NCBI GenBank assembly: GCA_964585685.1 | Contig: CAZPEP010000005.1 | Span: forward strand, 17,783 to 81,782 | Reading direction: 5' to 3' | Length of the DNA stretch: 64,000 nt | Source of the DNA: an uncultured Eubacteriales bacterium | GTDB taxonomy: Bacteria > Acidobacteriota > Aminicenantia > Aminicenantales > Saccharicenantaceae | Shown here: positions 1-64,000 of the stretch, in pieces | Layout of the letters: every line of letters begins with the position of its first letter | Numbering within the stretch: position 1 is the stretch's first letter | Notes under the pieces: generated by a model | The model's input: only the letters and a program-made list of their open reading frames with translations | Database searches by the model: none | What the model was told of the DNA's origin: nothing | Position numbers and translations under genes: made by a program

Positions 1-1167
1 TTCTTCGGGGCCCTGGCCATCGCCGAGCTTGCCGCGATCTATTCCCAGGCCGGCGGGATCTATGTCTATCTCCGCGAAGCCTACGGGCCCGTCATCGCTT
101 TCCTATTCGGGTGGACCCTGTTCCTGATCGTCGAGGCCGGCACGATCGCGACCCTGGTCGTGGGGTTCTCCACGAAATATTTGCCCTATTTTGTAAATAT
201 TTCGGCGCTCCAGGCCAAGGTTGTCGCGGTCTCCCTCATCGCCATCCTGGCGGCCGTCAATATTCTCGGCGTCAAGAAAGGAGCCTTCCTGATGAACTTC
301 CTGACGAGCATCAAGTTCATCGGCCTGATCGGCATTTGCGTCGTCATCTTCATCTTCGCCAAGGGCTCGACCGCCAACTTCCTGTCCACGGAGTCCGCGG
401 CACCCGTGAGCGGAGGGCTCCTGGGAAGCTTCGGCGTGGCCCTCGTCGCGGCCCTCTGGGCCTATAAAGGATGGGAGACGAGTACATATTGCGCCGGGGA
501 GATCAAAGATCCCCAGAAAAAACTCCCCCTTGGGCTCTTCATCGGAAGCCTGTCGGTCATTTTCCTCTATATCCTGGCCAACCTCGCCTACCTCTACGTT
601 TTTCCCGCCTCCCGCATGGCCGAATCGGGCCGGATCGCCGCCGACGTCATGGAAGCAGCCGTGGGTCCTGTGGGGGCCTCGATCGTCGCCCTCATCATCC
701 TGATGTCCATGACCGGCACGGCCAACGGACACCTCATGACGGCACCCCGGGTCTTTTACGCCATGGCCAAGGACGGGCTGTTCTTCAAGGGCATCGCCAA
801 GGTCCATCCCAAATATCGGACGCCTTACGTCTCCATCATCGTCCTGGCGATCTGGTCGGCCCTGCTCAGCTTGAGCGGGACCTTCGAACAGCTCTATTCC
901 TACGTCATCTTCGGGTTCTGGATTTTCATGGGCCTGACCGTGGCCGGCGTCATCGTCCTCCGCAGGAAGCGGCCGGACCTGCCCCGGCCGTACAAGACGT
1001 GGGGGTATCCCGTGACCCCGATCCTTTTCATCCTCTCTTCCGTCTTCCTGACCATAAACTCTCTCATCAGGACCTTCTGGAACTCTTTCGCGGGCCTGGC
1101 CCTGATCGCGCTCGGCATCCCTGTTTATCTCGTCTGGAGAGGCCGCCGGAAAGCATCGGCTGCCTGA
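1..1167 (+). CDS. amino acid permease, APC superfamily (5' end cut by window edge)
   Basis: Frame +1 is open from base 1 to stop at 1165-1167. Translation is polytopic membrane protein with APC-transporter-like segments (FGWTLFLIVEAG..., YKGWETSTYCAGEIKDPQKK..., many TM helices). Host-typical C-ending codon usage. Confidence 0.75.
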   Translation, partial: FFGALAIAELAAIYSQAGGIYVYLREAYGPVIAFLFGWTLFLIVEAGTIATLVVGFSTKYLPYFVNISALQAKVVAVSLIAILAAVNILGVKKGAFLMNFLTSIKFIGLIGICVVIFIFAKGSTANFLSTESAAPVSGGLLGSFGVALVAALWAYKGWETSTYCAGEIKDPQKKLPLGLFIGSLSVIFLYILANLAYLYVFPASRMAESGRIAADVMEAAVGPVGASIVALIILMSMTGTANGHLMTAPRVFYAMAKDGLFFKGIAKVHPKYRTPYVSIIVLAIWSALLSLSGTFEQLYSYVIFGFWIFMGLTVAGVIVLRRKRPDLPRPYKTWGYPVTPILFILSSVFLTINSLIRTFWNSFAGLALIALGIPVYLVWRGRRKASAA

Positions 1168-1191
1168 TGCCCGCAGCGGGGAGCACAGGAT

Positions 1192-2424
1192 ATGCTGAAC
1201 CTCAATCTCATCCATACTGTAGCCTTCGCGGGCATCGTCCTTTTCATCGGCTACGGCCTTTGCCGTTGGATCAGGCCTCTCTCGAGCTATAACATCCCGG
1301 CGCCCGTCGTCGGGGGGCTCATCGTCGCCCTGGCCATACTCGTCGCCCGCCGGTTCGACGTGAGCCTGTTCACTTTCGACACGACCCTGCGCGATCCGCT
1401 CATGATCGCCTTTTTCACCACGATCGGTTTCGGGGCCAGTCTCAAGCTCCTCAAGATCGGAGGTCCCCAGGTCCTCGTTTTCTTCATCATCGCGACGATC
1501 GCGGCCGTCCTCCAGAACGTCGTCGGCGTGTTGATCGCCCTTCCCTTCGGGCTTAAGCCCCTCTTCGGCGTCCTGGCCGGGTCGGTGACCCTGACCGGCG
1601 GGCCGGCGACCGGCCTCGCCTTCGCGCCGCTGTTCGAAAAAGCGGGCGTCCATGGGGCGGCAACGATCGCTGTGGCCGCCGCCATGTTCGGGATCGTCTG
1701 CGGCGGGCTGATCGGCGGTCCGATCGGGACGCTGCTGATCGACCGCCACCGGCTCCGCAAGCCCAAGACCCATCCGGGCGGCGGCCCCGCGCCGAGCGCC
1801 GACGAGATCGTGGAAGCCAAGGTCCCCGAGCCCAAGGAAGCGGCGCCTGCCGGCGAGGACCAGGAAGCCTATGTCCTGCTTAAGAACCTGGTCGTCCTCC
1901 TGGTCGCCATGTGGATCGGCTCCTGGTTGAGCAAAGGCTTCCAGGCGCTCCACTTTACCCTGCCCGCCTACATCGGGGCCATGTTCGTCGCGGCCATCAT
2001 CCGCAACCTGGATGACCTAACTCATCTGTTCGGACTCTCCCAGCGAACCATGGACGATCTCGGCCACGTCTCTCTTTCGATCTTCCTCGTCCTCGCCTTG
2101 ATGACGCTGAAACTATGGGAGCTCGCCGGTCTCGTCCTGCCCCTGATCATCGTTCTTGTCGGCCAAGCCCTGCTCCTCGTCTTTCTCTGCCTGGGCCCCG
2201 TCTTCAAGCTCATGGGACGCGATTATGAATCGGCCGTCATGAGCGGAGGCTTTTTCGGGTTCATGATGGGGACGACCGCCAACGCCATGGCCAATATGAA
2301 GGTCCTAGTCGACAAGTACGGGCGCGCGCCCCGGGCCTTTCTGGTCGTGCCCATGGTCGGGGCGTTCTTCATCGATTTCACGAACGCCCTCCTGATCACG
2401 GTCTTCCTGAATATCTTCAAGTGA
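1192..2424 (+). CDS. gltS: sodium/glutamate symporter GltS
   Basis: 410 aa. Strong colinear similarity to E. coli GltS (IPAPVVGGLIVALAILV, SLRDPLMIAFFTTIGF, LAGSVTLTGG, VVPMVGAFFIDFTNALLI). Confidence 0.85.
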   Translation: MLNLNLIHTVAFAGIVLFIGYGLCRWIRPLSSYNIPAPVVGGLIVALAILVARRFDVSLFTFDTTLRDPLMIAFFTTIGFGASLKLLKIGGPQVLVFFIIATIAAVLQNVVGVLIALPFGLKPLFGVLAGSVTLTGGPATGLAFAPLFEKAGVHGAATIAVAAAMFGIVCGGLIGGPIGTLLIDRHRLRKPKTHPGGGPAPSADEIVEAKVPEPKEAAPAGEDQEAYVLLKNLVVLLVAMWIGSWLSKGFQALHFTLPAYIGAMFVAAIIRNLDDLTHLFGLSQRTMDDLGHVSLSIFLVLALMTLKLWELAGLVLPLIIVLVGQALLLVFLCLGPVFKLMGRDYESAVMSGGFFGFMMGTTANAMANMKVLVDKYGRAPRAFLVVPMVGAFFIDFTNALLITVFLNIFK

Positions 2425-2478
2425 ACGCCGCTTGTCAAAGAACAGGGGAGAGTTACGGACCGGGGCTGGGGAGGGGAT

Positions 2479-2536
2479 TGGCTGGGAAGCAAGGATTCGG
2501 ACCTTGATTGCTTGATCCGGAGTCAAGAGTTCCCCA
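2479..2536 (-). repeat. degenerate partial copy of tRNA-Gln 3' portion (anticodon stem to CCA), likely att-site remnant
   Basis: Reverse complement reads TGGGGAACTCTTGACTCCGGATCAAGCAATCAAGGTCCGAATCCTTGCTTCCCAGCCA. It matches the 3' 56-58 nt of the full tRNA-Gln at 6449..6522 with ~3-4 mismatches. D-arm absent. AT-rich DNA follows. Confidence 0.6.
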
Positions 2537-2810
2537 TTATAACCGATATATAATCAACTAGATGCGTCTTTTGTCTTTTCTTATTGGCTAGTTTTTAGCT
2601 AGTGCCGACACAGGAACAAGGCGGGGCAGCTTCAATGCTTGAAAACCTCACTTCAGAGGTGATACATTGGGCGGGGGAGGTCAAGACCCTTTGAGAAGAT
2701 AGCAAGAAGGATCCTGGATCTAAATCTGGTGATCGCGCTTGCATCGATAGGCGCATTTTCCTGCCGGGCCCGAAGAGACTCCCGACCCTGGCTCAAAGAT
2801 CCCGCGGTCA

Positions 2811-4202
2811 TCAAACACGGCGTTGATGCTCGATGACCTTCTCCGCGGTATCCGCACCCATCCGCATCGCGATGTGCATCGTGGGATAGCCGAAGCCGCC
2901 CTGGCGTCCGACCGAAGAAAGATTCCGGAATGCGGCCAAATAATTCTTAGCCTTCTCAAAATGGAGCTCGAAGCCGAGTCGGAAAACAGGATATCCGTAC
3001 GCGGACCGAAGGAGATGGCACTCGGCGATTTCATCTCGACGGATAAGCCCCTCGGCTTCGAGATCGTCCAGGATCCGTTGACGTGTCGCTGTGCCGCCGT
3101 TCCACCTGTCGTCCCCCTCGTCGCAGGTCATCTCGACGACCAGGACGCTGTGGTCCGGCGGGTGCACGTCCAGCCCGCTGTTTTTCGGCTCGGCGATACG
3201 ATGGAAGATCCTGTCCCGGAAGTAGATGAATGGGACATCGAAGACCCTGGACTTGCGGACGAGCAGGCCGTACACGGCGATGGGCTTGTAACGGAGGTGG
3301 TCGCACGCTTCCAGAATGTCGTGCGGAGGGGTCGGGGCCATGGATCGGATGAGCTCCGGGAGCGGAATGGTCGAGATACAGTGCGCGCAGGGGAATGGCC
3401 TGGTCACGCCGTTTCGCTCGACCTGCACCGCCGTCACCAGGCCGTCCTCGGTTTCGATGCCGGTCGCCGTGCTGTCCAGGATGACCGCGCCCCCGTGCCT
3501 GCGAATATGCTCCGCCAACGCAAGCGGCAATTCCCGCGAACCCGTCGGTGTGTACCAGACAGTCTCATGCCTGAGTGCGCTCGCCGCAGCGTCGTCGCCG
3601 GCCCTGATCCCGACCGCGTCCAGAGCCTTCTTGACGACATCGACGGCCCCGAGGCGCGGCATCCGCGTGCGCACGAACGTCGCGGAAAGATCGCTCGGAG
3701 GGATCCCCCAGTACGCCTGCGTAAAGCCGCAGAAGAAATGCTCGTAAAGGGGACGCCCGTAGAGCCGGATGAGCGCATCTTCGGCATTCCGCGCCGGCTC
3801 CCGAGCGAATTTGTTGCGGACCGTCTGCGCTATCAAGCCCCCGAGCAACGCGGCGAGCGTCCCGAGCGGGACGCTTTTCAACAGATCGAGAAACTCCAAC
3901 GGGTATCTCCGGCGGCCGTTGCCGAAGCGGATGAAGGCCCTCAACGCGGCCGGGCGAAGACGGTCGCCCATGAGAGCCTTCATATCCTCGAAGATCTCGC
4001 GGTCGAAGGCGTGCAGATGATGGGCGCCGAGATCGTAAAAATTTCCGTTGAACTCCCGGCCGGCGGCGAGGCCGCCCGGGGCCGGGCCCTTTTCGAAAAC
4101 GGTCACGGGCACGCCCTGTTCGGCAAGGACGCGGGCGGCGTAGAGACCGCACATCCCCCCGCCGAGGACGAGGACCTTCGGGCCTCCAGACGCGGATTTC
4201 AA
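2811..4202 (-). CDS. FAD-dependent oxidoreductase (amine oxidase / protoporphyrinogen-oxidase-like fold)
   Basis: 463 aa. N-terminal dinucleotide-binding motif VLVLGGGMCGLYAARVLAEQG...FEKGPAPGG. Start codon overlaps stop of upstream gene by 4 bp (coupled). Confidence 0.65.
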   Translation of the reverse strand: MKSASGGPKVLVLGGGMCGLYAARVLAEQGVPVTVFEKGPAPGGLAAGREFNGNFYDLGAHHLHAFDREIFEDMKALMGDRLRPAALRAFIRFGNGRRRYPLEFLDLLKSVPLGTLAALLGGLIAQTVRNKFAREPARNAEDALIRLYGRPLYEHFFCGFTQAYWGIPPSDLSATFVRTRMPRLGAVDVVKKALDAVGIRAGDDAAASALRHETVWYTPTGSRELPLALAEHIRRHGGAVILDSTATGIETEDGLVTAVQVERNGVTRPFPCAHCISTIPLPELIRSMAPTPPHDILEACDHLRYKPIAVYGLLVRKSRVFDVPFIYFRDRIFHRIAEPKNSGLDVHPPDHSVLVVEMTCDEGDDRWNGGTATRQRILDDLEAEGLIRRDEIAECHLLRSAYGYPVFRLGFELHFEKAKNYLAAFRNLSSVGRQGGFGYPTMHIAMRMGADTAEKVIEHQRRV

Positions 4203-5602
4203 TGCGGCCGTTCCCCGACAGCCGACAGGACCCGTTCCTGGCGCGCGAATGTCCGCGACAGGAAGGTATCGGGAAGGATGACATCGTCGCGAAGGAGCGC
4301 CTTGTCCTTCGGCACGCTGCGTTTCAGGCGGGGGAGGATGCCGTCCTCGCCTTCCAGGAGCGCGATCGGCACCATGCCCTTTAGGTCGGCCGGGCCGGCA
4401 AGCTCCAGGAGTCCGTAGAAAAGATCGCCGCCGATGCCGTGCGGAACGGATTCGCCCTTCTTCACGGCGCGCTTCGCGTAAGCATAAACGTCCGTCAAGC
4501 GGCCTTGTCGCGGCCAGAGCACGGGACTCCGGTCCAGCACGGCGCGCGCGATCGCCGAGGGAGTTTCCAGGTGACAGAGATGGAACGGCCGATAGAAGAG
4601 ATAGAAGGGGCCGTTGCCCATCTTGTAATACTTGAGATAAGACGCCTGAACGGGGTCGTCGCAGGAACCGACGACGAAAACCCCGCCCCCCGGCTCCGCG
4701 CCGAGAATGTAATCGACAACCCCCGTAGCTCCGTACTTGCGGAAGTCAAAAAGGCTGAAGACGTCGTTGACATTCTTGGCCTCGGGCCCCTCCATCCCAG
4801 GAGCCCAGGGAACCAGCCCCGTGCCGTTTGCGATGAGCCCCATCTCGATGTTGAGTTTCGTGCCGTCTGTATAGGCGCAGCACTGGACGGGGTCCAGGTT
4901 CCGGATCCGCGCCTCGTGCTCGAGGGAATCCGCGGTCGCGTAACGGTTCAGGAAGCCCTTGATGTTGCCGGCCATGACGATGCGGAAGGACCACAGCCGG
5001 ATCTCGTCGATCATCCGTGCCAGGACACCGTGCTGGTCGCCGGCGTCGCTCGTCGCGACGACCCCGTTGCGGACCGCCGTGTCGTGGAGGACGGAGCCCA
5101 GGGCCAGGTCCACTTCCGCGTTCATGAGGATGACGTGGATCTTCCTTTCCAGGGCCTCCAGGCAGAGTCTCCCCGCAAACCCGATCGTGCTCGTGGCTTC
5201 GACGACGACGTCCACGCCGAGCCCGTGGTCCTTGTCCAGCAGGAAGAAGGGATCGCGGGTAACGATGACCTCCCCGTTCTTTGGCATGGGATCGGACGCG
5301 GAGACGACGGCGTACGGCTTTCCGTAGGCCCGGACGGCCCGGAGGGCCGCGTCGAGACGGGTATCCGTCACCGAGACAAGTTCCATGGCCGGCGTCTGCC
5401 CAATCTGCCAGCTGATCCCGACACCCATGGCGCCGGCGCCGACCAGCGCCACGCGGATCCGCTGTCCTGACCTCTGGTACTGGATCAGCCTGTCGTAATA
5501 CACAAATAATTCCTTTTCTGCGCCGGGAGTATATCTTCGGCACCGCGGCCTGTCAATGAACCGGTTCGGGACCGGATTCCGGTCAAGAACGGGCCCTTTC
5601 AT
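4199..5602 (-). CDS. NAD(P)-binding oxidoreductase, homoserine-dehydrogenase-like N-terminal domain plus SAF-like C-terminal region
   Basis: 467 aa. Rossmann motif RVALVGAGAMGVG. Overall resemblance to COG4091-type predicted homoserine dehydrogenase/SAF domain proteins. 4-bp overlap with downstream oxidoreductase gene. Confidence 0.55.
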   Translation of the reverse strand: MKGPVLDRNPVPNRFIDRPRCRRYTPGAEKELFVYYDRLIQYQRSGQRIRVALVGAGAMGVGISWQIGQTPAMELVSVTDTRLDAALRAVRAYGKPYAVVSASDPMPKNGEVIVTRDPFFLLDKDHGLGVDVVVEATSTIGFAGRLCLEALERKIHVILMNAEVDLALGSVLHDTAVRNGVVATSDAGDQHGVLARMIDEIRLWSFRIVMAGNIKGFLNRYATADSLEHEARIRNLDPVQCCAYTDGTKLNIEMGLIANGTGLVPWAPGMEGPEAKNVNDVFSLFDFRKYGATGVVDYILGAEPGGGVFVVGSCDDPVQASYLKYYKMGNGPFYLFYRPFHLCHLETPSAIARAVLDRSPVLWPRQGRLTDVYAYAKRAVKKGESVPHGIGGDLFYGLLELAGPADLKGMVPIALLEGEDGILPRLKRSVPKDKALLRDDVILPDTFLSRTFARQERVLSAVGERPH

Positions 5603-5762
5603 GCATAAAAGCTATCTCCACGGCTTCCCGGTCGGCATCGGGAAGGCAACGACGGAATTTCCATACGAAGTCGGGATGGTAACTCCTGGCTTGTTTTGCT
5701 CAGGAGCTTAAGCTTTGGCGCGAAGGGAAGCGACGATGCGCCGCACGGAGCGGGGAGAGATT

Positions 5763-6023
5763 CTATAGGCCGATCAGATAGATGATCGCGAAAACCAAGG
5801 CCATGACATAGGATCCGACGCAAGGATAATACAGGGGCCCGACCTTTCCTGTCTCTTTCCGGGTCAACTGTTGATACTGACCGATGTCCTTGAAGAGATA
5901 CAGCCTGAGCAGGGCGAAATTGGTTTTGACCCCTCGCTTGGAGACCTCGTGGATGATCATCATGGAAAAGACGATCCCCAGGCCCACCGACACGAATGCT
6001 AAGATCAGGGCCGCATTGACCAT
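5763..6023 (-). CDS. small membrane protein (2 predicted TM helices), hypothetical
   Basis: 86 aa, two hydrophobic helices, lower GC than flanks. Weak call. Confidence 0.3.
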   Translation of the reverse strand: MVNAALILAFVSVGLGIVFSMMIIHEVSKRGVKTNFALLRLYLFKDIGQYQQLTRKETGKVGPLYYPCVGSYVMALVFAIIYLIGL

Positions 6024-6166
6024 TTATTCCTCCCTATCATCATCTCCCCTAAATAAAAAGGATATCCAGACCATGGCCGGGTGTCAAGAACTCGAGATCG
6101 GAAGGGCTGGGAGGCCGGCGGGCGGATCGTCGTGCTGGGGATTAAGCTCTTAGAGAGCGGAAAGCG

Positions 6167-6237
6167 TGGCGTGCCTGAAAGGATTCGAACCTCCGACCTT
6201 TGGATCCGGGGTCCAACGCTTGCCCAGTTAGAGGCGC
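6167..6237 (-). pseudogene. degenerate tRNA-Arg(CCG)-like sequence (tRNA remnant / att-core fragment)
   Basis: RC: GCGCCTC-TA-ACTGGGCAAGCG-TTGGA-CCCCGGA-TCCAA-AGGTC-GGAGG-TTCGAAT-CCTTT-CAGGCAC-G-CCA. Good anticodon arm (anticodon CCG), T-arm with TTCGAAT loop, U8-A9 and encoded CCA. D-arm region is ~4-6 nt too short, the acceptor has 2 mismatches and position 33 is C. A related 3' fragment recurs at 57807..57840. Confidence 0.35.
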
Positions 6238-6448
6238 ATCGTTGCAATCAACTTCAATACGGATTCTTAATCGACGATCTGTGGGTCAAATAGGCCTGAA
6301 AAAGGTTGGCTATTTTTTGGCTCGTTGAAAACTAAAAAAGGGCTTAAAACGACCGAAAATTACTTAATCAAATCGAACCGCGATAAGACCTTTAGGCGAT
6401 TATTAACAAATCGTAAATGCAGGAGAATAAAGAATTCAGATTTAGGAT

Positions 6449-6522
6449 TGGCTGGGAAGCAAGGATTCGAACCTTGATTACTTGATCCAGAGTCAAGAGT
6501 CCTGCCGTTGGACGACTTCCCA
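6449..6522 (-). tRNA. tRNA-Gln (anticodon CUG)
   Basis: RC: TGGGAAG-TC-GTCC-AACGGCA-GGAC-T-CTTGA-CTCTGGA-TCAAG-TAAT-CAAGG-TTCGAAT-CCTTG-CTTCCCA-G-CCA. U1:A72 pair and ...CCCAGCCA 3' end as in bacterial tRNA-Gln. 74 nt, CCA encoded. Confidence 0.8.
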
Positions 6523-6594
6523 GCAAGGACCTCGCTATCATAATCAAAATCGCGGCGGATTTCAATATGTTTCCCCGAGAGGAGTTCCCCTAAC

Positions 6595-6650
6595 AAATAT
6601 GGATCGAAGAGCGCCGGTTAGACCGGCGATGGATTTTGCAGCTCGGGGAG
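6595..6650. other. conserved ~55-nt element, copy A (candidate small RNA / regulatory hairpin)
   Basis: AAATATGGATCGAAGAGCGCCGGTTAGACCGGCGATGGATTTTGCAGCTCGGGGA. A second copy lies at 25622..25677 with a compensatory C:G to T:A change at the base of the GCCGGT-NNN-ACCGGC hairpin. Confidence 0.4.
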
Positions 6651-6810
6651 CTTCGTCAGTCCCTGGGTCTGACTATAGAGAAACTGTCCGATGCCGTCGC
6701 CCAGCGGCGGCCTTCCGGAACCCGTCGGGCCGATAAGAAACAAAGCTTCGACGGGGGGCGGGCTCGCCGCGATCTTTCTTGTTCCGGTTTCCTCTGCCCG
6801 ATCGATTTCC

Positions 6811-9800
6811 TTACTTCTCCCAACTTCTTTTATAAACCGGATATGTCGGTTTCTTGTGCTTGGGCATCGGATTCTTGGCCAGCAGGTCGAGAGCGACCTG
6901 GATCGCTTTTTCAAGCTGGGGATCTTGACCGGCCTTGACGGCCGCCGGGTCCATTTCGACCATGACGTCCGGATCGACGCCGTGGTTTTCGACATCCCAC
7001 GTGCCGTTAGGGTTCCAGAATCCGATTTGGGGGGCGCCAATTGACCCGCCGTCCATGAGCGGGGCCGCGTTGTTCCTCCCGACAAGCCCGCCCCAGGTTC
7101 TTGTCCCCACGAGGGGCCCTACCCCCGCCGCCCTGAACAGCCAGGGCATCATGTCCCCGCCCGACCCGGCATACTCGTTGATGATCATTACCTTGGGACC
7201 ATAAATGGAACCCACCGGCGTGACGTATTCGGCCCCGTTCCGGGAGGCAAAATAGCCCATCAACGGCCTACGCATGTAATCGATGATGTAATCGGCGATA
7301 AATCCGCCCTGATTGAAGCGCTCATCGATGATCGCTCCCTCTTTCCCGACCTGGGCGAAATAGTACCGGTTGAAGCTCGAGAAGCCATCCTCGGCCGTGT
7401 CGGGAATCCAGATGTAAGCCAGCCGGCCGCCACTCAGGGCGTCGACCTTTCTCCGGTTGTCCTCGATCCAGGCCAGGTTCCTCAACCGATATTCATCGGC
7501 CACCGGAATGACGGTCACTTCGCGTGCCCCCTTGCCGTCAGGATTGGGGCCTACCTTCAGCGTGACCTGCTTGCCGTCCGTCGCTACGAAGTATTTATAG
7601 ACTTCCTCGGTCGCTGGGATGTCCTTTCCGTTCGCGGCCAGCAGATATTCTCCCGGGACCACGTTGACGCCGGGCTGAGTCAGCGGCGCCCTGAGGTCCG
7701 GGTTCCAATTCTCGCCGTTGTAAACCCGGGCAAACCGATAACGGCCGTTTTCGATCGTGTAATCCGCGCCGAGCAAACCCACCCTGACCGGCAGAACCTC
7801 GGGCTGGTCCCCTCCCCCAACAAACACGTGCCCGCAGGTCAATTCCCCGAGCAAGTCTTCGAAGAGATAATTCAGGTCCTGACGGCAGACCACCGAGGCC
7901 AGGAACGGCTCGTAACGTTTTTCAAGGGCCGCCAGGTTGAGGCCGTGAAGGCCGGCGTCATAGAAGAAATCGCGCTCGAGCCTCAGGGCTTCATGGAACA
8001 TCTGTCTCCATTCGACCGGGGGATCAACAAAGACGTTCATCTCGGCTGTCCGCAGCGTTCCTTTGCCCGGTTCGACCGGTCCCGCCGTCGCGGCGATCGC
8101 CCAGGACGGACCCTGATTGTAAAGAATTTTCTCCCCCGTGGCGGATATGACGAAACCATCGACGTTCTCCAGGAACTTGTCGATCTTCCGCGCGGCGAGA
8201 TCGAACTTATGGAGCGTTTGGCCTCCGCCGGCGGCCGACCCAATGGCCCCTGGGACCAGTAGGCCTTCGAGAAGAAAGAGGACCCCTTCTTTTCCCGTCG
8301 AGAGGGCCAGATAGTTTTTGACGGGGACCGGGAGAGCGAGAATCCGCTGGCTGATCCCTTCGAAATCGATCACAGTTTTTTCGGCTGCCTTGGCCTTGTC
8401 CTTTTCCTCGGCGGACTTATCGGCATCCTTTATTCCCGAGCCCTTCTTCGCATCCTTGGCCTCGGCTTTTTCCGGCTCCTTGGGCTTTTCTTCGTCGCTC
8501 TCGGGCGCGAGGGGCGACGGCAGGTCCTTGCGAAGGACGGCGATGTACGCGCTTCGGCTCACCGGACGAACCAGCTTGGACATATCGAGCCAACCGGGGG
8601 TAAAGCCGACGTCGGTGCTGGCCGTAAAAAAGAGGTATTTCCCGCTTTTATCGAAGGCCGGGAACCTGGCGTCGCTGAGACCGTCGGTGATCTGGCTCGC
8701 TTTCCCCGTTTCCAGGGAATAGGCGAAAATGGCGTTCATACGGCTCGGAAGCTGTTTGGCGTACGTCAGCCACCGGCTGTCGGGCGACCAGCCGAAATTG
8801 AACGAGAGAGCCGGACTGAAATAATACGTCGTGTCGACCTTAACGGGAATTCCTTGATCGATGTCCACGTACCAGAGATTCAAGCGTTTGTCGCTGTAGG
8901 CGATCTTCTTCCCGTCGGGAGACCAGTCCAGCCGGAAGAAGAACGACGGCGGATCGCCAAGCCCGATCTTCTTTGCGGGGCCCTTTCCGGCCTGGTCGAT
9001 GATGTGGAGAGCGTATTCGCCGGATTCGTCCGAGAAATAGGCAACCGATTTACCGTCGGGGGACCAGGCCGGGCTGCGCTCCACGGCTCCCGTAGTCCGC
9101 GTCAGATTCCGGATGTCGCCTTTTTCAGCCGGGACTGTCAGAATTTCGCCGCGGGTCTCGAACACGGCCCGGGCGCCGTTCGGCGAGATGTCCGCCGCGG
9201 AAATCCGGCTCCCGACTTGGACGAAATGGGGCCGGACCTCCGGGAAATCCCCGTCAAGAGAGACATCGATCGATCGGGCTTTTGCCGAGGATATATCGAA
9301 AAACAAAAGCCCTCCGAGCTGTTCGATGATGATTCCGCCGGGCCCGGCCGATGCCGATTTGAAATCGAAGCCGTCGTTTCCTAAAGCCTCCTTGACCGTT
9401 TTCGTCGCCGTGTCATAGACGAAAAGGGAGACAGGACCCTTGCGGTCGGACAGGAAATAGACTTTGTCCCCGATCCACATGGGGTTCGAATCGTTGGAAT
9501 TTTCGCGGGGGACTTTCTCGACCTTGAGGTCGGATAAGCCGATGATCCAGATCGGCCATGTTTGTCCGCCCTGATAGCGTTTCCAAGCCTTCTGGAACTG
9601 GAAGATCGGAACATAGGCCAGCCGCTTGCCGTCGGGAGAATAGGAACCCTCGGAGGCCGTCGGCAAGGGGATCTCCTCGGGGAATCCCCCGGAGACGGGC
9701 ACCGAGGATAAACGCGGCACGAAAGAGAAGTTGTTGCGGGACGAAAGGAAGAGAATTCGTTTGCCGTCGGGAGACCACCCGACGACGCTGTCGTTCTCCG

Positions 9801-10149
9801 GGTGATGGGTCAGGCGGCTCGGAATTCCTCCGGCCGCCGGAACCGTATATATATCGGTGTTCCCCTCGTATTGCCCGGAAAACGCGATCAGGGCGCCGTC
9901 CGGGGAAAAAACCGGATCGCTTTCGATCCCGATTCCGGTCGTCAGTCGAGACGCCGTGCCTCCCTCGCGTCCAGTGATCCACAGGTCCCCGGCGAAGGCG
10001 AAGACGATCTTCGCGACGCTGATTGAGGGATGCTGCAGGAGCATGGGCTTTTTTATTTGAGCATGCACCGTTCCCGCCAGGCAGATCATGAAAGCGGCCG
10101 CAACCGCGCTTTTAGGACGGATAAGCATGGAGAATCTCCTCATTAACAT
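6811..10149 (-). CDS. tricorn protease homolog (beta-propeller/PDZ/S41 peptidase), secreted
   Basis: 1112 aa with signal peptide. Repeated WSPDGK beta-propeller motifs (TolB-like), central PDZ and C-terminal S41-type peptidase region. Length and order as in tricorn protease. Confidence 0.8.
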   Translation of the reverse strand: MLMRRFSMLIRPKSAVAAAFMICLAGTVHAQIKKPMLLQHPSISVAKIVFAFAGDLWITGREGGTASRLTTGIGIESDPVFSPDGALIAFSGQYEGNTDIYTVPAAGGIPSRLTHHPENDSVVGWSPDGKRILFLSSRNNFSFVPRLSSVPVSGGFPEEIPLPTASEGSYSPDGKRLAYVPIFQFQKAWKRYQGGQTWPIWIIGLSDLKVEKVPRENSNDSNPMWIGDKVYFLSDRKGPVSLFVYDTATKTVKEALGNDGFDFKSASAGPGGIIIEQLGGLLFFDISSAKARSIDVSLDGDFPEVRPHFVQVGSRISAADISPNGARAVFETRGEILTVPAEKGDIRNLTRTTGAVERSPAWSPDGKSVAYFSDESGEYALHIIDQAGKGPAKKIGLGDPPSFFFRLDWSPDGKKIAYSDKRLNLWYVDIDQGIPVKVDTTYYFSPALSFNFGWSPDSRWLTYAKQLPSRMNAIFAYSLETGKASQITDGLSDARFPAFDKSGKYLFFTASTDVGFTPGWLDMSKLVRPVSRSAYIAVLRKDLPSPLAPESDEEKPKEPEKAEAKDAKKGSGIKDADKSAEEKDKAKAAEKTVIDFEGISQRILALPVPVKNYLALSTGKEGVLFLLEGLLVPGAIGSAAGGGQTLHKFDLAARKIDKFLENVDGFVISATGEKILYNQGPSWAIAATAGPVEPGKGTLRTAEMNVFVDPPVEWRQMFHEALRLERDFFYDAGLHGLNLAALEKRYEPFLASVVCRQDLNYLFEDLLGELTCGHVFVGGGDQPEVLPVRVGLLGADYTIENGRYRFARVYNGENWNPDLRAPLTQPGVNVVPGEYLLAANGKDIPATEEVYKYFVATDGKQVTLKVGPNPDGKGAREVTVIPVADEYRLRNLAWIEDNRRKVDALSGGRLAYIWIPDTAEDGFSSFNRYYFAQVGKEGAIIDERFNQGGFIADYIIDYMRRPLMGYFASRNGAEYVTPVGSIYGPKVMIINEYAGSGGDMMPWLFRAAGVGPLVGTRTWGGLVGRNNAAPLMDGGSIGAPQIGFWNPNGTWDVENHGVDPDVMVEMDPAAVKAGQDPQLEKAIQVALDLLAKNPMPKHKKPTYPVYKRSWEK

Positions 10150-10249
10150 AGAATTTTAGATATATAATCCATGCCCGAGCGGATGTCAACTGGTTGGGAA
10201 ACTCCGGAGCGGGGGCGCCGATGAGTTGGGTGCGCGTGCGGCGCTCTGG

Positions 10250-11281
10250 TTAGCGGTGCAGCCAGCGATAGCGCAGGTACATGAGATATTTTCGTACACG
10301 TCGCAGATAGCTAAAGAGCCTTCCGCCGCCTTTTCTCTGTTCCATATCAAACTGCTGGCGCGGCTGCCAGTCAGGCCGCCAGCCGCTGCGGTATAACCTA
10401 TCGCGCATGGCGATCCATTTTTCGAAGCGGCCCAGCGCCTCTTCTCTCAATAACTGGCCGGCGATCTGAGCACGCTCGATCTCCGCCGGGCTGCCTGTCC
10501 GGGCCAGGTGCTCAGCATCGCGCAGCATACACATCATCACCGACATGTTATGAGCATAGATTGCCTCCGTTCGCACAGAGCGAAGATGGTTGGGAAATAG
10601 TCGTACGCTCCATTGGCCATTGTGCGCACGACGGCGGATTAACGGCTCGTGGATATGACGCAGCCCGTTCAGCAGAGCAGCCCGAAAAGGCGCCTCTGAG
10701 TCGTGACCGATGGGCAGCCAGGCTGCATCCAGCCTGGGAAAACGCATATAGACTTCTTTGCGCCAGGCCAATGTCGCGCCGAGCATTCCGGGTATCCAGA
10801 TTCTACGAATAATGTCTTCAAAAGGAATCCAGCTTGTCTCACCATCGGGAATCCGCCGGCTTAGCGGGCGTCCGGCCTCATCAATCGAGAGTGTCTTCGA
10901 TGAAACCATCGAGGCCCCACTGGTGTTAAACTCGTCGAGCACGCGCCGGGCGCGCTGCGGTTCGCAGATGTCATCGCTGTGCGCCATCAAGACGATGTCG
11001 CAGGAAGCCTGCTCAACGAGACGCACGACATGGTCAATCCCCAGGTTGCGCGAATTGCGATTCAGAAGCACGCGATGCGGACCGGAGTATCCGGCGCTGG
11101 CGTTTTTCAAGGCTTCATAGGTGCCGTCAACCGAATGATCGTCGGATAGGATGATTTCAGCCGTTACCGCTTGCTGAGCAAGGACGGAACCTACCGCTTC
11201 CTGGACAAAGGCGACCTGCTGGTAGGCGGGGAGGATGATTGTCAGGTCTGGTGCGGATGTTCCAACACTAACCAGATGCAT
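10250..11281 (-). CDS. glycosyltransferase family 2
   Basis: 343 aa. N-terminal LTIILPAYQQ...LSDDHSVDGT...DD motif arrangement typical of GT2. G-ending codon preference (ctg/gcg/ccg) differs from host genes. Confidence 0.65.
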   Translation of the reverse strand: MHLVSVGTSAPDLTIILPAYQQVAFVQEAVGSVLAQQAVTAEIILSDDHSVDGTYEALKNASAGYSGPHRVLLNRNSRNLGIDHVVRLVEQASCDIVLMAHSDDICEPQRARRVLDEFNTSGASMVSSKTLSIDEAGRPLSRRIPDGETSWIPFEDIIRRIWIPGMLGATLAWRKEVYMRFPRLDAAWLPIGHDSEAPFRAALLNGLRHIHEPLIRRRAHNGQWSVRLFPNHLRSVRTEAIYAHNMSVMMCMLRDAEHLARTGSPAEIERAQIAGQLLREEALGRFEKWIAMRDRLYRSGWRPDWQPRQQFDMEQRKGGGRLFSYLRRVRKYLMYLRYRWLHR

Positions 11282-11290
11282 CGGCAGGCC

Positions 11291-12226
11291 TCACTCGAAG
11301 GGTGTCCGGTAGGCAGGAAAGTAGCCTGGCTGCCCGCGTTGGGAAGCCAGGGCGGCATATGCCTCAGGATCCAGGATGGCGCGCAGCATGAAAATGGGTA
11401 CGCGGTGGGTGGCAAAGCGGTTTTTGAAGCGCGCCAGGCCGCCTTGATTGGCAGCAGCGGGTGCGCTGCCCATGTAAAGGTCATGATCTGCGCTCCAACG
11501 CTGGATAGCGTCTTGATACAGGGCGTAAAAAGCCCGGCGTGCATAGGCTTGAGCGTTGCCGGCAATAATGGTGAAGTGAATTTCTCCCGTATACCGGGCA
11601 ACGATCAGCGCTGCTGACAGGTTGCCGGCGTCAAAAGCGCCCAGGGCAATAATGTCCGGAATCTGCGCCAGACTTCGAAAGTAATCGGCGGGGACATTTG
11701 TGATGCGACTGAAGCCGCGCCGTAGGGCGAGTTCAGCATGATAGGCGGCGAGCTGGCGCCAGTGATCGATCAAGGCAAAAGGCTGCACGCGCCATTCACG
11801 GCGGGCGGCCGCCAGGTTGTAGCGGGTCTTTTTGCTCCACTGGGGAAGCGCGGCGCCGCGCTGATAGACAAAGTGATCTTTCAGCCTGGCAACTTGAACG
11901 CCATAAGCGGCCAATCTCTGATCATCCAGGGGGCAGCCGGGCTTGATCATCGCGTTCAGGCTTACCAATCCCTGAGATTTCAAGGCGGGGATCAGCGCGG
12001 CAGCCCCGGCCTGGGAAAGCGGCGATCCATACGGCCATGGCCCCATGGCATCATATCGCGAGCTACCCGGAATCGGCCTGACAATTACCGGCCAGGGCGC
12101 CCCTGGCGCGGTAACAGGATCGCCCAGATGTGACAGGGCCTGTCCATAGGCCGGTGTATCGAAAGGCAGCCGGTCTTCAAGCCCCGTTTGGATTGTGGCC
12201 TGGCTTTGTGTAGAAGGACACATCAA
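11291..12226 (-). CDS. acyl/acetyltransferase-like protein (GNAT/FemAB/CelD-like fold), hypothetical
   Basis: 311 aa. Weak resemblance to FemAB/CelD-type acyltransferases. Same atypical codon usage as adjacent GT2 gene. Confidence 0.35.
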   Translation of the reverse strand: MMCPSTQSQATIQTGLEDRLPFDTPAYGQALSHLGDPVTAPGAPWPVIVRPIPGSSRYDAMGPWPYGSPLSQAGAAALIPALKSQGLVSLNAMIKPGCPLDDQRLAAYGVQVARLKDHFVYQRGAALPQWSKKTRYNLAAARREWRVQPFALIDHWRQLAAYHAELALRRGFSRITNVPADYFRSLAQIPDIIALGAFDAGNLSAALIVARYTGEIHFTIIAGNAQAYARRAFYALYQDAIQRWSADHDLYMGSAPAAANQGGLARFKNRFATHRVPIFMLRAILDPEAYAALASQRGQPGYFPAYRTPFE

Positions 12227-12780
12227 TCACTCCGTTTTTATCGAATATTGTGGGCCACCCGCTTTGTGGAAAGTGTGTATTTAATTTCATGAGCAGGCCG
12301 GCCTCTCACCCTACAGGCAAGCCATCGAAAAATCCGATTGCCCAATTTGCGAACCCAGGTAATGTAATGATGGCGGGCGAGGGCGCAAGAATCATTTTGT
12401 GGTTGATAACATAGTACGCGTTTTGTTTCGGTCATGTCAAAGATAGATAGATCCGGACGCCTTCTCTCCCCTTCCGCCGCTCGATTCCAGGTCCCGGGCC
12501 CTCGCTGTCGCCTTGGTATCGACCAGGCGCGGAATCAGGTCCGTCAACGGCTTCTTCACAGCCTCGACCGCTGAGATAGGGTATTCGGAGGGAGCGGGAG
12601 TCCATGGTTTTCTTTAGCCGGTGCAGCGGGGTTTTTGATCCCGATTGGATCTTCGGGAGAGGTTTTCGCGGTTATTGACACGGCCGCCCGGCCGGAGATA
12701 TAGTTCCGTTATGGACAGGAGGGTGAAGTCGGCGGCGAGGGCGGGAGTTCGTCGCGCCGCGATAAAGGAAACTCTTATCC

Positions 12781-14196
12781 TTGCTAAATATGAAACTAAG
12801 CTCTGAGGAAAAAGTGCCGTCCAAGCGTGTTAGGAAGATGCCGGACGCCTATGTCCTTATCGTGTGCTTTGCCCTTTTGGCGATGGTCGCCACTTGGGTC
12901 GTCCCTGCGGGAGAGTATGCGTTCTCTGTTGACCCGGTTACCAATATCAGGCAGATCGACCCTTCTTCTTTTACCGTGCTCCCCCGGCATCCGGTCACGC
13001 CGCTTAAGCTATTCTTGTTTCTCCCCCTCGGCTTGGAAAAGGCGGCGGAGGTTATCTTCATGCTCCTCCTCGTTGGGGGCTTCCTGCAGGTGATCAGCGA
13101 TACCGGCGCCATTGATGTGGGCCTTTCCACGCTGATACGCAAATTGGGAAACAGAGGCTTGTTGCTGATCCCCATGGTGATGGTGTTCATGTCGATATTG
13201 GGCTATTCTGGGATCCTCAACAATGCCATCGTCGCCTTTATCCCGCTAGGGCTGCTCGTTGCCCGCCGACTGAACCTCGATCCCGTTTGCGGCGTCGCGA
13301 TCATGTATCTCGGCTGCTTCTCCGGATTTACGCCTTCGGCCATTTGCGCTCCCACGACTCTGGTCGCCCAGAAGATCGCCGGTTTACCACCCTTTTCGGG
13401 CCTTGCCGTGAGGACGGTGGTTTGGCTGATTGTTTTGGCGGTGACGATCTGGTATGTCATGCGCTACGCATCCAAGGTCAAGGCCGACCCTTCGGCGAGC
13501 ATTTATTCTCAATTCGACGCCAGCATCGTTGTCCCTGTCGGAGGAGAACCGACCTTTTCGCTTCGCCACACCTTGGTCCTCTTGTGCTTGGCTTCCGGTT
13601 TTGTCTTTTTCGGATGGGGCGCGGCCACCCGGCATTGGGAACTGAACCACCTGAGCGCGATCATGACCGCGGTGGGGATTTTTGGCGGGTTCATTGGCGG
13701 GATGAAGTCCCCGAAGATCATCCAATCCTTCTTGTTGGGCAGCAAACAAATGGTCTATTCCGCGGTGATCATCGGTCTCGCGAGGGCGATCACCCTTATT
13801 ATGGAGGACGGGCGCATCATCCATACCGTTGTGCGCTCCCTGTCCGCCCCGTTGGTCAAGCTGCCGGCGATGATTTCGGCAATGGGCATGTACCTGATGA
13901 GCATCGGAATCCACTTTTTTATCAGCTCCGGATCAGGCCAGGCCTATGTCACTATGCCCATCATGGCCCCGATCGCCGATATCGTCGGCCTGAGTCGACA
14001 GACCGCCGTTTCCGCCTATCTCTATGGCGACGGCTTTATCAATATCATCATTCCGACGTCCGCAGTTTTGATGTCCGTGATCGCCACGTCGAAGATCCCC
14101 TACGGTCGCTGGCTCAAATTTGCTGTTCCCCTCTGTCTCATTTGGATTCTGATCGGGGGGCTTGCCATCGGCTATTCGACGGCCTTCGGGTGGTGA
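12781..14196 (+). CDS. YfcC-family (C4-dicarboxylate anaerobic carrier-like, DcuC superfamily) membrane transporter
   Basis: 471 aa polytopic membrane protein with YfcC-like segments. Alternative start at 12838 (MPDAYVL) possible. Lower GC than host core. Confidence 0.6.
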   Translation: MLNMKLSSEEKVPSKRVRKMPDAYVLIVCFALLAMVATWVVPAGEYAFSVDPVTNIRQIDPSSFTVLPRHPVTPLKLFLFLPLGLEKAAEVIFMLLLVGGFLQVISDTGAIDVGLSTLIRKLGNRGLLLIPMVMVFMSILGYSGILNNAIVAFIPLGLLVARRLNLDPVCGVAIMYLGCFSGFTPSAICAPTTLVAQKIAGLPPFSGLAVRTVVWLIVLAVTIWYVMRYASKVKADPSASIYSQFDASIVVPVGGEPTFSLRHTLVLLCLASGFVFFGWGAATRHWELNHLSAIMTAVGIFGGFIGGMKSPKIIQSFLLGSKQMVYSAVIIGLARAITLIMEDGRIIHTVVRSLSAPLVKLPAMISAMGMYLMSIGIHFFISSGSGQAYVTMPIMAPIADIVGLSRQTAVSAYLYGDGFINIIIPTSAVLMSVIATSKIPYGRWLKFAVPLCLIWILIGGLAIGYSTAFGW

Positions 14197-14406
14197 TCGG
14201 CTTTTCTTAGCCTCAGATAATTTCTGTCAGGGCAATCAGATACGAAGGAAACCCTCCAGAATCCCTCGCATCTAATAAAAAAAAAGAGGTTAAGCTAAAT
14301 TAGCCCTATTATTTGGGGGACGTTCTTTTGCGAACTTATCTTGACACGGCCACGAAAAGCGCTATAGACTATAGGCTATACTGGAAAAAAATGTCTGGGG
14401 ACAATA

Positions 14407-15060
14407 ATGGTCGATCAGGATAACAAGCCTCTTGAAATTCCGGCTACGATCAGCGAAACGATCTATAGATATCTAAAAAAAGCCATACTCGAAGGGGAAT
14501 TAAGGCCCGGTCAGAGGATCCAGGAGAAGGAGATCGCCGGACTCTATCATATGAGCGCCACCCCCGTCAGAGAGGCTTTCCGAAGGCTTGCGGCCAAGAA
14601 TTTCCTGACCATCGATGCCCGGAAGGGCGTCATCGTCACGCCGGTTAGCATGGAAGACATCCTGGACCTCTTTGAGGTCGTCACGATCCTCGACGTCTAC
14701 GCTATGAAGAAAGCTCTTGCGGCGATAAGTCTCGGGTCTTTGGAGCAACTCAAACAGATGACCCTGAGGATGGGGGATTCGTACCGGAAGAGACAGCTCG
14801 TCTCTTATATCAAAGAGAACGTGGAAATTCATTTCAAAATCTGGGAAGAATGCGGGAACAAATTTCTCCGGCAGACGCTTCGAGATTCCGGAGAAAAGTT
14901 CGCTTTTTACAGCCACCAGTTTTATCTTCTGGTTCCGGACCTGGACGCCTGCCTGGAAAAGTCCTATAACGACCATCTGGATATCATCGAGGCGCTGGAA
15001 AACAAGGATCAGACGAAGATTGAACGGATCTTGACCTCGCATTGGTCGTATGGAAAGTGA
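14407..15060 (+). CDS. GntR-family transcriptional regulator (FadR/FCD subfamily)
   Basis: 217 aa. N-terminal wHTH (LRPGQRIQEKEIAGLYHMSATPVREAFRRLAAKNFL) plus C-terminal all-helical FCD-like domain. ~50% GC by eye. Confidence 0.8.
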   Translation: MVDQDNKPLEIPATISETIYRYLKKAILEGELRPGQRIQEKEIAGLYHMSATPVREAFRRLAAKNFLTIDARKGVIVTPVSMEDILDLFEVVTILDVYAMKKALAAISLGSLEQLKQMTLRMGDSYRKRQLVSYIKENVEIHFKIWEECGNKFLRQTLRDSGEKFAFYSHQFYLLVPDLDACLEKSYNDHLDIIEALENKDQTKIERILTSHWSYGK

Positions 15061-15142
15061 AGACGAAAGGAGGTGTGGACGAACCGAAACGCACGATGCA
15101 AAAGAAAGGTTCTAAGCGTCTAAGAGGGGAAATATTAAAGGA

Positions 15143-17971
15143 GTGCAAACAATGAGAAAAAGGGCTTTCACATTTTTTCTATTCTGCATTCTGTTTCTGA
15201 GTGCAGCCTCGATGGTTCTGGCCCAGTTCGGGCAGACCGGTTCCATTAACGGGACGGTCAAAGACTCCGAGGGGGCGCCCCTTCCGGGTGTTGGCGTAAC
15301 GATCAAATCGCCAGCGCTCATTCTGCCCGAGATGAACACGTTGACCAACCAGCAGGGGATCTATCGTTTTCCGTCCCTGGCGCCCGGGAAATATGAGGTC
15401 ACGTACGCTCTCCAGGGGATGAGCACGCTCGTACGAAAAGATATCATCATTACCGCCAGCAACACGACGACGATCGACGTGACCCTGGAGCTCATGAAGC
15501 TCAATGAGAACATCGTCGTGACGGGCCAGACTCCGACTGTGGACATCCAGTCAACGACCCGCACCACGAACTTGGACAAAGATTTTCTGGCATCTATTCC
15601 GGGCTTCCGGGTCCTGGACGCCTATTTCAACATGACGCCCGGCGTTGTTTCCGAATCAAGCGCCGGCGGCGGCCCCATGTCGAGTGCCAACGGAGGCGCC
15701 GTCCGGGACAACGCCTTTAAAATCGACGGCGTCAGCATGAGTGCTCCGGATGTGGGAACGCAGAAAGGAGAGGTCGGCATGGACATCATGGAAGAACTCT
15801 CCATCCAGTCCGGGGGCCTTCCGGCAGAATACGGAGATACCCAGGGGACGCTGGTCAACGTCGTCACCAAGTCCGGAGGGAACACCTTCAGCGGGTCGGC
15901 CAGCTTCTATTACAACAGCGACAAGCTTCAATCCGACAATACCAAAGGGACAGCCCTCGAGGGCAGGTTCAGCGGCTATAAATATATCTATGAACCGGGG
16001 ATCACATTAGGAGGACCCATCATCAAGGATAGGCTTTGGTTTTTCACCAACCTCGGCCTTACCAAGCGCGCCGTCAATATCGCCGGCTTCCCCTATGACC
16101 AAGCCACAACAGTCCCGGCTCTCGAGACCCGATACAACCCATATTTCAAGCTCACTTTCGTACCCAGCCAAAAGAACAAGTTCGTTCTCTCGTATGTCTA
16201 TGCGAATCTGATCCAGGATAATGCGGGTGCCAGCCCCAATTTCACTGAGGAGGCAACCTTCAAATGGGACGCCCCGCAGCATATTCTTAACGCCCAATGG
16301 ACTCATTTTTTCAACGACAGCTTCTTTGCTGATCTCAAGGTAGGCTATTTAGCGTCGAAAGATAATCTGGTGCCCATAAACGAGGGGGCGATCTATGTGG
16401 ATGTCCTGACAAATCGCTATTCAGGAGCTTACCCGTTCAAGGACCTCTATTCGGCGTCCCGGCTGCAGGGGAATGTCAACCTGACCTATTTCAAGGATAA
16501 CTTTGTCGGTTCCCACGAATTCAAGTTGGGAGGCGAATTCCAGGCAACGGACGCAACCGAGGATTTCATACCGGCGCGAGATCCCAGGAATGGCCTCAGC
16601 CAAATACTAACGGCGGATGGATATCCTCTATTCGGAATCTGGTTCTCCGAAAAGCATGATCAAGCAAAGACGATGGACTTTTCCGCCTTTGTTCAAGATA
16701 CCTGGAAACCGGCAAAAAGATTGGCCTTCAATCTGGGGCTGAGATTTTCCCACCAGAGGGGGATCATTCCGGCTCAGAATGAAAGCGAGGGGCCTCAGAC
16801 GTTCCTTGGAGCCAATTTTAATAGAAGCGTTACCTCGGCCTATACTCCCATCAAGCGGACAAATATTTCTCCGCGTGTCGGGCTGATCTATGACATCGTG
16901 GGCGATGGAAAGACTCTGTTTAAAGCGAGCTATTCCCGGTACATCCAAGCGAACCTGATGCAATATTTCACCGAGGTCAATCCGAACTCCATCTGGGATT
17001 ACGTCCAGCTCCTCAACCCGGATTTTACACCCATGCCGGACGGCTACCTTGATGCTAATTTTCCAAATCCTGGCAAAGTCGGTTACGGCAACGTGAAATT
17101 GAAATCCCCCTACACGGATGAGTTCACAATTGGCCTGGAGAGGGAGCTTTTCACGGGCTGGTCTCTGGCGCTCCGATACATGAAAAGAATGGACCGAAAT
17201 CTTCTCGAGGACGCAAATGCCAGCCAGCTCGACATTGATAAACTTGTCAACAACGGAGAGCTCGTCTGGACCAATTGGACCCAGGTCTCTTTTGTCGATC
17301 CCTATGACGGTCAGCAGGAATACTTCTGGAGCCAGAACGAGATTTTGCCGGCCGACATGTATATGATCAATCCTCCCGGCGCTAAGAGAGATTTTGACGG
17401 GATCGAAGTTGTCCTCAACAAGAGGTATTCGCAAGGCTGGTCCTTGATGGCCTCCTATGTCTATCAGAACTCCCGGGGCCTCATCGGAACCGATTATGTC
17501 GACAGCTGGAGCGGAGCCGATTATTATGATGACCCCAACGCGCACATCAACGCGGTCGGAAAGCTTCTCCTGAATCGTCCCCATCAGTTCAAGCTGCAGG
17601 GCATGGTCAAAGGCCCGTGGGGCGTCAACGTCGGCGGCTATTTCAGGGCCTACTCGGGACAACGGTACACCCGGCAAGTTTCCAGTTATGATCTGGGGAT
17701 TGATGTCAACCAAGGAGAAGCGACCGTCAACGCGGAAACAAGAGGAATCCGCTCACTCCCCGCTCAGGTAATTCTCGACCTCAGGTTGGAAAAGACCTTC
17801 CACCTTCAGCGAATTACGTTTGGAATCTTCGCCGATTGCTTTAATCTCTTCAACGGGAATAAGGCTACAGAAGTCCAGATCGTATCCAGCAGCTCAGCCA
17901 TCGTCTTTGGCCAGATGGTTGCCATCCAGGACCCGCGGATCTTCAGGCTCGGAGCCAGATTCGAGTTTTAG
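15143..17971 (+). CDS. TonB-dependent receptor with N-terminal carboxypeptidase-regulatory-like domain
   Basis: 942 aa. Signal peptide, CarbopepD_reg-like N-terminus (GSINGTVKDSEGAPLPGVGVTIKS), beta-barrel body, terminal aromatic ...RLGARFEF. RBS AAGGAG upstream. Confidence 0.75.
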   Translation: MQTMRKRAFTFFLFCILFLSAASMVLAQFGQTGSINGTVKDSEGAPLPGVGVTIKSPALILPEMNTLTNQQGIYRFPSLAPGKYEVTYALQGMSTLVRKDIIITASNTTTIDVTLELMKLNENIVVTGQTPTVDIQSTTRTTNLDKDFLASIPGFRVLDAYFNMTPGVVSESSAGGGPMSSANGGAVRDNAFKIDGVSMSAPDVGTQKGEVGMDIMEELSIQSGGLPAEYGDTQGTLVNVVTKSGGNTFSGSASFYYNSDKLQSDNTKGTALEGRFSGYKYIYEPGITLGGPIIKDRLWFFTNLGLTKRAVNIAGFPYDQATTVPALETRYNPYFKLTFVPSQKNKFVLSYVYANLIQDNAGASPNFTEEATFKWDAPQHILNAQWTHFFNDSFFADLKVGYLASKDNLVPINEGAIYVDVLTNRYSGAYPFKDLYSASRLQGNVNLTYFKDNFVGSHEFKLGGEFQATDATEDFIPARDPRNGLSQILTADGYPLFGIWFSEKHDQAKTMDFSAFVQDTWKPAKRLAFNLGLRFSHQRGIIPAQNESEGPQTFLGANFNRSVTSAYTPIKRTNISPRVGLIYDIVGDGKTLFKASYSRYIQANLMQYFTEVNPNSIWDYVQLLNPDFTPMPDGYLDANFPNPGKVGYGNVKLKSPYTDEFTIGLERELFTGWSLALRYMKRMDRNLLEDANASQLDIDKLVNNGELVWTNWTQVSFVDPYDGQQEYFWSQNEILPADMYMINPPGAKRDFDGIEVVLNKRYSQGWSLMASYVYQNSRGLIGTDYVDSWSGADYYDDPNAHINAVGKLLLNRPHQFKLQGMVKGPWGVNVGGYFRAYSGQRYTRQVSSYDLGIDVNQGEATVNAETRGIRSLPAQVILDLRLEKTFHLQRITFGIFADCFNLFNGNKATEVQIVSSSSAIVFGQMVAIQDPRIFRLGARFEF

Positions 17972-17996
17972 AACAGCGATATTACGTCGTCATGCA

Positions 17997-18040
17997 GGAA
18001 GAAGGGGACGTTGCGGCGTTCCCTTCTTCCTTTTTTTCTT
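17997..18040 (+). terminator. rho-independent terminator after TonB-dependent receptor gene
   Basis: GGAAGAAGGGGACG-TTGCGGC-GTTCCCTTCTTCC followed by TTTTTTTCTT. Confidence 0.6.
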
Positions 18041-18135
18041 AGGTCAAGAAGTTCGTTGGAGCTTGGAAGCCTTTCAAATGGAGCGATCTAGGAAAGAATT
18101 TTTCCTTATCCGGGCTACAATCGGGGACTGGCGCG

Positions 18136-19320
18136 ATGGCTGGACAACGGGCGCGCGAAACGCAAGACACAGGGGCTGAGATGCAGGAACGGTGTCTGGA
18201 AGAGCTTGAAACACCGGCGCTGATTCTTGACGAAGCCCGAATGGACCGCAACATCGAGCGCATGCGCAGCCATTTGCACCGCCTCGGGGTCGCGTTCCGC
18301 CCGCACGTCAAGACCAACAAGTGCATGGACGTGGCGCGTCGGCTGATGGAAACACCGCAAGGCCCGATCACGGTCTCCACCCTGCTGGAGGCCGAGTACT
18401 TCGCGGCGCACGGGGTCAAGGACATCCTGTACGCCGTCTGCATCGCGCCGAACAAGCTGGATCATGTGATGTCCCTGCAGGACAAGGGGGTCCGGCTGTC
18501 GCTCATCCTGGACAGCATGGAGACCGCCCGGTTTCTGGCCGGGTGTAACAGGGCGGCACGGCGTCACTTTGACGTCCTCATCGAGATCGATTCGGACGGC
18601 CACCGTTCGGGCGTGACGCCCGACGCGGGCGAGATCGTTGAGATCGGCCGGTTCCTCGATGGCGCGGGCATTCCGGTGAAGGGGGTGCTCACCCATGCCG
18701 GCAGTTCCTACGACTGCCCATCCATGGACGCGATCCGCGCTGTGGCTGAGCAGGAGCGTGCCGCAGTCGTTCATGCGGCTGATCGCCTGCGCGCGGCGGG
18801 CATGGCGTGCCCGGTGGTCAGCGTGGGCTCGACGCCGACCGCGCTGTTTTCCGAGCATCTGAAGGGCGTGACGGAAGTGCGTGCCGGCGTGTTCGTCTTC
18901 TTTGATCTAGTGATGGCCGGCCTGAATGTCTGCCGTGTGGACGACATCGCCCTGTCGGTGTTGGCAACCGTGATCGGGCATCGGCGCGACAAAGGCTGGA
19001 CCATTCTCGATGCCGGGTGGATGGCCATGTCACGCGACCGCGGCACGGCCAAGCAGCCGGTGGACCAGGGCTATGGCCTCGTCTGTGACCTCGATGGCCA
19101 GCCGCTGGACGACTTCATTCTGGCGGGTGCCAACCAGGAGCACGGCATCATGGCGCATCGATCCGGCAAGGCAGATAGTGCGCTGCATCTGCCCGTGGGC
19201 ACCCAGGTGCGGATCCTGCCCAACCATGCGTGTTCCACCGCTGCGCAGCATGGCCATTACAAGGTGTTGGGGCTCGGGCACGAGATCACCGCGACCTGGC
19301 AGCGTTTCAGCGGCTGGTAA
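18136..19320 (+). CDS. DSD1-family PLP enzyme (alanine-racemase-like fold; D-serine dehydratase / D-threonine aldolase-like)
   Basis: 394 aa. PALILDEARMDRNIERM...RPHVKTNKC (PLP-lysine motif of alanine racemase N-domain family) and C-terminal D-serine-dehydratase-like region. Confidence 0.7.
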   Translation: MAGQRARETQDTGAEMQERCLEELETPALILDEARMDRNIERMRSHLHRLGVAFRPHVKTNKCMDVARRLMETPQGPITVSTLLEAEYFAAHGVKDILYAVCIAPNKLDHVMSLQDKGVRLSLILDSMETARFLAGCNRAARRHFDVLIEIDSDGHRSGVTPDAGEIVEIGRFLDGAGIPVKGVLTHAGSSYDCPSMDAIRAVAEQERAAVVHAADRLRAAGMACPVVSVGSTPTALFSEHLKGVTEVRAGVFVFFDLVMAGLNVCRVDDIALSVLATVIGHRRDKGWTILDAGWMAMSRDRGTAKQPVDQGYGLVCDLDGQPLDDFILAGANQEHGIMAHRSGKADSALHLPVGTQVRILPNHACSTAAQHGHYKVLGLGHEITATWQRFSGW

Positions 19321-19344
19321 AGCCAGAAAGAAAGGAGGACGAAC

Positions 19345-20316
19345 ATGTTGGTCATTTCTGAACAGGATGCGCGCGTCTTGGTGAACGTTGAAGACGCCAT
19401 CGCCGCGGTCGAAAAAACCTTCGCCGCCATGGCGCGCGGCGAAGCCCGTAATTACCCTGTCGTGCGTGAGGTGGTGGGCTATCAGGATGCCGTGTATGGC
19501 GTCAAGACCGGCTGTGACACCAGAGCTCCAATTCTTGGCCTCAAGGCGGGCGGTTACTGGCCCCATAATTTAGAGAAGGGGTTGACCAATCACCAGTCCT
19601 CGACCTTGCTGTTCGATCCGGAAACGGGCCGCGCCTCGGCCCTGGTCAGCGCCAACTACCTGACCGGGGTACGTACTGGAGCCGCCAGCGCCATCGCCAC
19701 CAAGTATCTGTCACGCCCCAACAGCACCGTGCTCGGCATCATCGGCACCGGCGCCCAGTCGGCCTACCAGCTGCGCGCTACCCTGGCCGTGCGCCCCATC
19801 CGCAAGGTCTATGCCTGGGACCCGTCTGCGGAAAATCTCGCGACTTTCGGCCGCACGGTGGCGGAATTAGGACTGGAATACGCCCCACAAACCGAGTGCC
19901 AGACAGTGGCTGTCAATGCCGATATTCTGATCACCGTCACGCCCTCGCAGAGGGCCTTGGTAGAAAAATCCTGGGTGCGTGCCGGCACCCATATCAGCGC
20001 CATGGGGGCCGACACCAAGGGCAAGCAGGAGTTGGATCCCGCCTTGGTGGCAAGCGCTGCCTTGTTCGCGGATGAGGCCGCACAGGCCTTCACCATCGGC
20101 GAATGCCAGCATGCCTATAACGCCGGGCTGATCACGGACCAGAGCTTGCGCGGCAGCATCGGCGCGGTCATTGCAGGGTTCTGCGATGGACGGCGAACAG
20201 CACAGGAAATCACTCTCTTCGATGGCACTGGTGTGGCCTTGCAGGATCTGGTGGTAGCCGACCTTGCCGTGCAACTGGCCACAGAGCGGGGCCTTGGCTC
20301 CCGCGTCGAGTATTAA
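19345..20316 (+). CDS. ornithine cyclodeaminase / mu-crystallin family protein
   Basis: 323 aa. OCD/mu-crystallin Rossmann segment VLGIIGTGAQSAYQLRA and overall colinearity. 24 bp downstream of DSD1 gene (likely operon). Confidence 0.8.
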   Translation: MLVISEQDARVLVNVEDAIAAVEKTFAAMARGEARNYPVVREVVGYQDAVYGVKTGCDTRAPILGLKAGGYWPHNLEKGLTNHQSSTLLFDPETGRASALVSANYLTGVRTGAASAIATKYLSRPNSTVLGIIGTGAQSAYQLRATLAVRPIRKVYAWDPSAENLATFGRTVAELGLEYAPQTECQTVAVNADILITVTPSQRALVEKSWVRAGTHISAMGADTKGKQELDPALVASAALFADEAAQAFTIGECQHAYNAGLITDQSLRGSIGAVIAGFCDGRRTAQEITLFDGTGVALQDLVVADLAVQLATERGLGSRVEY

Positions 20317-20379
20317 GGCTGCGCTGATTAAGGTCCCCTGCAATGGACGCTGATCAAGAACTCGAATTCGAGCATTACC

Positions 20380-20664
20380 GTGGGGGACCACGCGGCGCGA
20401 AGAGTTCTTGAAGACGATGGAGGCCATTGTGTGCCCTGGGCAGCATTTTACGAGGGCATCGAGCCGCACTACCCCAAGGCCGGCAACGGGCGCCCGCCCA
20501 TCGGCCTGGAGCGTATGCTGCGCACCCACTTCATAGAGCACGGGTTCAACATGGCCGATCTGTCCTGCGAGGAAACGTTGTACGACAGCGCCAGCCTGCA
20601 CCGCTTTGTGGGTATCGATCTCGGCCGCGAAAAAATAGTTTTTCGGAGAAGGCGTCTTAAATGA
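20380..20664 (+). pseudogene. IS5-family transposase, N-terminal fragment (remnant)
   Basis: VPWAAFYEGIEPHYPKAGNGRPPIGLERMLRTHFIEHGFNMADLSCEETLYDSASLHRFVGIDL matches the conserved N-terminal region of IS5/InsH-like transposases. The ORF stops after ~95 aa with no DDE domain. A likely frameshift sits near 20425. It abuts a very low-GC gene at 20661. Confidence 0.65.
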
Positions 20665-21311
20665 AAAAATTAAGGTATTCTGCAGTTATGTTTGATTTGT
20701 TGACGGCACTTTTGGATTCTTGGACGGTATGGACAGAAGTTGCGGGCGATGAAGCTACAGCAAAAAAATGGCGATTGAAGTATCTTCATCTAACCTATGG
20801 ACAAGGGGCATATCGGCCATATGAAGAGCTTGTCACCCTGGCTGCCAAGGAAACTGGCCTGCCACAATCTTACACCGACAAGCTTGTTGGGAATTGGAAG
20901 AATATCAAGCCGTGGACAGAAGTTAAAGAGGTTCTAACCGAATTGAAAAAGCATGTTCCCTTAGCAATGGTTACTAACTGCTCGCAAGTTCTCGGGTACC
21001 AGGCGGCCGATCTTTGTAAAGTTAAATTTGATGTTGTGGTTACATCGGAACGGGCAGGATTTTATAAACCTAACCCTGCTCCGTACAAGCTTGCGATACA
21101 AGAATTGAGTATTGAACCCCAAGAAATATTGTATGTTTCCGGTTCTGCTTTTGACATTCCGGGGGCTATGAATGTGGGAATGGATGTTTATTGGCATAAC
21201 CGGATTGGCATGGTCAAACCCGAAGAGGTCCCGGAGCCTATGATAACGACCACTAGCCTTATGCCGCTTAAGGATTTTATTTGGAAGGCTAAGGGTGAGG
21301 TGGGTAGGTGA
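20661..21311 (+). CDS. HAD-superfamily hydrolase-like protein (2-haloacid dehalogenase-like)
   Basis: 216 aa. N-terminal VMFDLLTALLDSW resembles HAD motif I region (second Asp not conserved). ~40% GC by eye, far below host, suggesting foreign origin. Confidence 0.5.
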   Translation: MKKLRYSAVMFDLLTALLDSWTVWTEVAGDEATAKKWRLKYLHLTYGQGAYRPYEELVTLAAKETGLPQSYTDKLVGNWKNIKPWTEVKEVLTELKKHVPLAMVTNCSQVLGYQAADLCKVKFDVVVTSERAGFYKPNPAPYKLAIQELSIEPQEILYVSGSAFDIPGAMNVGMDVYWHNRIGMVKPEEVPEPMITTTSLMPLKDFIWKAKGEVGR

Positions 21312-21477
21312 AGGGCGACGGTAAGGAGTGCCCATACGCCTGTTACGGGAGCGCCATATTCTCAAGCCGTAGTCATGGGAAACAAGGCTGCAAGAATCCC
21401 TGAGCGGCAAGCAAATGAACCGGCCTATGAACCATTTGTTTGCTCAAAACCTTGTTCTGCTGAAATACTGACAGGAG

Positions 21478-22278
21478 ATGGGATTGGAACTCGCGCACGA
21501 CATTCGAAAACTAGCGTTGCGCGCCGGAGCTGATTTCTTTGGCGTCGCCGACCTTGCCCCGGCTTACGATGCAATTCTGGAGCAGGGCGGAGAATCCGTT
21601 GCGCGATTCCCGCGCGCGATTGCCATCGGCATAGCTTTGTCTGATTCCATCATCAACTTGCTCCCGCAACAGACGGATGCACGCGTCGCGCAGAGATACC
21701 AGGGTGTTTATGATGAGACGAATCAGAAGTTGGACCAGATTGCTTCACGCGTAGTCGGTCGACTGCAAACGGCTGGAGCCACCGCGTTGGCTGTATATGC
21801 GTCGCGGAAGGTCGACGCAGATGGATTTTACGGCAGCTTCTCGCACAAGATGGCAGCCCATCTGGCGGGACTGGGCTGGATTGGGAGGAGTTGCCTTCTG
21901 ATCACGCCAGAGGCGGGTCCGCGGGTCCGTTGGGTTACAGTCTTGACAGATGCACCGCTGGCAGCGACGGGGCAGGCCTCCGACGAGAAATGCGGTACGT
22001 GCCGGCTATGCGTAGATAAGTGCCCCGCAAGAGCCTTCACGGGGAAGCCCTTTCGAGCGGGAGAACGCCGTGACATACGTTTTGCAGTCCGGGATTGCGT
22101 AAACTGCAGGAAAGAAATGGAAGAGAAGAGGGGCTGTCCTGTGCTATGCGGCATATGCGTTGCTGTCTGCCCACACGGGAGACGGCGTGATCCGAAAAAC
22201 CATTTCCGTGCATCCAAAAATATAAGGGAAGAGTTAGGTAAAGATTTGGACAAAGATAAGGAAAGAGCTAAACGATAA
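21478..22278 (+). CDS. 4Fe-4S ferredoxin-domain protein (QueG/reductive-dehalogenase-like C-terminal region)
   Basis: 266 aa. Two Cys clusters CGTCRLCVDKCP and CVNCRK...CPVLCGICVAVCP. Confidence 0.45.
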   Translation: MGLELAHDIRKLALRAGADFFGVADLAPAYDAILEQGGESVARFPRAIAIGIALSDSIINLLPQQTDARVAQRYQGVYDETNQKLDQIASRVVGRLQTAGATALAVYASRKVDADGFYGSFSHKMAAHLAGLGWIGRSCLLITPEAGPRVRWVTVLTDAPLAATGQASDEKCGTCRLCVDKCPARAFTGKPFRAGERRDIRFAVRDCVNCRKEMEEKRGCPVLCGICVAVCPHGRRRDPKNHFRASKNIREELGKDLDKDKERAKR

Positions 22279-22647
22279 AGAAACGTTACGCCATCTGTGG
22301 TCTGCGCGGCCGGGAAATGTATCGTTTTGTCCTGCTGCAGATTGGCAGGAATCATCCCGGAGGCCCAAATTTAATCTGAACATTAAGAGAGTTGACAGGT
22401 GTTAGATACCCCAGTAAATCCCTTGTCCATCAACTTCTGTTTCGCAAGTTCCAACCCGTCCACCGGCGTCCGCCCTTGGCATCTCTTGCGCTAGCGCGCG
22501 TGAGCACTATTGTAGTGCTCCGGCCATTCGTCAAGGTCCTTCTGCATTTCCTCCACGCTCCGATAAAGTGCCTTAGCGAGGACGGGTTATGCCCCACGCC
22601 GTCCCCAACCCAAAATGATTATGGAGATTGTTTGGCCGCTTCGCGGC

Positions 22648-23430
22648 TCACTTCCAATGTTCGTTTGGATTCCCGCGAAGCCCCCGGGCCTGCCGACGAG
22701 TTTCTTTGGGCCGTAATTTCCCTTGCATCTCGCGCCACACCTGGTTAATATGCTGCAGGGAAAGACGATAGGCCTGATCGGCATTATGATTTGTGATGGC
22801 GTTCAGGATTTTCAGGTGAGGGGACCGCGAGGCCTTATGCGCCTCAAGATCGGGCGCGTCGATGTGACGGGCGGCCAGGAGCGCCAGGCGCATGGTATGA
22901 CCGATTTGGGCGATCAACTCGTTTCCGCAAGCCTCTAATATCGCCGTATGGAATTGCACATCGAGAACCAGGATGCTTTCGACGGCATCGGGAGGCTGAT
23001 TCGCTATGGCTGTGGCTATTTCCTCATATATGGAACGGATTCGTTCTATGTCCTCCGGCTTCCCTCTTTCGGCCGCCAGCCTCGCGGCTTCGGATTCGAT
23101 GATCCGGCGGACTTCCATGATATTTCTCAGGAACTCCGCATTATTCTCAATCTCTGATTTCCAGATGAGCACGTCCGGATCGAATAAATTCCAAGAATCG
23201 CGGGGACAAATTACCGTTCCGGTTCTCGGCCTGGATTCGATCAATCCTTTCTGAATGAGGACTTTGGTCGCTTCGCGCAGCACCCCGCGGCTGACGCCGA
23301 GCTCTCCGCACAACGTATCTTCGTTGTGGAGGGTGCCTCCCGGGAGATATACGCCGCGGATAATCCTCAACCCCAACTCATCGACGACATATTGATACAA
23401 TTTGCGGCGAATTTTTTTAGCGTTGATCAT
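22648..23430 (-). CDS. GntR-family transcriptional regulator (FCD subfamily)
   Basis: 260 aa. wHTH (LPGGTLHNEDTLCGELGVSRGVLREATKVLIQKGLIESRPRTGTVI) plus FCD-like helical domain. Divergent from esterase-like gene at 23856. Confidence 0.75.
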   Translation of the reverse strand: MINAKKIRRKLYQYVVDELGLRIIRGVYLPGGTLHNEDTLCGELGVSRGVLREATKVLIQKGLIESRPRTGTVICPRDSWNLFDPDVLIWKSEIENNAEFLRNIMEVRRIIESEAARLAAERGKPEDIERIRSIYEEIATAIANQPPDAVESILVLDVQFHTAILEACGNELIAQIGHTMRLALLAARHIDAPDLEAHKASRSPHLKILNAITNHNADQAYRLSLQHINQVWREMQGKLRPKETRRQARGLRGNPNEHWK

Positions 23431-23706
23431 GGCCCGTCCATCATCGAGCTAAAATAATTATATCATATCAGCGGTGTCCAGTTACAAGTTGAACAAAGAT
23501 AAGGGCAGTTTCTTCTTGATAACCGCGCCGAGCGCGTAAGCTGTGATGGCCACCCGGACTTATGTCCTCACCGCGTTCTCCGACGTCCCATAAAACGACT
23601 TGATCCGCTTCGTTAACTGGACACTGCTGGTATCATATTGTGTCTCTTTTGGCCCGGGAATAGGATGCGGTGCTTCGGGAGCGTAGAAGCTTTGGGGAAA
23701 TTATTC

Positions 23707-23742
23707 TTGACAATAAGCTCCGCGTTAATGATAATATCATTA
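23707..23742 (+). promoter_or_regulatory. sigma70-like promoter (TTGACA-17-GATAAT) overlapped by 17-bp palindromic operator TAATGATAATATCATTA
   Basis: TTGACA at 23707-23712, GATAAT at 23730-23735, perfect palindrome 23726-23742. It lies between the divergent GntR gene and the secreted esterase-like gene. A flanking 11-bp inverted repeat GTGTCCAGTTA / TAACTGGACAC sits at ~23473 and ~23616. Confidence 0.4.
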
Positions 23743-23855
23743 TATGATTATGCAGTGATGCCCGGTTGCATGTTGAATAAAAATAGTTTGTTTCCGGTAT
23801 CGGCCATCGATTAATAATGGGGTAAAATCCGATTTCGGCCCGGGAGGTTCAAACG

Positions 23856-25604
23856 ATGAAACAATTCCGTAAATCCGTCCATCATGCGATCATTTCGGCC
23901 CTGGCGGCGGTTTTCTTCGCCGGATTGCCCGTATTCGCCGCCCCCGGACTCAAGTTCGGTGTCGGCTTTCCCTCCGAAAGATCCAGGACTCCTCTCGATG
24001 GCCGAGTGCTCCTCCTGATTTCGACCGACGGCAAGGAAGAGCCTCGTTTCCAGATCAGCGAACTCCTCGATACGCAGCTCGTATTCGGAATCGACGTGGA
24101 GGGCCTGGCTCCCGGAGCTGAAGCGGTCGTCGATACTTCAGCCTACGGCTTTCCCCTCCGCAGTCTGGCCGAGCTTCCCCGCGGCGAGTACTTCGTCCAG
24201 GCGCTTCTCCATCGGTACGAAACATTTCATCGGGCCGACGGCCATGTCGTCAAACTCCCCATGGACCGCGGCGAAGGCCAGCTCTGGAACCTCGCGCCCG
24301 GGAACCTCTTCAGCGCGCCGCAGAAAATGTTCCTCGATCCGGCCGAAGACAAGACCATCCGGATCGCCCTGGATAAAGAGATTCCGCCTATCGATCCGCC
24401 CAAGGACACGAAGTACGTCCGGCACGAGAAGATCCGGAGCCAGCTCCTGACCAAGTTCTGGGGCCGTCCCATGGAACTCGGTGCGTGCCTTCTTCTTCCG
24501 GAAGGATTCGACGAGCACCCGGAAGCCCGGTATCCCCTCATGGTTTTCCATGGCCATTTCCCCAGGACGGTTTCCTCCTTCCGGGAAACGCCGCCCGACC
24601 CCAACCTCCCTCCCGACGATTACGACCCGTTCTGGGGGATGTCGGGGTACAACCGGGTTGAGCAGCAGTATTCTTACGAGTTTTTCAAGGAATGGACCGG
24701 CCCCAATTTCCCGCGCGTGATCGTCCTGGAAATCCAGCACGCGAACCCGTATTATGACGATTCCTATGCGGTCAATTCCGCCAACGTCGGCCCCTACGGG
24801 GACGCCATCGTTCGCGAGCTCATCCCCTATATCGAAAAAAAGTACAGGGGGATCGGCCAGGGATGGGCCAGGTTTCTCTATGGAGGATCGACCGGCGGCT
24901 GGGAAGCGGCTGCTGCCCAGATTTTTTATCCGGACGAATTCAACGGATGCTACGCGGCATGTCCCGACTCATTAGACTTCCGGGCATACCAGCTCGTCAA
25001 TATTTATGGGCAGAAAAACGCCTATGTCATGGACAGTCAATGGAAAAAGACGGCCCTGCCCGGCTTCCGGGATTACCTCGGCCAGGTCTCGGCGACTATC
25101 CAGGAGATGAACCAACTGGAGCTGGCTATCGGGACGCATTCCCGCTCCGGGGGGCAATGGGATATCTGGCAGGCGGTGTACGGACCGGTCGGGCCGGACG
25201 GCTACCCAGCCCCGATCTGGGACAAGGTCACGGGGCAGATCGACCCCAAGGTCGCCGAATACTGGAAAGAAAACTACGACCTGAGGCACATCCTCGAGCG
25301 GGACTGGAAAACCCTGGGGCCGAAGCTTCGAGGGAAGATCAACATCTATGTCGGGGACATGGACACCTTTTATCTCAACAACGCGGTCTACCTGACGGAA
25401 GCGTTTCTTAAGAACGCCAAAGATCCCGCGTTCGAAGGGGAGATCGATTACGGTGACCGGGCAGAGCATTGTTGGAACGGTGACCACAATCGTCCCAACG
25501 CCATCGCTTGTCTTCGTTTTCACCAGATGTACATCCCCAAGGCCGTCAAGCGGATGGAAAAAACGGCCCCCCCCGGCGCCGACCTCAAAACCTGGAGATA
25601 TTGA
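23856..25604 (+). CDS. secreted alpha/beta-hydrolase-fold protein, putative esterase
   Basis: 582 aa. Signal peptide (ALAAVFFAGLPVFAAPG). Esterase-like segment LYGGSTGGWEAAAAQIFYPDEFNGCYAACPD. Confidence 0.45.
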   Translation: MKQFRKSVHHAIISALAAVFFAGLPVFAAPGLKFGVGFPSERSRTPLDGRVLLLISTDGKEEPRFQISELLDTQLVFGIDVEGLAPGAEAVVDTSAYGFPLRSLAELPRGEYFVQALLHRYETFHRADGHVVKLPMDRGEGQLWNLAPGNLFSAPQKMFLDPAEDKTIRIALDKEIPPIDPPKDTKYVRHEKIRSQLLTKFWGRPMELGACLLLPEGFDEHPEARYPLMVFHGHFPRTVSSFRETPPDPNLPPDDYDPFWGMSGYNRVEQQYSYEFFKEWTGPNFPRVIVLEIQHANPYYDDSYAVNSANVGPYGDAIVRELIPYIEKKYRGIGQGWARFLYGGSTGGWEAAAAQIFYPDEFNGCYAACPDSLDFRAYQLVNIYGQKNAYVMDSQWKKTALPGFRDYLGQVSATIQEMNQLELAIGTHSRSGGQWDIWQAVYGPVGPDGYPAPIWDKVTGQIDPKVAEYWKENYDLRHILERDWKTLGPKLRGKINIYVGDMDTFYLNNAVYLTEAFLKNAKDPAFEGEIDYGDRAEHCWNGDHNRPNAIACLRFHQMYIPKAVKRMEKTAPPGADLKTWRY

Positions 25605-25621
25605 TCAGGAGTCCCCCCAAT

Positions 25622-25677
25622 AAATTATGGATCGAAGAGTGCCGGTTGGACCGGCAATGGGTTTTGCAGACCCGGGT
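25622..25677. other. conserved ~55-nt element, copy B (paired with 6595..6650)
   Basis: AAATTATGGATCGAAGAGTGCCGGTTGGACCGGCAATGGGTTTTGCAGACCCGGGTA. Intergenic, between esterase-like gene and UPF0104 gene. Confidence 0.4.
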
Positions 25678-25864
25678 ACACGGCGGCAAAGTTGACGGCG
25701 GCCGTCACCGGCACCATCAGGGCTTGAAGCCGGTGATAAGGTCAGGCCGCGGATGTCTTCCAGCCGAGTTTATCGGGGAAAGGTCTGGTTTCCCAGAGCC
25801 CTGAGAAGGCGATCCTGCGGGAGCCTAGCCTGGCCGGGCAGAATATGGTAATATCGCGTTCTCG

Positions 25865-26893
25865 ATGAAAAAGCACGGGATCAAGCTGGCCGCTGTCACG
25901 CTCCTGAGCCTGGTGTTCCTCTTCCTGTTCTTCCGGAAGGTCGACTGGGGGCAATTCCTCCGCTACACGACGAGCGCGAACCCCCTCTTCTTCGCCCTCA
26001 TCATCCTTCTCGCCCCTATGCACCTGGCTACTCGGGCGCTTCGCTGGCATGTCCTCCTCAAGTACCAGAAGAAGGGGGTCCGCTTCGCCAGCACGTTTTC
26101 GGCGAACGCCGTAGGATTCACCGTCTCCAGCATATTCCCCGGTCGGATCGGGGAGATCGTCAAACCCCTGTACCTGGCCCGCAAGGAGGGCCTTGGGCCA
26201 GGCTTCTGCCTGGGGACTGTGGTCGTTGAGCGCATCTTCGACATCTTCGTCATGTGCGCCCTCCTGGGCATTTTCCTCATGGCGAAGCCCCTGTACGCGT
26301 CAGCCTTCAGCCTCAGCCCCGAGACGCTGGGCCGGCTGGTCTTCTGGGGACGGATCGGCGTCCTCTTCGCCCTGGCCATCCTCCTGGCCTGTCTCTGCCT
26401 CTACTTCTTCAAGGATGCGACCATGCGTGTCCTGGGGTTCCTTCTGAGGCCCTTCCCGGTGCGCTTCTCCGCCCGGGCCCTCGAGCTTGCCCGCGAGTTC
26501 ATCGACGGCCTGACCTTCTTTCGGTCCGTCGGGGACCTCCTCCTCTACACGGCCCTATCCTTCGTCGTCTGGCTCGGCATCGTCTTTTATTACTGGGTCC
26601 TGTTCTTTGCCTACCGCCAGCCGCAGCCCTTCTTTGTCCTCATTCCTTACGTCTTCCTGACCATGGTCGGGGCGTCCATCCCCACGCCCGGCATGATCGG
26701 GGGGTTTGACTTCTTCAGCCAGCTCGGCATGATGTCCCTCTATGGCCTCGACCGCGACCTGGCCACGGGCATGACGCTCGTCATGCATGCCGTCCAGATC
26801 GGGATGACTTGCCTCGTCGGTTATGCTATATTATGGAAAGAAGGGCTGTCCCTGGTCCAGTTGAAGAGGATGGGGAAGGCCGAAAACCTATGA
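25865..26893 (+). CDS. UPF0104 / lysylphosphatidylglycerol-synthase-TM-region-like (flippase-like) membrane protein
   Basis: 342 aa, ~8 TM helices. Conserved N-terminal pattern FFRKVDW...[17 protein letters not shown]...[26 protein letters not shown] typical of this family. Confidence 0.6.
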
Positions 26894-27345
26894 GATGCCC
26901 GTTCTGCGGTTTCCTCGAGAGCAAAGTCATCGATTCCCGGGAAAGCAAGAAGGGCCTCTCGATCCGACGGCGCCGGGAATGCCTCTCCTGCAAGCGCCGC
27001 TTCACGACCTACGAGAAGATCGAGGAGATCCCCTACATGGTCGTGAAGAAGGACGGCAGTCGCCAGCCCTTTGACAGCCAGAAGCTCCTGCGCGGGATGA
27101 TGAAGTCCTGCGAGAAGCGGCCCATCCAGATCAGCCAGCTCGAAGAGATCGTCGAGGAGATCGAGACGATGCTCCAGGAGCGGCCGGACAAGGAGATCGA
27201 AGCCTCCGAGATCGGGCAGATCGTCATGGACCGGCTTAAGGCCCTGGACAAGGTCGCCTACGTCCGCTTCGCTTCCGTCTATAGGGACTTCAAGGACGTC
27301 GTCGAATTCAAGCACGTCCTGGAGAATCTCCTGAAGGAAAAGTAG
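26890..27345 (+). CDS. nrdR: transcriptional repressor NrdR
   Basis: [18 protein letters not shown]...[16 protein letters not shown] zinc ribbon plus ATP-cone. ATGA start/stop overlap with upstream gene. Confidence 0.85.
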
Positions 27346-27358
27346 GCCCCGACCCGCC

Positions 27359-27811
27359 ATGGTTCGCCGGATCCGCCTCGTCTCGCGAGTCCTCAGGATC
27401 GAAACGGAGGTCCGGAGCTCCGGCGGCGTGGGCTTCGGCCGCGAGGCAGAGCTACCCGGCCTCGACAGGGTCTGGGCCCCGTCGGTGGACGTCTACGAGA
27501 ACGAGAACGAGGTCGTCGTCGAGGTGGAGCTTCCGGGCGTCCTCAAAGAGGACGTCGCGATCGTGCTCCGCGGCGGGCGGATCGAGGTCAAGGGGCTGAA
27601 GAAGGTCCTCCCGGCGGCTGAGGCCGGGGCCCGCTACCATCGCCTCGAGCGGGAATACGGAACGTTCCGGAGGGTGGTCATCATTCCGGCCTCCGTCCTC
27701 GCCGAGCGGGCCTCGGCGTCGCTGGAGAACGGCATCCTGACCGTCCTCCTACGGAAGCCCCCCCGCCGGACCCGGAGGGTCGAAGTCCGGAACGCCGGGA
27801 CCAAGAAATGA
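27359..27811 (+). CDS. Hsp20/alpha-crystallin family small heat-shock protein
   Basis: VDVYENENEVVVEVELPGVLKEDVAIVL...LENGILTVLLRK alpha-crystallin domain signature. Exact start uncertain. Confidence 0.8.
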   Translation: MVRRIRLVSRVLRIETEVRSSGGVGFGREAELPGLDRVWAPSVDVYENENEVVVEVELPGVLKEDVAIVLRGGRIEVKGLKKVLPAAEAGARYHRLEREYGTFRRVVIIPASVLAERASASLENGILTVLLRKPPRRTRRVEVRNAGTKK

Positions 27812-27829
27812 ACCTGGAGGATCGACGCC

Positions 27830-30352
27830 ATGGCGAATATAGATGAAAAGTCCGACGATCCGCTTGAAGAGCTGATCGAGGAACAGAACCAGAAGCTCCA
27901 CATCCCCGGCAAGCTCCCCGTGCTCCTGCTTCGGGACGTCGTGATCTTCCCCTACATGATCGCCCCGCTCTTCGTCGGGCGCGAGAAGTCCAAGGCCGCC
28001 ATCGACCAGAGCCTGGCCGGCAACCGCATGGTCCTCCTCCTGACCCAGAAGGACATGAGCGTCGAGGATCCCAAACGTGAGGAAGTGTATGAAATGGGCA
28101 CGGTCGCCCTGGTCATGCGGATGTTGAAGCTCCCCGATGGCCGGGTCCGCATCCTGGCCCAGGGCCTGATCCGAGCGCGGATCGAGAGCTACGAGGAGGA
28201 AGGACCTTACGTCATGGCCGGCATCTCCGTCGTCCACGAGCCCGACAAGCCCGACAAGTCCGAGAAGACGATCGAAGGCGAGGCCCTCATACGCAACGTC
28301 CGCTCCGGCCTGGAGAAGGCCACCTCGCTCGGCAAGAGCATCCCTCCCGAGGTCCTCATCATTGCCGCCAACATCGACGAGCCGGGCCGGCTGGCCGATC
28401 TGACGGCCAGCAACCTCGAGCTCAAGGTTGAGGAGGCCCAGGAGGCCCTGGAGATCGTCGACCCCCTCCAGCGTCTCAAGAGGGTCTACGAGCACCTGGC
28501 CCGCGAACTTGAGCTCCTCGATGTCCAGACGAAGATCTCGACCGAGGCCAAGGGCGAGATGGACAAGCTCCAGAAGCAGTACTTCCTCCGACAGCAGATG
28601 AAGGCCATCCAGAAGGAGCTCGGCGAGGGGACAGAGATCCAGGAGGAGATCAAGGGCTACCAGGACCGGCTGAAGGGGTTCAAGGTCCCCGACGAGGTCC
28701 GTGAGGAGCTCGAGAAGCAGATCGTCCGTCTGGCCCAGATGCACCCCGAGTCGGCCGAGACGTCGGTCGTCCGCAACTACCTCGACTGGATGTTCTCCCT
28801 GCCCTGGAACAAGACGACCGTCGACAACCTCGACCTCGTCAAGGCCCGCGAGATCCTCGACGAGGACCACTACGGCCTGGGCAAGGTCAAGGAGCGCATC
28901 CTTGAGTACCTCGGCGTCCGCAAGCTCTCCAAGCGGATCAAGGGCCCCATCCTCTGCTTCGTCGGCCCGCCCGGCGTCGGCAAGACCTCACTCGGCAAAT
29001 CCATCGCCAGGGCGCTCGGCCGGAGCTTCATCCGCATCTCGCTCGGCGGCGTCCGGGACGAGGCCGAGGTCCGGGGCCACCGGCGGACGTACGTCGGGGC
29101 CATGCCCGGCCGCATCATCCAGGGCATCCGCCGGGCCGGCTCGAACAATCCCGTGTTCATGATGGACGAGGTCGACAAGATCGGGGCCGATTTCCGGGGG
29201 GACCCGTCCTCGGCCCTCCTCGAGGTCCTCGACCCCGAGCAGAACAACTCCTTCCGCGACCACTACCTCGGCGTGCCCTACGACCTGTCCAAGGTCATGT
29301 TCATCACGACGGCCAACCTCCTCGACCCCATCCAGCCCGCCTTCCGCGACCGGATGGAGGTCCTGGAGCTCCCCGGCTACACCGAAGAGGAGAAACTCGA
29401 GATCGCCAAAAAGCACCTCATCCCTAAGCAGGTCTCCGAAAACGCCCTGAGCGAAAAGCTCATCGAGATCACCGACGGGGCGGTCAAGAAGATCACCTCG
29501 CTCTACACCCGGGAGGCCGGCGTCCGTAACCTGGAGCGCGAGATCGCCTCCGTCTGCCGGAAGGTGGCCCGCAAGGTCGCCGAGGGGCGAAAGACCCTGA
29601 CCCGGATCACGTCCCAGAACGTCGAATCCCTCCTCGGCCCGCCCAAGATCTTCAAGGACCAGCTCCTCCGCAAGGACCAGGTCGGGGTCGCCACCGGCCT
29701 CGCCTGGACCGAAGCCGGCGGCGAGATCCTCTTCGTCGAGTCGATGAAGATGCAGGGGAAGGGGAACCTCTCCCTCACGGGCTCTCTAGGCGACGTCATG
29801 AAGGAATCCGCCCAGGCCGCACTAAGCTACACCCGGGCTCACGCCCGGCAGTTCGGCATCGACAACCGCCTCTTCCAGCAGAACGACTTCCACATCCACA
29901 TCCCTGAGGGCGCCATCCCCAAGGACGGACCGTCGGCCGGCGTCACTATCGCCACGGCCTTCATCTCCCTGTGCACCAACGTCAAGGTCCGCTGGGACGT
30001 GGCCATGACCGGCGAGATCACCCTCCGGGGCAATGTCCTCCCCGTCGGCGGGATCAAGGAGAAGGTCCTGGCGGCCCAGCGCATGGGCATCAAGCGGATG
30101 ATCATGCCCCTGCCGAATAAGAAGGACCTCTTCGACATTCCCAAGAAGGTCCTCAAGACGATGGAATTCATTTATGTCGAGGACGTCAAAGAGGTCCTCG
30201 CCCACGCCCTGGTCGGCAAGGCCTATAAAGGGCGAGACAAAGCTGAGACAAAGGCGAGAGAAGGGCGAGATAAGGGCAAGAGAAAGGCGAAACGGAACCG
30301 AAAGAAAAGCGAGAGAACGGCGCGACATAGGCGAGAAAGGCGCGCCTCGTAG
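27830..30352 (+). CDS. lon: ATP-dependent Lon protease (with unusual ~45-aa basic low-complexity C-terminal tail)
   Basis: 840 aa. LON N-domain, AAA+ module (GPPGVGKTS, Walker B DEVDK), proteolytic domain PKDGPSAGVT...TGEITLRG. Tail KAYKGRDKAETKAREGRDKGKRKAKRNRKK... Confidence 0.9.
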   Translation: MANIDEKSDDPLEELIEEQNQKLHIPGKLPVLLLRDVVIFPYMIAPLFVGREKSKAAIDQSLAGNRMVLLLTQKDMSVEDPKREEVYEMGTVALVMRMLKLPDGRVRILAQGLIRARIESYEEEGPYVMAGISVVHEPDKPDKSEKTIEGEALIRNVRSGLEKATSLGKSIPPEVLIIAANIDEPGRLADLTASNLELKVEEAQEALEIVDPLQRLKRVYEHLARELELLDVQTKISTEAKGEMDKLQKQYFLRQQMKAIQKELGEGTEIQEEIKGYQDRLKGFKVPDEVREELEKQIVRLAQMHPESAETSVVRNYLDWMFSLPWNKTTVDNLDLVKAREILDEDHYGLGKVKERILEYLGVRKLSKRIKGPILCFVGPPGVGKTSLGKSIARALGRSFIRISLGGVRDEAEVRGHRRTYVGAMPGRIIQGIRRAGSNNPVFMMDEVDKIGADFRGDPSSALLEVLDPEQNNSFRDHYLGVPYDLSKVMFITTANLLDPIQPAFRDRMEVLELPGYTEEEKLEIAKKHLIPKQVSENALSEKLIEITDGAVKKITSLYTREAGVRNLEREIASVCRKVARKVAEGRKTLTRITSQNVESLLGPPKIFKDQLLRKDQVGVATGLAWTEAGGEILFVESMKMQGKGNLSLTGSLGDVMKESAQAALSYTRAHARQFGIDNRLFQQNDFHIHIPEGAIPKDGPSAGVTIATAFISLCTNVKVRWDVAMTGEITLRGNVLPVGGIKEKVLAAQRMGIKRMIMPLPNKKDLFDIPKKVLKTMEFIYVEDVKEVLAHALVGKAYKGRDKAETKAREGRDKGKRKAKRNRKKSERTARHRRERRAS

Positions 30353-30485
30353 CCGCAGACTTCAGCCTGCGTCTTCTCGCAAGCATAAGGCTACATCAAA
30401 AGACGCTTATGGACAGTAAAGAGTAGCGAGATACGCGAGAGATGCGAGACGCAACGCTAACATCCAGCTTCGAACCCTCTTCACG

Positions 30486-31460
30486 ATGAGATTGCGCAAG
30501 CTCGGCGAGCGGGAACTGCTGGCGGTCATACGCAGGCATTTCTCCGTCCCCAGGAAGGACGTCCTCCTCGGCATCGGGGACGACGCGGCCATCCTCAAGC
30601 CGGGCCCTGGCAGGCTCCTCGTGACCAAGGATCTCCTCGTCGAGGGCTACGATTTTATCCTTTCGCTCCACGACCCCCGGCTCCTCGGCCGCAAGAGCCT
30701 CAACGTCAACATCAGCGACATCGCCGCCATGGGCGGGCGCCCGCTCTATGCGGTCCTGGGCCTGGGGTTTCCGAGCGAGATTTCGCTCGACTGGGTCGTC
30801 GAGTTCTTCGCCGGCCTCAAGGAGGCTGGCCGGGCGTCGGGCGTCGTCCTCGTCGGGGGCGACCTGTCCCAGGCCCGTCGGGTCTTCATCTCCGTGACGG
30901 TGATCGGCCGGGCCGGGAAGGCCATCCTCAGGAACGGAGCGAGGCCCGGGGATCACATTTTCGTGTCCGGGTCGCTCGGGGACTCCAAGCAGGGGTTCCT
31001 GCTCTATAAAAAAGGACACCGGCTGGGCGAGAGCGCGACGACCAACTTCTTCCTGCGGGCGTTCCTGGACCCCAAGCCGCAGACCGCCCTGGGCCTCGAG
31101 CTCGCGCGGCGGCGGGCCGCTTCGGCGATGATCGACTGCTCGGACGGGTTATCCGTCGACCTCAATAATATCTGCCAGGCGAGCCGCGCCGGCGCCGAGA
31201 TCGACCCCCTCCGGATCCCTCTTTCGCGGACCCTGAAGGCCTTCCGGAAGGATCCCCTCTCCCTGGCCCTGCACGGCGGCGAGGACTTCCAGCTCCTATT
31301 CACGGTCCGGCCGGCCGCCCTGCCGCGGCTCGAGCCTCTGCGGAAGAAGTTCCGATTGACGGAGATCGGCCGGATCGTCGCCGAGAAGGGAATCTGGACC
31401 GTGGACGCCCGCGGCCGCCGCAAGGTGCTCGAGATCAAGGGTTACGAGCACTTCAAGTAG
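30486..31460 (+). CDS. thiL: thiamine-monophosphate kinase
   Basis: 324 aa. AIR-synthase-related fold with LGIGDDAAIL...LLVTKDLLVEGYDF...NISDIAAMGGRPLYAVLGLGFP, characteristic of ThiL. Confidence 0.8.
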   Translation: MRLRKLGERELLAVIRRHFSVPRKDVLLGIGDDAAILKPGPGRLLVTKDLLVEGYDFILSLHDPRLLGRKSLNVNISDIAAMGGRPLYAVLGLGFPSEISLDWVVEFFAGLKEAGRASGVVLVGGDLSQARRVFISVTVIGRAGKAILRNGARPGDHIFVSGSLGDSKQGFLLYKKGHRLGESATTNFFLRAFLDPKPQTALGLELARRRAASAMIDCSDGLSVDLNNICQASRAGAEIDPLRIPLSRTLKAFRKDPLSLALHGGEDFQLLFTVRPAALPRLEPLRKKFRLTEIGRIVAEKGIWTVDARGRRKVLEIKGYEHFK

Positions 31461-31470
31461 GCTCGGAAGG

Positions 31471-31860
31471 CCGCCCCTTGCCCGATAAATCCCCCCGTGC
31501 CCCCCTTTTCCAAAGGGGGGTAATCAGTGAAGATTCCCTATAGTTCGCCATATGTTACGCCATAATGCGCCCCTGCTAGTATGCCCTGCTGAGACGCCCC
31601 TGTTGGTATGCCCCTTGCCCGATAAATCCCCCCCGTGCCCCCCTTTTCCAAAGGGGCGTAATCAGTTTTCCAAGGGGGGGGTAATCGTGGACGTTTTCCC
31701 GACGGGAAGGAATGGAAGGCGATACGGAATAACTCCCCCCTTTACTAAACCGAGATTGGGAGGAGAATTACGTACTCCCTCTATAACCGGGAATCGGGGG
31801 GATTTAGTGCCCCCCTTTACAAAAGGGGGGATTGGGGGGATTTATGCGAGTGATCTTTAT
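31471..31860. repeat. MITE-like composite of G/C-run hairpin repeats with inverted termini (GATAAATCCCCCC...CCCCCCTTTT-CCA-AAAGGGGGG)
   Basis: Direct repeats CCCCTTGCCCGATAAATCCCCCCGTGCCCCCCTTTTCCAAAGGGG.GTAATCAG at 31471-31527 and 31611-31668. Inverted partner GGGGGATTTAGTGCCCCCCTTTACAAAAGGGGGGATTGGGGGGATTTATGCG at 31796-31849. Intergenic between thiL and dapF. Confidence 0.6.
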
Positions 31861-32702
31861 CCGAAATATTCGCTGAGGAAGACGACCTCGGCCGGGCCGG
31901 ACTGAAAGATGCGCTCGTTCTCCCAGCGGACCGTGAGCTGGCCGAGGCTCGTCCAGACTTTGACCTCGTTCGTGGTCAGGCCCTTGAGCATCGCGGCGAC
32001 GGCGGCGGCGCAGGAGCCGCTCCCGGAGGACATGGTCTCACCGACGCCACGCTCCCAGAACAGGACCTCGATCTCCTGCTTGTTGATCGCCCGGACGAAT
32101 TCCACGTTCGTCCTGTTGGGGAAGAAGGGGTGGGATTCGATCTCGAGGCCGATCTGGTTCCAGAGGACGCGGGCGGGGAAGAAGCGCTCGACGAAGACAC
32201 TGCAGTGGGGGTTTCCGACGTTGACGCAGGTGACGGCGAGGACCCTCTGCTGGATGGTCAGGGGATAGTCGACGATCCGGTCGTGGACCGACCCGTCGTC
32301 GAAGGGGATCTCCCCCGAAGCGAACCGCGGGACCCCCATGTCGACCCGGAAGGAGAAAAGGGTGCCGTCCCTGGTCAGGAGTTCGCAGGGGCGGTCTCCG
32401 GCGGACGTCGTGAAGAGGATGCGGGGGGCCGTGACCGTCCCGTCGTGATAGAGGGTGGCGGCGGCGCATCGAAGGCCGTTCCCCGAGATCTCGGCTTCCG
32501 TGCCGTCGGCGTTGAAGATGCGGAAGCCGACCCGGCAGGCCGCCGCGTCCTCGACCGAGATGAAGAGCACGCCGTCGGCCCCAGCGCCGGTGTGGCGGTC
32601 GCAGAGCTTTCGTACCAAGTCGCCGGCCCCATCGCCCGGGGCGGGGCTCCGCCGGATGACCAGGAAATCGTTGCCGAGAGAATGGGCCTTGGCGATCTCC
32701 AT
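31857..32702 (-). CDS. dapF: diaminopimelate epimerase
   Basis: Real protein starts MEIAKAHSLGNDFLVI (ATG at 32702) and runs ~281 aa with DapF architecture (GNDF, ...GSGSCAA...). The 416-aa ORF in the track is an upstream in-frame read-through overlapping htrA. Confidence 0.8.
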   Translation of the reverse strand: MEIAKAHSLGNDFLVIRRSPAPGDGAGDLVRKLCDRHTGAGADGVLFISVEDAAACRVGFRIFNADGTEAEISGNGLRCAAATLYHDGTVTAPRILFTTSAGDRPCELLTRDGTLFSFRVDMGVPRFASGEIPFDDGSVHDRIVDYPLTIQQRVLAVTCVNVGNPHCSVFVERFFPARVLWNQIGLEIESHPFFPNRTNVEFVRAINKQEIEVLFWERGVGETMSSGSGSCAAAVAAMLKGLTTNEVKVWTSLGQLTVRWENERIFQSGPAEVVFLSEYFG

Positions 32703-34216
32703 CAGGAAACTTTCAACGGGATGATCATGTCCTGGGACTGGCCGTCGCCCTCCCTCCGGACGAGGAGGATGATCTCTTCGCCCGAGGGCGTCTTCTTCAG
32801 GATGCCCTCGAACTCGCTGACGGTGGCGACCTTCTTCCGGTTGACCTCGAGGATGATGTCGCCGGTCGTGAGCCCCGCCTTGTCGGCCTCGCTGTAGTTC
32901 CGGACCTCGGTGACGAGGAGCCCTTCGAGCGTCCGGTAGCCGTAGCGGCGGGCCAGGCTTGGCGTTATGGGGGTCAAGGACAGCCCTACATCCTTGTCGG
33001 AGCTCGTCGCCTGACCCTTCTCGACCTCGGGGTCCATCTCCTCGATGGTCGGTGCGAGCGTGATCTCCTTGCCGTCGCGGATGACCTTGATGCTGATCTT
33101 CTTCCACGGCTCGATGTCGGCGATCTTGAACTTGAGGTCGTTGCTGTCCTCGATGGGTTGGCCGCTGATCTCAACGATGACGTCGTACTGCTTGAAGCCG
33201 GCCTTTTCAGCCGGGCCGTCGGGTTCGATCGTCGTGATGATGGCGCCCTTCGAGGCCTTGATCCCGAACTGCTTGCGCATGCCGTCTGTCACGTTCTGCA
33301 TGACGACGCCAAGGCGGCCCCGGGTTACCTTGCCCTTGTCCTTGAGCTGGGCGATGATCTTTTTAGCCATGTTGGAGGGGATGGCGAAGCCGATGCCGAT
33401 GTTCCCGCCGGTCGGCGAGAGGATGTTGCTGTTGATGCCGATGACCTCGCCCCGCATGTTGACCAGCGGGCCGCCGGAGTTCCCCCGGTTGATGGCCGCG
33501 TCGGTTTGGATGAAATCCTGGTAGGTCGGGACGTTCATGCCCACGCCGAGCTGGCGCCCCTTGGCGGAGACGATCCCCGCGGTCACGGTGTGCTCCATGC
33601 CCAGCGGGTTGCCGATGGCGAGGACCCACTCGCCGACCTTGACCTGCGCGGAGTCTCCCAACGTCGCGAAGGGCAGGTCCTTGGCCTCGATCTTGAGAAG
33701 GGCCAGGTCGGTCTTGGGGTCCGCCCCGACGACCTTGGCTTCGTAGTCCTTCCCCTGGAGGGTCGTGATCGTGTTCTTGACCGAATCCTCGGCGATGTGA
33801 TTATTGGTCAGGATATAGCCGTCGGCCGTGATGAAGAACCCCGTCCCCTGGACGGCACTCCGGTATTCCTGGGGCTGGCGTGGCGCGGGGCGGCCGAAGA
33901 ACCGGTCCCAGAAGTCGTCGAACGGGAACTGGTCCTCGAATCCCTGCTGCTGTTGGGCTTTTTCCTTGTGTTCGCTGACGATCTTGACGACCGCCGGCCC
34001 GACCTTCTCGGAGATCCCGACGAAGTCGAGGTCCGTCCGGACCTCGGGGGTCGCCGAGGCATATAGGTTCGTCGATACGGCCGGAGCCGAGGGAGAGACG
34101 GTGGCGGCCGCCGGGGGGGCGGAGTGCTGTTCGGGCAGATATACGAATACGTATCCTGCCGCGAGAAGTCCCAGGGCGAAACCGGCTAAAGCTACCCAGA
34201 CGAATTTTCTCATGTG
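32702..34216 (-). CDS. htrA: periplasmic serine endoprotease DegP/HtrA (trypsin-like domain plus two PDZ domains)
   Basis: Signal/TM MRKFVWVALAGFALGLLAAG, catalytic triad context (TNNHIA...DLALLKI...GNSGGPLVN) and two PDZ segments. Stop overlaps dapF start (ATGA). Confidence 0.8.
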   Translation of the reverse strand, partial: HMRKFVWVALAGFALGLLAAGYVFVYLPEQHSAPPAAATVSPSAPAVSTNLYASATPEVRTDLDFVGISEKVGPAVVKIVSEHKEKAQQQQGFEDQFPFDDFWDRFFGRPAPRQPQEYRSAVQGTGFFITADGYILTNNHIAEDSVKNTITTLQGKDYEAKVVGADPKTDLALLKIEAKDLPFATLGDSAQVKVGEWVLAIGNPLGMEHTVTAGIVSAKGRQLGVGMNVPTYQDFIQTDAAINRGNSGGPLVNMRGEVIGINSNILSPTGGNIGIGFAIPSNMAKKIIAQLKDKGKVTRGRLGVVMQNVTDGMRKQFGIKASKGAIITTIEPDGPAEKAGFKQYDVIVEISGQPIEDSNDLKFKIADIEPWKKISIKVIRDGKEITLAPTIEEMDPEVEKGQATSSDKDVGLSLTPITPSLARRYGYRTLEGLLVTEVRNYSEADKAGLTTGDIILEVNRKKVATVSEFEGILKKTPSGEEIILLVRREGDGQSQDMIIPLKVS

Positions 34217-34381
34217 TCCCTCCGGAGCATAAACTCTGAAACTAGCATATCCATCGGAAAAATACAACGTCCTAACCTCTTTCTAACGCGTCTCGGTCCA
34301 GAACGTTGCATTCGGCCCGCCTTCGGGTTAGCATGAAAAGGTTCCCGGTCCCGGGTCTTGGGCCCTGGTTGAATTGGAGTC

Positions 34382-34477
34382 GCAGGCTTTAGCCTGCGGG
34401 AGGCTTTGGCGTGCGTCTCGGCTTGGGTCGCAACCATTAGGTTGCTTCTTCGACGGAAGCTCAGGCTAAAGCTTGAG
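34382..34477. repeat. two copies of palindromic motif AGGCTWWAGCCT (GCAGGCTTTAGCCTGC at 34382-34397; CTCAGGCTAAAGCTTGAG at 34459-34477) in divergent htrA/tmk intergenic region
   Basis: Perfect or near-perfect inverted repeats. Same motif recurs at 40121-40139, 40184-40214 and 45468-45488. Confidence 0.45.
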
Positions 34478-34521
34478 ATAACAGCGGTTGCGCAGCTTCA
34501 GCCTGTGCTTATCGTGAAGCC

Positions 34522-35145
34522 ATGAGAAAGACCGATACGAAACAACTGTGCGAAAAGCGCGGCCGTCTCATCGTCCTCGAGGGCATCGATGGCTCGGGGA
34601 AGTCCACCCAGGCGAAGCTCCTCGTCAGGCGGCTCGCGGCCCGGGGGATCCGAACGGCCCTCTTTCGGGAGCCGACGCGCGGGAAATGGGGCCGGTTGAT
34701 CCGGGAGAAAGCCCGGAGGGCGGGCTCCCTGACGCCGGAGGAAGAGCTCGACCTCTTCGTCAAGGACCGCCGGGAGAATGTCGAACGGAACCTCAAGCCT
34801 GCCTTGGCCGCCGGGAAGACGGTCGTCCTTGACCGCTACTATTTTTCGACCATCGCTTACCAGGGGGCCAAGGGCATCGACCCTGGGCGCATCCGGAGAA
34901 TGAACGAGCGTTTCGCCGTTCGTCCGGACCTCGTTTTCATCGTCGATATCGAAGCGGGGAGGGGATTGGCCAGGATCGGCGGCCGGGGCCGCCGGGACGA
35001 GCTCTTCGAGCGCGAGGACTACCTGGCCCGCGTCCGCGAGATCTTCAGAGGGTTCCGCGGCCGAAAATTCGTGCATATCGACGGCAACAGGGATATCAGG
35101 GAGATCAGCGACGAGATCCTCAGAGGGGTCAGGTCTAAAATTTAA
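34522..35145 (+). CDS. tmk: thymidylate kinase
   Basis: 207 aa. P-loop LIVLEGIDGSGKSTQ, DRY motif (VVLDRYYFSTIAYQGA), LID-region arginines. Confidence 0.85.
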   Translation: MRKTDTKQLCEKRGRLIVLEGIDGSGKSTQAKLLVRRLAARGIRTALFREPTRGKWGRLIREKARRAGSLTPEEELDLFVKDRRENVERNLKPALAAGKTVVLDRYYFSTIAYQGAKGIDPGRIRRMNERFAVRPDLVFIVDIEAGRGLARIGGRGRRDELFEREDYLARVREIFRGFRGRKFVHIDGNRDIREISDEILRGVRSKI

Positions 35146-35219
35146 ACTTTTCGGTCGGCCAAAAAGTTGAATGTTGAGACCTGACCCCTCAGCTTTGCTA
35201 TAATTGACCGGTAAGACCC

Positions 35220-37619
35220 ATGAAGATTCCCAATCTCAAGTTAAAGATCCGCAAGCTCGGGAAGTCCGGCTGGCTCCGCGTCCTGCTCCTCATTCTTGCC
35301 GCGGGGGCGACCTGCGCCCTGGGGGCCATGTTCGGTGCCTACATGGCCATCCGGAACAACCTCCCGTCGGTCGATCAGATCGAGAACCTCCGGCCCAAGA
35401 TCATCACGACGATCCTGTCCGACAAGGGCGAGGCCGTCAAAGAGTTCGCCGAGGAGCGGCGGATCGAGGTGCCGTATGCCAGCATCCCCGACGTCCTGAA
35501 GGAGGCCATCATTGCCACCGAAGACCCCCGGTTCTACGCCCACAAGGGCGTGGATTACGTGGGCATCCTCCGGGCGGTCAAGGAAGACATCGTCAAGATC
35601 GGGCGCGGCTCGCTCCGCCGGCCCCAAGGCGGGAGCACCATCACCCAGCAGTTGGCCCGGTCGCTGTTCCTCTACTCCAAGCAGACCATCCGGCGGAAGC
35701 TCAAGGAGATGGCCGTCGCCTTGCGCATCGAGCAGAAATATTCCAAGGAGAGGATCCTTGAGCTCTACTGCAACCAGTTCTACCTCGGCCACGGCGCCTA
35801 CGGCGTCGAGTCCGCTTCGAATCTCTATTTCGGCAAGAGCGTTTCGGCCCTTGACCTCGACGAAGCGGCCCTGATCGCGGGCATCTTCCGGGGGCCGTCG
35901 GTCTATTCCCCATACACGAACGCCGAGAGGACCCTTCAGCGCCGCAACCACGTCCTCAACCGGATGGCCGAGGAGGGGTACATCGCCAAGGGTCAGGCCG
36001 AGGCGGCCAAGGCCCGGCCGATCAGCGTCCTGCCGCTCCGCCGGACAAGCGCCGAGGTCGGAGCCTATTTCTTCGAGGAGGTCCGCCGGTACCTCGAAAA
36101 GAACTACGGCGCCGACGCCCTCTACAACGCCGGCCTCAAGGTTTATACGACCCTCGATCCGGAGCTCCAGAAATATGCCGAGGATTCCCTGCGGGCCGGG
36201 CTCCGGGCCCAGGACAAGAAGCGGGGCTGGCGGCGAGACAAGCAGAACCTCCTCGCCGAGGGGACGGCCGACCTCCGGGCCATCTGGCTGGAAAGCTGGG
36301 CGACCCACGCGATCGAGACCGGCGAGGTCGCGGACGCCGTCGTCCTGAGCGCCGGCAAGGCCGAGGCCGTCGTCCGCCTCAAGGACCGCGTCGGCCGGAT
36401 GACGAGCAAGGGTATCGAGTGGACCAAGGCCCGGAACCTCGACGCCCTGATCCGGCCCGGGGACGTCATCCAGGTCCAGGTGAAGACGGTCCCCTCCGGG
36501 GACGGGGAGCTCGTCGTCGCCTTGGACCAGGAACCCCAGGTCGAGGGGGCCTTCCTGGTCATCGACCCCCCGACCGGGCAGATCAAGGCGATGACCGGCG
36601 GCTATTCCTACCGCCGAAGCCAGTTCAACCGGGCGACCCAGGCCCTCCGTCAGACGGGGTCGGTCATCAAGCCCTTCCTCTACACGGCCGCCGTCGAGAA
36701 CGGATTCACCCCGGCGACCATCATCCAGGACGAGCCGGTGACGTTCAATGACAGGTGGACGGGGGAGCCTTGGACGCCCCGGAACTACGATCGGGTATAC
36801 AAGGGTTCGGTGACCCTCCGCAAGGGCCTCGAGGAGTCGCGGAACGTCGTCACGGCCCGGATCCTGGACTACATCTCGCCCCAGGTCGGTGTCGATTACT
36901 GCCGCCGGTTCGGCCTGACCTCGGCCATCTACCCCTACCTTTCGCTATCGCTCGGAACCTTCGAGGTCACGCTCCTCGAGCTCGTCTCGGGCTTTTCGGC
37001 CTTTCCCAACAAGGGCGTCCGGGTCAAGCCCTGCTTCATCACCCGCATCGAGGACAAGGGCGGCAACGTCCTCGAGGAGAACAAGGTCGAATCCGAGGAG
37101 GTCATGCCGCCCCAGACGGCCTACATGATGACTTATCTCCTCCAAGGCGTCGTCCGGGAGGGGACGGCTGCGGCCGCCGCCGCCCTCGGCTGGCCGCTGG
37201 CCGGCAAGACGGGGACCACGGACAAATACACCGACGCCTGGTACATGGGATTCTCGCCCACGATGTGCGCGGGCGTCTGGGTCGGCTACGACACCAAGAT
37301 CACCCTGGGCGAGCGCCAGTCCGGTGCCGCCGTCGCCCTGCCCATCTGGATCGACTTCTTCGGGAAGGTCGTCGAATCGCGGAAGAAAGACGCTGTGGTC
37401 CGCGGCGTCGAGCTCGTCCCCGAGGACTTCGAGGTTCCGCCCAACCTGAGCTTTATCGAGATCGATCGCAAAACCGGCCTCCTGGCGACGCCCATCTGCC
37501 GTTTCCCCCTTCTCGAGGTCTTCTTCCCGGGCACCGAGCCCTCCCGCTTCTGCACGAACCAGGACCACCTCAGGATCCTGGACTATTACTCGCAGGAAAC
37601 CGCCCGCGAAGAACATTGA
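35220..37619 (+). CDS. mrcA: class A penicillin-binding protein (PBP1A; glycosyltransferase + transpeptidase)
   Basis: 799 aa. N-terminal TM anchor, GT51 motifs (EDPRFYAHKGVDYVGILRA, GGSTITQQLAR, RKLKEM), transpeptidase motifs (SVIKPF, SRN, KTGTT). Confidence 0.85.
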   Translation: MKIPNLKLKIRKLGKSGWLRVLLLILAAGATCALGAMFGAYMAIRNNLPSVDQIENLRPKIITTILSDKGEAVKEFAEERRIEVPYASIPDVLKEAIIATEDPRFYAHKGVDYVGILRAVKEDIVKIGRGSLRRPQGGSTITQQLARSLFLYSKQTIRRKLKEMAVALRIEQKYSKERILELYCNQFYLGHGAYGVESASNLYFGKSVSALDLDEAALIAGIFRGPSVYSPYTNAERTLQRRNHVLNRMAEEGYIAKGQAEAAKARPISVLPLRRTSAEVGAYFFEEVRRYLEKNYGADALYNAGLKVYTTLDPELQKYAEDSLRAGLRAQDKKRGWRRDKQNLLAEGTADLRAIWLESWATHAIETGEVADAVVLSAGKAEAVVRLKDRVGRMTSKGIEWTKARNLDALIRPGDVIQVQVKTVPSGDGELVVALDQEPQVEGAFLVIDPPTGQIKAMTGGYSYRRSQFNRATQALRQTGSVIKPFLYTAAVENGFTPATIIQDEPVTFNDRWTGEPWTPRNYDRVYKGSVTLRKGLEESRNVVTARILDYISPQVGVDYCRRFGLTSAIYPYLSLSLGTFEVTLLELVSGFSAFPNKGVRVKPCFITRIEDKGGNVLEENKVESEEVMPPQTAYMMTYLLQGVVREGTAAAAAALGWPLAGKTGTTDKYTDAWYMGFSPTMCAGVWVGYDTKITLGERQSGAAVALPIWIDFFGKVVESRKKDAVVRGVELVPEDFEVPPNLSFIEIDRKTGLLATPICRFPLLEVFFPGTEPSRFCTNQDHLRILDYYSQETAREEH

Positions 37620-37620
37620 A

Positions 37621-37665
37621 GGGGCCCCCCTCCCCCGGGGGAGGGGGAAGGGGGCCCGAGGGGAT
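37621..37665. terminator. bidirectional GC-rich palindromic hairpin between convergent mrcA and FecR-like genes
   Basis: GGGGCCCCCCTCCCCCGGGGGAGGGGGAAGGGGGCCC contains the perfect palindrome CCTCCCCCGGGGGAGG. It belongs to the G/C-run hairpin repeat family. Confidence 0.5.
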
Positions 37666-37679
37666 TAAAACAGAGGAGG

Positions 37680-39560
37680 TTAATGCTTTTTATGCACGCT
37701 TCCCGAGGAAGAGCTCCGCGAAGAGGATGAGCCGCGGGAGGACGAGGAACCGCGCGAGGCCGATCCGGACTTGGACGAGGATCCGGAGCGCGAAGACACC
37801 TTGGATCCGGAGGATGAGGATGAGGAAGAGGACGACGAGGAGCTCCTTCGGTAGGTGTAGTTTTCCCCGGAGAATTGCTTTAGGATCCGCCCGATGGAGG
37901 ATTCGCGCCAGGGATTGTCACCCTCGCTGGAATACCGGCTCCCGCCGATCTTGATGGACGAAGGGTATCCGACGATGCCCCGGGACAAGACCATTGTCCC
38001 GCCGTCGTCGCTCGTCCCGCGGAATAGCGATTCGTCATCCCCGTAACGACCGAGGCTGAAGCTCGCTGAATCCCCCTTCTTCTTGATCTTTCCCGAGGGC
38101 GTCTTCTTCGAGGCCGGCGCGGTCGCCTTGGGCTTGCTCTTGCTGCCGCGAGAGCTCACGGAGCCGGTCTTCGAGCCGCGCGGCGACACGCCGCCGATCT
38201 CCGAGCTCGGCTCGTCTCCCTTGAGTGAGATCGGCCCGTCACCCTTGCGCAGGAGGACCTTCCGGCCCTCGAGGGGCTGGACCAGGGTTCGGTTCCCGCC
38301 GACCGGCTTGAGGGTCAGTTCTCCGCTGGAGAGGGTGATCCTGTTCAACCCCTTGAGCGCGTCGCCCCGGAGCGCGACGGGCGAGATGTTCTTCGCCTGG
38401 AGCTGGTCCCTGCGGATGACCGTCAGGGCGTGCGAGTTCCAGGGGTAATTGTCGCCTTGCCAGCGGCCGTTGAAGTATCCGTCGACGATGACCACGGGGT
38501 AGCCCCAGTAACTCATCGGGGCCCAGCCGAAGTAATCGTTGTCCCACCACCAGTCGACCCATCCGGGGCCCCAGAGGGACGTGGGGATCCAGTACCAGCC
38601 CATCCCGACACCCCAGTGCCAGCGGCCGTAATGGAAGGTCGACCAGCCCCAGGGCTCGTAGGGCATCCAGGTCCAGCCGGAGAGCGACAGCCAGGTCCAG
38701 CGCCCGTTCGAATAGGGGCGCCAGCCCTCCTCGATCCCCCGGGGGACCCAGACGTTTCCATAGGGCGCGAGGTACATCCAGTCGCCATACTGACCGAGCT
38801 CGTTCTCATAGTCCTCGAGCTCGTTCGGCAGGTAGCGCTTAGGAAGCCTTTTCGAGACCTCGACGTTTCGCGAGTCGTTCCAGCGGTCGAAGCCGTCGGT
38901 GGCCGCGGCCATGAACTGGGAGGGCCGGGAGGGGAACCGTCCCTCCGCCGCCTCGATGCGCTGGCCGGCCTTGATCAGGATGGAGCCTTCTTCGCCCGCG
39001 GCCTCGACGAGGCCACGGAACACAAGAACCTCGGTGTCCTTGTTCTCCTTGACGTCGATGCGGTACAGACCCTCGTCCAGGACGTAGAAGGACGTGTCGG
39101 CCGTATGGACCTCGATGCCCTTTTCCCGGGCCAGGTTGGACACCTCGAGGTAGACGGCGCCGGACCAAACACGGATCCGAACCGTGTCGTCGCCCTTCTT
39201 CGGGAGGTTCAGGAAATCGATCTTGGTCTCGTTGTCGAGGCGGACGTAATTGCCGCGGCCGAAGTGGATCTCGGCCCGGCCGTCGGTCGTCCCGAGCCTG
39301 TCGCCCTCGGTGACGGGGGTGTTGACGACGCATTCCTCGTAGCCGATGTCGGAGGCCCTCTGGATGAAGGCGGTTCCGGTGAGGTGGCTCAGGCGGGCCA
39401 CGGAATCGTTTGTATACGCGGTCTCCTGCTGTTCCTGGGGTATCAGCTGTTCCTCGGGAACAGGCGTTTCCTGGGGTTCCTGCTGTTCCTGACCGAACAA
39501 GGGGAAGGCTATGGCTAAAGCTAGGACCAGGATCATCGCGCATTTCTTGTTCATGATCAT
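37680..39560 (-). CDS. secreted FecR-domain-like protein with Trp-rich region and C-terminal poly-Ser/Gly tail
   Basis: Start taken at MIMNKKCAMILVLALAIAFPLFGQ (signal peptide). The upstream part of the track ORF is translation of the tandem repeat. Central FecR-like beta region. Trp-rich segment WTWLSLSGWTWMPYEPWGWSTFHYGRWHWGVGMGWYW...WVDWWWDNDYFGW. C-terminus SSSSSSSSSSSSGSK... Confidence 0.55.
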   Translation of the reverse strand: MIMNKKCAMILVLALAIAFPLFGQEQQEPQETPVPEEQLIPQEQQETAYTNDSVARLSHLTGTAFIQRASDIGYEECVVNTPVTEGDRLGTTDGRAEIHFGRGNYVRLDNETKIDFLNLPKKGDDTVRIRVWSGAVYLEVSNLAREKGIEVHTADTSFYVLDEGLYRIDVKENKDTEVLVFRGLVEAAGEEGSILIKAGQRIEAAEGRFPSRPSQFMAAATDGFDRWNDSRNVEVSKRLPKRYLPNELEDYENELGQYGDWMYLAPYGNVWVPRGIEEGWRPYSNGRWTWLSLSGWTWMPYEPWGWSTFHYGRWHWGVGMGWYWIPTSLWGPGWVDWWWDNDYFGWAPMSYWGYPVVIVDGYFNGRWQGDNYPWNSHALTVIRRDQLQAKNISPVALRGDALKGLNRITLSSGELTLKPVGGNRTLVQPLEGRKVLLRKGDGPISLKGDEPSSEIGGVSPRGSKTGSVSSRGSKSKPKATAPASKKTPSGKIKKKGDSASFSLGRYGDDESLFRGTSDDGGTMVLSRGIVGYPSSIKIGGSRYSSEGDNPWRESSIGRILKQFSGENYTYRRSSSSSSSSSSSSGSKVSSRSGSSSKSGSASRGSSSSRGSSSSRSSSSGSVHKKH

Positions 39561-39587
39561 TCTCCTCGCACTCTCATTATAGCAAAA

Positions 39588-39960
39588 TCCATGCCAAGAA
39601 ATCCCCCCGATCCCCCCTTTACCAAAGGGGGGAGATCTAGCCCTGGCCCCCTTTACCAAAGGGGGGAACTGACTCTGTACCCCCATTTAACACGGGGGAA
39701 CGGACCCTGCCTCCGTCCTTTCCAAAGGGGAGAACTGACTCTGCACCCCCATAAAACATGGGGGAACGGACCCTGCATCCGTCCTTTCCAAAGGGGAGAA
39801 CTGACTCTGTACCCCCATTTAACACGGGGGAACGGACCCTGCATCCGTCCTTTCCAAAGGGGGGAACTGACTCTGCACCCCCATAAAACATGGGGGAACG
39901 GATCTTACCCCCCTTTATTAAAAGGGGGGCAAGGGGGGATTTAGGTGTCCTCGATATGGG
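39588..39960. repeat. tandem array of ~63-66-bp units (4 copies, two alternating variants) flanked by MITE-like termini of the G/C-run hairpin family
   Basis: Units CCAAAGGGGRGAACTGACTCTGYACCCCCATWWAACAYGGGGGAACGGACCCTGCMTCCGTCCTTT starting near 39652, 39718, 39784 and 39846. Each unit carries CCCCC-N9-GGGGG hairpins. Termini AAATCCCCCCGATCCCCCCTTTACCAAAGGGGGG (39591) and GGGGGATTTAGG (39948) mirror those at 31483 and 31843. Confidence 0.7.
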
Positions 39961-40120
39961 ACGAGTGACATGATTTGGCTACGCAGCTCAATAGCCACGG
40001 CTATAAGGCGCGGAAGGGCCCAAAGGGCCGCAGCTACGAGGCAACAACGAGGCCCCCCTTTGGAAAAGGGAGGTTGGGGGGATTTCCGTAAAGTGCGAGG
40101 CCGGCCCATGCTGGCGGTAG

Positions 40121-40214
40121 GCGCAGGCTTTAGCCGGCGTCCGGGAATATGCTTTGTGGTGCTTCAGGCCGTTTCTTGGCTATGCCTAAGCTCAGGCTAA
40201 AGCCTGAGGCTACC
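40121..40214. repeat. two copies of palindromic motif AGGCTWWAGCCT (GCAGGCTTTAGCCGGCG 40121-40139; CTCAGGCTAAAGCCTGAGGCTAC 40186-40214), the second immediately 3' of the rSAM stop
   Basis: Perfect 8-bp inverted arms CTCAGGCT/AGCCTGAG. The second copy could act as a terminator-like hairpin (7-bp stem, UUUA loop) on the minus-strand transcript. Confidence 0.45.
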
Positions 40215-41712
40215 AGGACTTGTGGGCGAACAGCTTCGCGGCCTTGAGCTTCGCCAGGACCCGGGCCATGACGGCGTAGCGCTTGAGGTCGCCGAACGAA
40301 CGGATGTGGCGGACGGCCCGGAGCGTCTTGCGAACGATCGAGACGTTCCCCCCGCTCATCGCCCAGCGGAAGAGGAGCTCGCTCACCTGGCTCCAGGTCA
40401 GCCTGTCCAGGAAGAGCGGCACGTCGCCCTGGGCCGAGGGCAGGGTCACGACGCGTGACCTGTACCTCTTCGTCCAGGTGAAGTCCTCCGGCAGGAGGCC
40501 CAGCTCCTTCGCCGTGGCCTCGAGGGGTGTCCCCGGATAGACGTGGAGGACGGCGACCGAAGCCTCGACCTCCTTCCGGTAGCGCTCGATGATGCCGGCG
40601 GTTTCCTGCGCCTCTTCCCAGGTCTCGGTCGGGTGGCTGAAGATGAAGAAGACGTTGGGGATGATGCCGAGCTCCCCGCACCAGCGGACGAGGTTGTGGA
40701 AGTCCTCGATCTCGATCATCTTGTGGATGACCTCGCGCCGGACCCGCTCCGAGCCCGCCTCGATGCCGAACGAGACGTGAAAGAGGCCGGCCTTCTTCAT
40801 TTTCTCGAGGAGCGGCCGGGTGATGAGGTCGAGCCGGACCTCGGCCCGCCAGAAGATGTCGAGCTTGCGCTCGAGGATGAGGTCGCAAATGCGATCGACG
40901 CGCTTCGGGCTGGCGTTGAACGTGTCGTCGTAGAAGAAGACGACGCGGACACCGCGCTCGCGGACGTGGGCTTCGATCTCGTCGACGACGTTCTCGGGGC
41001 TTCTCATGCGGACGTGGCGGCCCCAGTTGATGGGCGTCGCGCAGAAGTTGCAGTCGAACGGACAGCCGCGGCTGGCCATGATGTTGACGGCCTGGAGCGG
41101 GCCATGACCCGGGACGTCGATCTTGAAGTTGAACTTCTCGAATGGGACAAGATGGAAGGCGGGGAAGGGGAGGCTGTCGAGGTCGGCGATAGGGGCGCGC
41201 GGCCGCGTGGCGATGACCTTCCCGTCCGCGTCCCTATAGGAAATGCCGTCGATCGCGGCGAGCCGTGCCCAAAGGGACTGCCGATCGCCCCCGGCCTTCT
41301 CGACGGACCGGCAGAGCTCGAGCGTTGTCACCTCGCCCTCGCCCCGGACGACGACGTCGAGCTCGGGGAGGTGGGACAGGGTGTCCGCGGAAGCCATTGA
41401 CGCGTGCGGCCCGCCCATCACGGTCAGGACACCGGGAAGGGCCCGGCGCGCGATCTTGACGAGCTTGAAGCTCTGGAACCGGTTCTCGGTCGTGGACGTG
41501 ACGCCCACGACGTCGGGCCGCTCTGCGCGGATCCTGTCGCGGATCCCGCCCCAGTCGAGCCCCAGGACGTCGGCCGGGACGACGCGGACGTCGATCCCTT
41601 CCTTCTCGAGGACGGCTCCGATGGTGAGGAGGCCCAGGGTGGGCATCGTCGAACCCTTGGACCAGCGCTCGGCGAAGTAGCCGCCGGGCGGAACGAAAAG
41701 CAGGACCTTCAT
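40210..41712 (-). CDS. B12-binding domain radical SAM protein
   Basis: 500 aa. N-terminal cobalamin-binding Rossmann-like domain, then radical-SAM cluster motif CPFDCNFC and SPASM-less C-terminus. Confidence 0.8.
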   Translation of the reverse strand: MKVLLFVPPGGYFAERWSKGSTMPTLGLLTIGAVLEKEGIDVRVVPADVLGLDWGGIRDRIRAERPDVVGVTSTTENRFQSFKLVKIARRALPGVLTVMGGPHASMASADTLSHLPELDVVVRGEGEVTTLELCRSVEKAGGDRQSLWARLAAIDGISYRDADGKVIATRPRAPIADLDSLPFPAFHLVPFEKFNFKIDVPGHGPLQAVNIMASRGCPFDCNFCATPINWGRHVRMRSPENVVDEIEAHVRERGVRVVFFYDDTFNASPKRVDRICDLILERKLDIFWRAEVRLDLITRPLLEKMKKAGLFHVSFGIEAGSERVRREVIHKMIEIEDFHNLVRWCGELGIIPNVFFIFSHPTETWEEAQETAGIIERYRKEVEASVAVLHVYPGTPLEATAKELGLLPEDFTWTKRYRSRVVTLPSAQGDVPLFLDRLTWSQVSELLFRWAMSGGNVSIVRKTLRAVRHIRSFGDLKRYAVMARVLAKLKAAKLFAHKSW

Positions 41713-44700
41713 GCGTCGGCCTTAAGCTCTTCCTTCCGCTCCATCTTCACGGAGTAGATCTTCGTGATGTTCGGCTCCTCCATGGTCGTGCCGTAGATGT
41801 AGTCGGCGACCTCCATGGTCTTGTAGTTGTGGGTGATGATGATGAACTGGGTCTGGTGCTTGATGGCCTTCATCAGGTCGAGGAACCGGCCGAGGTTGAC
41901 GTCGTCGAGGGCCGCGTCGACCTCGTCGAGGAAGCAAAACGGCGACGGCCGGTATCGGAAGAGGGCGAACATGAAGGCCATCGAGGTCAGCGATTTCTCG
42001 CCGCCGGAGAGCAGGGCCAGGTTCTGGACGCGCTTGCCGGGCGGCTGGGCGACGATCTCGACGCCGCTCTCGAGGGCGTTGTCCGGATCGAGGAGCTTGA
42101 CCTCGGCGTGCCCGCCCTTGAAGACCAGGGCGAAGATCTCGCTGAAATTCGTGTTGACCTCCTCGAGGGCCTTGAGGAACTTGTTCTTGCTCTCCTCGTC
42201 GATCTTGCGGATGGCCTCGCCGGTCGCGTCGATCGAATCACGGAGGTCCTTTCTCTGTTCGGAAAGGAAGTCGAAGCGCTTCTTCTGCTCGAGGTACTCC
42301 TCCTCGGCCATGAGGTTGACGGCCTTGTAGCGGAGGAGCGCGTCGCGGGATTCCTCGAGCTCCTTCTCGACATCCTCGTCGGAGAGCTCGGCCACCGGCC
42401 GGAGCTTGCGCGGGGCGCGGCGGAGCTTCACGGGCTCGGCGGCAGGGGCCTGCCCTTCGGCGGCCGGCTCGAGGCTCGCGGCTTCGGCGTCCGGGGCTCC
42501 CGTGGCGATGGACTGGGTCTCTTCGGCTCCCTCTTCGTCTTCGGGGAGAATCTCTTCTTCCAGCTCGGCGGCTTGCGCGGCCCCCGGCACCGCGGCCGCA
42601 GCTTCGGATTCGGTCCGGAGCTCGGCCAGCGTCTTCTTCAGGTCCTGCCAACACGTCTCCTCGAGGTTGACGAGGTCGCGGTCGATCTCTGCCTTGCGGA
42701 TCTCGGCCTTAACCCGGGCGTCCTTGGCGGCCTCCTCTTCCTCGCGGGCGGCCTGGAGCAGGGCTTCGAGCTCATTCTGGCGCTTCCGGATCCCGCGGAG
42801 GGACGTCTCAGTCTTTTCGAGCGACTTCTCGCCCGCGTCGCTCTCTTCCTCGAGAGCCTTCGTCTTTGCGGAGAGCTCGCGGATGTATTCGCCGAGCTTT
42901 TCCTTGCCGGACTCGTCCTCCCGAATCTCCTCCTCGAACGCGGCGATCTTGGCCTCGGTAGTCTCTTTGCGGCGGGCGAGGCCCTGGATCTGGAGGTTGA
43001 GGCCGTTCATCTTCTCTGCCAGGAGGTCGCACTCGGACTTGAGCCCGAAGTGGCGCCGTTCGTTCTCGCCGTCCTTCTCTCGGACGGCGACGAGCTCCCG
43101 GCGGGCGGCCTCGACGCGCTCATTGAGGGCGCGCTCGTCCTCCTCGGCGGCTGTCGCGGCGGCGCGCAGGGCCTCCAGGTTCCCGGTCATGGATTCCTTC
43201 TCGCCGGCCAGCACCGCCAGTTCGCGGGCGATGATCTCGGCCGAGATCGACGCCTTTTCCATCTCGACGCGGCCGAACTTCCGCTCCCGGAGCCGGTCCT
43301 GGAGGGAATGCTCCTCCTCGAGGAGGCTTGCGCGCTCCCGCTCGAGTGCGGTCTCGAGGGAACGGCACTCGGCTTCCTTGGCTTCGAGGGCGGCCGAGGG
43401 CGGGACGATCTCGTCCTCGAGACCGGCGGCCCGCTCTTCGAGCCCGTGGATCTCCTGAGCCAGGGCGATCATGCCGTCGCCCTTCGCCCCGAGCCTAAGG
43501 AGGCCGGAGGCCAACAGAAGGTCGCCCGAGGGCGTGATGAAATTCAGGCCGGGGAACCGGAGCCAGAGCCGGACGGCGGCGGCGGCTTCGCGGACGATGA
43601 CGGCCTCGTCGAGCCGGTCGAGGTGGTTGCGGAAGCGGTCGTCGGTCCGGACGCGGCCCTTGAGGAGGCCGATGACTTCCGTGTCGCCGAGGACCTCGGG
43701 CGGGACGGCGGACCGGATGCGGCCGGGGACGAGGAGGTAACTGCCCTTGAGCCCGGGCCGGAGGGCCTTCAGGAACTCCTCGGGCAGGATGACACGGGCC
43801 CTGGCCTCGTCCTTCCAGAAGACGTCGAAGAGGGGGGCATCCTCGGCGCTCGTCCTGACGAGGTCGGCCAGGAGGCCGAACGAGCCGGGGATGTCCTCGG
43901 CGGCCACGCCGGCGCGCTCCTTGGCGTCCACGGTGCGGAGGGCCTGGAGCTGATAGACGGCGGCGTCGCGGCTCTCTTTGAGGGCGGCGATGCGGCCCCG
44001 GAACTCGTCGGCGGCGGCGCGGGCTGAGGCGAGGTCCGACTGGAGCGAGGCGATCGACCGTTCCTTCTCGATGCGGGCCCCCTCGCGGGAGGCGATCTCG
44101 GACTCGAAGCCGGCGAGGGCGGCCTCGGTCTCGGCGAGGAGGGCGGCTTGGCCGGAGGCCTGGGACCGGAGCTTCTCCTCCTGCCGGAGGACGAGCTCGA
44201 GCTCCTTCTCGACCTTGACGGCGTCGTTCCGCTTCTCGGTGAGCTCCTGGAACGCCCGGAGGTGCTCGTCGCGGAGAGCCTGGATGTCGGCGGCGTGGGC
44301 AGCCGTCCGTTCCTTGGCCACGCGAACGAGGACGGCGGAGGCCTCGACCTCGGATCGGCGACCTTCGAGGTCGGCGGTCATCCCCTCGAGGCCGGAGCGG
44401 GCCTGGACGGATTCGAGTTCGAGGGCGAGCATCTCGGCCCGGAGCTCCTCGCGGGAGGCCTCGGCCTTGCGGCGGGATTCCTCGAGGAACTCGGCGCGCT
44501 TTGTCTCGCGCTCGATCTCGGCCTCGAGGCGGGCGACCTGGGACTTGACGGCGTAGACCCGCTCCTGGCTCTCCTTGAGCGCCTTCTCGAGGTCCCAGAG
44601 GGATTTGCGCACGCCGGCCAGGTCGTGCTCCTCGGCCTTGATTCGGGACATGACCTCATGCTCTTTCTCCAGGCAGACGTTGTGGGCGGCGGCCGCTTCG

Positions 44701-45404
44701 GCCTGGGTCCGGACGAGATGGATGTCCTTGCGGAGATAGTGAAATGAAGTCAGCTCGCGGATGCGCTCGCGGAGACGGCGGTAGCGGTTGGCGGCCGAGG
44801 CCTGGCGCTGGAGGGAGTTCTTGGCCTTCTCGACCTCGGAGATGATGTCCTCGAGGCGGGTCATGTTCTGCTCGCTCGTCTCGATCTTGTTCTGGGCCTG
44901 GCGCTTCCTGTCCTTGTAGTAGGCCGTGCCGGCGGCCTCCTCGAGGAGGGCCCGCTTCTCGAGCGGCTTGGAGGTGACGAACGTGCCGATGGCGCCTTGC
45001 TCGATGACGAAGTACTCGGCCTCGCCGATGGAGTGCTTCCAGAGCTCCTCCTGGATGTCGCGGAGGCGGACGCCCTTGCCGTCGAGGCGATACTCGCTCT
45101 CGCCCGAGCGGAAGGCACGGTGGGAGACGGTCATCTCGCCATCCTCGCCGCCGAGGGAGAGGACGACGTCGGCCATGCTGACGGGCGGGCGCTTGGTGTT
45201 GCCGTTGAAGATGATGTCGTCGGTCCGGTCGCCGCGAACGGTCCTCTGGCGGTGGCCCCCGAGGACCCAGAGGAGCGCGTCGACGAGGTTGCTCTTGCCC
45301 GTGCCGTTGGGGCCGACGATGGCCGTTATGCCGGGGTGGAAGACGATCTTGGTCCGGTCGACGAACGACTTGAATCCCTGCAGTTCGAGCTTCTTGATGA
45401 TCAT
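41709..45404 (-). CDS. smc: chromosome segregation protein SMC
   Basis: 1231 aa. N-terminal Walker A (GPNGTGKSNLVDAL), long coiled coils, hinge, C-terminal signature LSGGEKSLTSMAFMFAL and Walker B (FLDEVDAALD). Confidence 0.9.
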   Translation of the reverse strand: MIIKKLELQGFKSFVDRTKIVFHPGITAIVGPNGTGKSNLVDALLWVLGGHRQRTVRGDRTDDIIFNGNTKRPPVSMADVVLSLGGEDGEMTVSHRAFRSGESEYRLDGKGVRLRDIQEELWKHSIGEAEYFVIEQGAIGTFVTSKPLEKRALLEEAAGTAYYKDRKRQAQNKIETSEQNMTRLEDIISEVEKAKNSLQRQASAANRYRRLRERIRELTSFHYLRKDIHLVRTQAEAAAAHNVCLEKEHEVMSRIKAEEHDLAGVRKSLWDLEKALKESQERVYAVKSQVARLEAEIERETKRAEFLEESRRKAEASREELRAEMLALELESVQARSGLEGMTADLEGRRSEVEASAVLVRVAKERTAAHAADIQALRDEHLRAFQELTEKRNDAVKVEKELELVLRQEEKLRSQASGQAALLAETEAALAGFESEIASREGARIEKERSIASLQSDLASARAAADEFRGRIAALKESRDAAVYQLQALRTVDAKERAGVAAEDIPGSFGLLADLVRTSAEDAPLFDVFWKDEARARVILPEEFLKALRPGLKGSYLLVPGRIRSAVPPEVLGDTEVIGLLKGRVRTDDRFRNHLDRLDEAVIVREAAAAVRLWLRFPGLNFITPSGDLLLASGLLRLGAKGDGMIALAQEIHGLEERAAGLEDEIVPPSAALEAKEAECRSLETALERERASLLEEEHSLQDRLRERKFGRVEMEKASISAEIIARELAVLAGEKESMTGNLEALRAAATAAEEDERALNERVEAARRELVAVREKDGENERRHFGLKSECDLLAEKMNGLNLQIQGLARRKETTEAKIAAFEEEIREDESGKEKLGEYIRELSAKTKALEEESDAGEKSLEKTETSLRGIRKRQNELEALLQAAREEEEAAKDARVKAEIRKAEIDRDLVNLEETCWQDLKKTLAELRTESEAAAAVPGAAQAAELEEEILPEDEEGAEETQSIATGAPDAEAASLEPAAEGQAPAAEPVKLRRAPRKLRPVAELSDEDVEKELEESRDALLRYKAVNLMAEEEYLEQKKRFDFLSEQRKDLRDSIDATGEAIRKIDEESKNKFLKALEEVNTNFSEIFALVFKGGHAEVKLLDPDNALESGVEIVAQPPGKRVQNLALLSGGEKSLTSMAFMFALFRYRPSPFCFLDEVDAALDDVNLGRFLDLMKAIKHQTQFIIITHNYKTMEVADYIYGTTMEEPNITKIYSVKMERKEELKADA

Positions 45405-45467
45405 ATCGTGTATTCTCGCTTGGACGGGGAATTTCGCGGCGGCGCCCCCGGGTTTCCCGTCTGTTCC

Positions 45468-45488
45468 CGGGCTTAAGCCTGAGGCTAC
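45468..45488. repeat. palindromic motif copy GGGCTTAAGCCTGAGGCTAC in divergent smc/PilZ intergenic region
   Basis: GGCTTAAGCC perfect palindrome. The 17-mer CTWAAGCCTGAGGCTAC is shared with 40198-40214. Confidence 0.45.
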
Positions 45489-45679
45489 ATCATAGTTAAA
45501 TTGCCCGTTTTTGGGAAGGGGGCCGAGGGGGCAGATTATTGTTTCCGGTCATTGCGAGGAGCCCGGCGACGAAGCAATCTGGGGCAAGATTGCTTCGCTT
45601 CACTCGCAATGATGCGCTGGCCTTGCGATCTGATCCCTCCCGGCTTGACAATTGTGAGCTGACCCCTCACAATCCCATT

Positions 45680-46039
45680 ATGGAGAACGATCAGCGCAAG
45701 TTCCTTCGGTTCGAGTGTATGCTCCCTGCCGAGATCATAAAGATCGAGGAGCGGGATGGCCTGACCGAGAAGGCCCGGATCGACGATTTTTCAAGGGGCG
45801 GATTAAAGCTCGTCCTCAACCTGGACTTCAATTTCGTCCCCGGCGCGAAGATCGAGCTTAAGTGTTCCCTGCCCGACAAGGCCGATACGGCCCCGGCCAA
45901 GGCCGAGGTCATCTGGAGCAAGAACGAAGGCGGTACTTGGTCCCTCGGCCTGAAGATCCTGGACATGGCCCCCGAGGCCCTCTCCGAGATCCTCGATTCC
46001 TGCTACACGCATTGGCAGGAAAAGAAGCTCAAGGGCTAA
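45680..46039 (+). CDS. PilZ-domain protein (putative c-di-GMP receptor)
   Basis: Start at MENDQRKFLRFE (RxxxR), later DFSRGGLKL (D/NxSxGG) PilZ motifs. The upstream in-frame extension in the track is probably not translated. Confidence 0.6.
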   Translation: MENDQRKFLRFECMLPAEIIKIEERDGLTEKARIDDFSRGGLKLVLNLDFNFVPGAKIELKCSLPDKADTAPAKAEVIWSKNEGGTWSLGLKILDMAPEALSEILDSCYTHWQEKKLKG

Positions 46040-46092
46040 CCCCTCCGTGCTGGACAGCTGCCCGCGTCTCGGCTATAATCTTCCTCCTTCGG

Positions 46093-46165
46093 GCCAGCGT
46101 AGCTCAGTCGGTAGAGCGGCTGATTCGTAATCAGCAGGTCGGAGGTTCGATCCCTCTCGCTGGCT
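46093..46165 (+). tRNA. tRNA-Thr (anticodon CGU)
   Basis: GCCAGCG-TA-GCTC-AGTCGGTA-GAGC-G-GCTGA-TTCGTAA-TCAGC-AGGTC-GGAGG-TTCGATC-CCTCT-CGCTGGC-T. No encoded CCA. The 3' 48 nt recur three times downstream (att copies). Confidence 0.8.
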
Positions 46166-46349
46166 CTCCCATATTCCCCCCATATAGCCCTCCGGAATCA
46201 ATCATTTAGGCCGGAGGCGTGTCCGCGTTGTCGTTCCCGTCAACTCCATCGGATTCCGCTATTTTCCAGTATCTTTTGGCAAAAATTTGGTCATCGGAAT
46301 TCGCTTGCTCTTTTCGGACTACGCGATAAGATATAAACAGGATCATAAT

Positions 46350-46673
46350 ATGCCTTGGGCTTTGTTGAAGTGTGAGGATTGCGGCAGGTTTTATCGGCAT
46401 TACCCGGTCGGGGAAGTGGAGCGATGGATAAATAAGGGGATGAACCCCAGCCTCCGTAGTGACAAGGCCCACTTTGCCAGGCAGGTCAAGAAACTGGAAG
46501 CACTGTGTCCTTACTGCCGGGAAGCGCTGAACGGGATGCCCTACTTTCCCTCTCGGACCAAGTGCCGTATCTGCAATAGAGACGCCGGGCGAGATAAGCA
46601 CGGGAATTGCAGGTTTTGCGGGGGGCCCTTGGGCGTCCTTGTGAGCAAGACGTTTTCCCGCCGGAAACGCTAA
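46350..46673 (+). CDS. small Cys-rich (4x CxxC) zinc-ribbon protein, hypothetical
   Basis: MPWALLKCEDCGRF...CPYCREAL...CRICNRD...CRFCGGP. Start chosen at internal Met. Element-encoded. Confidence 0.35.
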   Translation: MPWALLKCEDCGRFYRHYPVGEVERWINKGMNPSLRSDKAHFARQVKKLEALCPYCREALNGMPYFPSRTKCRICNRDAGRDKHGNCRFCGGPLGVLVSKTFSRRKR

Positions 46674-46841
46674 AAAGGGAAAATTGCCTCGGTGGACCCT
46701 AAAAATAAATTAAAATAATTTCTAATGTCCACAACCCTTTAAACAACAATAACTTACGCCCATCCGTCGGAAAGCATAGCGATCGGACGACGTGCTCAAA
46801 ACCCCAGAAAACAGGTCTTTTTTCACCATATTCTTACTATA

Positions 46842-47189
46842 GTGAAGGCGGTAAAAATGACGAAGAAAGAAAGAGCGGACCAGGCAGTTCAAGACGTACT
46901 GAACTCGCCTCTTATACGGCATATCATTGCCAGCCTCAACCCTGACATGGCCGGCCTTCGGAGAGCGATAAGGGCCACCCTTGGGGAGGTCGCAGAGGCC
47001 GCCAGGGAGGAGTTTCATGACGAATGGGAGGAGGCCGCGCGCGGCTCCCTGACCGAGAAGGTCGCATTGGCAAACGCACTCAATGTGCCGTTCAAGAAAC
47101 TGTGGCCTCAAACCTATGATCAAGTCTCGGAGATGTTAGCTACCACGGGTATGCGTTCGAAGCCCAAGACGAAAAAAGCAAAAGGCTAA
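46842..47189 (+). CDS. hypothetical protein (element-encoded)
   Basis: 115-aa ORF, acidic/helical, no recognisable motif. Confidence 0.3.
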   Translation: MKAVKMTKKERADQAVQDVLNSPLIRHIIASLNPDMAGLRRAIRATLGEVAEAAREEFHDEWEEAARGSLTEKVALANALNVPFKKLWPQTYDQVSEMLATTGMRSKPKTKKAKG

Positions 47190-47511
47190 CTGACTGCCCA
47201 CTTCCGATGCGGCTTCTTAGATGCAGGGAAGCCGTAGGCGGCCCACCGACCGGACGCGACATCTAGTCTCAACGCGCCGCGGAAAACGCTAGGGCTCAGG
47301 CCCGGCGAAACCGAGACCCACAGGAGACTCTTATGTCTCTCAAACCCAAGGCCCCTGTCTTGACCTTCGCTGATGACATGGTCGCGCGGGACTTCTATCG
47401 CCGACTGAGGGAGAGGCTTACGGTCGCCGAGAAAACCCACCTTCTCGGAGGCGAGCCCGACCCCCTGACCTATCGCCTGAGGCTCCTTTCCCTAGCAGAA
47501 AAGCACGGCAT

Positions 47512-47709
47512 ATGAACATCGAGGAGCGTCATTTTGTGCGCCCGCAGGAGTTTGCGGGCCTTTATGGCCTGTCGGCAAAGCACGTCTATGATCTCTTGAG
47601 TCGGCGACTACTGCCGGCAACGAAGCGGAAGGGTTGCGGCTGGCTGATCGATCGCATCCGATTTGAGAAAGAGCTCGAGGATTCCATTGGAAAGCGTTAC
47701 CCAAGCTGA
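47512..47709 (+). CDS. helix-turn-helix DNA-binding protein (excisionase/AlpA-like HTH_17)
   Basis: 65 aa. FAGLYGLSAKHVYDLLSRRLLPATKRKGCGWLIDRIRFEKEL resembles MerR-superfamily excisionase-type HTH. Confidence 0.45.
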   Translation: MNIEERHFVRPQEFAGLYGLSAKHVYDLLSRRLLPATKRKGCGWLIDRIRFEKELEDSIGKRYPS

Positions 47710-49168
47710 GGGCGTTCTTGCCGGGCTCCTGATTGATCTCCCCCGGCTCGAGCAATACGAACTTGCGGACTCCATGTTCGAGGGGCGTGCCCGCCGCGTC
47801 TTCCAGAGTTTATCAAGCCTCTGGGAGGAACGCAGGGTTGAAAAGCTCGGGCCTGCCGATATCGTGGAGCTCAGCGAAAAGGCCGGGGGCGACGGCATCC
47901 TGGCCTATATCACCGAACTGATCGGACCCTGGGCGCCCGTCAACGAGGCTCTGTTCCGTGATGTTTATACCCGCTTTCGGGCCCGACAGATCAAAGGCCG
48001 CCTTCTACGGAAGGTTGAGGCCTTAGCCAAGCTCCCGTCGGGTATCGAGCTCGATATTGACGAGATCCGAGCGGATATCGACGAACTGGACCGGATCTCC
48101 GAGGCAACGGGTTCCCGTCTAGCGGAGCGGGCCTCGGGCGATGTCAAGGTTCGCGCCATCCCCTGGCTTTTCCCGGGCGTGCTGGCAACCCACATGGCGA
48201 CCGGTATCACGGGCGACGCCGGAAACGGCAAGACGCTTGTCGCCGTCGATATGTCCGCAAGGGTCACCGTCGGCAAGGCCTTCCCTCTCTACGGCAAGCC
48301 CGGAGCGCCTGTTAAAGGGCACGTCTTTTATGTCACGTCCGAGGGCGTTCCTGAAATGATCCTGGTCCCGCGGCTCATTGCCGCCGGCGCGGACCTCTCC
48401 AAGATCACGATCATCGAGGGGATGTATCTTCGCAAGGGCGAGTTCTCGATGTTCGATGTCACCCAGCACCTTCCGAAGCTGGAGAAGCGGGCGCGAGACT
48501 TCCCGGACCTCAAGCTGATCGTGCTCGATCCCATCGCCTCTTTCCTTCCCGAGCGGATAAATCCCAACCAGGCAAACAGCGTCCGCCAGGCGATGGATAG
48601 GGTCTCCAATTTGGCCTACAAGCTCGGCATTGCAGCCGTGACCGTCATGCACTTCGCTAAGGCCTCGGCGGGCGTCAAGGCCATCCACAGGACGGCCGGA
48701 AGCGGCCAATTCGAGGCGGCCCTGAAGATGTCCTGGTCCGTGATAAGGCGCGAGGGAGACGCCCGGAACGCTCGCCTCTTGGTGCCGCAAAAATCGAATA
48801 TTACGGGCGGCTATAAGAGCCTGTCCTTTGGTATTCATCAGGTCGAGTTCCCCGCCCCCGACAACCCAGAAGAGGTCATCACCACGGCCAAGATCGAATA
48901 TGGCGATCTCGTCGATGAGGATCCCGAGACGCTGATAAGCCCGTCCCAGGAAAGCGATAACCACGTTGCCAAGGCAACAGAATTCCTCTCCAAGAAGCTC
49001 AAAGAGGGGACGACGCTCTACGCGGCCCGCCTGATTGACGAGGCCGAAGACCAGGGCATCCCCAAATGGGCCCTCTATAAGGCTAAGGACCGAATAGGCA
49101 TCGAGCACGACAAGGAAGGCCACTTCCAAGGCCGGACGTTTTGGTATCTACCCAAGCGGAAAGACTGA
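47663..49168 (+). CDS. RecA-fold replication ATPase (AAA_25/RepA-like, DnaB-C-terminal-like)
   Basis: Walker A GDAGNGKTLVAVDM, Walker B-like LKLIVLDPIASF, followed by RecA-fold strands. Typical of replication/primase-helicase proteins of plasmids, ICEs and phage satellites. True start possibly downstream (MFEG...). Confidence 0.65.
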   Translation: MRKSSRIPLESVTQAEGVLAGLLIDLPRLEQYELADSMFEGRARRVFQSLSSLWEERRVEKLGPADIVELSEKAGGDGILAYITELIGPWAPVNEALFRDVYTRFRARQIKGRLLRKVEALAKLPSGIELDIDEIRADIDELDRISEATGSRLAERASGDVKVRAIPWLFPGVLATHMATGITGDAGNGKTLVAVDMSARVTVGKAFPLYGKPGAPVKGHVFYVTSEGVPEMILVPRLIAAGADLSKITIIEGMYLRKGEFSMFDVTQHLPKLEKRARDFPDLKLIVLDPIASFLPERINPNQANSVRQAMDRVSNLAYKLGIAAVTVMHFAKASAGVKAIHRTAGSGQFEAALKMSWSVIRREGDARNARLLVPQKSNITGGYKSLSFGIHQVEFPAPDNPEEVITTAKIEYGDLVDEDPETLISPSQESDNHVAKATEFLSKKLKEGTTLYAARLIDEAEDQGIPKWALYKAKDRIGIEHDKEGHFQGRTFWYLPKRKD

Positions 49169-49192
49169 TGCTCCCTAAAGCCTATATATCAA

Positions 49193-49255
49193 AACATAGG
49201 TAAACATAGGTAAACATAGGCTTCCCTATCTTCTCCTATGTTCGCCTATGTTTGC
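49193..49255. repeat. iteron-like array: 3 direct AACATAGG(TAA) repeats followed by 2 inverted CCTATGTT repeats
   Basis: aaACATAGGtaaACATAGGtaaACATAGGcttccctatcttctCCTATGTTcgCCTATGTTtgc. It lies right after the replication ATPase gene and before the putative small-terminase-like gene. Candidate origin or packaging site. Confidence 0.5.
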
Positions 49256-49449
49256 ACTTTTATAGGCTCAGAAGATAGCGGGAGGACGGCGACAGGCGCC
49301 TGCCCATTAAGCCTCATCGTCCCCCCAAGAAGCGGGGGCGACCATCTAACTGCCAATCGCATGATTATCAGGCGGGAAGGCTTAAATAATGACCAAAACT
49401 TTGCCATTCCAAGCCTTAGAGAAGCCCGTCAAAAGGAGCCCAAAACCTC

Positions 49450-50079
49450 ATGGATAATGCATCTAAGCGCAAGAAAAAGCGAAGGATAGGGCGCCCGCCC
49501 ATGCATGGAGCCTTCGCCCTGGTCTATCGGGACGAGATAGTAAGGCAATTTCCCGAGCTGACCAGGTACACCAGGGACGTTTATGACGGGCTCATGGAGG
49601 ATCTGGCGCCAGAAGGCAAGGACACCCTGCCCGTTGCTAAGCGGATCATTCTGGACAGGTTGCTCTCCAAGCTCCTAACAGCGGGTCTTCTGGACATCTA
49701 CTTGGGCCAGCACGGGATTCTACAGCGGGGGGCGCTCGAAAGGAAGGTCCTCGAATGCGAGCCTGCCGTCAATACCTGGCTGGCCGTCAATCATGCAATC
49801 CTGAGGGATCTTCAGGCTCTGGGCCTAGAGAGAAAGGAACTCGAGCCGTTGGATCTCAACCCGCTCGAGATAGCGGCGGAGATCGACGCTAGGAAGATAG
49901 CCAATGGGGCATGCGAGGTAGGGAAAATCGATCCTGGGGCATCCCAGGGGCATAAAACAGGCATTCAGGAGGCTAATGATGAAAGCAATCACGATCAAAC
50001 TGGACAGGCGGAGGCGGCTGCGCCTGACGCCAACATCGATCAAGCTGGCGGAGAAGACGATGGGGAAGTCAATTGTTGA
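49450..50079 (+). CDS. putative DNA-binding protein, terminase-small-subunit-like (tentative)
   Basis: 209 aa. N-terminal basic KRKKKRRIGRPP motif as in many phage small terminase subunits. Otherwise unassignable. Confidence 0.3.
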   Translation: MDNASKRKKKRRIGRPPMHGAFALVYRDEIVRQFPELTRYTRDVYDGLMEDLAPEGKDTLPVAKRIILDRLLSKLLTAGLLDIYLGQHGILQRGALERKVLECEPAVNTWLAVNHAILRDLQALGLERKELEPLDLNPLEIAAEIDARKIANGACEVGKIDPGASQGHKTGIQEANDESNHDQTGQAEAAAPDANIDQAGGEDDGEVNC

Positions 50080-50317
50080 AATAGGCGACCATATACAGGT
50101 GTTGTCCCCCTCGATAGAGCTGGTATCAACGGTGCTCTGGCTTCTCTTGATCGATGAGGACCCCGCGCTGACCATTCAGGGCACGGGCCAGATCCTCAAG
50201 GACTATCTCTCGGGCGCCGGCTTCTTAAAGCTGGCATGGAGGACCTGGCGGCTAAAGCGGGCATTCGGTAAATATGGACGGGCGCTCAAAGAGTTTGCCC
50301 GTGAGTTTGGAGGTTAA
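49976..50317 (+). CDS. hypothetical protein, possibly tail-assembly-chaperone-like (overlaps previous ORF in another frame, directly upstream of tape-measure gene)
   Basis: 113 aa. Position and overlap reminiscent of gpG/gpGT chaperone ORFs preceding tape-measure genes. No sequence motif recognised. Confidence 0.25.
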   Translation: MMKAITIKLDRRRRLRLTPTSIKLAEKTMGKSIVEIGDHIQVLSPSIELVSTVLWLLLIDEDPALTIQGTGQILKDYLSGAGFLKLAWRTWRLKRAFGKYGRALKEFAREFGG

Positions 50318-50318
50318 T

Positions 50319-52637
50319 ATGCCATTCAATGCGGGTAGTCTAGTCGCAACGCTGGAATTAAACACCAAGGGCTGGACGGAGAAGATCCAGGCGGTCCAGA
50401 AGGACAAACAAGCGCTTCTGACCTCCGCCGCCAATATCGGCAAGGGGTTCCAGGACATGGGCCTCAAGATGACGGCAGCCGGCGGCGCGCTCGTCTTGGG
50501 TCTCGGCGCGATGATAAAGAAGACAGCCAACGCCGGGGACGCATTTTGGGACCTGAGCCAGAAGACGGGGATCTCGGTTGAAACGCTGTCCTCGTTCAAG
50601 CTGGCGGCGGATACCTCGGGAACCTCTATCGACGGCTTTGCGGTGGGGATGCGGGGATTGTCCAGGGCCGTCGGCGATGCCAAGACAGGCACGGGTGACG
50701 CAAAGAAAGCGTTCGATGCCCTGGGCGTGTCATTCGTGGATGCTGACGGGAAGGCGCGTCCGCTCGATCAGCTCTTCCTTGATCTCGCCGGGAAGTTCTC
50801 CGGCATGGAGGACGGGGCGACGAAGACCGACCTGGCCATGAAACTGTTCGGGCGGTCCGGGGTGGAGCTCATCCCCATGCTCAACCTCGGAAAGCAGGGG
50901 CTCAAGGACTTGACCGACCGGGCCAAGGAGCTCGGCATCACGTTCAACACCGAGGCCGCGAAGAAATGCGACGAGTTCAATGACAGCCTGGATATTCTCA
51001 GGGCTTCGGTCGGGGCGTCGTTCCGGGGGATCGCGCTGGAGTTGATCCCGACCCTTCAGGACCTTGCTACAAAGGTCGCGTCGGCGATCGGCAAGGTCAT
51101 CGAATGGACCAATGCACATCCCGCCTTGACGGAGGCCATCGGCAAGCTCGCCCTGGGCCTGGCCGGCATCGGGACGATCCTCGCGGTTTCGGGGCCGGTT
51201 CTCATGGGAATCGGGGCGCTGATGACCAACATTGGGGCGATCAAGCTCTTGGCCTTGAAATCCATTGTGTTCACGTTCGCCCTGGCCGGTACGGCGATCG
51301 TCGCGATGGGCGTCGTAAAAATGATTGACGATTTCAAGCGGCTCCGGCTCGAAGGGGAGACGACGGCGGAGGCGCTCAGGACGATGTTCCTGAATTTCAA
51401 TCCGTTCAAGAGCCTCTCCCGTGACAAGATCAGCGAGACGGTCCTGGCGATGGATGAAGCGCGGAGCTCCTCCATCAACCTGACGGGCGCAGTCAGCCTG
51501 CTCGATATCGCGTTTAATGCCATCAAGGGAGCCATCGAGGACGGGGCGGTCAAGCCTGCGAAGACCCTGGCCAGCACCGTCACGGACGTTCTGATCCCCG
51601 CGGTGGACAATGCCAAGCTCGCCCTCGCCAGCATGGTGCAGACGATCGCCCTCGAGGTCACGCCGAAGACCGCGGGGCTTGAGGCGCTCATCAAGGACTT
51701 CACCCCGGCGCTCCAGGGCGTCGATTGGCAGGCACTTCCCGAAGGCGCGAAGCCGGCCCTGGATCAGGTTGGGATTGCCGTCGAGACGATGAGAGAGAGG
51801 ATCGCGGACAATTTCGCGGGATTATTCCTTGATATCAAATCGGGATTCGTCGATACGTTCACCCGTTCCGTCGATGAGGGATGGGGCTTCTCGCGTTTTA
51901 TGGATGAGATATTTAAGACGATCCGGACCTCTCTGATCAGAACGATCGGCGAGATGCTCGCTGACTGGATGTTCGGATTCATCGATAAGATCAAGGCCTC
52001 GGCAACATCTGCCGGGAAGACGATCGCCGAAAGCATCGGAGGCGCGACCGGGGGCATCGGGAAGGCGGCCGGGTCGATGGCCGGCTCCTTCCTTTCGGCG
52101 GCGGGATCTATCGCCAGCATCGTCACCGCCGTCGCCTCGGTCGTCTCCCTGCTCAAGAGCCCTCCCACGGGCGCGGGCGACGGCATGGGCCGCGTCGTCG
52201 AGCGACAGGACCAGCAGACCTCGCTCCTCACGCGCATATTTGAGGACATCAACGGAAATCTCAAGCCGACGCTCTGGTCGATCTCCAGCAAGAGCGATAC
52301 CCAGATCAAGCGTCTGGATACGGCCAACGCCTGGCTCAAGTCGATGGATGCGGCGCTCAAGGGAATGAAGGGCGCGGCAAGCGGGGCCGTCTCGACGCAG
52401 ACAGAAATGATGGTGGTCCACGGCACGCGGAGCGATCCCGAGTACATCATGCGAGCCTCTCAGCTCAACGCGGGCATCATGCCCAAGGCGACCAGCGGCG
52501 GCGGGCGACAGGCGCCCGTCGTCGTCAATATCAAGCCCGTGGTCATTGAAAAACGGGACCGCTATATCATCGAGTTTGTTCAGGACAGCCTGAATCACGG
52601 CACGCTGAGGATCCCCGCCTCGGCGGTAGGCGGGTGA
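50319..52637 (+). CDS. phage tail tape-measure-like protein (TP901-family N-terminal core)
   Basis: Start ATG 50319 preceded by GGAGG RBS. N-terminal region FKLAADTSGTSIDGFAVGMRGLSRAVGDAKTGTGDAKKAFDALGVSF...LAMKLFGRSGVELIPMLNLGKQGLKDLTDRAKELGI matches the conserved TP901-type TMP core. Internal TM helices and Gly/Ala-rich repeats follow. Confidence 0.7.
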   Translation: MPFNAGSLVATLELNTKGWTEKIQAVQKDKQALLTSAANIGKGFQDMGLKMTAAGGALVLGLGAMIKKTANAGDAFWDLSQKTGISVETLSSFKLAADTSGTSIDGFAVGMRGLSRAVGDAKTGTGDAKKAFDALGVSFVDADGKARPLDQLFLDLAGKFSGMEDGATKTDLAMKLFGRSGVELIPMLNLGKQGLKDLTDRAKELGITFNTEAAKKCDEFNDSLDILRASVGASFRGIALELIPTLQDLATKVASAIGKVIEWTNAHPALTEAIGKLALGLAGIGTILAVSGPVLMGIGALMTNIGAIKLLALKSIVFTFALAGTAIVAMGVVKMIDDFKRLRLEGETTAEALRTMFLNFNPFKSLSRDKISETVLAMDEARSSSINLTGAVSLLDIAFNAIKGAIEDGAVKPAKTLASTVTDVLIPAVDNAKLALASMVQTIALEVTPKTAGLEALIKDFTPALQGVDWQALPEGAKPALDQVGIAVETMRERIADNFAGLFLDIKSGFVDTFTRSVDEGWGFSRFMDEIFKTIRTSLIRTIGEMLADWMFGFIDKIKASATSAGKTIAESIGGATGGIGKAAGSMAGSFLSAAGSIASIVTAVASVVSLLKSPPTGAGDGMGRVVERQDQQTSLLTRIFEDINGNLKPTLWSISSKSDTQIKRLDTANAWLKSMDAALKGMKGAASGAVSTQTEMMVVHGTRSDPEYIMRASQLNAGIMPKATSGGGRQAPVVVNIKPVVIEKRDRYIIEFVQDSLNHGTLRIPASAVGG

Positions 52638-52638
52638 C

Positions 52639-54120
52639 ATGGATATAACGGACGCCCTGCACGACAAGACAATCTTCGGGCCGCTGTTCAAGGACCCGAA
52701 GACCTGGCACGCATGGGAGGTCTATCTCCGGGGGCTTTTCGGACTGCCGATCGAGGGCGCCGAGGATCTGGCTCTTTTTAGGGACTGCACCGGGCTCGAG
52801 GCGCCCCCGCGCGAGCGGGCCCGGGAGAGCTATGTCATCGCCGGGAGGCGGAGCGGCAAGAGTTATACATCGGCGCTCATCGCTGCGTTCCTGGCCTGCT
52901 TCAAGGACTGGAAGCCTTATCTGAGTCCGGGGGAGCGCGGCTGGATCTTCGTCATCGCCGTGGACAAGGCCCAGGCCGGGATCATCAAGGCGTACATCTC
53001 GGGCATCTTCCATCGGGTGAAATGCCTGAAGGGCCTGATCGCAAAAGAGACACAAGAGACGATCGAGCTCAAGAACGGGATCTCGATCGCCGTGAAGACG
53101 GCGTCCTTCCGTTCCGTCCGGGGCTATACAATTTTAGCGGCGTTGCTCGAAGAGATCGCATTCGCAAGAAGCGAGGACAGCGCGAACCCCGACAAGGAAA
53201 TTTTAGCGGCCGTCCGCCCGGCGCTGGCGACGATCCCCGACAGCCTGCTCCTCGGCATCAGCACACCCTATAGCCGGAGCGGGGTCCTTTGGGAGCAATT
53301 CAAGAACTACTACGGGAAGCCTGGCGGGCCGCTGATCTGGAAGGCGGCGACGCGGATAATGAACCCGACGATCGACAGCCGGCTCATCGCTAACGCGCTG
53401 AAAGAGGACCCGCAGGCGGCCCGGGCGGAATGGGAGGCCGAATGGCGCGAAGATATCGAAGCGTTCCTTACGCAGGAGCTCGTCGAGGCCGTCACTATCA
53501 CGGGCCGGTTCGAGTTGCCGAGGATTGCCGACGCCGAATACTACGGCTTTATAGACCCGAGCGGCGGCCGGCAAGACTCTTTCACGATGGGGATCTGTCA
53601 CCGGGATAAAACGGGAAAGATCGTCCTGGACGTTCTCCGGGAGCGCCGTCCGCCCTTCCAGCCGCAGGGCGTCGTCGAAGAGTTCTCGGCCGTCCTGAAA
53701 TCGTTCAAGGTCTCGAGCGTCGAGTCTGATAAATACGCCGGCGAATGGGTCCCCGAGGCCTTCAGAAAATACGATATCGAAGTTAAGAACGCCGACATGA
53801 CGGCGAGCGAGCTGTATCTGAATCTTCTCCCGCTTGTCGCGAACGGGACGGTTGAACTTCTGGACAATAAGCGGCTGCTCGCGCAGCTCACAGGGCTTGA
53901 GCGTCGGGTCCGGAGCGGAGGGAAGGACCTTGTTTCCCATTATGCAGGGGGGCATGACGATCTCGCGAACGCCGCGGCCGGAGCCTGCGTCATGGTCGCG
54001 CAGACAGAGGCCGATGGCGGGGGCCTGTTTATTTCGGCCGGGTCCGTCTATGGCGACGACGTTCGGCCGGCGTTTCAACATTCTCCAGGCTGGCGGACGC
54101 TGACCTGGGGAAAGAACTGA
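52639..54120 (+). CDS. phage terminase large-subunit-like protein (ATPase + RNaseH-like nuclease)
   Basis: Walker A AGRRSGKS, acidic Walker B region (IFVIAVDKAQ), C-terminal nuclease-like motifs (FIDPSGG...DSFTMGI..., GGHDDLANA). Confidence 0.6.
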   Translation: MDITDALHDKTIFGPLFKDPKTWHAWEVYLRGLFGLPIEGAEDLALFRDCTGLEAPPRERARESYVIAGRRSGKSYTSALIAAFLACFKDWKPYLSPGERGWIFVIAVDKAQAGIIKAYISGIFHRVKCLKGLIAKETQETIELKNGISIAVKTASFRSVRGYTILAALLEEIAFARSEDSANPDKEILAAVRPALATIPDSLLLGISTPYSRSGVLWEQFKNYYGKPGGPLIWKAATRIMNPTIDSRLIANALKEDPQAARAEWEAEWREDIEAFLTQELVEAVTITGRFELPRIADAEYYGFIDPSGGRQDSFTMGICHRDKTGKIVLDVLRERRPPFQPQGVVEEFSAVLKSFKVSSVESDKYAGEWVPEAFRKYDIEVKNADMTASELYLNLLPLVANGTVELLDNKRLLAQLTGLERRVRSGGKDLVSHYAGGHDDLANAAAGACVMVAQTEADGGGLFISAGSVYGDDVRPAFQHSPGWRTLTWGKN

Positions 54121-54166
54121 TGGGGCAAGCGAGGCCCGGAACTACGCGCTGACGGAGGTTTGCCGA

Positions 54167-54442
54167 ATGGAAGTATTTGCAGGGGGTTTACCGTGGGACG
54201 TAAAGGACGGGGACCTGGAGGGCCTATTCAAGCCCTTCGGGGAGGTCGCGCGGATTAGCGTCGTCCGCGATCCGAGGACGGGAGAGGCGCGCGGCTTCGG
54301 CTTTGTAGAAATGCCGAATGACGGCGAGGCCAGGGCCGCGATCACGGCCTTGAATCAGACGGAGCTTCGCGGAAGGACGCTTCGCGTTTCCGAATCGCTG
54401 AAATCGCGCGGACCATATCCGAATCATGGGAGGACAAATTGA
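54167..54442 (+). CDS. RRM-domain RNA-binding protein
   Basis: 91 aa. RNP-2 (EVFAGGLPW) and RNP-1 (RGFGFVEM) motifs. Gly-poor short C-tail. Confidence 0.7.
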   Translation: MEVFAGGLPWDVKDGDLEGLFKPFGEVARISVVRDPRTGEARGFGFVEMPNDGEARAAITALNQTELRGRTLRVSESLKSRGPYPNHGRTN

Positions 54443-55233
54443 AATACGAACAGACGATCCTTGAAGCGTTTCAGGCTCGCGAAAAAGAGATCAAGGCCGA
54501 GTGCGACAATCTTGATCGCGAAATGGACAAGAAAAGGCGCGACCATGAGAAAATCCAGGCCGACGCCCTGGCGAAGCTCACGGGCGCGCGGGAAGCCCTG
54601 GCCGCTATGAAGGCCGATTATCTCACGCTCGAATCCGGGCTCGCGGCCCAGGCCGAAGGCGAGCTCAGGACAACGGAGGCGACGGCTGAGAAAGTGAAGG
54701 CGGGCGAGGTTTCGCTTCGGAACTTCATGGAGGACGGGCTTTCGGCAAGCGCGATCAAAGCGAAGGCCCAGGCCCAGGCAAACGAAAAGCTCAGGGAGGG
54801 TCGGAGGATCATTCTCGAAAAGGCCCTGGAGATATTCAAGCTCGAAGCCGTGGAAGCCGAGGCGAGGAAAAATATTATTTTCTGCGCGACCTATCCGGGG
54901 CAAACTCAGGTCAAGAAACTCAAGGCCGAAGTCGAAACGCTTGAGCGTAGGATCGGCGAAGTTTTTAGCGGTTATTATTTGGCGACGGCCGATATGGACC
55001 GGGCCAAGCTCAACGTCGCGCTGAGCGAAGGGAAGTCGGTTTCCGGCACGACCTGGGACGCGCTTTCGGTCGATGAGCTTAAGGACTTGAGATTCGATCC
55101 GCGCGTTCAGAAATACGCGGGGGACCTCGAAGCGTTCATCGGCACGGCCGACCCGGCCAAACGGTTCAATGTGTTCCTTCGCGTCGCGGCCTGGGACAAT
55201 ACGCCGGGCTTGGCGATCCTGGCGGCATTATGA
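54439..55233 (+). CDS. coiled-coil hypothetical protein (element-encoded)
   Basis: 264 aa, Ala/Glu/Lys-rich heptad-like N-terminal half. ATGA-type overlap with RRM gene. Confidence 0.35.
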   Translation: MKYEQTILEAFQAREKEIKAECDNLDREMDKKRRDHEKIQADALAKLTGAREALAAMKADYLTLESGLAAQAEGELRTTEATAEKVKAGEVSLRNFMEDGLSASAIKAKAQAQANEKLREGRRIILEKALEIFKLEAVEAEARKNIIFCATYPGQTQVKKLKAEVETLERRIGEVFSGYYLATADMDRAKLNVALSEGKSVSGTTWDALSVDELKDLRFDPRVQKYAGDLEAFIGTADPAKRFNVFLRVAAWDNTPGLAILAAL

Positions 55234-55718
55234 ACAAGCGCACATTCACGGCGAAGGAGATCGCGACACTCTTAACAAGCCAAGCCGGGAGCGATATTGA
55301 ATTGAACCTGGGCAACGGGCTGCGGGCCGTCCGCATGGCGACGAAGGACAGGCCCGTTTTCCAGATCGATCGGGCGGGGAAAGACCTGCATAATCTGGAC
55401 GACGCGGACCCGGCCGAACTCGCGGAGCTATCGGCTATCGTGTGGACCTTCGCGGACCAGTTTGGGCCTACGGAGGACGCCCTGGAGGAGCCCTTGACGC
55501 CGGAGCGGTTTAAAGACAAGCCGGAGCCGGAGAACATCGAGCCGGACCCGTTAGGGCTCACGCCGGACCATTTGCGGGGGATCATCGCGGACCCTGGGCT
55601 CGCGCGAAGGCTCGCGGCAGGAACAGCAACGGCCGAAGATTTGATTGTGCCGGACGCGCTCAAGGACGAGCCCGACGACAGCGATCCATTGGCCTATCCG
55701 GGGGACGCCTCTATTTGA
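55230..55718 (+). CDS. hypothetical acidic protein (element-encoded)
   Basis: 162 aa, overlaps previous gene by 4 bp. Confidence 0.3.
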   Translation: MNKRTFTAKEIATLLTSQAGSDIELNLGNGLRAVRMATKDRPVFQIDRAGKDLHNLDDADPAELAELSAIVWTFADQFGPTEDALEEPLTPERFKDKPEPENIEPDPLGLTPDHLRGIIADPGLARRLAAGTATAEDLIVPDALKDEPDDSDPLAYPGDASI

Positions 55719-55959
55719 CGCGCTTGGATTCGAGCCAGGCCTCAACGTCGGCCTTCTTGAACAAGACATGGCGCTTCAGTTTGAAGTACGGAATGGGGCT
55801 ATCCGGGTCGTTCATCCGCCGGAGCAAGGAGCCCCTAGAGATTTTTAGATATTCCTGAACCTGCTCCCTGGTAAGGGTCTCGTCTGAGAAGCTCGTCTTT
55901 TCGGACATTTTGACTGACTTCATCGACACAAGGATAAGTTCCCTGGCCTTAAAAGTCAA
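55711..55959 (-). CDS. AlpA/excisionase-like helix-turn-helix DNA-binding protein
   Basis: 82 aa. LTREQVQEYLKISRGSLLRRMNDPDSPIPYFKL...VLFKKADVEAWLESK resembles AlpA/Xis-family HTH. Lies beside the integrase region. Confidence 0.55.
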   Translation of the reverse strand: MTFKARELILVSMKSVKMSEKTSFSDETLTREQVQEYLKISRGSLLRRMNDPDSPIPYFKLKRHVLFKKADVEAWLESKRVK

Positions 55960-56001
55960 GGAGCAACAAAATGCTTGACTTTCGTTTAACTAGACCCCAT
56001 T

Positions 56002-56412
56002 ATGTTTAAGGACGGTCCAAATGGCCGTTACTTAATCAAGGAGGGCTTAATGGCAAAGACAAATGGAAAGGGGCCGGGGGAGAACCGCGACGCATGGGAA
56101 GGGGTGGCCCGCGTTGAATGGCTCAAGGGGTTTCCTTTCGTCGGCGAACCCGACGCACAATTCGAGGCAAGGGCTGGGATTGTCCCTGCCGCGGGCATCC
56201 AGGGCTCGAGCCTTTTGCTGGCGCTGAACTTCTCAAAGAACGAGACAACCGAAGGCGTCAACCTCACCTTGTCATTCGACCAGGCGAAGGTGTTGTCTGA
56301 AATTCTACACAATTTCGTCGCCTCCCGGGAAATGGCACATCAGGCGGTCCGCGGCGCATTCGTCAATCCCGAGGGCGCCGTGCGTTGGGGAACCTATCCT
56401 CGGGCGCTTTGA
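56002..56412 (+). CDS. hypothetical protein (element-encoded)
   Basis: 136-aa ORF between excisionase-like and integrase genes. Alternative start MAKTNGKG. Confidence 0.3.
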   Translation: MFKDGPNGRYLIKEGLMAKTNGKGPGENRDAWEGVARVEWLKGFPFVGEPDAQFEARAGIVPAAGIQGSSLLLALNFSKNETTEGVNLTLSFDQAKVLSEILHNFVASREMAHQAVRGAFVNPEGAVRWGTYPRAL

Positions 56413-56490
56413 TCTTCTTTCAGAGGCCGGGGCTTCGGTCCCGGCCCGAGTTAAGAGGATCAACCGAATCCTCAAAAGGAAAACGGAAGA

Positions 56491-57564
56491 ATGAAGATTT
56501 ACAAGAACGAAAAAGGCAAGTGGTGCTATCGTTTCATGGCCAACGGCCAGCAGGCCCGTAAAGTCGTCGGCCTCTCGAAGCAGGAATGCGAGGCTGCGGC
56601 CTGCGCGGCCCGGGACAAGATCAAACGCAGCGGCTTCGGGCTCAAGGGAACGCCCAAGAATCTCTTTTTTGAGGACTTCGCGAAGGAATACCTGGACCGC
56701 TATTCCAGGGTGTACAAACGGTCCTGGAGAAGCGACGAGACCTCCTGCAAGCACCTGGCCGAGTTCTTTAAGGGCAAGTACCTTTCGGCAATCACCCGGA
56801 GCCTCGTCGAACACTACCAGGCCAAGCGCAAGGATGAGGTCGCGCCGGCTACGGTGAACCTCGAGATCGCCTGCCTGAAGAAGATGCTGAGCAAGGCCGT
56901 GGATTGGGATTACCTCGATTCTAATGTTGCCGCCAGGGTCAAAAAGTTCAAGCTGAACAATGCCCGGGAGAGGGTCCTTGACGCCGACGAGGCCCGGCGC
57001 CTGATCGAATGCGCGGCGCCTGCGCTCCAGCCGGTTCTCATCATAGCCCTAAAGACGGGAATGCGGCGGGGCGAGATCCTGAGCCTGAAGTGGTCGGACG
57101 TGAATTTCATCAAGGCCTTCATCCAGATCAAGGACACGAAGAGCGGAGAGCCCCGCAAGGTTCCCCTGAGCCCCGCTGCCCGGGAAGCCCTGAAGGCCCT
57201 CCCGCGAACCTCCGATTTCATCTTCTACAACGCCGAGACGAAAACGCACGTCAAGAGCGTCGTGACGGCGTTCGATACGGCCTGCACCAGGGCCGAGATC
57301 AAGGGGCTCCGCTTCCACGACCTCCGGCATACGTTCGCGACCTGGTACATGGAGAGGGGCGGCGACGTTGTGGCCCTGTCCAAGATCCTCGGGCATCATT
57401 CGCTTCAGATGACGCTCCGGTACTGCAATCCGACAGAGGGCGCGATGCTCCAGGCAGTTGAGAAGATGGACGCGATCTTGGGAAAACCCGAGGCCGAAAC
57501 CGGCAAAAATTTGGTCATCGAGAAGCCCGAAGCTGTCGTAACTGCGCCATTATTAAGCAATTAG
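56491..57564 (+). CDS. tyrosine-type site-specific recombinase / phage integrase
   Basis: 357 aa. Catalytic-domain motifs R (TGMRRGEIL), HDLRHTF, LGHHSLQMTLRY (H-x-x-R...Y). N-terminal SAM-like domain. The gene ends 14 bp before the att copy. Confidence 0.85.
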   Translation: MKIYKNEKGKWCYRFMANGQQARKVVGLSKQECEAAACAARDKIKRSGFGLKGTPKNLFFEDFAKEYLDRYSRVYKRSWRSDETSCKHLAEFFKGKYLSAITRSLVEHYQAKRKDEVAPATVNLEIACLKKMLSKAVDWDYLDSNVAARVKKFKLNNARERVLDADEARRLIECAAPALQPVLIIALKTGMRRGEILSLKWSDVNFIKAFIQIKDTKSGEPRKVPLSPAAREALKALPRTSDFIFYNAETKTHVKSVVTAFDTACTRAEIKGLRFHDLRHTFATWYMERGGDVVALSKILGHHSLQMTLRYCNPTEGAMLQAVEKMDAILGKPEAETGKNLVIEKPEAVVTAPLLSN

Positions 57565-57577
57565 ACATGAGGCCCTT

Positions 57578-57627
57578 GCGATTCGTAATCAGCAGGTCGG
57601 AGGTTCGATCCCTCTCGCTGGCTCCAT
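57578..57627 (+). repeat. att copy 1: direct repeat of tRNA-Thr 3' 48 nt with encoded CCA
   Basis: GATTCGTAATCAGCAGGTCGGAGGTTCGATCCCTCTCGCTGGCTCCA is identical to tRNA positions 28-72. It is followed by TCAAAACTCCCCATATGAAGCGCCAGAATCA, related to sequence after the tRNA gene and after copy 3. Confidence 0.7.
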
Positions 57628-57730
57628 CAAAACTCCCCATATGAAGCGCCAGAATCAGAGACTTAGACCTCTAGCCGGAGGTCTGCCCGTCTTGCCTGCG
57701 CTTGCCCCATAAAACAAGGAATTAGCCCCT

Positions 57731-57811
57731 AATGTGGCACAAATGTGGCACAAGCGTGGAACACGCCAATAATAACCTTTGAATAGGCGTTCCGGACTCC
57801 GGATTCAAAGG
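57731..57811. repeat. three tandem 11-bp direct repeats (AATGTGGCACA x2, AGCGTGGAACA) plus 36-bp palindrome CCTTTGAATAGG...CCGGATTCAAAGG; arm-site-like / regulatory
   Basis: Direct repeats at 57731-57765. Palindrome 57776-57811 with perfect 9-bp arms. Upstream of kinase gene and adjacent to a tRNA-like fragment. Confidence 0.35.
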
Positions 57812-57840
57812 TCGAAGGCTCGAATCCTCTCAGGCGCGCC
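57807..57840 (+). other. tRNA-Arg-like 3' fragment (variable loop, T-arm, acceptor 3' strand), second copy
   Basis: AAAGGTCGAAGGCTCGAATCCTCTCAGGCGCGCC aligns with AAAGGTCGGAGGTTCGAATCCTTTCAGGCACGCC of the 6167..6237 remnant (about 6 differences over 34 nt). Confidence 0.3.
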
Positions 57841-57902
57841 CCGTTTGACTTCCCGCCTATCCCTCTGTTAATCTGAGTCCAAGTTAGAGGAGGGGACCAA
57901 AC

Positions 57903-60900
57903 GTGGCCAACAAGTGCCCAACCTGTCATTCCGACAATCCCGATACCAAGCAGTTCTGCGCCGATTGCGGCACCCAGCTGCCTCTGCCCCAAGGCCATCC
58001 TCCGGTCCTGACGGAAACCCTTCAAACCCTTGTCCATGAACTCACCACCGGCTCCACCTTCGCCAATCGTTACCAGGTCATCGAGGAGCTAGGCCATGGC
58101 GGCATGGGCAGGGTCTATAAGGTCTTCGACAGCGACATCAAGGAGAAGATCGCCCTCAAGCTTCTCAGGCCCGAGATCGCCCTGGACCGGGAGACCGTCG
58201 AGCGCTTCTCGAACGAGCTGAAGCTTGCCCGGAAGATCAGCCACCGCAACGTCTGTCGGATGTTCGACCTGGGCAAGGCCGAGGGCACGACCTTCATCAC
58301 TATGGAGTTCGTGCCGGGCGAGGACTTGAAGAAGTTCATCCGGAAGTCCGGCCAGCTTGGGGCCGGCCGGGCCGTGTCAATCGCCAAGCAGGTCTGCGAA
58401 GGATTGACGGAGGCCCATCATCTGGGTGTCGTCCACCGTGACCTTAAGCCCCAGAACATCATGGTCGACGAGGACGGCAACGCTCGGATCATGGACTTCG
58501 GGATTGCCCGGTCGCTCTACGGCAAAAGCATAACAGGTGCCGGGGTGATGATCGGGACGCCGGAGTACATGTCACCGGAGCAGGTCGAGGGGAAGGAGGT
58601 TGACCAGCGCTCGGATATCTATTCGCTGGGGATCATCCTCTTCGAGATGGTCACGGGTCATGTGCCCTTCGAGGGCGACACGCCGTTCACGATCGGCGTC
58701 AAGCACAAAAGCGAGCGGCCGCGGGACCCCAGGGAGCTGAATCCGCAAATCCCTCAGGACCTCGGCCGGCTCGTCCTCAAATGTCTGGAGAAAGACGGCG
58801 CCAAGCGCTACCAGAGCGCGGGGGAGCTCCGTACGGACCTGGAGAAAATCGAACAGGCTATGCCGACGACCGAGCGCGTCGTTTCGAAGCGGAAGCCTCT
58901 CACCTCCAGGGAGATCACCGTTAAGTTCAACTTGAGAAAGCTCGCCGTCCCTTTATCAGCCGTCATCGTGCTGGCCGCAGCGGCCGTCATTCTTTGGAAA
59001 GTCATCCCTCACCGAAAGGCGCCCGCCGCGCCCAAGATCGAGAACTCCATCGCCGTCATCAGCTTCGTGAATCAGACCGGAGATAAGGACTTCGATTATT
59101 TGCAAAAGGCCATTCCCGACCTTCTGATCACCAGCCTGGAACGGCGAGGCGAGCTCTACGTGGCCACCTGGGAGCGGATGCTGGACCTTCTCGATCAGAT
59201 GGGGAAAAAGAATGTCGAAGTCATCGACAGGGAACTCGGTTTCGATCTGTGCCGGAGGGAGGGGATCGAAACGATTGTCATCGGGAGCTACATCAAGGCC
59301 GGGGAGACCTTCGCCACGGATGTAAAGGTCCTGGATGTGGGGACCAAGAGAATTCTCAAGAGCTGCACTTCAAGGGGAGAGGGGGCTTCGAGCATAATCA
59401 ACCGGCAGATCGATGAATTGACCAGGGAGATCTTTGAGGGCATCGGTCTGGCGAAGAAAGGCTCGGGTACTTCAGAGGTGCGCATAGCGGATGTCACGAC
59501 CAGCTCGATGGAAGCGTATAAATATTATCTGGAAGGGAGCGAGAATTTTCGAAAGCTATATTTCAATGAAGCCAGAATTGCTTTCGAAAAAGCCGTTGGG
59601 CTGGATCCGGATTTTGCAATGGCTTATGCTGCTCTTGCTAGCGCACACGGTGCGCTACAAAATATCGAAGCGAGATATACAGCTACAAAGAGGGCTAAAG
59701 CTCTGATGCATAAGGCAACTGAAAAGGAGAAAGCATCTATTGAGATATCTTATGCAGGGATAATAGAGAAGGATCGTGAGAAAGTCTCCCGGTTGCTCCA
59801 GCAAAGGGCAGAAAGATATCCCAGGGAAAAGGCAATAATTAATAATGTGGGGATAGATTATTACGAAACCGGAGCCTATGACCAAGCGATAAAAGCGTTT
59901 AACCAAGTGCTGGAACTGGATCCCAACTATGAGCCGGCACACAATATGCTGGGCTATACATATTTCAAGATGGGGGAATTTTCTAAGGCGGTTGAGCATC
60001 TCAAAAAATCTGCTTCTTTGCTCCCGGGCGAAGCCAATCCGCTCGATTCTCTGGGTGAGGCCTATTTTTGGATGGGCCGGCTGGATGAGTCCGCAGCGAC
60101 CTACAAACAAGCTCTAGAGATTAAAGCGGATTTCGAATCGGCCATTTTTGTCGTCGGGTATATTCATGCTTTGAAGGAAGAGTATGCTGAAGGCTTGAAA
60201 TGGTTTGACAAGTTCATTGCCGCGACTCCTCCCGGGATCAGAAGGGAGGGTTATCTTTTCAAAGGGTTTTACCGCTACTGGCTGGGGAGTTTGAAGGACT
60301 GCGATGGTGCTCTTCGTGAAGCCGAGAAATTATCGGAACCCGGTTATGTTTGGGGTGTGCCGTTTATCAACTGGCTGAAGGCGTTCATTCATTATGACCG
60401 GGGCGAGTTCGAGCAAAGCCGAAGGTATAACGAAAACTGGCTGGACGATTTTATCAAACAACATCCGGACAGAAAATATTACTATCAGGGAGCATATTCC
60501 TTCCTGTCCGGCTTATTGGAAATGAAGGCCGGACGTCGGGATTCAGCCGAGAAGATATTGGCTGAGATGAGATCACATTACAAAGATATGCCGCCCTACC
60601 GGAAAGACTGGGTGGCCTTCTATATCAAATTCCTCAGCGCCGAGCTGTCTCTTGCCGCTGGATCCCCCGAAAAAGCTATTGCTGTTTTTGAAGAACAAAC
60701 ACCCTTTCGCCCGGAAGGAATCTGGTATTATTCTTCAATGATTTTGTATAACCTGCCCATTAAAAAGGACGTTTTGCCCCGTGCCTATGAGCAGAAGGGG
60801 GATATCGATAGGGCCATCGCCGAATACGAGCGGCTGATCACATTCGATCCGGGGAACCCAAGCCGACAGCTCATCCACCCGGAATACCATTACAGGTTGG

Positions 60901-61043
60901 CCAAATTATATGAGCGGAAAGGCTTGAAGGCGAAAGCGGTCGAGCAATACAAGCGCTTCCTCGACCTCTGGAAGGACGCCGAGCCCGGCCTGCCCGAGGT
61001 TGCGGATGTGAATAAGCGGCTGGTTGGGCTGATTGGCAATTGA
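57903..61043 (+). CDS. transmembrane Ser/Thr protein kinase with N-terminal zinc ribbon and C-terminal TPR-repeat domain
   Basis: 1046 aa. [19 protein letters not shown] zinc ribbon. Kinase motifs ([24 protein letters not shown]). One TM helix ([17 protein letters not shown]). About 600 aa of TPR-like repeats. Confidence 0.8.
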
Positions 61044-61070
61044 TCGACACTTCGGGGCAGCCCCGAAGGT

Positions 61071-61197
61071 GAGCACAATCTGAGCACAACCGATTTTGTG
61101 TCCTACTTATATATCTTTATTATCAATAATATAAAACGCTAGGGCAGTTGGTTCGTAATCAGCAGGTCGGAGGTTCGATCCCTCTCGCTGGCTCCAT
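61071..61197 (+). repeat. conserved junction (GAGCACAATCTGAGCACAAYCGATTTTG...TTATTATCA) fused to att copy 2 (tRNA-Thr 3' 48 nt + CCA)
   Basis: Shares ~125 bp at ~85% identity with 63315..63440. The att part TTGGTTCGTAATCAGCAGGTCGGAGGTTCGATCCCTCTCGCTGGCTCCA lies at 61148-61197. Preceded by hairpin CTTCGGGGCAGCCCCGAAG after the kinase stop. Confidence 0.7.
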
Positions 61198-61382
61198 CCA
61201 TATTCCCTGAGAAAGCGGCTGGGAAATCAACGTCCCCAGGACTCGAAATATGCCGCGATTTGACACAACTCGTACCCGTTTTAAGTTTTAAAAGAACACC
61301 ATTAAACACAATCTGGGCGGGGACGAATCGGTTCGAGCTATACAAAATTGCTTTCGCGGTCTGGATATGTCAGTTCAAATCT

Positions 61383-63107
61383 TTATCTGTTACCGCGCCA
61401 GAGGTCATTCATCGAACCAAACAAGGAAACTTCCGAATCAAGGCCATATCCTCCGAAGAGCCACAGATGGCCCTCTGGATCGATCCAGGACACGGCATAT
61501 TGTTTTGGCCAAGGGCAGTTTGAGGGATCGGCTACGCCCTTGGTTCCGTAAACGCCCGGCTGATTTAAGGAATCGGTGCCGGATACCCAGGCCCATTCCA
61601 GGGTTGCCGGGTCAAACTTCCACAGGTCATTGAAGAGATTTGCCGCAGGCCCCCAACTCCCCGCAAACACTCCCCCCCCGAAGAGCCAGAGTTGATTGTG
61701 GGCATCTATCCAGGACACAGCGCCCAGTCTCCCCCCTGGGACGTTCGATGGATCGGCCAGGCCCTTTGATCCGTATACGCCTGGCTGGTCAGCAATATTG
61801 CTGCCGGATACCCAGGTCCATTCAACGGTTACCGGGTCGAATTTCCAAAGGTCGTTGAGATACCCCGAATCGTTCGCTGAAACAATGCCAACTCCTCCGA
61901 AGAGCCAGAGGTTGCCTTGGGAATCGAACCAGGATACAGCCCCCTCCCTAGCCCCAGGGCAGTTCGATGGATCGGCCAGACCCTTTGTGCCGTATACTCC
62001 TGGCTGTTCTTGCGAGTCTCCGCCGGATACCCAGGTCCATTCAACGGTTACCGGGTCGAATTTCCAGAGGTCGTTGAGATACCCCCAATCGTTCGCTGAA
62101 ACAATGCCCCGGCCTCCGAAGAGCCAGAGGTTGCCTTGGGAATCGAACCAGGATACAGCCAGCTCCCTAGCCCCAGGGCAGTTCGAGGGATCGGCCACGC
62201 CCTTGGTTCCGTAAACGCCCGGCTGATCTCGAGTATCGCTCCCGGATATCCATGTCCAATTCTGGGTTGCCGGGGCATATTTCCAAAGGTCGTTGTAGTA
62301 GTAACCCGTATAGGTCCAATCGTAGACATATCCTCCGAAGAGCCAGAGGTTGCCTTGGGAATCGAGCCAGGATACAGCCCTCTCCCTAGCCCCAGGGATG
62401 TTTGAGGGAGAGGGAACACCCTTAGTGCCGTAGGTCCCAGCTTGAGAGATGGTATCGCTGCCGGAAATCCAGGTCCATTCGAGAGAGATCGGTTCGACGA
62501 TGGTCGCGGTCGCAGAACCGGACATGGTGGTGTCCTCGACCGACGTGGCCGTGATCAAGACTGTGGGCGCGGCGGGCACGACGGTCGGTGCCGTATACAG
62601 GCCCGTGTTCGAGATGGTGCCGCACTCGGATCCCGTGCAGCTCGAACCCGAAACGGTCCAGGTCACGCTATTATCGACGGCGTTCTGGAGGGTGGCGGTG
62701 AACTGTTTTGTCCCGCCGGCCGCGACGAGGGAATCGGAAGGGGAGACCGTAACCACGACGGCCGCCAGAATGGTGATCGTGGCGCTGGCCGACTTGGAGG
62801 TATCGGCCGCGGAGGTGGCTCTGACCGTTATTGTCGCGGGGCTGGGAACGCTCCCTGGGGCCGTGTAAAGTCCGTCGCTACTGATCATACCGCACGCGGC
62901 GCCGCTGCACCCGGTGCCGGACAGATTCCAGGTCACCGCGGTATTTGCCGAGTTGCGCACGTTCGCCCAAAACCGCATCGATCTGGCAACGTGAACGTTC
63001 GCTGAGCCAGGCGTCAAAGTAACGCTGATCGCGGCGGAATCCTCGCCAGAGCTGCAGCCCCAGACGATAAAAAGCAAGCCCGCGAGAAGAATGCGTGCTT
63101 TAGACAT
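61383..63107 (-). CDS. lipoprotein with two Ig-like (BIG) domains and six Kelch-type beta-propeller repeats
   Basis: Start at MSKARILLAGLLFIVWGC (lipobox-like). Two ~90-aa Ig-like segments with CxGxxCG motifs. Six repeats of ...NDLWKFDP...W.WVSG...QPGVYGTKG..DP.N.PGAR..AVSW.D..GNLWLFGG. Confidence 0.65.
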   Translation of the reverse strand: MSKARILLAGLLFIVWGCSSGEDSAAISVTLTPGSANVHVARSMRFWANVRNSANTAVTWNLSGTGCSGAACGMISSDGLYTAPGSVPSPATITVRATSAADTSKSASATITILAAVVVTVSPSDSLVAAGGTKQFTATLQNAVDNSVTWTVSGSSCTGSECGTISNTGLYTAPTVVPAAPTVLITATSVEDTTMSGSATATIVEPISLEWTWISGSDTISQAGTYGTKGVPSPSNIPGARERAVSWLDSQGNLWLFGGYVYDWTYTGYYYNDLWKYAPATQNWTWISGSDTRDQPGVYGTKGVADPSNCPGARELAVSWFDSQGNLWLFGGRGIVSANDWGYLNDLWKFDPVTVEWTWVSGGDSQEQPGVYGTKGLADPSNCPGAREGAVSWFDSQGNLWLFGGVGIVSANDSGYLNDLWKFDPVTVEWTWVSGSNIADQPGVYGSKGLADPSNVPGGRLGAVSWIDAHNQLWLFGGGVFAGSWGPAANLFNDLWKFDPATLEWAWVSGTDSLNQPGVYGTKGVADPSNCPWPKQYAVSWIDPEGHLWLFGGYGLDSEVSLFGSMNDLWRGNR

Positions 63108-63314
63108 GTCGACCTCCTGATCCGCTTTATTTATGGCCATTCATGGGAAAAGTTGCACTAATTCCATGATGGCCGCCCCGGAATTTCCGCGTTCTTGGCA
63201 TCGGAGTCTCCCTCCTTAGTGACAACAATATAGTTTGGCCGGGCTGGGGAGCTGTCAAGAAGTTGTCAATAAAGTTAAAAAGTTTGGTCAAGACAACATG
63301 GCAGCACCGCAGGC

Positions 63315-63440
63315 GAGCACAATCTGAGCACAATCGATTTTGCCTACCCGCTAAGCACGTTTATTATCAGTAACGTGTAACACTAGGCAAGTTGGTTCGT
63401 AATCAGCAGGTCGGAGGTTCGATCCCTCTCGCTGGCTCCA
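63315..63440 (+). repeat. conserved junction fused to att copy 3 (tRNA-Thr 3' 48 nt + CCA)
   Basis: GAGCACAATCTGAGCACAATCGATTTTG...TTATTATCAGTAACG...CTAGGCAAGTTGGTTCGTAATCAGCAGGTCGGAGGTTCGATCCCTCTCGCTGGCTCCA. Followed by TAGAATTCCCCCATATGTGGCTACAGATTCAATCATTTAGG, related to sequence after the tRNA gene (46166-46210). Confidence 0.7.
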
Positions 63441-63697
63441 TAGAATTCCCCCATATGTGGCTACAGATTCAATCATTTAGGGGAGATCCAGCGCTGATAG
63501 GGTTTTCAGTCCTTTTAAGCAGGTTTAAGCTCTTTTTAGCGTTCAACACGACAAAAAGTCGACAGTAGCCTTTAGCACCGCGCGATCACCGGCACCAAAA
63601 AGGGTCTCTCCTAATGGACCAGCACTTGGTGCTCGGAATTCGGAATAAGGATACTGAAGGGAATCCTGCGGACGCGAGTGCTAGAGACCTGGGCGCC

Positions 63698-64000
63698 TTA
63701 CCACTCTCGATATTTCCAATCCTGCATAAGCTTACTAATCTTCCCGAAGGTAAGCTGTAGAACAAAGCCGTGCGATACAGGCGCTGCATAAACCAGGTTG
63801 CCTATTGGAATAGCCACCGCCCCAGATTCTTCGCTTGACCACGAAGCAATGAAGATTTCTTCGCCCTGAGTGACAGAAGTCGGCTGGCCAAATTTTATGA
63901 GGGCCTCATCATATGTCAATTGTCCCATTAGACCATGCATGGTCGAGGAAAATTGTTCCATTCTAGTATTGGTTGTCGCACAACCAATGCAGGATATCAC
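63698..64000 (-). CDS. hypothetical protein (partial, runs off window end), lower-GC DNA
   Basis: 100-aa open frame to window edge, ~48% GC by eye. First gene of a further cassette downstream of att copy 3. Confidence 0.25.
   Translation of the reverse strand: MISCIGCATTNTRMEQFSSTMHGLMGQLTYDEALIKFGQPTSVTQGEEIFIASWSSEESGAVAIPIGNLVYAAPVSHGFVLQLTFGKISKLMQDWKYREW

Follow-up and report, generated by a model that had tools for sequence, protein, structure and literature searches.

Two copies of a short hairpin-bearing repeat in a 64,000-nucleotide stretch of bacterial DNA (the window, by which we mean the whole stretch analysed) are, very probably, dead remnants of an IS4-family DDE insertion sequence (IS), both from its right (3′) end and both oriented so that the transposase is encoded by the minus strand of the window. 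Read on that strand, both copies carry the C terminus of a DDE transposase (…LQNPLPVQPALFDP and a stop codon), followed by the terminal inverted repeat …GGGGRASTCCTG.

The repeat motif has the form ATGGATCGAAGAG-[7-bp stem, 3-nt loop]-ATGGRTTTTGCAG and lies on the plus strand at positions 6599–6641 and 25627–25669, which are the only two sites in the window that match a degenerate 43-nt pattern of it. As none of 100 dinucleotide shuffles matched this pattern, the repeat is real and not a product of chance, and a search of the window with nhmmer and a two-copy profile returned no third copy. A previous sequence-only reading had described such a two-copy repeat and given its stems as CGCCGGT/ACCGGCG (copy 1) and TGCCGGT/ACCGGCA (copy 2), both of which we confirm. 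It had put the length of the repeat at about 55 nt, which is too short: blastn alignments against full elements extend the copies to 6580–6709 and 25606–25767, and the similarity between the two begins upstream at AGGAGTYCCCC (positions 6580 and 25607).

We identified homologues by scanning JGI metagenomes, where three of eight matches were true homologues (L002, L003 and L004) and five were due to chance; an exact-pattern scan of species-representative genomes yielded one chance match inside a GspE-like gene and nothing else. In L002–L004 the sequence to the left of AGGAG is unrelated and that to the right is similar for more than 200 nt, which places a sharp element boundary at AGGAG. A common minus-strand peptide runs through these homologues and both window copies, in which it reads LQNP(L/S)PV(Q/stop)PALFDP, so that the earlier claim of a non-coding element, made from open reading frames that differ between the copies, does not hold for the minus strand. 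In L003 the minus-strand translation ends in …YHRLQALMVLVTAAAYFAAVYLGLRMKLRVLSGHVLRASKRVFGIHDFRLYALADGIRQFPYSQTQGLTKLLELQNPLPVQPALFDP and a stop. Differences between L002 and L003 fall 13, 7 and 2 times on codon positions 3, 1 and 2 of this frame, and the last 15 codons of copy 2 differ from those of L003 by five changes, all of them synonymous (5/5) and at third positions, a substitution pattern that supports coding in the minus-strand frame. Used as a query against proteins, the L003 translation gave 89 matches, most of them with PF01609 (DDE_Tnp_1).

Other readings of the coding potential were considered and rejected. An XRE-type helix-turn-helix gene on the plus strand (TTG-CAG-…ELRQSLGL) has no plus-strand open reading frame that continues in L003 or L004; in L002–L004 a stop interrupts the upstream part of this frame, with which the bias across codon positions also disagrees. 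The end of a TnpB/omega-RNA or IS200/IS605 element, considered because the coding 3′ end overlaps the hairpin, was dropped given that the homologues belong to DDE_Tnp_1, and the resemblance of TGGATCGAAGAGYGC to a sigma-54 promoter was set aside in view of the coding explanation.

Copy 1 (6580–6709, minus strand) comprises the right terminal inverted repeat and the last ~35 transposase codons, as seen by blastn, tblastn and translation. It aligns to right-end positions 2–130 of the IS (82.6% to L017 in blastn) and to residues 143–177 of the transposase fragment P0012 (tblastn E value 1e-10). Its frame has decayed: the hairpin loop contains a TAA stop, the original stop codon has become TAT, and the minus-strand translation reads …GDGIGQFLYSQTQGLTKLPELQNPSPV, a stop, and PALFDPY. 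Copy 2 (25606–25767, minus strand) joins the right terminal inverted repeat and the last 15 codons to IS positions 212–310: in blastn it aligns to IS positions 1–64 (25606–25669) and 212–310 (25668–25767), and thus keeps ~160 bp around a 147-bp internal deletion, with the transposase body and left end missing. The match to P0012 covers residues 91–120 (tblastn E value 1e-6), and the minus-strand translation ends in …YHRLQALMVPVTAAVNFAAVYPGLQNPLPVQPALFDP and a stop, or, given in pieces, in …YHRLQALMVPVTAAVNFAAVYPGL–QNPLPVQPALFDP and a stop. The right inverted repeat of copy 1 is AGGAGTTCCCCTAACAAAT (6580–6598, plus strand, outer tip at 6580), which matches both the left and right inverted repeats of L010 and 11 other right ends; that of copy 2 is CAGGAGTCCCCCCAATAAATT (25606–25626, plus strand, outer tip at 25606).

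Neither window copy combines the two inverted repeats, transposase gene and target duplication of an intact IS, and there is no intact copy of this IS anywhere in the 64-kb window. Matches resembling the inverted repeat number 18 in the window, against 18.1 expected, so that no second repeat stands out beyond chance; tblastn detects no further piece of the transposase there, and no target duplication is present at either copy. Both copies are one-ended, decayed relics, since they align to the right end only and are accompanied by neither a second inverted repeat nor any other fragment of the transposase. Each has lost the remainder of the ~1.45-kb element, catalytic domain and left inverted repeat included, and the relics are predicted to be incapable of transposition and to encode nothing functional.

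The parent element is probably of the IS4 type and uncatalogued, judging from sequences of its relatives. Homologous transposases (P0012, P0002, P0035 and P0051) carry the complete Y(2)R(3)E(6)K motif, YITRWRIEDVIRFVK. A 419-aa reconstructed transposase, which is a chimera of the three database fragments P0035, P0054 and P0012, scores 34.4 bits on Pfam DDE_Tnp_1 (cut-off 23), and in the same chimera the D-D and D-E spacings of 83–86 and 123 residues fall within the D(60-110)D(100-150)E range. This range and the other hallmarks of the IS4 family (IS4, IS231 and the IS10/IS50 subgroups) are those given by De Palmenaer et al. 2008 (PMC2266710), and the parent IS resembles the family in its D(83-86)D(123)E spacing, its complete Y(2)R(3)E(6)K motif, a DDE_Tnp_1 score above cut-off, its length of ~1.45 kb, its 5′-CA termini and a target duplication of 8–10 bp, or about one helix turn. 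The termini read CAGGA...TCCTG, in keeping with the 5′-CA ends of IS4 elements, and the inverted repeats read CAGGASTTCCCCC…. The L010 element (~1453 bp) is bounded by inverted repeats CAGGACTTCCCCCA… and flanked by a 10-bp duplication of its target, GAGGCTTCTC, in line with the ~10-bp target duplication of the IS4 family, and the target duplication of L043 is TCAAATTC (8 bp). IS4-family elements have one unbroken transposase reading frame; in every copy examined here it is frameshifted or truncated, as in L010 (158 + 177 aa) and the L037-type copies (326 + 88 aa).

There are differences from the IS4 family as well: only truncated right ends occur in the window, a TTGAC motif lies at a fixed distance from one end, and against every NCBIfam IS4 equivalog model the score falls well short of the cut-off. 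The best NCBIfam matches of the chimera are nonetheless to IS4-family models, the top one being transpos_IS4_3 with 57 bits against a cut-off of 160, and it is because of these low scores that we regard the parent as a probably uncatalogued subgroup.

Both relics lie between genes whose order differs from that in close relatives. Copy 1 is flanked on one side by a tRNA-Gln(CUG) gene (6449–6522, minus strand) with a sigma-70-type promoter, TTGAAA-17-TATGAT (6537–6565, minus strand), and on the opposite side by the 3′ end of a gene for a 1112-aa tricorn-type protease (6811–10149, minus strand). Copy 2 starts 2 nt past the stop codon of a gene for a 582-aa protein (23856–25604, plus strand) and is followed by a gene for a 342-aa membrane protein (from 25865, plus strand). 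In L026 and L027, which are ~92% identical to the window at the nucleotide level, the tRNA-Gln gene directly adjoins the 342-aa gene (L026 1237–1334 and 1477–4029 correspond to window 6445–6542 and 25841–28402). In L036 (~91%), the tricorn gene follows the 582-aa gene after 49 nt (L036 288–2243 corresponds to window 23654–25610, 2243–5643 to 10172–6781 reversed, and 5818–6237 to 14217–13798, also reversed). As these neighbour pairs are split in the window, both relics are located at gene-order breaks, and the breakpoints relative to L026, L027 and L036 are at 6542/6781, 10172, 14217, 25610 and 25841.

Rearrangements would thus have parted the tRNA-Gln gene and its 342-aa neighbour, and likewise the 582-aa and tricorn protease genes. 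A single inversion of the 19-kb block between the relics does not fit the orientation of the tricorn gene, and a composite transposon spanning this block was rejected as there is no trace of an IS at 10173; the rearrangement history at the relics is complex. With their homology, reading frame, inverted repeat, truncation and location at synteny breakpoints established, the relics would be remnants of IS copies that took part in the rearrangements, or that decayed after them. In this they resemble solo IS ends and other remnants found at rearrangement junctions, being one-ended, truncated, non-coding in appearance, intergenic and placed at breaks in gene order, and they differ from solo ends only in the internal deletion of copy 2 and in the perfect palindrome that both have kept.

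Several further features of these loci and of the window deserve mention. A promoter-like TTGACA-17-TATATA upstream of the tricorn gene (10173–10200, minus strand) straddles a synteny breakpoint, its -35 element lying in newly joined DNA and its -10 element in the conserved upstream region. At the site that the IS relic occupies in the window, L026 (1362–1476) and likewise L027 have an inserted near-perfect palindrome of ~115 nt, GGGGGGTCAGGTCTTAACATTTAAC…GTTAAATGTTAAGACCTGACCCCC, which directly abuts the -35 region of the promoter of tRNA-Gln. At a distance of 3.9 kb from the full tRNA-Gln gene, 56 nt of its 3′ part recur (95%; 2475–2530 versus 6445–6500), an arrangement reminiscent of a duplicated att site flanking a small island; between the two, at 6170–6237, there is a borderline tRNA-like Rfam match (29.6 bits, cut-off 29). 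The intact tRNA-Thr(CGU) gene is followed downstream by three extra copies of its 3′ half (gene and copies together at 46093–46166, 57546–57627, 61116–61197 and 63360–63441), which suggests tandem integrated elements or their remnants. The window also contains tandem arrays at 61435–62517 (~219-nt units, 5 copies) and 39587–39982 (66-nt units), and scattered CCCCCTTTACCAAAGGGGG palindromic repeats at 31473–31844 and 39585–40086.

The hairpin itself is a perfect 7-bp stem with a 3-nt loop, at 6612–6628 in copy 1 (-11.1 kcal/mol on either strand; minus-strand codons S-P-V-stop-P-A) and at 25640–25656 in copy 2 (-10.3 kcal/mol; L-P-V-Q-P-A). On the coding strand the stem-loop is TTG CCG GTC CAA CCG GCA, or L-P-V-Q-P-A. 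In this lineage the hairpin very probably arises incidentally from the codons (L)TTG (P)CCG (V)GTC (Q)CAA (P)CCG (A)GCN, and is not a selected RNA structure. The main ground for reading it as a structured small RNA or a cis-regulatory hairpin whose fold is conserved was that the stem is intact in both copies despite a C:G versus U:A difference at its outermost pair. That difference is literally present. The double compensatory substitution read into it is absent: in the nearest outgroups (L002, L003 and L017) this position is C·A, and each copy has changed by a separate single step, copy 2 to U-A through the synonymous GCG>GCA and copy 1 to C-G through TTG>TCG, its reading frame having already been interrupted by the stop in the loop. 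We aligned 12 independent right ends, counted the seven stem pairs and compared them with 500 column shuffles, and found no covariation in the stem across these ends (77.4% of cells paired versus 77.2% in shuffles, with 291 of 500 shuffles as high; covariation score 0.277 versus 0.274). The outermost pair, that said to be compensatory, is unpaired in six of the 12, and L010, L012, L022, L023 and L025 have practically no stem. In favour of a structured RNA, L002–L004 keep the stem by G·U pairs that are valid on the plus strand only; against it, the substitutions fit coding on the opposite strand. Searches of Rfam 15 at gathering scores found tRNAs only and no family that matches the repeat; even at E ≤ 10 no relevant family appeared, copy 1 having only far sub-threshold matches over the element (MIR5291 and sroD) and copy 2 none. 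Regional folds at both loci are no more stable than shuffles (z from -1.0 to +0.45), and an additional outer stem around the element, CCCCGAG/CUCGGGG, was rejected as it occurs in copy 1 only, is absent from copy 2 and folds no better than shuffles. A structured RNA is thus a very improbable explanation, and one already largely refuted: pairing is broken in the additional homologues, the outcome that the sequence-only reading had itself named as telling against a conserved structure. Among the origins which that reading had proposed, a mobile micro-repeat pointed in the right direction, because the sequence derives from a mobile element; what fell was the idea of a non-coding element whose conserved structure was demonstrated by a compensatory change.

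Two further possibilities concern what the relics may do now. Their perfected, GC-rich palindromes might have been co-opted as intrinsic terminators or insulators, which would add to the relic explanation. We consider this unlikely on the sequence evidence. In such a scheme copy 2 would act on the plus strand, behind the 582-aa gene, and copy 1 on the minus strand, behind the tricorn gene and ahead of the tRNA-Gln promoter. In L036 the 582-aa gene and the tricorn gene are neighbours that run in the same direction, and once separated each would need a 3′ end of its own; stems are strong in the two window copies only (0 to -5.9 kcal/mol in ten relatives), and the outermost pair was closed independently in each. 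That the two relics gained their seventh pair through different single changes, giving a perfect stem that their relatives lack, might point to some selection on the hairpin once the elements had decayed. A simple scan calls both hairpins terminator-like, on the plus strand only (7-bp stem, tail ATGGRTTTTG), but the U tract is poor (AUGGRUUUUG on the plus strand and CUCUUCGAUCC on the minus strand), terminator-like counts are near shuffle expectation (2 versus 1.0 and 1 versus 0.6), and the whole-region folds show no excess stability. The GCCGGT/ACCGGC core shared by the stems is accounted for by synonymous CCA>CCG changes in a genome of 59% GC. As a secondary possibility, the perfected palindromes of both relics may now be terminators at rearrangement junctions.

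There is even less to suggest that the copies are miniature elements (MITEs) of the IS family that can still be moved in trans, which we hold to be highly unlikely. Two-ended internal-deletion derivatives of the IS do exist in L017 (2138–2905, 768 bp) and L023 (2329–3269, 941 bp), a fusion open reading frame of N- and C-terminal transposase pieces (P0040) is found on seven contigs, and together these are MITE-like, non-autonomous forms of the parent IS family, which the internal deletion of copy 2 resembles. The window copies are short, repeated, hairpin-containing and intergenic, as are MITEs and REP/BIME-type repeats. They differ from both in their lack of a second inverted repeat or target duplication, in numbering only two and in their clear homology to a transposase reading frame, and they are unequal in length and content.

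The IS whose right ends survive as these relics appears to have a target preference. We assembled 22 distinct right-end flanks from two subfamilies, 13 of window-type loci and nine of P0071-type (L037–L046), drawing on L002–L004, L010–L012, L017, L022–L025, L037–L046 and window 6537–6579. In 16 of the 22 insertion sites TTGAC lies 11–16 nt beyond the right tip of the IS (…TCCT), compared with a background of 0.65% in this offset range (binomial P≈8e-31), and 21 of the 22 flanks have TTG at that offset. The orientation of TTGAC relative to the IS is always the same, and no mirror-image motif occurs at the left end. As the target duplications of L010 (10 bp) and L043 (8 bp) lie within the 11–13 nt between tip and TTGAC, the motif would be target DNA ~3 bp beyond the staggered cut. 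Many sites have a TAnAAT-like hexamer 17 nt after TTGAC and several are inside genes, and because of the latter the preference may be for the sequence itself and not for active promoters. Copy 1 follows the rule, as the tRNA-Gln promoter has its TTGAAA 14 nt from the tip; copy 2 is the single exception. In L025 (3105–3128), a 12-nt IS tip, GGGGGAAGTCCT, is tandemly duplicated right before GTTGACA and may mark insertion into the tip of an older copy.

These flanking sequences suggest -35-box-directed insertion. We tentatively propose, as something short of the probable, that this IS lineage homes to the upstream edge of sigma-70 promoters, placing its right end 11–13 bp upstream of a -35-like TTGAC in the same orientation, and that copy 1 records one such event. 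Site-directed insertion sequences include IS1397 and ISKpn1, which insert into REP. An IS1202 subclass is reported to insert next to XerCD sites (bioRxiv 10.1101/2022.12.17.520857), and IS5 is reported to insert upstream of silent operons (PMC11894529). Like these, the parent IS inserts in a specific orientation next to a short conserved host motif; unlike them, its motif is TTGAC(A/G), the sigma-70 -35 consensus, ~3 bp beyond the staggered cut. We found in the literature no description of promoter-directed insertion by IS4-type elements or of TTGAC targeting, and the word ‘promoter’ is absent from the accessible text of PMC2266710.

In itself the finding matters little. It removes a false candidate non-coding RNA and illustrates that a palindrome inside a reading frame can mimic a compensatory base-pair change when just two copies are compared, and the relics are useful for genome annotation in that they mark rearrangement junctions that split gene neighbourhoods kept in close relatives. 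If confirmed, the target preference of the parent IS would show in simple form that a DDE transposase can choose its targets close to promoters and in one orientation; the preference for TTGAC could explain how the element avoids gene disruption, and might offer a handle for targeted insertion.

Follow-up and report, generated by a model that had tools for sequence, protein, structure and literature searches.

The distal part of the window, the 64,000-nucleotide stretch of DNA analysed here, holds a tandem array of elements stacked at one tRNA-Thr(CGU) gene, as a sequence-only reading of the same DNA had proposed (Table 1). The gene, called at 46093-46165/6 by both ARAGORN and Rfam, is the sole tRNA-Thr(CGT) and is followed by three displaced 3' fragments, all on the + strand, the pairing of intact tDNA and fragments on which the Islander search is built. 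A 39-nt core has four exact + strand matches (46127, 57585, 61155 and 63399), with 0 expected from 100 shuffles. The exact identity blocks begin in the anticodon stem/loop, at tRNA positions 30-32, one of the canonical Islander sublocations, and extend one base beyond the discriminator. The gene and its three direct copies were thus correctly recognised from the letters alone; the copies are exact over 43-45 nt, the left ends first given being 2-4 nt generous, and they do encode the CCA that is absent from the gene (...GGCT-CCAT in the copies, ...GGCT-CTCC in the gene). The proposal that a related arm follows each copy survives in part: the sequence after the gene (46177-46210) resembles that after the third copy (63448-63481, 79%) and that after the first (57634-57667, 65%), whereas the sequence after 61197 belongs to another class. 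The segments are compositionally distinct, GC dropping from 0.65-0.72 in the host flank to 0.44-0.65, and, again as first read, each carries different cargo, with an integrase in segment 1 alone.

Table 1. Features of the tRNA-Thr array and its surroundings in the window.
Feature	Position	Strand	Basis or remark
tRNA gene promoter-like site, TGGACA-17-TATAAT	46051..46079	+	11/12 matches
Intact tRNA-Thr(CGU), read as attL (5' half host, 3' half and trailer from element 1)	46093..46165	+	ARAGORN; Rfam, 70.5 bits; identity block 46122-46166
Element 1, autonomous phage-like integrative element, ~11.4 kb (segment 11.5 kb)	46167..57579	+	gene content, copies elsewhere
19-nt repeat GGCAAAAATTTGGTCATCG, candidate arm-type site, P' side of element 1	46278..46296	+	2 exact copies in the window, 0 expected by chance
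Helicase/replication protein (AAA_25; DnaB/primase-like PHROGs)	47663..49168	+	profile matches
Tape-measure-like protein	50274..52637	+	
Terminase-large-subunit-like protein	52639..54120	+	phrog_2, 2e-21; 53% identity to IMG/VR contig protein
Excisionase-like HTH_17 protein	55711..55959	-	
Tyrosine integrase (PF00589), the window's only one	56491..57564	+	stop codon 15 nt short of displaced tRNA fragment
Second copy of the 19-nt repeat, P side of element 1, within int 3' end	57502..57520	+	exact repeat
tRNA-Thr 3' fragment copy 1 (+CCA), read as attR of element 1 and left boundary of next unit	57580..57626	+	exact 45 nt, 57580-57624 = 46122-46166
Class-A trailer module (CCCCATAT, hairpin, GTGGCACAA x2 at 57734-57753), leading into Arg-type boundary arm	57627..57796	+	
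Decayed tRNA-Arg(CCG)-type 3' fragment, internal boundary of segment 2	57797..57840	+	4 mismatches vs consensus of 78 such fragments
Promoter-like module TTGACTTCCC...TGTTAATCT, conserved, upstream of kinase gene	57845..57878	+	
Zn-ribbon / Ser-Thr kinase / TPR protein, cassette 2 cargo, chimeric gene	57903..61043	+	
M1 block GAGCACAAtctGAGCACAAccgATTTTG, iteron-like, candidate arm-type sites	61071..61098	+	
M2, conserved, decayed pseudo-tRNA 5' half	61099..61151	+	
tRNA-Thr 3' fragment copy 2 (+CCA)	61152..61196	+	exact 43 nt, 61152-61194 = 46124-46166
Big_2 / Kelch beta-propeller protein, five 219-nt repeats, cassette 3 cargo	61383..63140	-	
M1 block, second copy	63315..63342	+	exact match to family consensus
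tRNA-Thr 3' fragment copy 3 (+CCA)	63396..63440	+	exact 43 nt, 63396-63438 = 46124-46166
Fourth unit, beginning only (window ends); trailer like element 1's	63441..64000	+	

Within its 11.4 kb, element 1 encodes Int, Xis, an AAA_25 helicase and TerL-like and tape-measure-like proteins. Comparison with Pfam and PHROG recognised no capsid or portal genes; Pfam leaves five of its proteins unmatched and PHROG six. Copies at 99.6-100% identity occur in three other assemblies, the TerL-RRM-Int order recurs in relatives (L208, L209), and the integrase family also adjoins other tRNA fragments that have cassettes after them (L212, L209). The element wholly fits the Islander definition, with intact tDNA, a co-oriented 3' fragment, an internal integrase and an anticodon-loop identity block. 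An int gene adjoining the displaced fragment, together with Int, Xis and the element's own arm repeats, supports insertion at the tRNA attB.

Segments 2 and 3 contain only cargo genes between exact cores, with what look from sequence like functional attL/attR sites, as in the CIME definition. Each ends in GAGCACAA x2, a decayed pseudo-tRNA 5' half and an exact 3' half. A tblastn search for remnants found no integrase or integrase remnant in either, and the integrase that Islander expects inside each island is present in element 1 only. The kinase gene of segment 2 is chimeric, with a sharp change in identity and GC; the tandem pair of GTGGCACAA recurs at +109..112 in 10 of 248 trailers, against 0 of 188 controls. 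Decay, one of the explanations first offered for the later cassettes, needs refining: segments 2 and 3 are not merely decayed, but members of a large and stereotyped integrase-less cassette family with a conserved boundary module.

How far does this family extend? Our survey covered 205 Aminicenantes metagenome and MAG loci, with 99 intact tRNAs and 191 tRNA fragments. The same boundary type stands at 138 of the 191 fragments: its module is about 170 nt long, conservation is ~80-99% per column over roughly 100 nt upstream of the core, and a Thr core follows M1 in 129 of 137 M1 occurrences. An RNA-parameter consensus fold of 141 boundaries gave no conserved hairpin upstream of the core. The 91 complete cassettes measure 0.6-11.4 kb (median 3 kb) and hold mostly one to three genes; cargo is diverse (165 Pfam families in 139 cluster representatives), with kinases the most frequent, and kinase cassettes have a conserved promoter-like module and a fixed orientation (76/77). 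Near about 190 cassette boundaries we found no integrase or remnant, and searches for an integrase with matching GAGCACAA arm sites, or for the recombinase moving the cassettes, returned none. Of 83 genome stretches from Aminicenantes-type MAGs, 39 contain arrays, as do >120 metagenome contigs of this uncultured phylum; MFD MAG contigs of up to 1.5 Mb also carry them, with 6-7 cores per contig. The cassettes are a family found throughout Aminicenantes, and the array in the window is one example of a widespread, strain-variable system. No integrase or transfer-gene remnants were recovered, and the stereotyped, conserved boundary argues for a dedicated cassette family.

Cassette neighbours vary extensively between relatives, switched in 191 comparisons and conserved in 33; short-read metagenome contigs may be chimeric at repeats. 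The sister contig L001 has an identical element 1 and a different third cassette, encoding a TPR protein, and this cassette stands first after the tRNA in the nearest species, L150 (88.6% identity, vs 89.8% for the flank). That order fits newer arrivals displacing older ones downstream, as the sequence-only reading had supposed. Related Aminicenantes also have empty-site alleles, in which the tRNA is followed by a terminator and conserved genes with the same SMC-PilZ-tRNA synteny, so the counter-suggestion that relatives might show the region as conserved core without empty sites fails. No circular or tandem-duplicate junctions appeared in the assemblies searched.

We interpret the locus as the product of accretion on a Candidatus Aminicenantes chromosome, with tRNA-Thr(CGU) serving as attB. 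Each incoming circular unit would bring a pseudo-tRNA as its attP, in which arm repeats and a decayed 5' half are joined to sequence identical to the tRNA between its anticodon loop and 3' end; a tyrosine integrase would recombine this attP with the tRNA gene, presumably exchanging strands in or near the anticodon loop and using the repeats as arm sites. The newcomer would give the gene its 3' half and trailer, displacing the earlier 3' half downstream. Element 1 would be the most recent arrival, an autonomous one; the kinase and Kelch units would be non-autonomous, each composed of cargo and a boundary module (GAGCACAA x2, pseudo-tRNA 5' half, core), the kinase cassette additionally having its own promoter-like module. 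Like CIMEs and satellites, such cassettes may be mobilised in trans, through an integrase whose gene lies elsewhere, or co-excised with their neighbours; the arm repeats of element 1 differ from GAGCACAA, making that element no obvious helper. Homologous recombination among near-identical boundaries would then reshuffle the cassettes and yield chimeras. Repeated insertion at the same attB, already suggested from the repeats, is supported by the order in L001 and L150, the empty sites, the Int, Xis and arm repeats of element 1, and the start of the identity block at the anticodon loop, a classical anticodon-centred att sublocation that supports stacking by insertion. Repeated integrase-type insertion at one attB, combined with trans-mobilised (CIME-/satellite-like) cassettes and homologous reshuffling between boundaries, is our best reading, and we consider it probable.

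Might homologous recombination suffice on its own? Element 1 apart, the cassettes would then no longer be, or never have been, moved by a site-specific recombinase, and the ~170-nt modules would act as portable homology for RecA-dependent unequal crossing-over, gene conversion and uptake of foreign DNA, expanding, deleting and swapping cassettes and kinase gene segments. Several observations point this way and in part against integrase-type movement. Instead of reaching the anticodon loop, similarity shared with the upstream cassette usually stops where M1 has its right edge (-70..-50); breakpoints fall at M1 and at the core, which are longer than any other near-identical block; the stretch -60..0 segregates with neither flank; and Thr/Arg hybrid cores, found in both directions, suggest crossovers within the T-arm region that the two types share. 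Between species, cassettes and flanks have about the same identity, so that cassette divergence follows host divergence and there is no sign of recent inter-species transfer. The chimeric kinase gene, with its sharp identity and GC switch, and the lack of linked integrases agree with this account as well. Yet it leaves unexplained how so many unrelated genes came to lie between the same modules, why tRNA identity begins exactly at the anticodon loop, and why the repeats have the 11-nt period typical of arm-type sites; moreover, the non-coding module is conserved at 80-99% per column, vs 69-90% for host flanks at the same loci, a comparison that is not like-for-like. Homologous recombination between repeated boundaries clearly contributes, but as the only process moving the cassettes we regard it as rather unlikely.

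It is more doubtful still that segments 2-4 are fixed relics, that is, decayed and now immobile descendants of once-autonomous elements whose integrases were deleted. This classical CIME origin is the usual one for tandem structures (PMC5704250), and segment 2 does retain a decayed Arg-type fragment along with remains of trailer and arm sequence. The tblastn search nevertheless recovered no integrase remnants, and relics would not be expected to be so small, to share so stereotyped and well conserved a boundary, to keep the kinase cassettes in one orientation behind a conserved promoter-like module, or to have such extensively shuffled neighbours. Hardly credible is an array formed by no integration at all, whether through extra or duplicated tRNA-Thr genes, to which the recognisable though decayed tRNA 5' half homologue in the boundary module might point, or through mis-joins that metagenome assemblers can make at repeats: extra genes are refuted, ARAGORN and the Rfam tRNA model (E<=1) finding the intact gene alone and none of the copies to be part of a complete one, none of 141 unique boundaries forms a cloverleaf (33 of them break an anticodon-stem pair), and the architecture recurs in independent assemblies, some of its contigs being as long as 1.5 Mb.

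Element stacking at tRNA genes is textbook; long arrays of almost only integrase-less, mostly one-to-three-gene cassettes with one tRNA-derived boundary are not. We tentatively raise the possibility, though we would not bet on it, of an integron-like platform in Aminicenantes, anchored on tRNAs, whose recombinase, of the host or a rare helper and unlinked to the array, might bring single-gene cassettes into tRNA-Thr and tRNA-Arg-type sites, take them out and shuffle them. The commonest cargo would be a Ser/Thr kinase with its own promoter and exchangeable TPR sensor domains, the ~170-nt end module would comprise GAGCACAA iterons, pseudo-tRNA and exact tRNA 3' half, and the outcome would be phylum-wide diversification of signalling and accessory genes. 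If the cassettes are trans-mobilised, they represent a second, independently evolved cassette-array solution beside integrons, and show accessory-gene turnover and re-assortment of Ser/Thr kinase sensor domains in a poorly known sediment lineage. Such arrays go wholly unseen by island finders that follow the Islander rule of an integrase for every tDNA fragment, and the boundary sequence offers a handle (primers, search pattern) for excision tests in sediment metagenomes.

Among known systems, the anticodon-centred attP class of Islander matches element 1, whereas the later, integrase-less units would escape a method in which each tandem member needs its own integrase and which found arrays of >=3 only 4 times in 2168 genomes (PMC4383910). 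By its Int, Xis, helicase and packaging-type genes, element 1 invites comparison with the PICI-like elements of the tycheposon setting; phage satellites of that kind combine integrase, excision/regulation and replication modules with a few packaging-type genes in about 10-20 kb and lack a complete set of virion genes. Prochlorococcus tycheposons and tRNA-proximal islands also share with our array a tyrosine recombinase at tRNA genes, partial tRNAs left behind and older elements displaced into the island, and comprise PICI-like and cargo-carrying elements, scattered remnants and extra partial tRNAs; tycheposons, however, encode an integrase themselves and in most cases a replication module too, and the account of them describes no family of conserved, integrase-less cassettes that have a pseudo-tRNA module (bioRxiv 10.1101/2020.12.28.424599).

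CIME accretion is alike in its attL/attR-type repeats of the target 3' end, successive site-specific stacking, some units lacking an integrase and a mobilisation that would need the integrase of another element (PMC5704250). CIMEs, however, are described as decayed ICEs/IMEs, few per site (ICESt1/ICESt3 family; PMC5704250), whereas the integrase-less units of Aminicenantes are cassettes of 1-5 kb that make up a large family, share a single conserved boundary module, reach 6-7 cores on one contig and have no conjugation context. The Dehalococcoides ssrA islands likewise lie in tandem after one small-RNA gene, with 3'-end direct repeats, a conserved motif just upstream and strain-specific cargo in which one paralogous family prevails (rdhA in Dehalococcoides, Ser/Thr kinases in Aminicenantes), and some of their units, proposed to be CIMEs, lack an integration module (PMC3146451). 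Those islands target the tmRNA through a 20-bp repeat, and 16 of them encode the CcrB-like serine recombinase DsiB (PMC3146451); our array has a tRNA target, a 43-45-nt repeat and a tyrosine-type integrase (PF00589), and integrases are almost always absent.

Integrons differ from the Aminicenantes arrays in platform and boundary: no intI, attI or Pc stands at the array head, which is the tRNA-Thr after PilZ and SMC genes, with upstream flanks free of recombinases, and where integron cassettes end in attC sites, imperfect inverted repeats that fold as single strands, the boundaries here are direct repeats derived from the tRNA. Unlike integron cassettes, those described here often come with a promoter of their own and do not all point the same way, the Kelch gene being reversed. 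The two systems nonetheless share arrays of small, mostly single-gene and highly diverse cassettes, a conserved recombination module at the end of each, and strain-variable content.

The 3' half of tRNA-Thr(CGT) occurs four times in the window, once within an intact gene and three times as displaced fragments. In the window ARAGORN calls a tRNA-Gln(CTG), a tRNA-Thr(CGT) and no further tRNA; the tRNA-Thr scores 70.5 bits with the Rfam tRNA model, which gave no other match at E≤1 between 45500 and 64000. A 39-nt piece of the 3' half has four plus-strand sites (46127, 57585, 61155 and 63399; none expected from shuffles), and the identity blocks extend from the anticodon stem and loop to one base beyond the discriminator. 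There the gene continues with CTCC and the copies with CAT, so that only the copies encode CCA, a contrast visible at 46166-46170 versus 57625-57627. The sequence-only reading had described this gene and its CCA-bearing copies, and the observation is real because the four sites of the core (the exact 3' half), the exact blocks and the CCA difference are all found, although its copy positions were slightly generous, the exact blocks being 43-45 nt long. The copies are not parts of additional complete tRNA-Thr genes, nor are the cassette boundaries tRNA genes, since ARAGORN and the Rfam model call the intact gene only. A sigma-70-type promoter near consensus (TGGACA-17-TATAAT, 46051-46079) lies 14 nt 5' of the gene.

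Features of the tRNA-Thr array and related sites (positions in the window unless a locus is named)
Feature	Position	Strand	Remarks
tRNA-Arg(CCG)-like pseudo-tRNA	6168-6211	-	C33, decayed 5' half; no ARAGORN call
tRNA-Gln(CTG)	6449-6522	-	
SMC	41709-45404	-	host flank
PilZ-like gene	45680-46039		host flank
tRNA-Thr(CGT)	46093-46166	+	intact gene
Segment 1 / element 1	46167-57579		
Tyrosine integrase of element 1	56491-57564		stop 15 nt 5' of fragment 1
Exact identity block 1	57580-57624	+	45 nt, = 46122-46166
Segment 2	57627-61151		composite
Decayed tRNA-Arg(CCG)-type 3' fragment	57797-57840		in segment 2
Zn-ribbon/Ser-Thr-kinase/TPR gene	57903-61043		segment 2 cargo, 1046 aa
M1 of segment 2	61071-61098		GAGCACAAtctGAGCACAA
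Exact identity block 2	61152-61194	+	43 nt, = 46124-46166
Segment 3	61197-63395		Big_2/Kelch gene, reverse-oriented
Big_2/Kelch gene	61383-63140	-	
Exact identity block 3	63396-63438	+	43 nt, = 46124-46166
Segment 4	begins 63441		trailer 79% like element 1's; cut at window end
Thr/Arg hybrid pseudo-tRNAs	L005 2273, L032 541, L098 6098; L084 1587 and 3697		other loci

Upstream of the gene the host flank has a GC content of 0.65-0.72. Element 1, the segment directly behind the tRNA, is autonomous and encodes an AAA_25/DnaB-like helicase, tape-measure-like and TerL-like proteins, an RRM protein, a minus-strand HTH_17 excisionase and a tyrosine integrase, which is the sole integrase in the 64 kb; the sequence-only reading had placed an integrase in the first element only. 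Both exact copies of the 19-nt GGCAAAAATTTGGTCATCG in the window lie within element 1, at 112 nt from its left end and 60 nt from its right, and we infer these repeats to be candidate arm-type sites. The integrase, on record in three other assemblies, belongs to a family of 1833 proteins at E≤1e-20, and its relatives occupy the matching right-end position beside fragments of other tRNAs, with cassettes after them. At 2204-2530 in locus L212, an integrase that shares 78% identity with that of the window precedes a tRNA-Arg(ACG)-like fragment, the CCCCATATA motif and two copies of GTGGACAAC; next come a TTGACTTC promoter and a kinase of 1040 aa, so that another tRNA, too, has this design. Locus L209 carries two copies of a 26-nt tRNA 3' repeat. 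No capsid or portal gene is recognisable in element 1, and the TerL-RRM-Int order is shared by an 8.6-kb IMG/VR contig and by a relative with an S78 prohead protease (L208; L209). Element 1 may represent a satellite or minimal phage family of Aminicenantes.

The segments behind element 1 are built differently. Segment 2 opens with a trailer module bearing GTGGCACAA twice; its tRNA-Arg-type fragment is followed by a promoter-like TTGACTTCCC...TGTTAATCT module, a ribosome-binding site and the kinase gene, and beyond M1, a conserved repeat block near the cassette end, a decayed pseudo-tRNA 5' half abuts the second displaced core. The kinase gene is ~100% identical to that of L001, a 52-kb JGI contig, over the first 350 aa and 16-40% identical over the rest, and its GC content falls from 0.60 to 0.45-0.50 at this switch near 58950, the TPR part being 10-15 GC points lower. 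Such a pattern indicates a chimeric gene and sensor-domain swapping between paralogous cassettes. An anti-phage role for the kinase was set aside, its PADLOC matches (PD-T4-6, MAD6) spanning only the generic Hanks kinase domain. In segment 3, five tandem 219-nt (73-aa) repeats (61435-62517, 63-89% identical) encode Kelch blades, homologues at 50-60% identity are present in other arrays (L175, L193, L159), and the segment ends in an M1/pseudo-tRNA module that shares 81-90% identity with its segment 2 counterpart across ~160 nt. No exact matches to the Kelch, kinase or PilZ proteins are on record.

These units belong to a large cassette family. Scanning for the core recovered at least 120 stretches from metagenome contigs and 83 from one genome per GTDB species, the latter nearly all titled Candidatus Aminicenantes or Acidobacteriota and including MFD MAG contigs, as long as 1.5 Mb, with 6-7 cores each. 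Viral contigs scanned for the core and M1 gave no match. With up to 4 mismatches allowed, the 205 loci listed contain 191 fragments beside 99 intact tRNAs, and 91 complete cassettes of 0.6-11.4 kb (median 3.0 kb), the largest being element 1. A common boundary module with GGTGAGCACAATCTGAGCACAATCGATTTTGCGCCCCAnCTAATTACCTTTATTATCAGTAAGTTGAAACGCTAGGCCAGTTGGTTC directly before the core precedes 138 of the 191 fragments, with conservation of 80-99% in most columns versus 69-90% host-flank identity at the same loci, a comparison that is not like-for-like. The Thr core follows M1 in 129 of 137 occurrences. Cargo is varied (165 Pfam families in 139 cluster representatives), with kinases the dominant family: 24 of the 91 complete cassettes bear one, and 76 of 77 kinase-domain ORFs are co-oriented with the tRNA, their conserved C-terminus adjoining M1 and the stop codon usually lying 110-180 nt from the core.

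In what order did the cassettes arrive? The closest GTDB representatives are ~90-93% identical to the window, and L001 is 99.6% identical to 46491-58952, diverging after; its third cassette encodes a 632-aa TPR protein, the window's a Kelch protein. In L150, a MAG from the nearest species for which one is available, this TPR cassette sits directly 3' of the tRNA. Such an order is what later entry of element 1 and the kinase cassette at the array head would produce, in agreement with the proposal that newer insertions push older ones downstream. Recent inter-species transfer of the cassette is not supported, its identity between L001 and L150 (88.6%) being close to that of the flanks (89.8%). 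Following L001 further downstream was set aside as well: in relatives, homologues of the 522-aa protein encoded there occupy conserved but unrelated regions that contain no cores. The sequence right after the tRNA differs in all the closest relatives (L127, L150, L166, L199), and distant Aminicenantes (L068, L111, L074/L049/L189) have SMC-PilZ-tRNA synteny, a tRNA without encoded CCA, a T-rich trailer and conserved genes. The latter loci are empty sites, the alleles sought by comparison with related genomes, and together with the variation among close relatives they exclude a conserved core region throughout. Across the 205 loci listed, CCA is encoded in 164 of 191 fragments and 70 of 99 intact genes; with cassette-derived 3' ends mostly bearing CCA and empty sites lacking it, mobile units therefore alter the 3' end and terminator of the rebuilt tRNA gene.

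How, then, are the arrays assembled? A functional tRNA-like RNA or a shared RNA fold at the boundaries was rejected, with no Rfam match, no cloverleaf from 141 unique boundary sequences and an anticodon-stem pair broken in 33. Nor are these integrons, whose defining features are absent (no intI/attI, no attC sites). Integrases near cassettes were sought in the 205 loci by phmmer, by a regex for the catalytic motif and by tblastn with two integrases as queries, and among the 139 representatives by a Pfam scan; they were found only in element-1 relatives (L001-3, L085 and, in part, L048) and in L126, which has one classical tRNA-adjacent integrase; a weak match in L084 is a kinase on inspection. 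No circular or tandem-duplicate junctions occur among the assemblies examined. We propose integrase-mediated accretion, in which M1, the pseudo-tRNA and the trailer would form attP and tRNA-Thr attB, with strand exchange in or near the anticodon loop. Integrase-less cassettes would be moved in trans or with their neighbours, in the manner of cis-mobilizable elements (CIMEs) or satellites, and the GAGCACAA and GTGGCACAA repeats of 11-nt period may be arm sites for an integrase encoded elsewhere. We infer both this helper integrase and the crossover position, and likewise the mobility of the cassettes.

Among segments homologous between loci (≥85% identity), 33 comparisons find the neighbour conserved and 191 find an unrelated one, counts that include short-read contigs, which may be falsely joined where repeats occur. 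That large MFD MAG contigs show the same architecture speaks for genuine variation. Not all breakpoints fall at the anticodon loop: similarity to the upstream cassette most often stops between -70 and -50, where M1 has its right edge, or between +30 and +70, and similarity common with the downstream cassette starts at the core or further in. Fragments of tRNA-Arg(CCG) type are frequent within Thr arrays (78 matches), with no intact tRNA-Arg near them, and hybrid cores occur in both directions, joining an Arg anticodon arm to a Thr T-arm and acceptor or the reverse, which implies crossovers within the 15-nt stretch common to both tRNAs. On comparison of the loci, the breakpoints, these hybrids and the chimeric kinase show homologous recombination or gene conversion operating between repeated modules, atop cassette insertion. 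Elsewhere in the window, the tRNA-Arg(CCG)-like pseudo-tRNA lies ~240 nt downstream of tRNA-Gln, across an AT-rich spacer (6212-6448) similar to the element 1 trailer and to the first part of segment 4; this site probably marks another small array or scar of integration.

Among the closest known systems is tandem accretion with CIMEs (PMC5704250). Dehalococcoides ssrA islands are tandem, with a conserved motif 5' of each repeat and paralogous rdhA cargo, and some of their units lack an integrase, as here, but they use a serine recombinase (PMC3146451). In the tycheposon islands of Prochlorococcus, new arrivals displace earlier elements inward, and partial tRNAs remain scattered there (bioRxiv 10.1101/2020.12.28.424599). 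Islander counts tandem members only with their own integrase and found arrays of at least three 4 times in 2168 genomes (PMC4383910). The literature searched holds no description of such arrays in Aminicenantes. Given these precedents, we regard the process as ordinary and place the novelty in the family of stereotyped cassettes without integrases, in the scale of that family and in the kinases it carries.

Follow-up and report, generated by a model that had tools for sequence, protein, structure and literature searches.

Within the 64,000 nucleotides of Aminicenantales DNA analysed here (the window), one block carries genes for integration, replication and DNA packaging together with a tail gene, and the question it raises is what kind of element could make use of such a combination. 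The original prediction, made from a single sequence, described a compact integrative element and hedged between a helper-dependent phage satellite, a defective prophage or GTA-like remnant, and a tape-measure-like protein with a different role. In our judgement, the region is probably an intact helper-dependent phage satellite. The integrative part of the description was borne out by a perfect 45-nt direct repeat that bounds a unit of 11,458 bp and whose left copy forms the end of a tRNA-Thr gene (Table 1). With an integrase at one end and this att repeat at the tRNA gene, integration is site-specific, as in PICIs. The G+C content is 0.52-0.62 within the element versus 0.65-0.72 in the left flank, all ORFs of the element are open, and the tRNA was the only match in an Rfam scan. 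The 19-nt arm repeat has a counterpart geometry in two related loci, L008 (24 nt) and L025 (22 nt), with unrelated repeat sequences. We also considered whether Logan contig L005 (11,470 nt, matching the element in length) was an excised circle and rejected this, as its ends lie ~28-29 nt inside the 45-nt att repeat, where a k=31 de Bruijn unitig would end at a repeat, and it is therefore no evidence of excision. The junction of right arm and core, which would recover attR or attP copies, had no exact match in the JGI metagenome contigs, a set apparently without the source contig.

Table 1. Predicted features of the element and its integration site, in window coordinates.
Feature	Position	Strand	Evidence or remark
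tRNA-Thr(CGT)	46093-46166	+	ARAGORN; Rfam tRNA 70.5 bits
attL core, last 45 nt of tRNA-Thr(CGT)	46122-46166	+	Direct repeat D1
19-nt exact repeat, left arm (putative arm-type integrase site)	46278-46296	+	Repeat family D16
128-aa Cys-rich (zinc-ribbon-like) protein	46287-46673	+	Sub-threshold Zn_ribbon_6 and CxC7 matches; JGI calls a 107-aa version
115-aa protein, possible regulator (weak)	46842-47189	+	HTH_35 E 0.05; phrog_769 repressor E 0.05
60-aa ORF	47333-47515	+	Called as a gene in L004 and L005; no family
65-aa putative HTH_17 DNA-binding protein, immediately upstream of replication gene	47512-47709	+	PF12728 1.6e-5; phrog_6401 4e-6
AAA_25 (RecA/DnaB-like) replication ATPase, 493-501 aa	47663-49168	+	PF13481 7e-23; primase/helicase PHROGs 2e-10 to 5e-5
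Predicted small terminase (TerS), P27/HK97-like helical fold, disordered acidic tail	49450-50079	+	Fold matches and synteny
Tail assembly chaperone-like protein, 113 aa (85 aa with start at 50060)	49976-50317	+	phrog_2115 'tail protein' 2e-8; Phage_TAC_11 E 0.07
TP901-type tail tape measure protein, 772 aa, full length	50319-52637	+	phrog_8462 1e-42; TIGR01760 42.1 bits (cutoff 28.8)
Large terminase (TerL), ATPase and nuclease	52639-54120	+	phrog_2 2e-21
91-aa predicted RRM-domain RNA-binding protein, cargo	54167-54442	+	PF00076 (RRM_1) 2e-20
264-aa protein, modelled as coiled-coil hairpin with small C-terminal domain	54439-55233	+	AF2 pLDDT 88; helices 7-79, 103-196
162-aa protein, co-occurs with 264-aa protein	55230-55718	+	No family; homologues in L039, L056, L057, L064
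HTH_17 excisionase/AlpA-like protein	55711-55959	-	PF12728 3e-9; phrog_66 2e-7
136-aa protein, divergent from excisionase gene	56002-56412	+	No family
Tyrosine integrase	56491-57564	+	PF00589 1e-31; phrog_1 4e-74
19-nt exact repeat, right arm, within integrase 3' end	57502-57520	+	Repeat family D16
attR core, perfect copy of tRNA-Thr 3' end	57580-57624	+	Direct repeat D1

Pfam and PHROG matches confirmed the gene set originally proposed, including the integrase, AlpA-like excisionase, RecA-fold ATPase, TerL-like protein and RRM protein, alongside several hypotheticals. The chaperone-like gene, the second HTH_17 gene and the 19-nt arm repeat are additional to that list. Two HTH_17 (PF12728) proteins are encoded. 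One matches a PHROG annotated as 'excisionase and transcriptional regulator' and keeps its position and strand in relatives, and the other, the 65-aa protein, keeps its position ahead of the replication gene. No element protein matched Phage_AlpA or Stl, and no master repressor was found. The AAA_25 ATPase matches the helicase parts of primase/helicase PHROGs, with no primase domain detected. A scan for promoters and terminators was uninformative apart from a divergent pair of promoter-like sites at 55931-56003, where the excisionase gene and the 136-aa gene diverge.

Pfam terminase models fell below threshold on TerL, and its profile gave weak matches to TerL nuclease domains among PDB sequences (E 0.2-0.3). 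Its PHROG match and the conservation of Walker A, Walker B and nuclease residues (G69-S75 of Walker A, E171-E172, D306, D364 and D440-D441, all invariant across 19 homologues) nevertheless mark it, at the level of sequence, as a real terminase. Homologues of this TerL number more than 4,800, some share of them phage genes. TerS, in turn, was not identified by sequence in Pfam, PHROGs, NCBIfam or PDB profiles, where fold comparison alone helped; the modelled fold and the synteny with TerL, whose start a TerS homologue abuts or overlaps in 34 loci, point to a small terminase and support the small-terminase-like call of the original prediction. Across elements, TerL is 46-85% identical, versus 26-35% for TerS and 27-55% for the integrase.

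The original prediction had recognised no capsid, portal or tail-tube gene, and none was matched by any ORF in Pfam, PHROGs or NCBIfam, nor were a protease or head-tail connectors. Neither lysis genes nor pseudogenes of portal, capsid, tail-tube or lysis genes were detected in the element. The 264-aa ORF, which had been singled out with the 162-aa and 136-aa ORFs as a place where capsid or scaffold folds might hide, is the sole ORF of plausible capsid size, the remaining unassigned ORFs encoding at most 162 aa. We rejected it as a capsid, given that its model has no HK97 fold and is predicted to form a coiled-coil hairpin, for which a Foldseek search of the PDB returned generic coiled coils alone (E>0.1). 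The two smaller ORFs likewise belong to no family that profiles could detect. Homologues of the 264-aa protein occupy the same position downstream of TerL in part of the family of related loci, and tblastn gave no phage homologue; it is possibly an assembly or scaffold factor. The RRM protein was also found in L039 and L031.

The gene between the two terminase genes had been called tape-measure-like with a GGAGG ribosome-binding site, and this held: profile matches lie above cutoff (Table 1), and the motif occupies 50309-50313, 5 nt ahead of the ATG. Over its whole length, save for a ~100-aa internal gap, the protein aligns with the L053 phage tape measure, and both termini match. The chaperone-like protein weakly matches the gene in chaperone position of siphovirus locus L054, and a 1-nt gap separates the genes at both the chaperone-tape measure and the tape measure-TerL junctions. 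This pair was taken from a siphovirus tail module. Temperate siphovirus contigs L053, L054, L135, L136 and L137, which represent the tape-measure donors, encode tape measures 38-52% identical to that of the element over the full length, and sibling tape measures share 38% identity among themselves versus 48-52% with phage tape measures in normal tail modules. The donor phages appear to have a terminase unrelated to that of the element, and L053 begins with a partial gene that shows no match to the element's TerL.

One reading of a phage-derived TerS, TerL, chaperone and tape measure without capsid or portal is a defective prophage remnant or GTA-like relic, that is, a siphovirus after deletion of the head and most tail genes, and the order of tape measure and TerL could arise by deletion between tail and packaging modules on a circularly permuted prophage map. 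We consider this very unlikely. A compact backbone (replication, TerS, TerL, small genes, Xis, Int) is shared by the annotated loci and is found again in dozens of loci, at a variety of tRNA genes and in several cases with long exact att repeats. An integrase lies within 7 kb downstream of TerL in 45 of 115 related TerL loci, the others being mostly short contigs, and the ten units delimited by direct repeats or circularity span 7.7-14.6 kb and mostly adjoin tRNA genes. One relative (L027) is a circular contig of 8,430 bp, and another locus (L003) is a tandem pair. The invariant catalytic residues of TerL and the unrelated terminase of the tape-measure donors also argue against decay in place. 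Given that TerS is joined directly to TerL in most relatives, the tape measure represents an insertion and not a deletion junction. As for a GTA, RcGTA-type agents have a complete head-tail cluster and no integrase, att or replication module, whereas the element is the reverse, with integrase, att sites and ATPase but no head genes; the only GTA-related signal was the sub-threshold Phage_TAC_11 match (E 0.07). To our knowledge, GTAs have neither integrases nor att sites. Given the recurrent architecture, the intact ends, the circular relative and the tandem pair at another locus, we favour the satellite among the possibilities originally left side by side, and the remnant and GTA readings found no support. 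The small elements of this widespread family most likely parasitise helper phages, a dependence that we infer for this element too.

The placement of a tape measure before TerL had been noted as an oddity of this locus. The order is real but not peculiar to it, as it recurs in L055, L057, L013 and L093, while in L082 and L085 the tape measure lies upstream of TerS and in L108 a tail-fibre-like gene precedes TerL. In all, tape-measure genes of divergent sequence adjoin terminase genes in at least six other elements from three separate parts of the TerL tree, and unrelated cargo, for example a PC4-like protein or RusA, is likewise found in the TerS-TerL slot. Gene content across these loci identifies the junction as a cargo hot-spot in which the tape measure is a recurrent cargo, a property not visible from a single sequence. 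It could also be that the tape measure is a recent passenger in this element. An unlikely version of the satellite reading goes further and regards the chaperone and tape-measure genes as a non-functional passenger, left behind by recombination with a siphovirus and contributing nothing to the spread of the element. Most family members indeed lack a tape measure, with TerS directly abutting TerL in those 34 loci, the slot accepts other cargo, and the exact tape measure is confined to this element, its next relatives being at most ~50% identical, so that selection on it cannot be measured. Yet the 772-codon frame is intact, with its own ribosome-binding site and 1-nt gaps at both junctions, its termini match those of phage tape measures, and a cognate chaperone-like gene lies alongside. 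The recurrence of divergent tape measures beside terminase genes is hard to explain without selection, and we think that the pair is functional.

In other contigs, the same TerS-TerL family adjoins a portal gene (L080) or a major head protein gene (L092, L042). These contigs branch from within the integrase-linked elements in a TerL tree, the TerL of the element is 65-67% identical to those of L080, L073 and L092, and we regard contigs with TerS-TerL beside portal or capsid genes as candidate helper lineages. A helper siphovirus would trigger excision and replication of the element, whose TerS would select its own DNA and whose conserved TerL would dock on the helper portal and fill helper-made capsids. 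In the satellite families of the literature consulted, a TerL is present only together with portal and capsid genes (cf-PICIs and the Streptomyces satellites), so that docking of a foreign TerL on a helper portal is an assumption. The 264-aa protein, with its 162-aa partner, may act as a modulator of capsid assembly. The chaperone and tape measure, in turn, would be built into helper-made tails as a satellite-specified ruler and DNA-ejection protein, which might serve to suit the satellite to one particular helper, to give a shorter tail, to escape tape-measure-directed exclusion or to handicap the helper. On a broader scale, we tentatively suggest, as a possibility that we do not rate as probable, that the family reprograms two helper assembly lines: its own terminase would pick the DNA for capsids, while in a sub-lineage the chaperone and tape measure would set the tail ruler and DNA-ejection protein, the cassette being repeatedly swapped with phages to track helpers or escape tape-measure-directed exclusion. 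A scan of viral contigs with the tape measure gave no match.

The same genes could instead serve an integrative defence or interference island, in which the phage-derived terminase and tape measure would mainly sabotage an infecting phage by mis-packaging or tail-assembly poisoning, and which would move only through integrase events or occasional transduction. One relative encodes an ApeA/HEPN gene and a SocA_Panacea-like gene (a weak Pfam match), and in other systems satellites have been documented to interfere with the packaging and tail assembly of their helpers (10.1101/2024.04.22.590561; PMC11364771). We nonetheless hold this account to be decidedly unlikely for the element, in which no protein matched a PADLOC defence model and in which a highly variable TerS beside a conserved TerL is better explained by element-specific recognition of DNA than by a decoy function. 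In known satellites, moreover, interference does not exclude self-packaging.

Compared with known systems, the element, which we continue to read as a satellite, resembles PICIs in size class (11.5 kb versus a median of 9.5 kb for PICIs including SaPIs; de Sousa et al., 2023, PMC10085698). An integrase, a small terminase (here the predicted TerS) and site-specific integration are common to the two, and the accessory or defence cargo and tandem arrays of PICIs also occur among the element's relatives. The HTH_17 proteins and the AAA_25 ATPase of the element may correspond to the AlpA/MerR/Stl-type regulation module and the primase-replicase module of PICIs. However, PICIs typically encode no other structural or packaging genes, and in particular no large terminase, tape measure or tail chaperone, all three of which the element has. 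It also differs in its replication protein, an AAA_25 ATPase without a recognised primase domain, in having no recognised capsid-morphogenesis gene, and in its hosts, uncultured Aminicenantes-type bacteria. The cf-PICIs (Alqurainy et al., 10.1101/2022.09.08.507074) and the Streptomyces satellites MulchRoom and MiniFlayer (PMC10690885) have their own TerS and TerL, like the element, but supply the complete head themselves (capsid, portal, adaptor or connectors, and a protease or scaffold) and rely on the helper for tails alone (10.1101/2022.09.08.507074; PMC10690885). The element has the opposite partition, with tail genes and no head genes. Portal or capsid genes do accompany this TerS-TerL family on some contigs (L080, L092, L073). 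Satellite P4 of phage P2 is similar in genome size (~11.5 kb) and, like the element, has an integrase and a replication helicase; it depends on helper structural genes, as the element presumably does, but relies on the terminase of its helper and encodes neither a terminase nor tail genes, both of which the element has. A Sid-like scaffold role for the 264-aa helical protein would be speculation, and no element ORF had a Pfam or PHROG match to Sid, Psu, Delta or alpha primase at E<=0.1. Finally, the siphovirus contigs that represent the tape-measure donors and the portal- or head-linked contigs L080, L092 and L042 have complete head or tail modules, of which the element keeps only terminase, chaperone and tape measure, attached to its integrative-replicative backbone.

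Satellite families in the literature consulted follow one of two plans, with P4 and PICIs using the large terminase of their helper and cf-PICIs and the Streptomyces satellites encoding an entire head module (PMC10085698; 10.1101/2022.09.08.507074; PMC10690885). In the limited library searched, we found no satellite with a TerL but no capsid, none with a tape measure, alone or with a chaperone, and no description of the present family. Between PICIs and cf-PICIs there is a gap, which a widespread family that has retained just the terminase pair would fill; if our reading is true, it would also mean that helper portals can accept the TerL of a satellite. If the chaperone and tape measure are functional, satellites could edit tail length or the DNA-entry machinery, beyond capsid size and packaging specificity, and a 'tail-editing' satellite of this kind would mirror the cf-PICIs, which build their own heads and steal tails. 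The relatives are mostly Aminicenantes MAGs, from a phylum with almost no phage biology, and the family occurs, apparently in abundance, in sediment and soil metagenomes. Distant relatives are present in cultured Bradyrhizobium, at locus L029 of Bradyrhizobium viridifuturi SEMIA 690 and locus L036 of Bradyrhizobium genosp. P, where these predictions could be tested.

The original prediction of a compact integrative element with replication and packaging genes was confirmed. A repeat search of the window found a perfect 45-nt direct repeat, whose first copy is the 3′ end of a tRNA-Thr(CGT) gene, and the unit defined by the two copies (11,458 bp) has AAA_25 and TerL matches (table below). G+C content was 0.52-0.62 within the element versus 0.65-0.72 in the left flank, and both flanks are ordinary chromosomal sequence, encoding SMC and a PilZ protein to the left and a TPR-repeat Ser/Thr kinase to the right. 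Just inside the ends is another exact repeat, 19 nt long. Repeats at equivalent relative positions, unrelated to it in sequence, occur in the related loci L008 (24 nt) and L025 (22 nt), and we infer that all of these are putative arm-type integrase sites. Just beyond attR lie a tandem repeat and a degenerate tRNA-Arg(CCG) gene fragment matching positions 16-75 of the tRNA-Arg(CCG) of a related locus (L010), while the first ~70 nt past attR are weakly similar to the first ~70 nt past attL. Together, the features at 57625-57845 resemble what is left of a second, collapsed integrative element that may have belonged to a tandem array.

Features of the element, with genes called in order from attL to attR, and of related loci
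Feature	Position	Match or remark
tRNA-Thr(CGT) gene	46093-46166	
45-nt repeats (attL, attR)	46122-46166; 57580-57624	
19-nt repeats	46278-46296; 57502-57520	112 nt inside attL; 60 nt before attR
128-aa protein		Cys-rich; first gene
115-aa protein		
60-aa ORF		
65-aa HTH_17 protein		
AAA_25 ATPase		7e-23; also helicase parts of primase/helicase PHROGs
209-aa protein (TerS)		small terminase at fold level
113-aa tail-chaperone-like protein	starts 49976	phrog_2115 2e-8
GGAGG RBS of tape-measure gene	50309-50313	
772-aa tape measure		phrog_8462 1e-42; TIGR01760 above its cutoff
493-aa TerL		phrog_2 2e-21
91-aa RRM protein	54167-54442	RRM_1, 2e-20
264-aa protein		
162-aa protein		
HTH_17 excisionase-like protein		minus strand
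136-aa protein		
Tyrosine integrase		1e-31; last gene
Tandem repeat	57734-57766	ATGTGGCACAA-type
tRNA-Arg(CCG) 3′ fragment	57780-57840	~60 nt
L037 defense genes	4429-5731; 12745-14151	weak SocA_Panacea-like match; ApeA/HEPN gene
L040 mini-island	14122-16048	= L018 15122-17048
L028 unit	3443-16499	Saliniramus MAG
L104 reverse-transcriptase-like protein	7251-9323	690 aa
L039 RRM_1 protein	2297-2569	
L031 RRM_1 protein	3925-4182	

Single-nucleotide gaps separate the chaperone stop from the tape-measure start and the tape-measure stop from the TerL start, so that the three genes are predicted to be translationally coupled; the RBS noted for the tape-measure gene was located. Walker A (G69-S75), E171-E172 and the nuclease aspartates D306, D364 and D440-D441 of TerL were invariant across 19 homologues, and the terminase pair is apparently active. 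Homology of the chaperone-like ORF to phrog_2115 begins with its first residue, at 49976, and the ORF shares 104 nt (49976-50079), in a different frame, with the 3′ end of the TerS ORF. The reading frame for the disordered tail of TerS may thus now extend into the inserted cassette, and this would mark the junction of the insertion. The RNA-binding RRM_1 protein, of eukaryote type, is encoded directly 3′ of TerL in the element and at least one sibling, and occurs in the relatives L039 and L031.

That no capsid or portal could be recognized also held up. The model of the 264-aa protein (pLDDT 88) consists of two long antiparallel helices and a small C-terminal domain, with structure matches to generic coiled coils only, which rules it out as a capsid; no relative was found in GenBank phages. 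The other ORFs without assigned function are at most 162 aa, and no capsid or portal is hidden among the unassigned ORFs.

In gene content the element differs from described satellites. As defined previously (PMC10085698), PICIs are matched in integrase, small terminase (at the fold level) and size, and in part only in regulator and replicase; however, they typically lack other phage genes, while the element carries TerL and tail genes. It shares TerS and TerL with cf-PICIs and the Streptomyces satellites MulchRoom and MiniFlayer (PMC10690885), but lacks the capsid, portal and connector genes that define them. Assignments as a P4-like satellite, a GTA or a defective prophage were considered and rejected. 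A limited literature search found no satellite with TerL but without capsid genes, and none encoding a tape measure.

More than 4,800 TerL homologues were found, the best 120 listed being 61-85% identical, and those in the genome collection came mostly from Aminicenantes MAGs. Annotated contexts and our own ORF comparison of related loci revealed a shared backbone of HTH regulator, HTH_17, replication protein, TerS, a variable slot, TerL, one to four small genes, HTH_17 on the opposite strand and integrase. An integrase lies within 7 kb downstream of TerL in 45 of 115 TerL loci; six others are phage-type loci, and the remaining 64 are too short for a call. For ten units, direct repeats or circularity give lengths of 7.7-14.6 kb, and most adjoin tRNA-Arg, -Leu or -Thr genes; one (L027, a k141 contig of 8,571 nt whose ends overlap by 141 nt) forms a circle of 8,430 bp, and another locus (L003) holds a tandem pair. 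No other gene is nearly as conserved across elements as TerL (46-85% identity, versus 26-35% for TerS and 27-55% for integrase), and replication modules are exchanged between members (AAA_25 in some, an O-like initiator in L008). If family members were decay products of prophages, such a recurrent backbone, delimited units, circle, tandem pair and TerL conservation would not be expected; they agree with a mobile element that is stable and modular. Among the readings originally offered, we therefore favor, with moderate confidence, that of a putative phage satellite, given the recurrent modular backbone, the circle and the tandem pair.

Relatives with TerL ~46% identical occur in the alphaproteobacteria Saliniramus, Bradyrhizobium and Afipia (L028, L029, L030 and L036, of which L029 and L036 come from named Bradyrhizobium strains). 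The 13-kb Saliniramus unit lies between 46-nt tRNA-Thr repeats and carries integrase, AAA_25 protein and TerL, with no portal-sized ORF standing out; the design thus seems to reach beyond Aminicenantes.

The TerS and TerL genes adjoin or overlap, usually by 4 nt, in 34 loci, and in about as many a gap of 0.1-1.8 kb holds cargo such as a PC4-like protein, RusA or genes without assigned function. The chaperone and tape-measure pair of the window occupies this slot. The order with the tape measure directly before TerL was correctly noted, but it is no one-off oddity: it recurs in L055 (chaperone, 863-aa tape measure, TerL), L057 (tape measure of at least 740 aa, TerL, 264-aa and 162-aa homologues, integrase), L013 (chaperone and 578-aa tape-measure-like gene) and L093 (weak chaperone-like match and 593-aa tape-measure-like gene). 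A 760-aa tape measure lies upstream of TerS in L082 and L085, and a 1,059-aa tail-fiber-like gene precedes TerL in L108. In the TerL tree, these loci are spread over three separate parts, and tape-measure cargo is the most unusual feature of the family.

No close copy of the window's tape measure was found; the next relatives (790-1,216 aa) are at most ~50% identical, and all whose context was checked lie in ordinary siphovirus tail modules (terminator, tube, chaperones, tape measure, then proteins of ~255, ~230 and ~510 aa). It aligns at both ends with the 873-aa tape measure of a phage (L053), with ~100 internal residues missing. As a rule of thumb, tape measures set roughly 1.5 Å of tail length per residue, which would make the tail ~15 nm shorter. 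Between sibling elements whose TerL is 80% identical, tape-measure identity is only 38%, compared with 48-52% to phage tape measures, which points to repeated exchange with phages. Other cargo includes a mini-island in L040, enclosed by a third, 48-nt copy of the tRNA-Arg att repeat ~2 kb beyond attR, whose two 209-aa proteins with the phage tail-collar domain PF07484 are further tail-related cargo. L037, with TerL 85% identical to that of the element, carries defense genes of a kind common in phage satellites, and in L104 a TerS-TerL pair of the family is closely preceded by a reverse-transcriptase-like gene together with helicase and methyltransferase genes.

Both integration ends of the element are intact, and it encodes an integrase paired with an excisionase, a replication ATPase and a complete tape measure with chaperone, and no head genes. 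Under the satellite reading, a helper phage would set off excision and replication, TerS would choose the element's DNA, and the conserved TerL would dock on the helper's portal and fill helper capsids. The coiled-coil protein may change how capsids are assembled, and the tape measure and chaperone would join helper tail assembly.

TerS-TerL pairs of this family also occur beside a portal (L080; phrog_2662 1e-61), a major head protein (L092; phrog_10 1e-31), capsid-like and portal-like genes (L042) and an unannotated layout resembling a head module (L073), and an 84-kb phage contig (L043; TerL 45% identical) carries DNA polymerase, UvsX and SbcCD. In the TerL tree, L073, L080 and L092 branch within the integrase-linked elements; they may be phages or capsid-forming satellites and give the best lead towards the helper lineage. 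TerS and TerL of L073 and L080 are ~90% identical, and directly downstream lie unrelated ~500-aa genes, encoding a phrog_27684 protein without assigned function in L073 and the portal in L080, indicating sharp mosaicism right after TerL.

Follow-up and report, generated by a model that had tools for sequence, protein, structure and literature searches.

Organization of the tRNA-Thr(CGT) locus

The window (the whole stretch of 64,000 nucleotides analyzed here) contains an intact tRNA-Thr(CGT) gene that anchors a tandem array, consisting of a phage-like integrative element (element 1), two short cassettes (cassettes 2 and 3) and the start of a further element or cassette. A 43-mer (TTCGTAATCAGC...GCTGGCTC), which covers the tRNA from its anticodon loop to its 3′ end, is present without mismatches at positions 46124, 57582, 61152, and 63396 (none expected in shuffled sequences). 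The features are as follows:

46093–46166, +, intact tRNA-Thr(CGT), array anchor (ARAGORN; Rfam tRNA, 70.5 bits), anticodon loop from 46124
46167–57581, +, element 1, phage-like integrative element of 11.4 kb, tRNA-proximal (Pfam; genes with their Pfam domains tabulated for the identical locus L024)
46278–46296, +, arm-type-like site GGCAAAAATTTGGTCATCG of element 1 (P′ arm), 154 nt past the anticodon-loop start (exact 19-mer with two copies in the window, against a chance expectation of none)
47663–49168, AAA_25 helicase of element 1
50274–52637, tape-measure-like protein of element 1
52639–54120, terminase-like protein of element 1
~55711–55908, −, HTH_17 Xis-like protein of element 1
56491–57564, tyrosine integrase of element 1
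57502–57520, +, P-arm copy of the 19-mer GGCAAAAATTTGGTCATCG, 80 nt ahead of the loop, within the 3′ end of the integrase gene, where it encodes GKNLVIE
57582–57624, +, att copy 2, exact 43-mer, left limit of cassette 2
61152–61194, +, att copy 3, exact 43-mer, boundary between cassettes 2 and 3
63396–63438, +, att copy 4, exact 43-mer, right limit of cassette 3
63439–64000, +, start of a further element or cassette, P′-type arm similar to the left end of element 1 (repeat family D7; alignment)

Cassettes 2 and 3 are each bounded on both sides by the exact 43-nt tRNA 3′ copies, in an attL/attR-like arrangement. The cassettes of the original prediction are therefore real, but the limits it gave (57628–61197 and 61198–63440) are shifted: as identity with the tRNA starts at the anticodon loop, their natural limits are 57582–61151 and 61152–63395. 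For the tRNA-Thr of the window, the identity block begins with the anticodon loop, which the stem flanks as an inverted repeat, and the same was found for tRNA-Arg(ACG) in L027 and for tRNA-Pro(CGG) in L126 and L032.

The only tyrosine-recombinase box in the window is that of the element-1 integrase, which scores 57 bits against the integron-integrase model (cut-off 265); the gene between smc and the tRNA-Thr is not a recombinase. Because a further element begins at 63439, the array continues beyond the window. In this last part, ACACGACAAAAAGTCGACAG (63546–63565) is the sequence that encodes TRQKVD in the tails of many related integrases.

Cargo of the two cassettes

The cargo is as originally predicted, with a Zn-ribbon/Ser-Thr kinase/TPR gene in cassette 2 and a Big_2/Kelch lipoprotein gene in cassette 3. 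The Pfam domains in both are those of the cargo only. Cassette 2 comprises:

57734–57764, +, P′-arm direct repeats GTGGCACAA, GTGGCACAA, and GTGGAACAC with an 11-nt period (GCACAA repeat from 155 nt past the loop)
57794–57840, +, tRNA-Arg(CCG)-type 3′ fragment from its anticodon loop, upstream of the kinase gene (matches the intact tRNA-Arg(CCG) in L118 and L144)
57845–57874, +, conserved, promoter-like leader of kinase cassettes, TTGACTTCCCGCC...GTTAATCT (array-junction alignment)
57903–61043, +, 1046-aa Zn-ribbon/Hanks-type Ser-Thr kinase/transmembrane/TPR protein (Pfam, NCBIfam)
61050–61068, GC hairpin
61052–61151, +, junction (P arm) with GC hairpin, j19, AT-rich stretch and degenerate tRNA 5′ half
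61071–61089, +, j19, the GAGCACAA direct repeat, 81 nt ahead of the loop

Within the kinase ORF, Pfam identified Zn_ribbon, Pkinase (E-value 9e-58), and TPR domains, and paralogs with 23–68% amino-acid identity occur in other cassettes. The tRNA-Arg(CCG) fragment is also found upstream of kinase genes in other arrays and represents a relic of a second att specificity. In the junction alignment, the kinase leader directly abuts a tRNA 3′ end in other arrays.

Cassette 3 comprises:

61294–61315, +, degenerate j19-like repeat GAACACCATTAAACACAATCTG in the P′ arm, ~142 nt past the loop
61383–63107, −, 574-aa lipoprotein with Big_2 and Kelch repeats (Pfam; signal peptide; DNA repeats D1 and D2)
63296–63395, +, junction (P arm), with j19 at 63315–63333

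The lipoprotein has a lipoprotein-type signal peptide (MSKARILLAGLLFIVWGC), and its Kelch blades are encoded by five DNA repeats of 219–225 nt each (61435–62517). An exact-protein look-up of the kinase and of the lipoprotein (with two start choices for the latter) returned no identical protein on record.

It had also been proposed that the kinase and the Kelch protein may form a joint accessory module, for example for phage defense or surface variation. This is not supported, because the two genes lie in separate cassettes that assort independently; they are unlinked in other arrays, and in a sister strain the kinase cassette has a different neighbor. A role in defense was rejected: PADLOC matched the kinase (PD-T4-6, mad6) within the generic kinase domain only (residues 45–385), gave no match for the Kelch protein, and found no whole-protein or gene-pair match to a known system.

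Anatomy of the shared junction

The right junctions of the two cassettes (61071–61197 and 63315–63441) are identical at 109 of 127 positions in a gapless alignment, so that the shared junction first noticed at this locus is real; a longer alignment (61052–61197 and 63296–63441) has 122 of 146 identical positions. The P arm is ~95–113 nt long and consists of the GC hairpin, two copies of GAGCACAA spaced 11 nt apart, an AT-rich stretch and a degenerate tRNA 5′ half, and together with the tRNA 3′ half the whole junction measures ~140 nt. In the entire 64 kb, GAGCACAA occurs only four times, as two tandem pairs, one inside each junction.

The spacing of these parts is strikingly regular. Among the matches listed, j19 starts 80–81 nt ahead of the loop in 105 of 108 junction copies, and WATCARNNNNTTR is present at −31 in 73 of 108. 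About two thirds fit the IHF consensus, and in the two junctions of the window the TTR part of this consensus is missing. Based on the consensus match, a site of IHF type is predicted at WATCARNNNNTTR, which lies between core and arm site, and the region of TATCAGTAAGTTG is a candidate for IHF/HU binding. Column conservation in 105 junction copies (among the matches listed) is 80–99% from the hairpin to the end of the tRNA and then drops to 30–70%.

The arrangement resembles that of element 1. The latter has its own exact 19-mer in both arms, at −80 and +154, and the cassettes have GCACAA-N5-GCACAA at −79, in cassette 2 also at +155, such that its P′ repeat geometry agrees with the P′ site of element 1. 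At the position of the degenerate P′ repeat of cassette 3, L029, L031, L103, and L127 have an exact j19. Overall, a clean repeat with an 11-nt period is found at +110 to +190 in the P′ arms of 13 of the 130 cores among the matches listed.

Most kinase genes have the junction behind their stop codon, and with its initial GC hairpin and a T-arm at the end that can fold, it has features that might be expected of a functional RNA or a regulatory 3′ element (for instance a terminator, a promoter of the next gene or an mRNA end resembling a tRNA) that was duplicated together with the genes. However, it equally follows a gene on the opposite strand (cassette 3), and the pseudo 5′ half is unable to pair with the acceptor strand. 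Rfam matched nothing in the junction besides the true tRNA, alifold on 100 unique junctions yielded only weak invariant pairing (−5.7 kcal/mol) with zero covariation, and no compensatory changes were present around the AT-rich stretch in the unique junctions compared. No conserved structure emerged from these checks, and we regard an RNA or regulatory origin of the junction as very improbable.

A family of integrase-less cassettes in Aminicenantes

A search of genome contigs with the junction 19-mer (j19) returned 22 stretches, nearly all from Aminicenantes MAGs and including a contiguous 40-kb array with 10 cores, and a search of metagenomes yielded at least 120 further stretches. The resulting census comprises at least 78 contigs of Aminicenantes type with at least 149 cores, at least 15 intact tRNAs and at least 109 fragments with a junction, most of the contigs possibly being short-read metagenome assemblies in which chimeras may arise at repeats. 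Arrays reach ten or more cassettes, and one array lies on a contig whose name suggests a long-read assembly. The possibility that the junction is found only in the window can be discarded, given more than 100 further copies elsewhere.

Among the matches listed, 69 cassettes are complete (bounded), with sizes of 0.76–11.5 kb and a median of 3.1 kb. A single ORF of at least 150 aa is present in 40 of these, kinase paralogs in 26, and an integrase in just one, which is element 1; ORFs of at least 150 aa are co-oriented in 85 of 111 cases (among the matches listed). The cargo is mutually unrelated and includes amidohydrolases, peptidases, an outer-membrane protein, ATPases, and kinases. Cassettes 2 and 3 belong, as first proposed, to one family of minimal, att-flanked elements that lack an integrase. 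In the literature, such arrays in Aminicenantes are not described and the junction motif is not reported, and the family behind tRNA-Thr is apparently large and hitherto undescribed.

Could these be dead remnants of separate prophage or island integrations, each of which lost its integrase by an individual deletion, with no mobility or function as a unit today? It is common for integrations to lie in tandem among scattered partial tRNAs and decayed elements (bioRxiv 10.1101/2020.12.28.424599; PMC5704250), the P′ arms are often degenerate, and fragments of a second tRNA, tRNA-Arg(CCG), occur in the arrays in 49 copies among the matches listed. Yet independent deletions would not yield the same left edge of the junction beside unrelated cargo (105 copies), and the uniformity of this edge argues against independent decay. 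In addition, the tRNA-derived core is free of mismatches in 78 of 128 fragments (among the matches listed) though it lies outside any working tRNA, and cassettes that are 90–99% identical sit beside different neighbors. We therefore consider ordinary decay improbable.

Variation between strains and location of breakpoints

Cassettes vary between strains, as opposed to being conserved in synteny, the outcome that would have counted against the original prediction. Four genomes that have smc-tRNA-Thr in common carry different arrays, and in strain L024 element 1 is 99.6% identical to that of the window, after which the cassettes differ. The point at which the window and L024 switch is at 58952, inside the conserved kinase domain. 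Among the matches listed, no pairs that differ by presence or absence (insertion or deletion) of a single cassette were found, and no contigs of the census had terminal repeats suggestive of a circle.

In left-same pairs (n = 14), identity is lost right after j19, whereas in right-same pairs (n = 3) the breakpoint is at the core, and the 62-nt stretch that separates j19 from the loop follows neither neighbor but assorts on its own. A single crossover at the loop does not account for this loss of identity and independent behavior, which point instead to either homologous recombination or a second point of exchange.

These observations bring forward an explanation by homologous recombination only, according to which the junction is an old att relic that now provides no more than portable homology, in its GAGCACAA block and its tRNA core, for duplication, deletion, and swapping of a RecA type, with no integrase acting at present. 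The breakpoints indeed lie in the two longest identical blocks, and the independent assortment of the stretch between them, the switch inside the kinase domain and chimeric Thr/Arg cores that are joined inside a common AGGTCGGAGGTTCGA stretch all agree with it, as does the finding that none of the tRNA-Thr arrays among the matches listed has an integrase with a GAGCACAA-type arm. Homology alone, however, cannot place unrelated genes between repeats, and the fixed arm geometry is the same as that of the integrase-bearing element. Conservation of the junction also far exceeds that of flanking non-coding DNA. Junction identity is 0.76 within arrays and 0.76 between arrays, which excludes concerted evolution by within-array gene conversion and leaves no sign of the homogenization within arrays that recombination would bring. 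Finally, crossovers favoring the longest block (the 46-nt core) should retain the 62-nt stretch, but it is retained in none of the 14 left-same pairs. On balance, recombination as the sole process seems unlikely to us, though it deserves serious attention.

Candidate integrases and proposed mechanism

The original prediction held that the cassettes probably depend on the neighboring element-1 integrase or on a chromosomal one. Core and arm geometry of element 1 and the cassettes are alike, but as the arm motifs differ (GGCAAAAATTTGGTCATCG versus GCACAA-N5-GCACAA) reliance on the element-1 integrase is doubtful; the cognate enzyme is probably a different integrase of the same broad group. In the P′ arm, j19 is carried by phage-like relatives of element 1. 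In the integrase-bearing elements of L126, L032, and L041, j19 is located at the stop codon of the integrase gene, ~40–60 nt ahead of the 3′ half of a different tRNA that likewise begins at the anticodon loop, and arm motifs are embedded in integrase-gene tails. Among the 120 closest integrase relatives, no tail encoding the j19 motif (EHNLSTI or STI*) was found. We also considered whether TTATTATCAGCAAGTTGA is a relic of an integrase C-terminus (LLS.N*), an idea weakened by L097, in which the same block lies ~100 nt beyond the end of the integrase match. A viral collection contained no match to the tRNA-Thr core and no free attP, only one distant relative of the element-1 integrase, and five viral stretches with the j19 motif, with no tRNA nearby.

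Anatomy, family, spread, variability and breakpoints of the cassettes are established, and from these we infer the action of an integrase in trans and the exact point of crossover. In the reading that we favor, and hold to be fairly probable, cassettes 2 and 3 are non-autonomous, CIME-like cassettes that behave much like those of integrons, mobilized by a tyrosine integrase in trans and reshuffled by homologous recombination, in a hypervariable array downstream of tRNA-Thr(CGT). The cassette unit runs from one anticodon loop to the next, with the exact tRNA 3′ copy first and the conserved P arm last. Given that they have the arm geometry of element 1, the cassettes would be miniature derivatives of that element family that lost the integrase and phage genes. 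The arm-binding domain of the integrase supplied in trans would recognize the GCACAA repeats, and strand exchange in or beside the 7-nt anticodon loop would lead to insertion, excision, and stacking of cassettes at the tRNA. Further reshuffling would occur by homologous recombination between copies of the GAGCACAA block, the tRNA core and the paralogous kinase domains.

A bolder extension, which we put forward tentatively, is that the ~140-nt unit could be a self-sufficient one-sided recombination site, through which an unlinked tyrosine integrase captures, stacks, and reshuffles single-gene cassettes at tRNA-Thr, on a tRNA-anchored, integron-like platform in Aminicenantes. By analogy, such a site might then play a role comparable to that of the integron attC or of cer/psi, with accessory sequence on one side. 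The same platform could, just as speculatively, have multiplied and diversified the sensor kinases of ~1000 aa. It may also use two exchange points, one behind the GAGCACAA repeats and one at the anticodon loop, and these would account for the 62-nt stretch that assorts independently.

Relation to known systems

The arrangement is close to that of a lambda-type attP, for which Landy's model reportedly has direct-repeat arm protein-binding sites at fixed distances; integration into tRNA genes at the anticodon loop is said to have been described by Williams in 2002. Likenesses that can be read from the DNA are the P-arm repeats at fixed distances, the putative IHF-like site between arm and core, and the identity block starting from a 7-nt loop with the stem as inverted repeat. 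In contrast to attP, only the P arm is conserved in the Aminicenantes cassettes, and their arm sites are putative ones.

With integrons and CALINs the cassettes have in common that they are mostly single-gene and integrase-less, that only the 3′ recombination site is conserved, that ORFs are co-oriented and that content varies between strains. They differ in that the junction is not a folded imperfect palindrome and no attC was identified (no Rfam match; among 100 unique junctions, neither covariation nor a hairpin that is conserved), and in that the arrays lack a linked intI, attI, and Pc and have a tRNA gene as their anchor. At the site it is the sequence that is conserved, with the look of a lambda-type P arm joined to a tRNA half, and a cassette can bring its own promoter.

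Islands at the ssrA gene of Dehalococcoides are said to carry their own recombinase. Several of these islands are integrated in tandem at this one small-RNA gene, each ending in a 3′-end repeat and with adaptive cargo (PMC3146451); what they have in common is a short direct repeat, whereas the Aminicenantes cassettes have the 140-nt junction.

Also close are the CIMEs of the ICESt1/ICESt3 family in streptococci, which are described as flanked by attL and attR and devoid of integration and transfer genes (Pavlovic 2004; Bellanger 2011, in PMC5704250). An element with an integrase stands in tandem with them where the target gene has its 3′ end, and they are thought to be mobile through a related integrase acting on the outer sites. 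They are described as having arisen individually by decay of ICEs or IMEs, as a rule with one or two at a site (PMC5704250). The Aminicenantes cassettes, too, are att-flanked, have Pfam domains of cargo only and are in tandem with the integrase-bearing element 1. Bearing on an origin by CIME-type decay are the arm geometry that they have in common with element 1 and the position of j19 at the integrase stop codon in other elements and, on the opposing side, the uniform edge of the junction. Compared with the CIMEs of that account, they number more than 100 with one uniform ~140-nt site, are mostly single-gene and form arrays of ten or more, and their parent is a small phage-like element and not a conjugative one.

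In the tycheposons of Prochlorococcus, tyrosine recombinases integrate at tRNA genes and later arrivals push older elements inward, leaving islands with scattered partial tRNAs and remnants and with adaptive cargo; what defines a tycheposon is an integrase of its own together with hallmark genes, and a genome has one or two of them (bioRxiv 10.1101/2020.12.28.424599). The Aminicenantes arrays are also sited at a tRNA, with partial tRNAs and flexible cargo, but their cassettes have no mobility, replication or packaging genes, have a dedicated common junction, and occur in another host phylum.

Movement of the cassettes in trans, if it occurs, would mean that a way to build integron-like arrays evolved independently a second time, with a phage-type integrase, a tRNA as dock and an arm-plus-tRNA-half tag. 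It would also explain how an uncultured, widespread sediment phylum gains secreted hydrolases, outer-membrane proteins, and large sensor kinases and diversifies them.

Beyond these arrays, the GAGCACAA repeat with its 11-nt period also adjoins integrase genes and tRNA halves and is present in viral contigs of unrelated taxa. Possibly a widespread, uncharacterized DNA-binding domain recognizes it as its binding site. For surveys, GAGCACAATCTGAGCACAA followed by 62 nt and then TTCGTAATCAGC provides a sequence handle with which the flexible gene pool of Aminicenantes can be followed in metagenomes.

Two Cassettes Behind tRNA-Thr(CGT)

The terminal 43 nt of the tRNA-Thr gene, which open with the complete anticodon loop (TTCGTAA), recur as perfect repeats at positions 57582, 61152 and 63396, where none would be expected by chance in the window. 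Since identity with the tRNA begins at the anticodon loop, the natural limits of the two cassettes are 57582–61151 (cassette 2) and 61152–63395 (cassette 3). One large gene lies in each of these two inter-att stretches, and the tRNA and the first att copy enclose an 11.4-kb phage-like element (element 1). The features are:

46093–46166, tRNA-Thr(CGT), the anchor tRNA
56491–57564, tyrosine integrase of element 1, the sole tyrosine recombinase in the window
57903–61043, forward strand, cassette 2 gene, 1046-aa Zn-ribbon/Ser-Thr kinase/TPR protein
61383–63107, reverse strand, cassette 3 gene, 574-aa Big_2/Kelch lipoprotein

The cassettes share an end block (61071–61197 and 63315–63441) that is identical at 109 of 127 positions without gaps, and GAGCACAA occurs only four times in the 64 kb, as two tandem pairs within these blocks. 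With its att copies, common block and cassettes devoid of a recombinase, the locus bears out the original prediction, which described two integrase-less cassettes with a shared junction and this cargo. The Kelch blades of the lipoprotein are encoded by five tandem DNA repeats of 219–225 nt (61435–62517) that are 63–89% alike.

The Junction Tags a Family of Mostly Single-Gene Cassettes

The 19-mer GAGCACAATCTGAGCACAA of the junction (hereafter j19) was used as query. It matched 22 stretches in species-representative genomes, nearly all of them Aminicenantes metagenome-assembled genomes and several with multiple copies per contig, and a metagenome scan added at least 120 further stretches; the junction is thus not confined to this locus. 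The contig CAWEJF010000015.1 provides a continuous 40 kb (five adjoining 8-kb blocks) with ten tRNA-Thr cores, i.e., copies of the tRNA 3' part, in an array that runs past the contig start; judging from its name (MFD bin, "contig_" label), this contig may stem from a long-read assembly.

Among the matches listed, 149 cores were present on 78 contigs, including 15 intact tRNAs, 109 fragments preceded by a j19 junction and 19 fragments without junction. This recurrence agrees with the proposal that the cassettes belong to one family of minimal elements. Cassettes bounded by two cores numbered 69 among the matches listed, with sizes of 0.76–11.5 kb (median 3.1 kb); 40 of the 69 contain a single ORF (≥150 aa), and ORFs are co-directed with the tRNA in 85 cases and opposed in 26. 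Element 1 is the only one of the 69 bounded cassettes or elements with an integrase; one more integrase is found at the left edge of a related locus (L097).

A paralog of the kinase is carried by 26 of the 69 cassettes (∼40%), and these paralogs are mosaic, with a conserved kinase half and a variable sensor half. Other cargo, sampled with Pfam, is diverse: secreted amidohydrolases, M28 and M14 peptidases, an ankyrin/metallo-beta-lactamase protein, PEMT, a TonB-type outer-membrane protein, an AAA_14/DUF4143 ATPase, a TldD/PmbA pair, a PD40 propeller, a LuxR regulator and an aminotransferase. The suggestion that kinase and Kelch protein form a joint defense or surface module finds no support, as the two genes reside in separate, independently assorting cassettes; against the PADLOC models the kinase matched defense kinases in the generic kinase domain only, and the Kelch lipoprotein had no match.

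The consensus of 105 junction copies reads ...GCAGCGCCGCAGG TGAGCACAATCTGAGCACAATCGATTTTGCGCCCCACCTAATTACCTTTATTATCAGTAAGTTGAAACGCTAGGCCAGTTGG / TTCGTAATCAGC...GGCTCCA, with column conservation of 80–99% as far as the tRNA end and 30–70% directly beyond. The start of j19 lies 80–81 nt upstream of the anticodon loop in 105 of 108 copies. In 73 of 108 copies, TATCAGTAAGTTG at position −31 conforms to the IHF consensus WATCARNNNNTTR; the two copies in the window are without the TTR part. In a by-eye alignment, the final ∼30 nt of the junction resemble the tRNA 5' half (∼17 of 31 positions), and the anticodon-stem strand is CAGTTGG in the junction versus CAGCTGA in the tRNA.

Arrays Vary Between Genomes, With Two Apparent Exchange Hot Spots

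Arrays differ among four genomes with a common smc-tRNA-Thr region, and many cassettes that are 90–99% identical have differing neighbors, which excludes conserved synteny across relatives. For instance, L062 1–4296 and L104 2767–7061 are 99% identical over their full length, CAWEJF010000015.1 22508–31807 and L112 6988–13317 have different neighbors on both sides, and a PD40 cassette is the sole cassette beside the tRNA in L018 and occupies the far end, away from the tRNA, of the array in CAWEJF010000015.1, which has at least ten cassettes.

A locus of a sister strain, from another sample (L024), is 99.6% identical to the window over 46491–58952, a span that takes in element 1 and the initial 1050 nt of the kinase gene; beyond 58952 it is unrelated and has a C-terminal kinase part of its own, a different junction, a cassette for a TPR protein and more genes. 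The kinase gene of L024 is mosaic (switch at window position 58952, L024 position 12462): it shares the Zn ribbon and kinase domain with the window gene, and its sensor/TPR part, beginning with the transmembrane segment, is unrelated. Judging from such sequence comparisons, homologous recombination clearly contributes to array variation, as also shown by this switch.

In pairs sharing only the left cassette (n = 14) identity stops directly after j19, and in pairs sharing only the right cassette (n = 3) it begins at the core, pointing to the j19 block and the core as two exchange hot spots, with the caveat that most compared contigs are possibly short-read assemblies, in which joins at repeats can be chimeric. 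The 62-nt stretch between j19 and loop (window 61090–61151 and 63334–63395) follows neither neighbor (identity 0.80 and 0.79; for reference, unrelated pairs have 0.76 and pairs sharing both neighbors 0.98). Identical stretches occur beside unrelated flanks (e.g., window 61090–61151 and L006, 97%), and junction copies are no more alike within arrays than between them. Two exchange points could account for this independent assortment, as could short-patch recombination or chimeric assembly. None of the examined contigs had terminal repeats that would hint at a circular form, and no pair differing by insertion or deletion of a single cassette was found among the compared contigs. The contigs L025 and L028, of which one comes from Logan and the other from a different run, end inside the tRNA-Thr core beside the integrase gene or precisely at this core, as would be expected were assemblies interrupted here by the repeat or by variation in the population.

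Arm Geometry and the Cognate Integrase

The exact 19-mer GGCAAAAATTTGGTCATCG occurs twice in element 1, at 46278–46296 (P' arm, after the core; 154 nt past the loop start) and at 57502–57520 (P arm, before the core; 80 nt before the loop), the latter in the 3' end of the integrase gene, where it is translated as GKNLVIE in the integrase tail. The corresponding 7-aa tails of related integrases are AKKSAIE, ADISAIG or TRQKVDT, so that the protein tail and the putative binding site seem to change together. In the cassettes, GCACAA-N5-GCACAA is located 79 nt before the loop; it recurs 155 nt after the loop in cassette 2 (three repeats at 57734–57764), and in cassette 3 a copy ∼142 nt past the loop is degenerate. 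Alignment of P arms from related elements with an integrase reveals repeats with an 11-nt period at the equivalent place (e.g., GTCCA twice in L097).

Integrases elsewhere, just 28–32% identical to that of the window, terminate exactly at or within j19, and in three of these loci (L126, L032, L041) a tRNA-Pro(CGG) half, starting from its anticodon loop, follows 40–60 nt beyond j19 or the integrase end. In phage-like relatives of element 1 that have homologous terminase genes, j19 is found in the P' arm (L073), and exact j19 copies lie ∼142 nt after tRNA-Thr cores in L029, L031, L103 and L127. Window positions 63546–63565 (ACACGACAAAAAGTCGACAG) correspond to the sequence encoding TRQKVD in the tails of many integrase relatives, with DNA-level matches in L149 and L151. 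From this shared geometry and the presence of j19 at integrase ends and in P' arms, we read j19 as a putative repeat for arm-type or accessory-protein binding, and the cassettes as probable miniature versions of the element-1 family that kept the arms and lost the integrase.

The element-1 integrase has the same core target and geometry as the cassettes; relatives of this integrase are found at that tRNA-Thr core (L028, 78% identical) and at tRNA-Arg(ACG) (L027). Element 1 and the cassettes differ in arm motif, however, and a j19-encoding tail was absent from all 120 closest relatives of the integrase, which renders the originally proposed dependence on the neighboring integrase doubtful. The more likely helper is an integrase of j19 type, encoded at another place in the genome or by a visiting phage-like element.

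Relation to Known Systems

By definition, the cassettes qualify as CIMEs, being att-flanked and without integration genes (PMC5704250). They behave similarly to integron cassettes and to the tRNA-proximal islands built by tycheposons, but lack attC and IntI of the former and the hallmark genes of the latter. The literature searched contained no account of such arrays or of the motif. What sets them apart is the uniform, sequence-conserved site of arm plus tRNA half that tags more than 100 mostly single-gene cassettes, in arrays of at least ten.

Other tRNAs, Repeats and Elements

We observed 3' fragments of tRNA-Arg(CCG) type that likewise start from the anticodon loop; they lie within tRNA-Thr arrays, in many cases directly before the kinase promoter, and in one case near tRNA-Gln(CTG):

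57794–57840, tRNA-Arg(CCG)-type 3' fragment
6168–6211, reverse strand, tRNA-Arg(CCG)-type 3' fragment
related loci, 49 copies

The fragment at 6168–6211 is situated ∼240 nt downstream of tRNA-Gln(CTG) (6449–6522, reverse strand). The intervening ∼240 nt (6212–6448, reverse strand) resemble the P'-type arm at 63500–63570 (TTTTCGGTCGTTTTAAGCCC...TTTTTTAGTTTTCAACGAGCCAAAAAATAGCC) and may represent an empty cassette or element relic at a third tRNA. Chimeric Thr/Arg cores were present in L072, L128, L134 and CAWEJF010000015.1 (38291).

GAGCACAATTTGAGCACAA is also found in unrelated soil and viral contigs (L099, L147, L058, L108, L153 and others): it borders an IS3-like transposase gene in L147, forms part of small palindromic MITE-like units in L099 and L153, and belongs to operator- or iteron-like clusters of GAGCACAA/AAGCACAA repeats in L152 and L154. 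Directly after the AAA_25 helicase gene in element 1, three tandem AAACATAGGT units stand opposite an inverted set (CCTATCTTCTCCTATGTTCGCCTATGTTT) at 49192–49253, an iteron-like candidate replication origin. DarTG-type toxin-antitoxin systems are a known phage defense, and a related integrase-bearing element at tRNA-Arg(TCG) (L151 4201–11160) contains a DarT/Macro gene of this type, indicating that autonomous family members can bear defense cargo.
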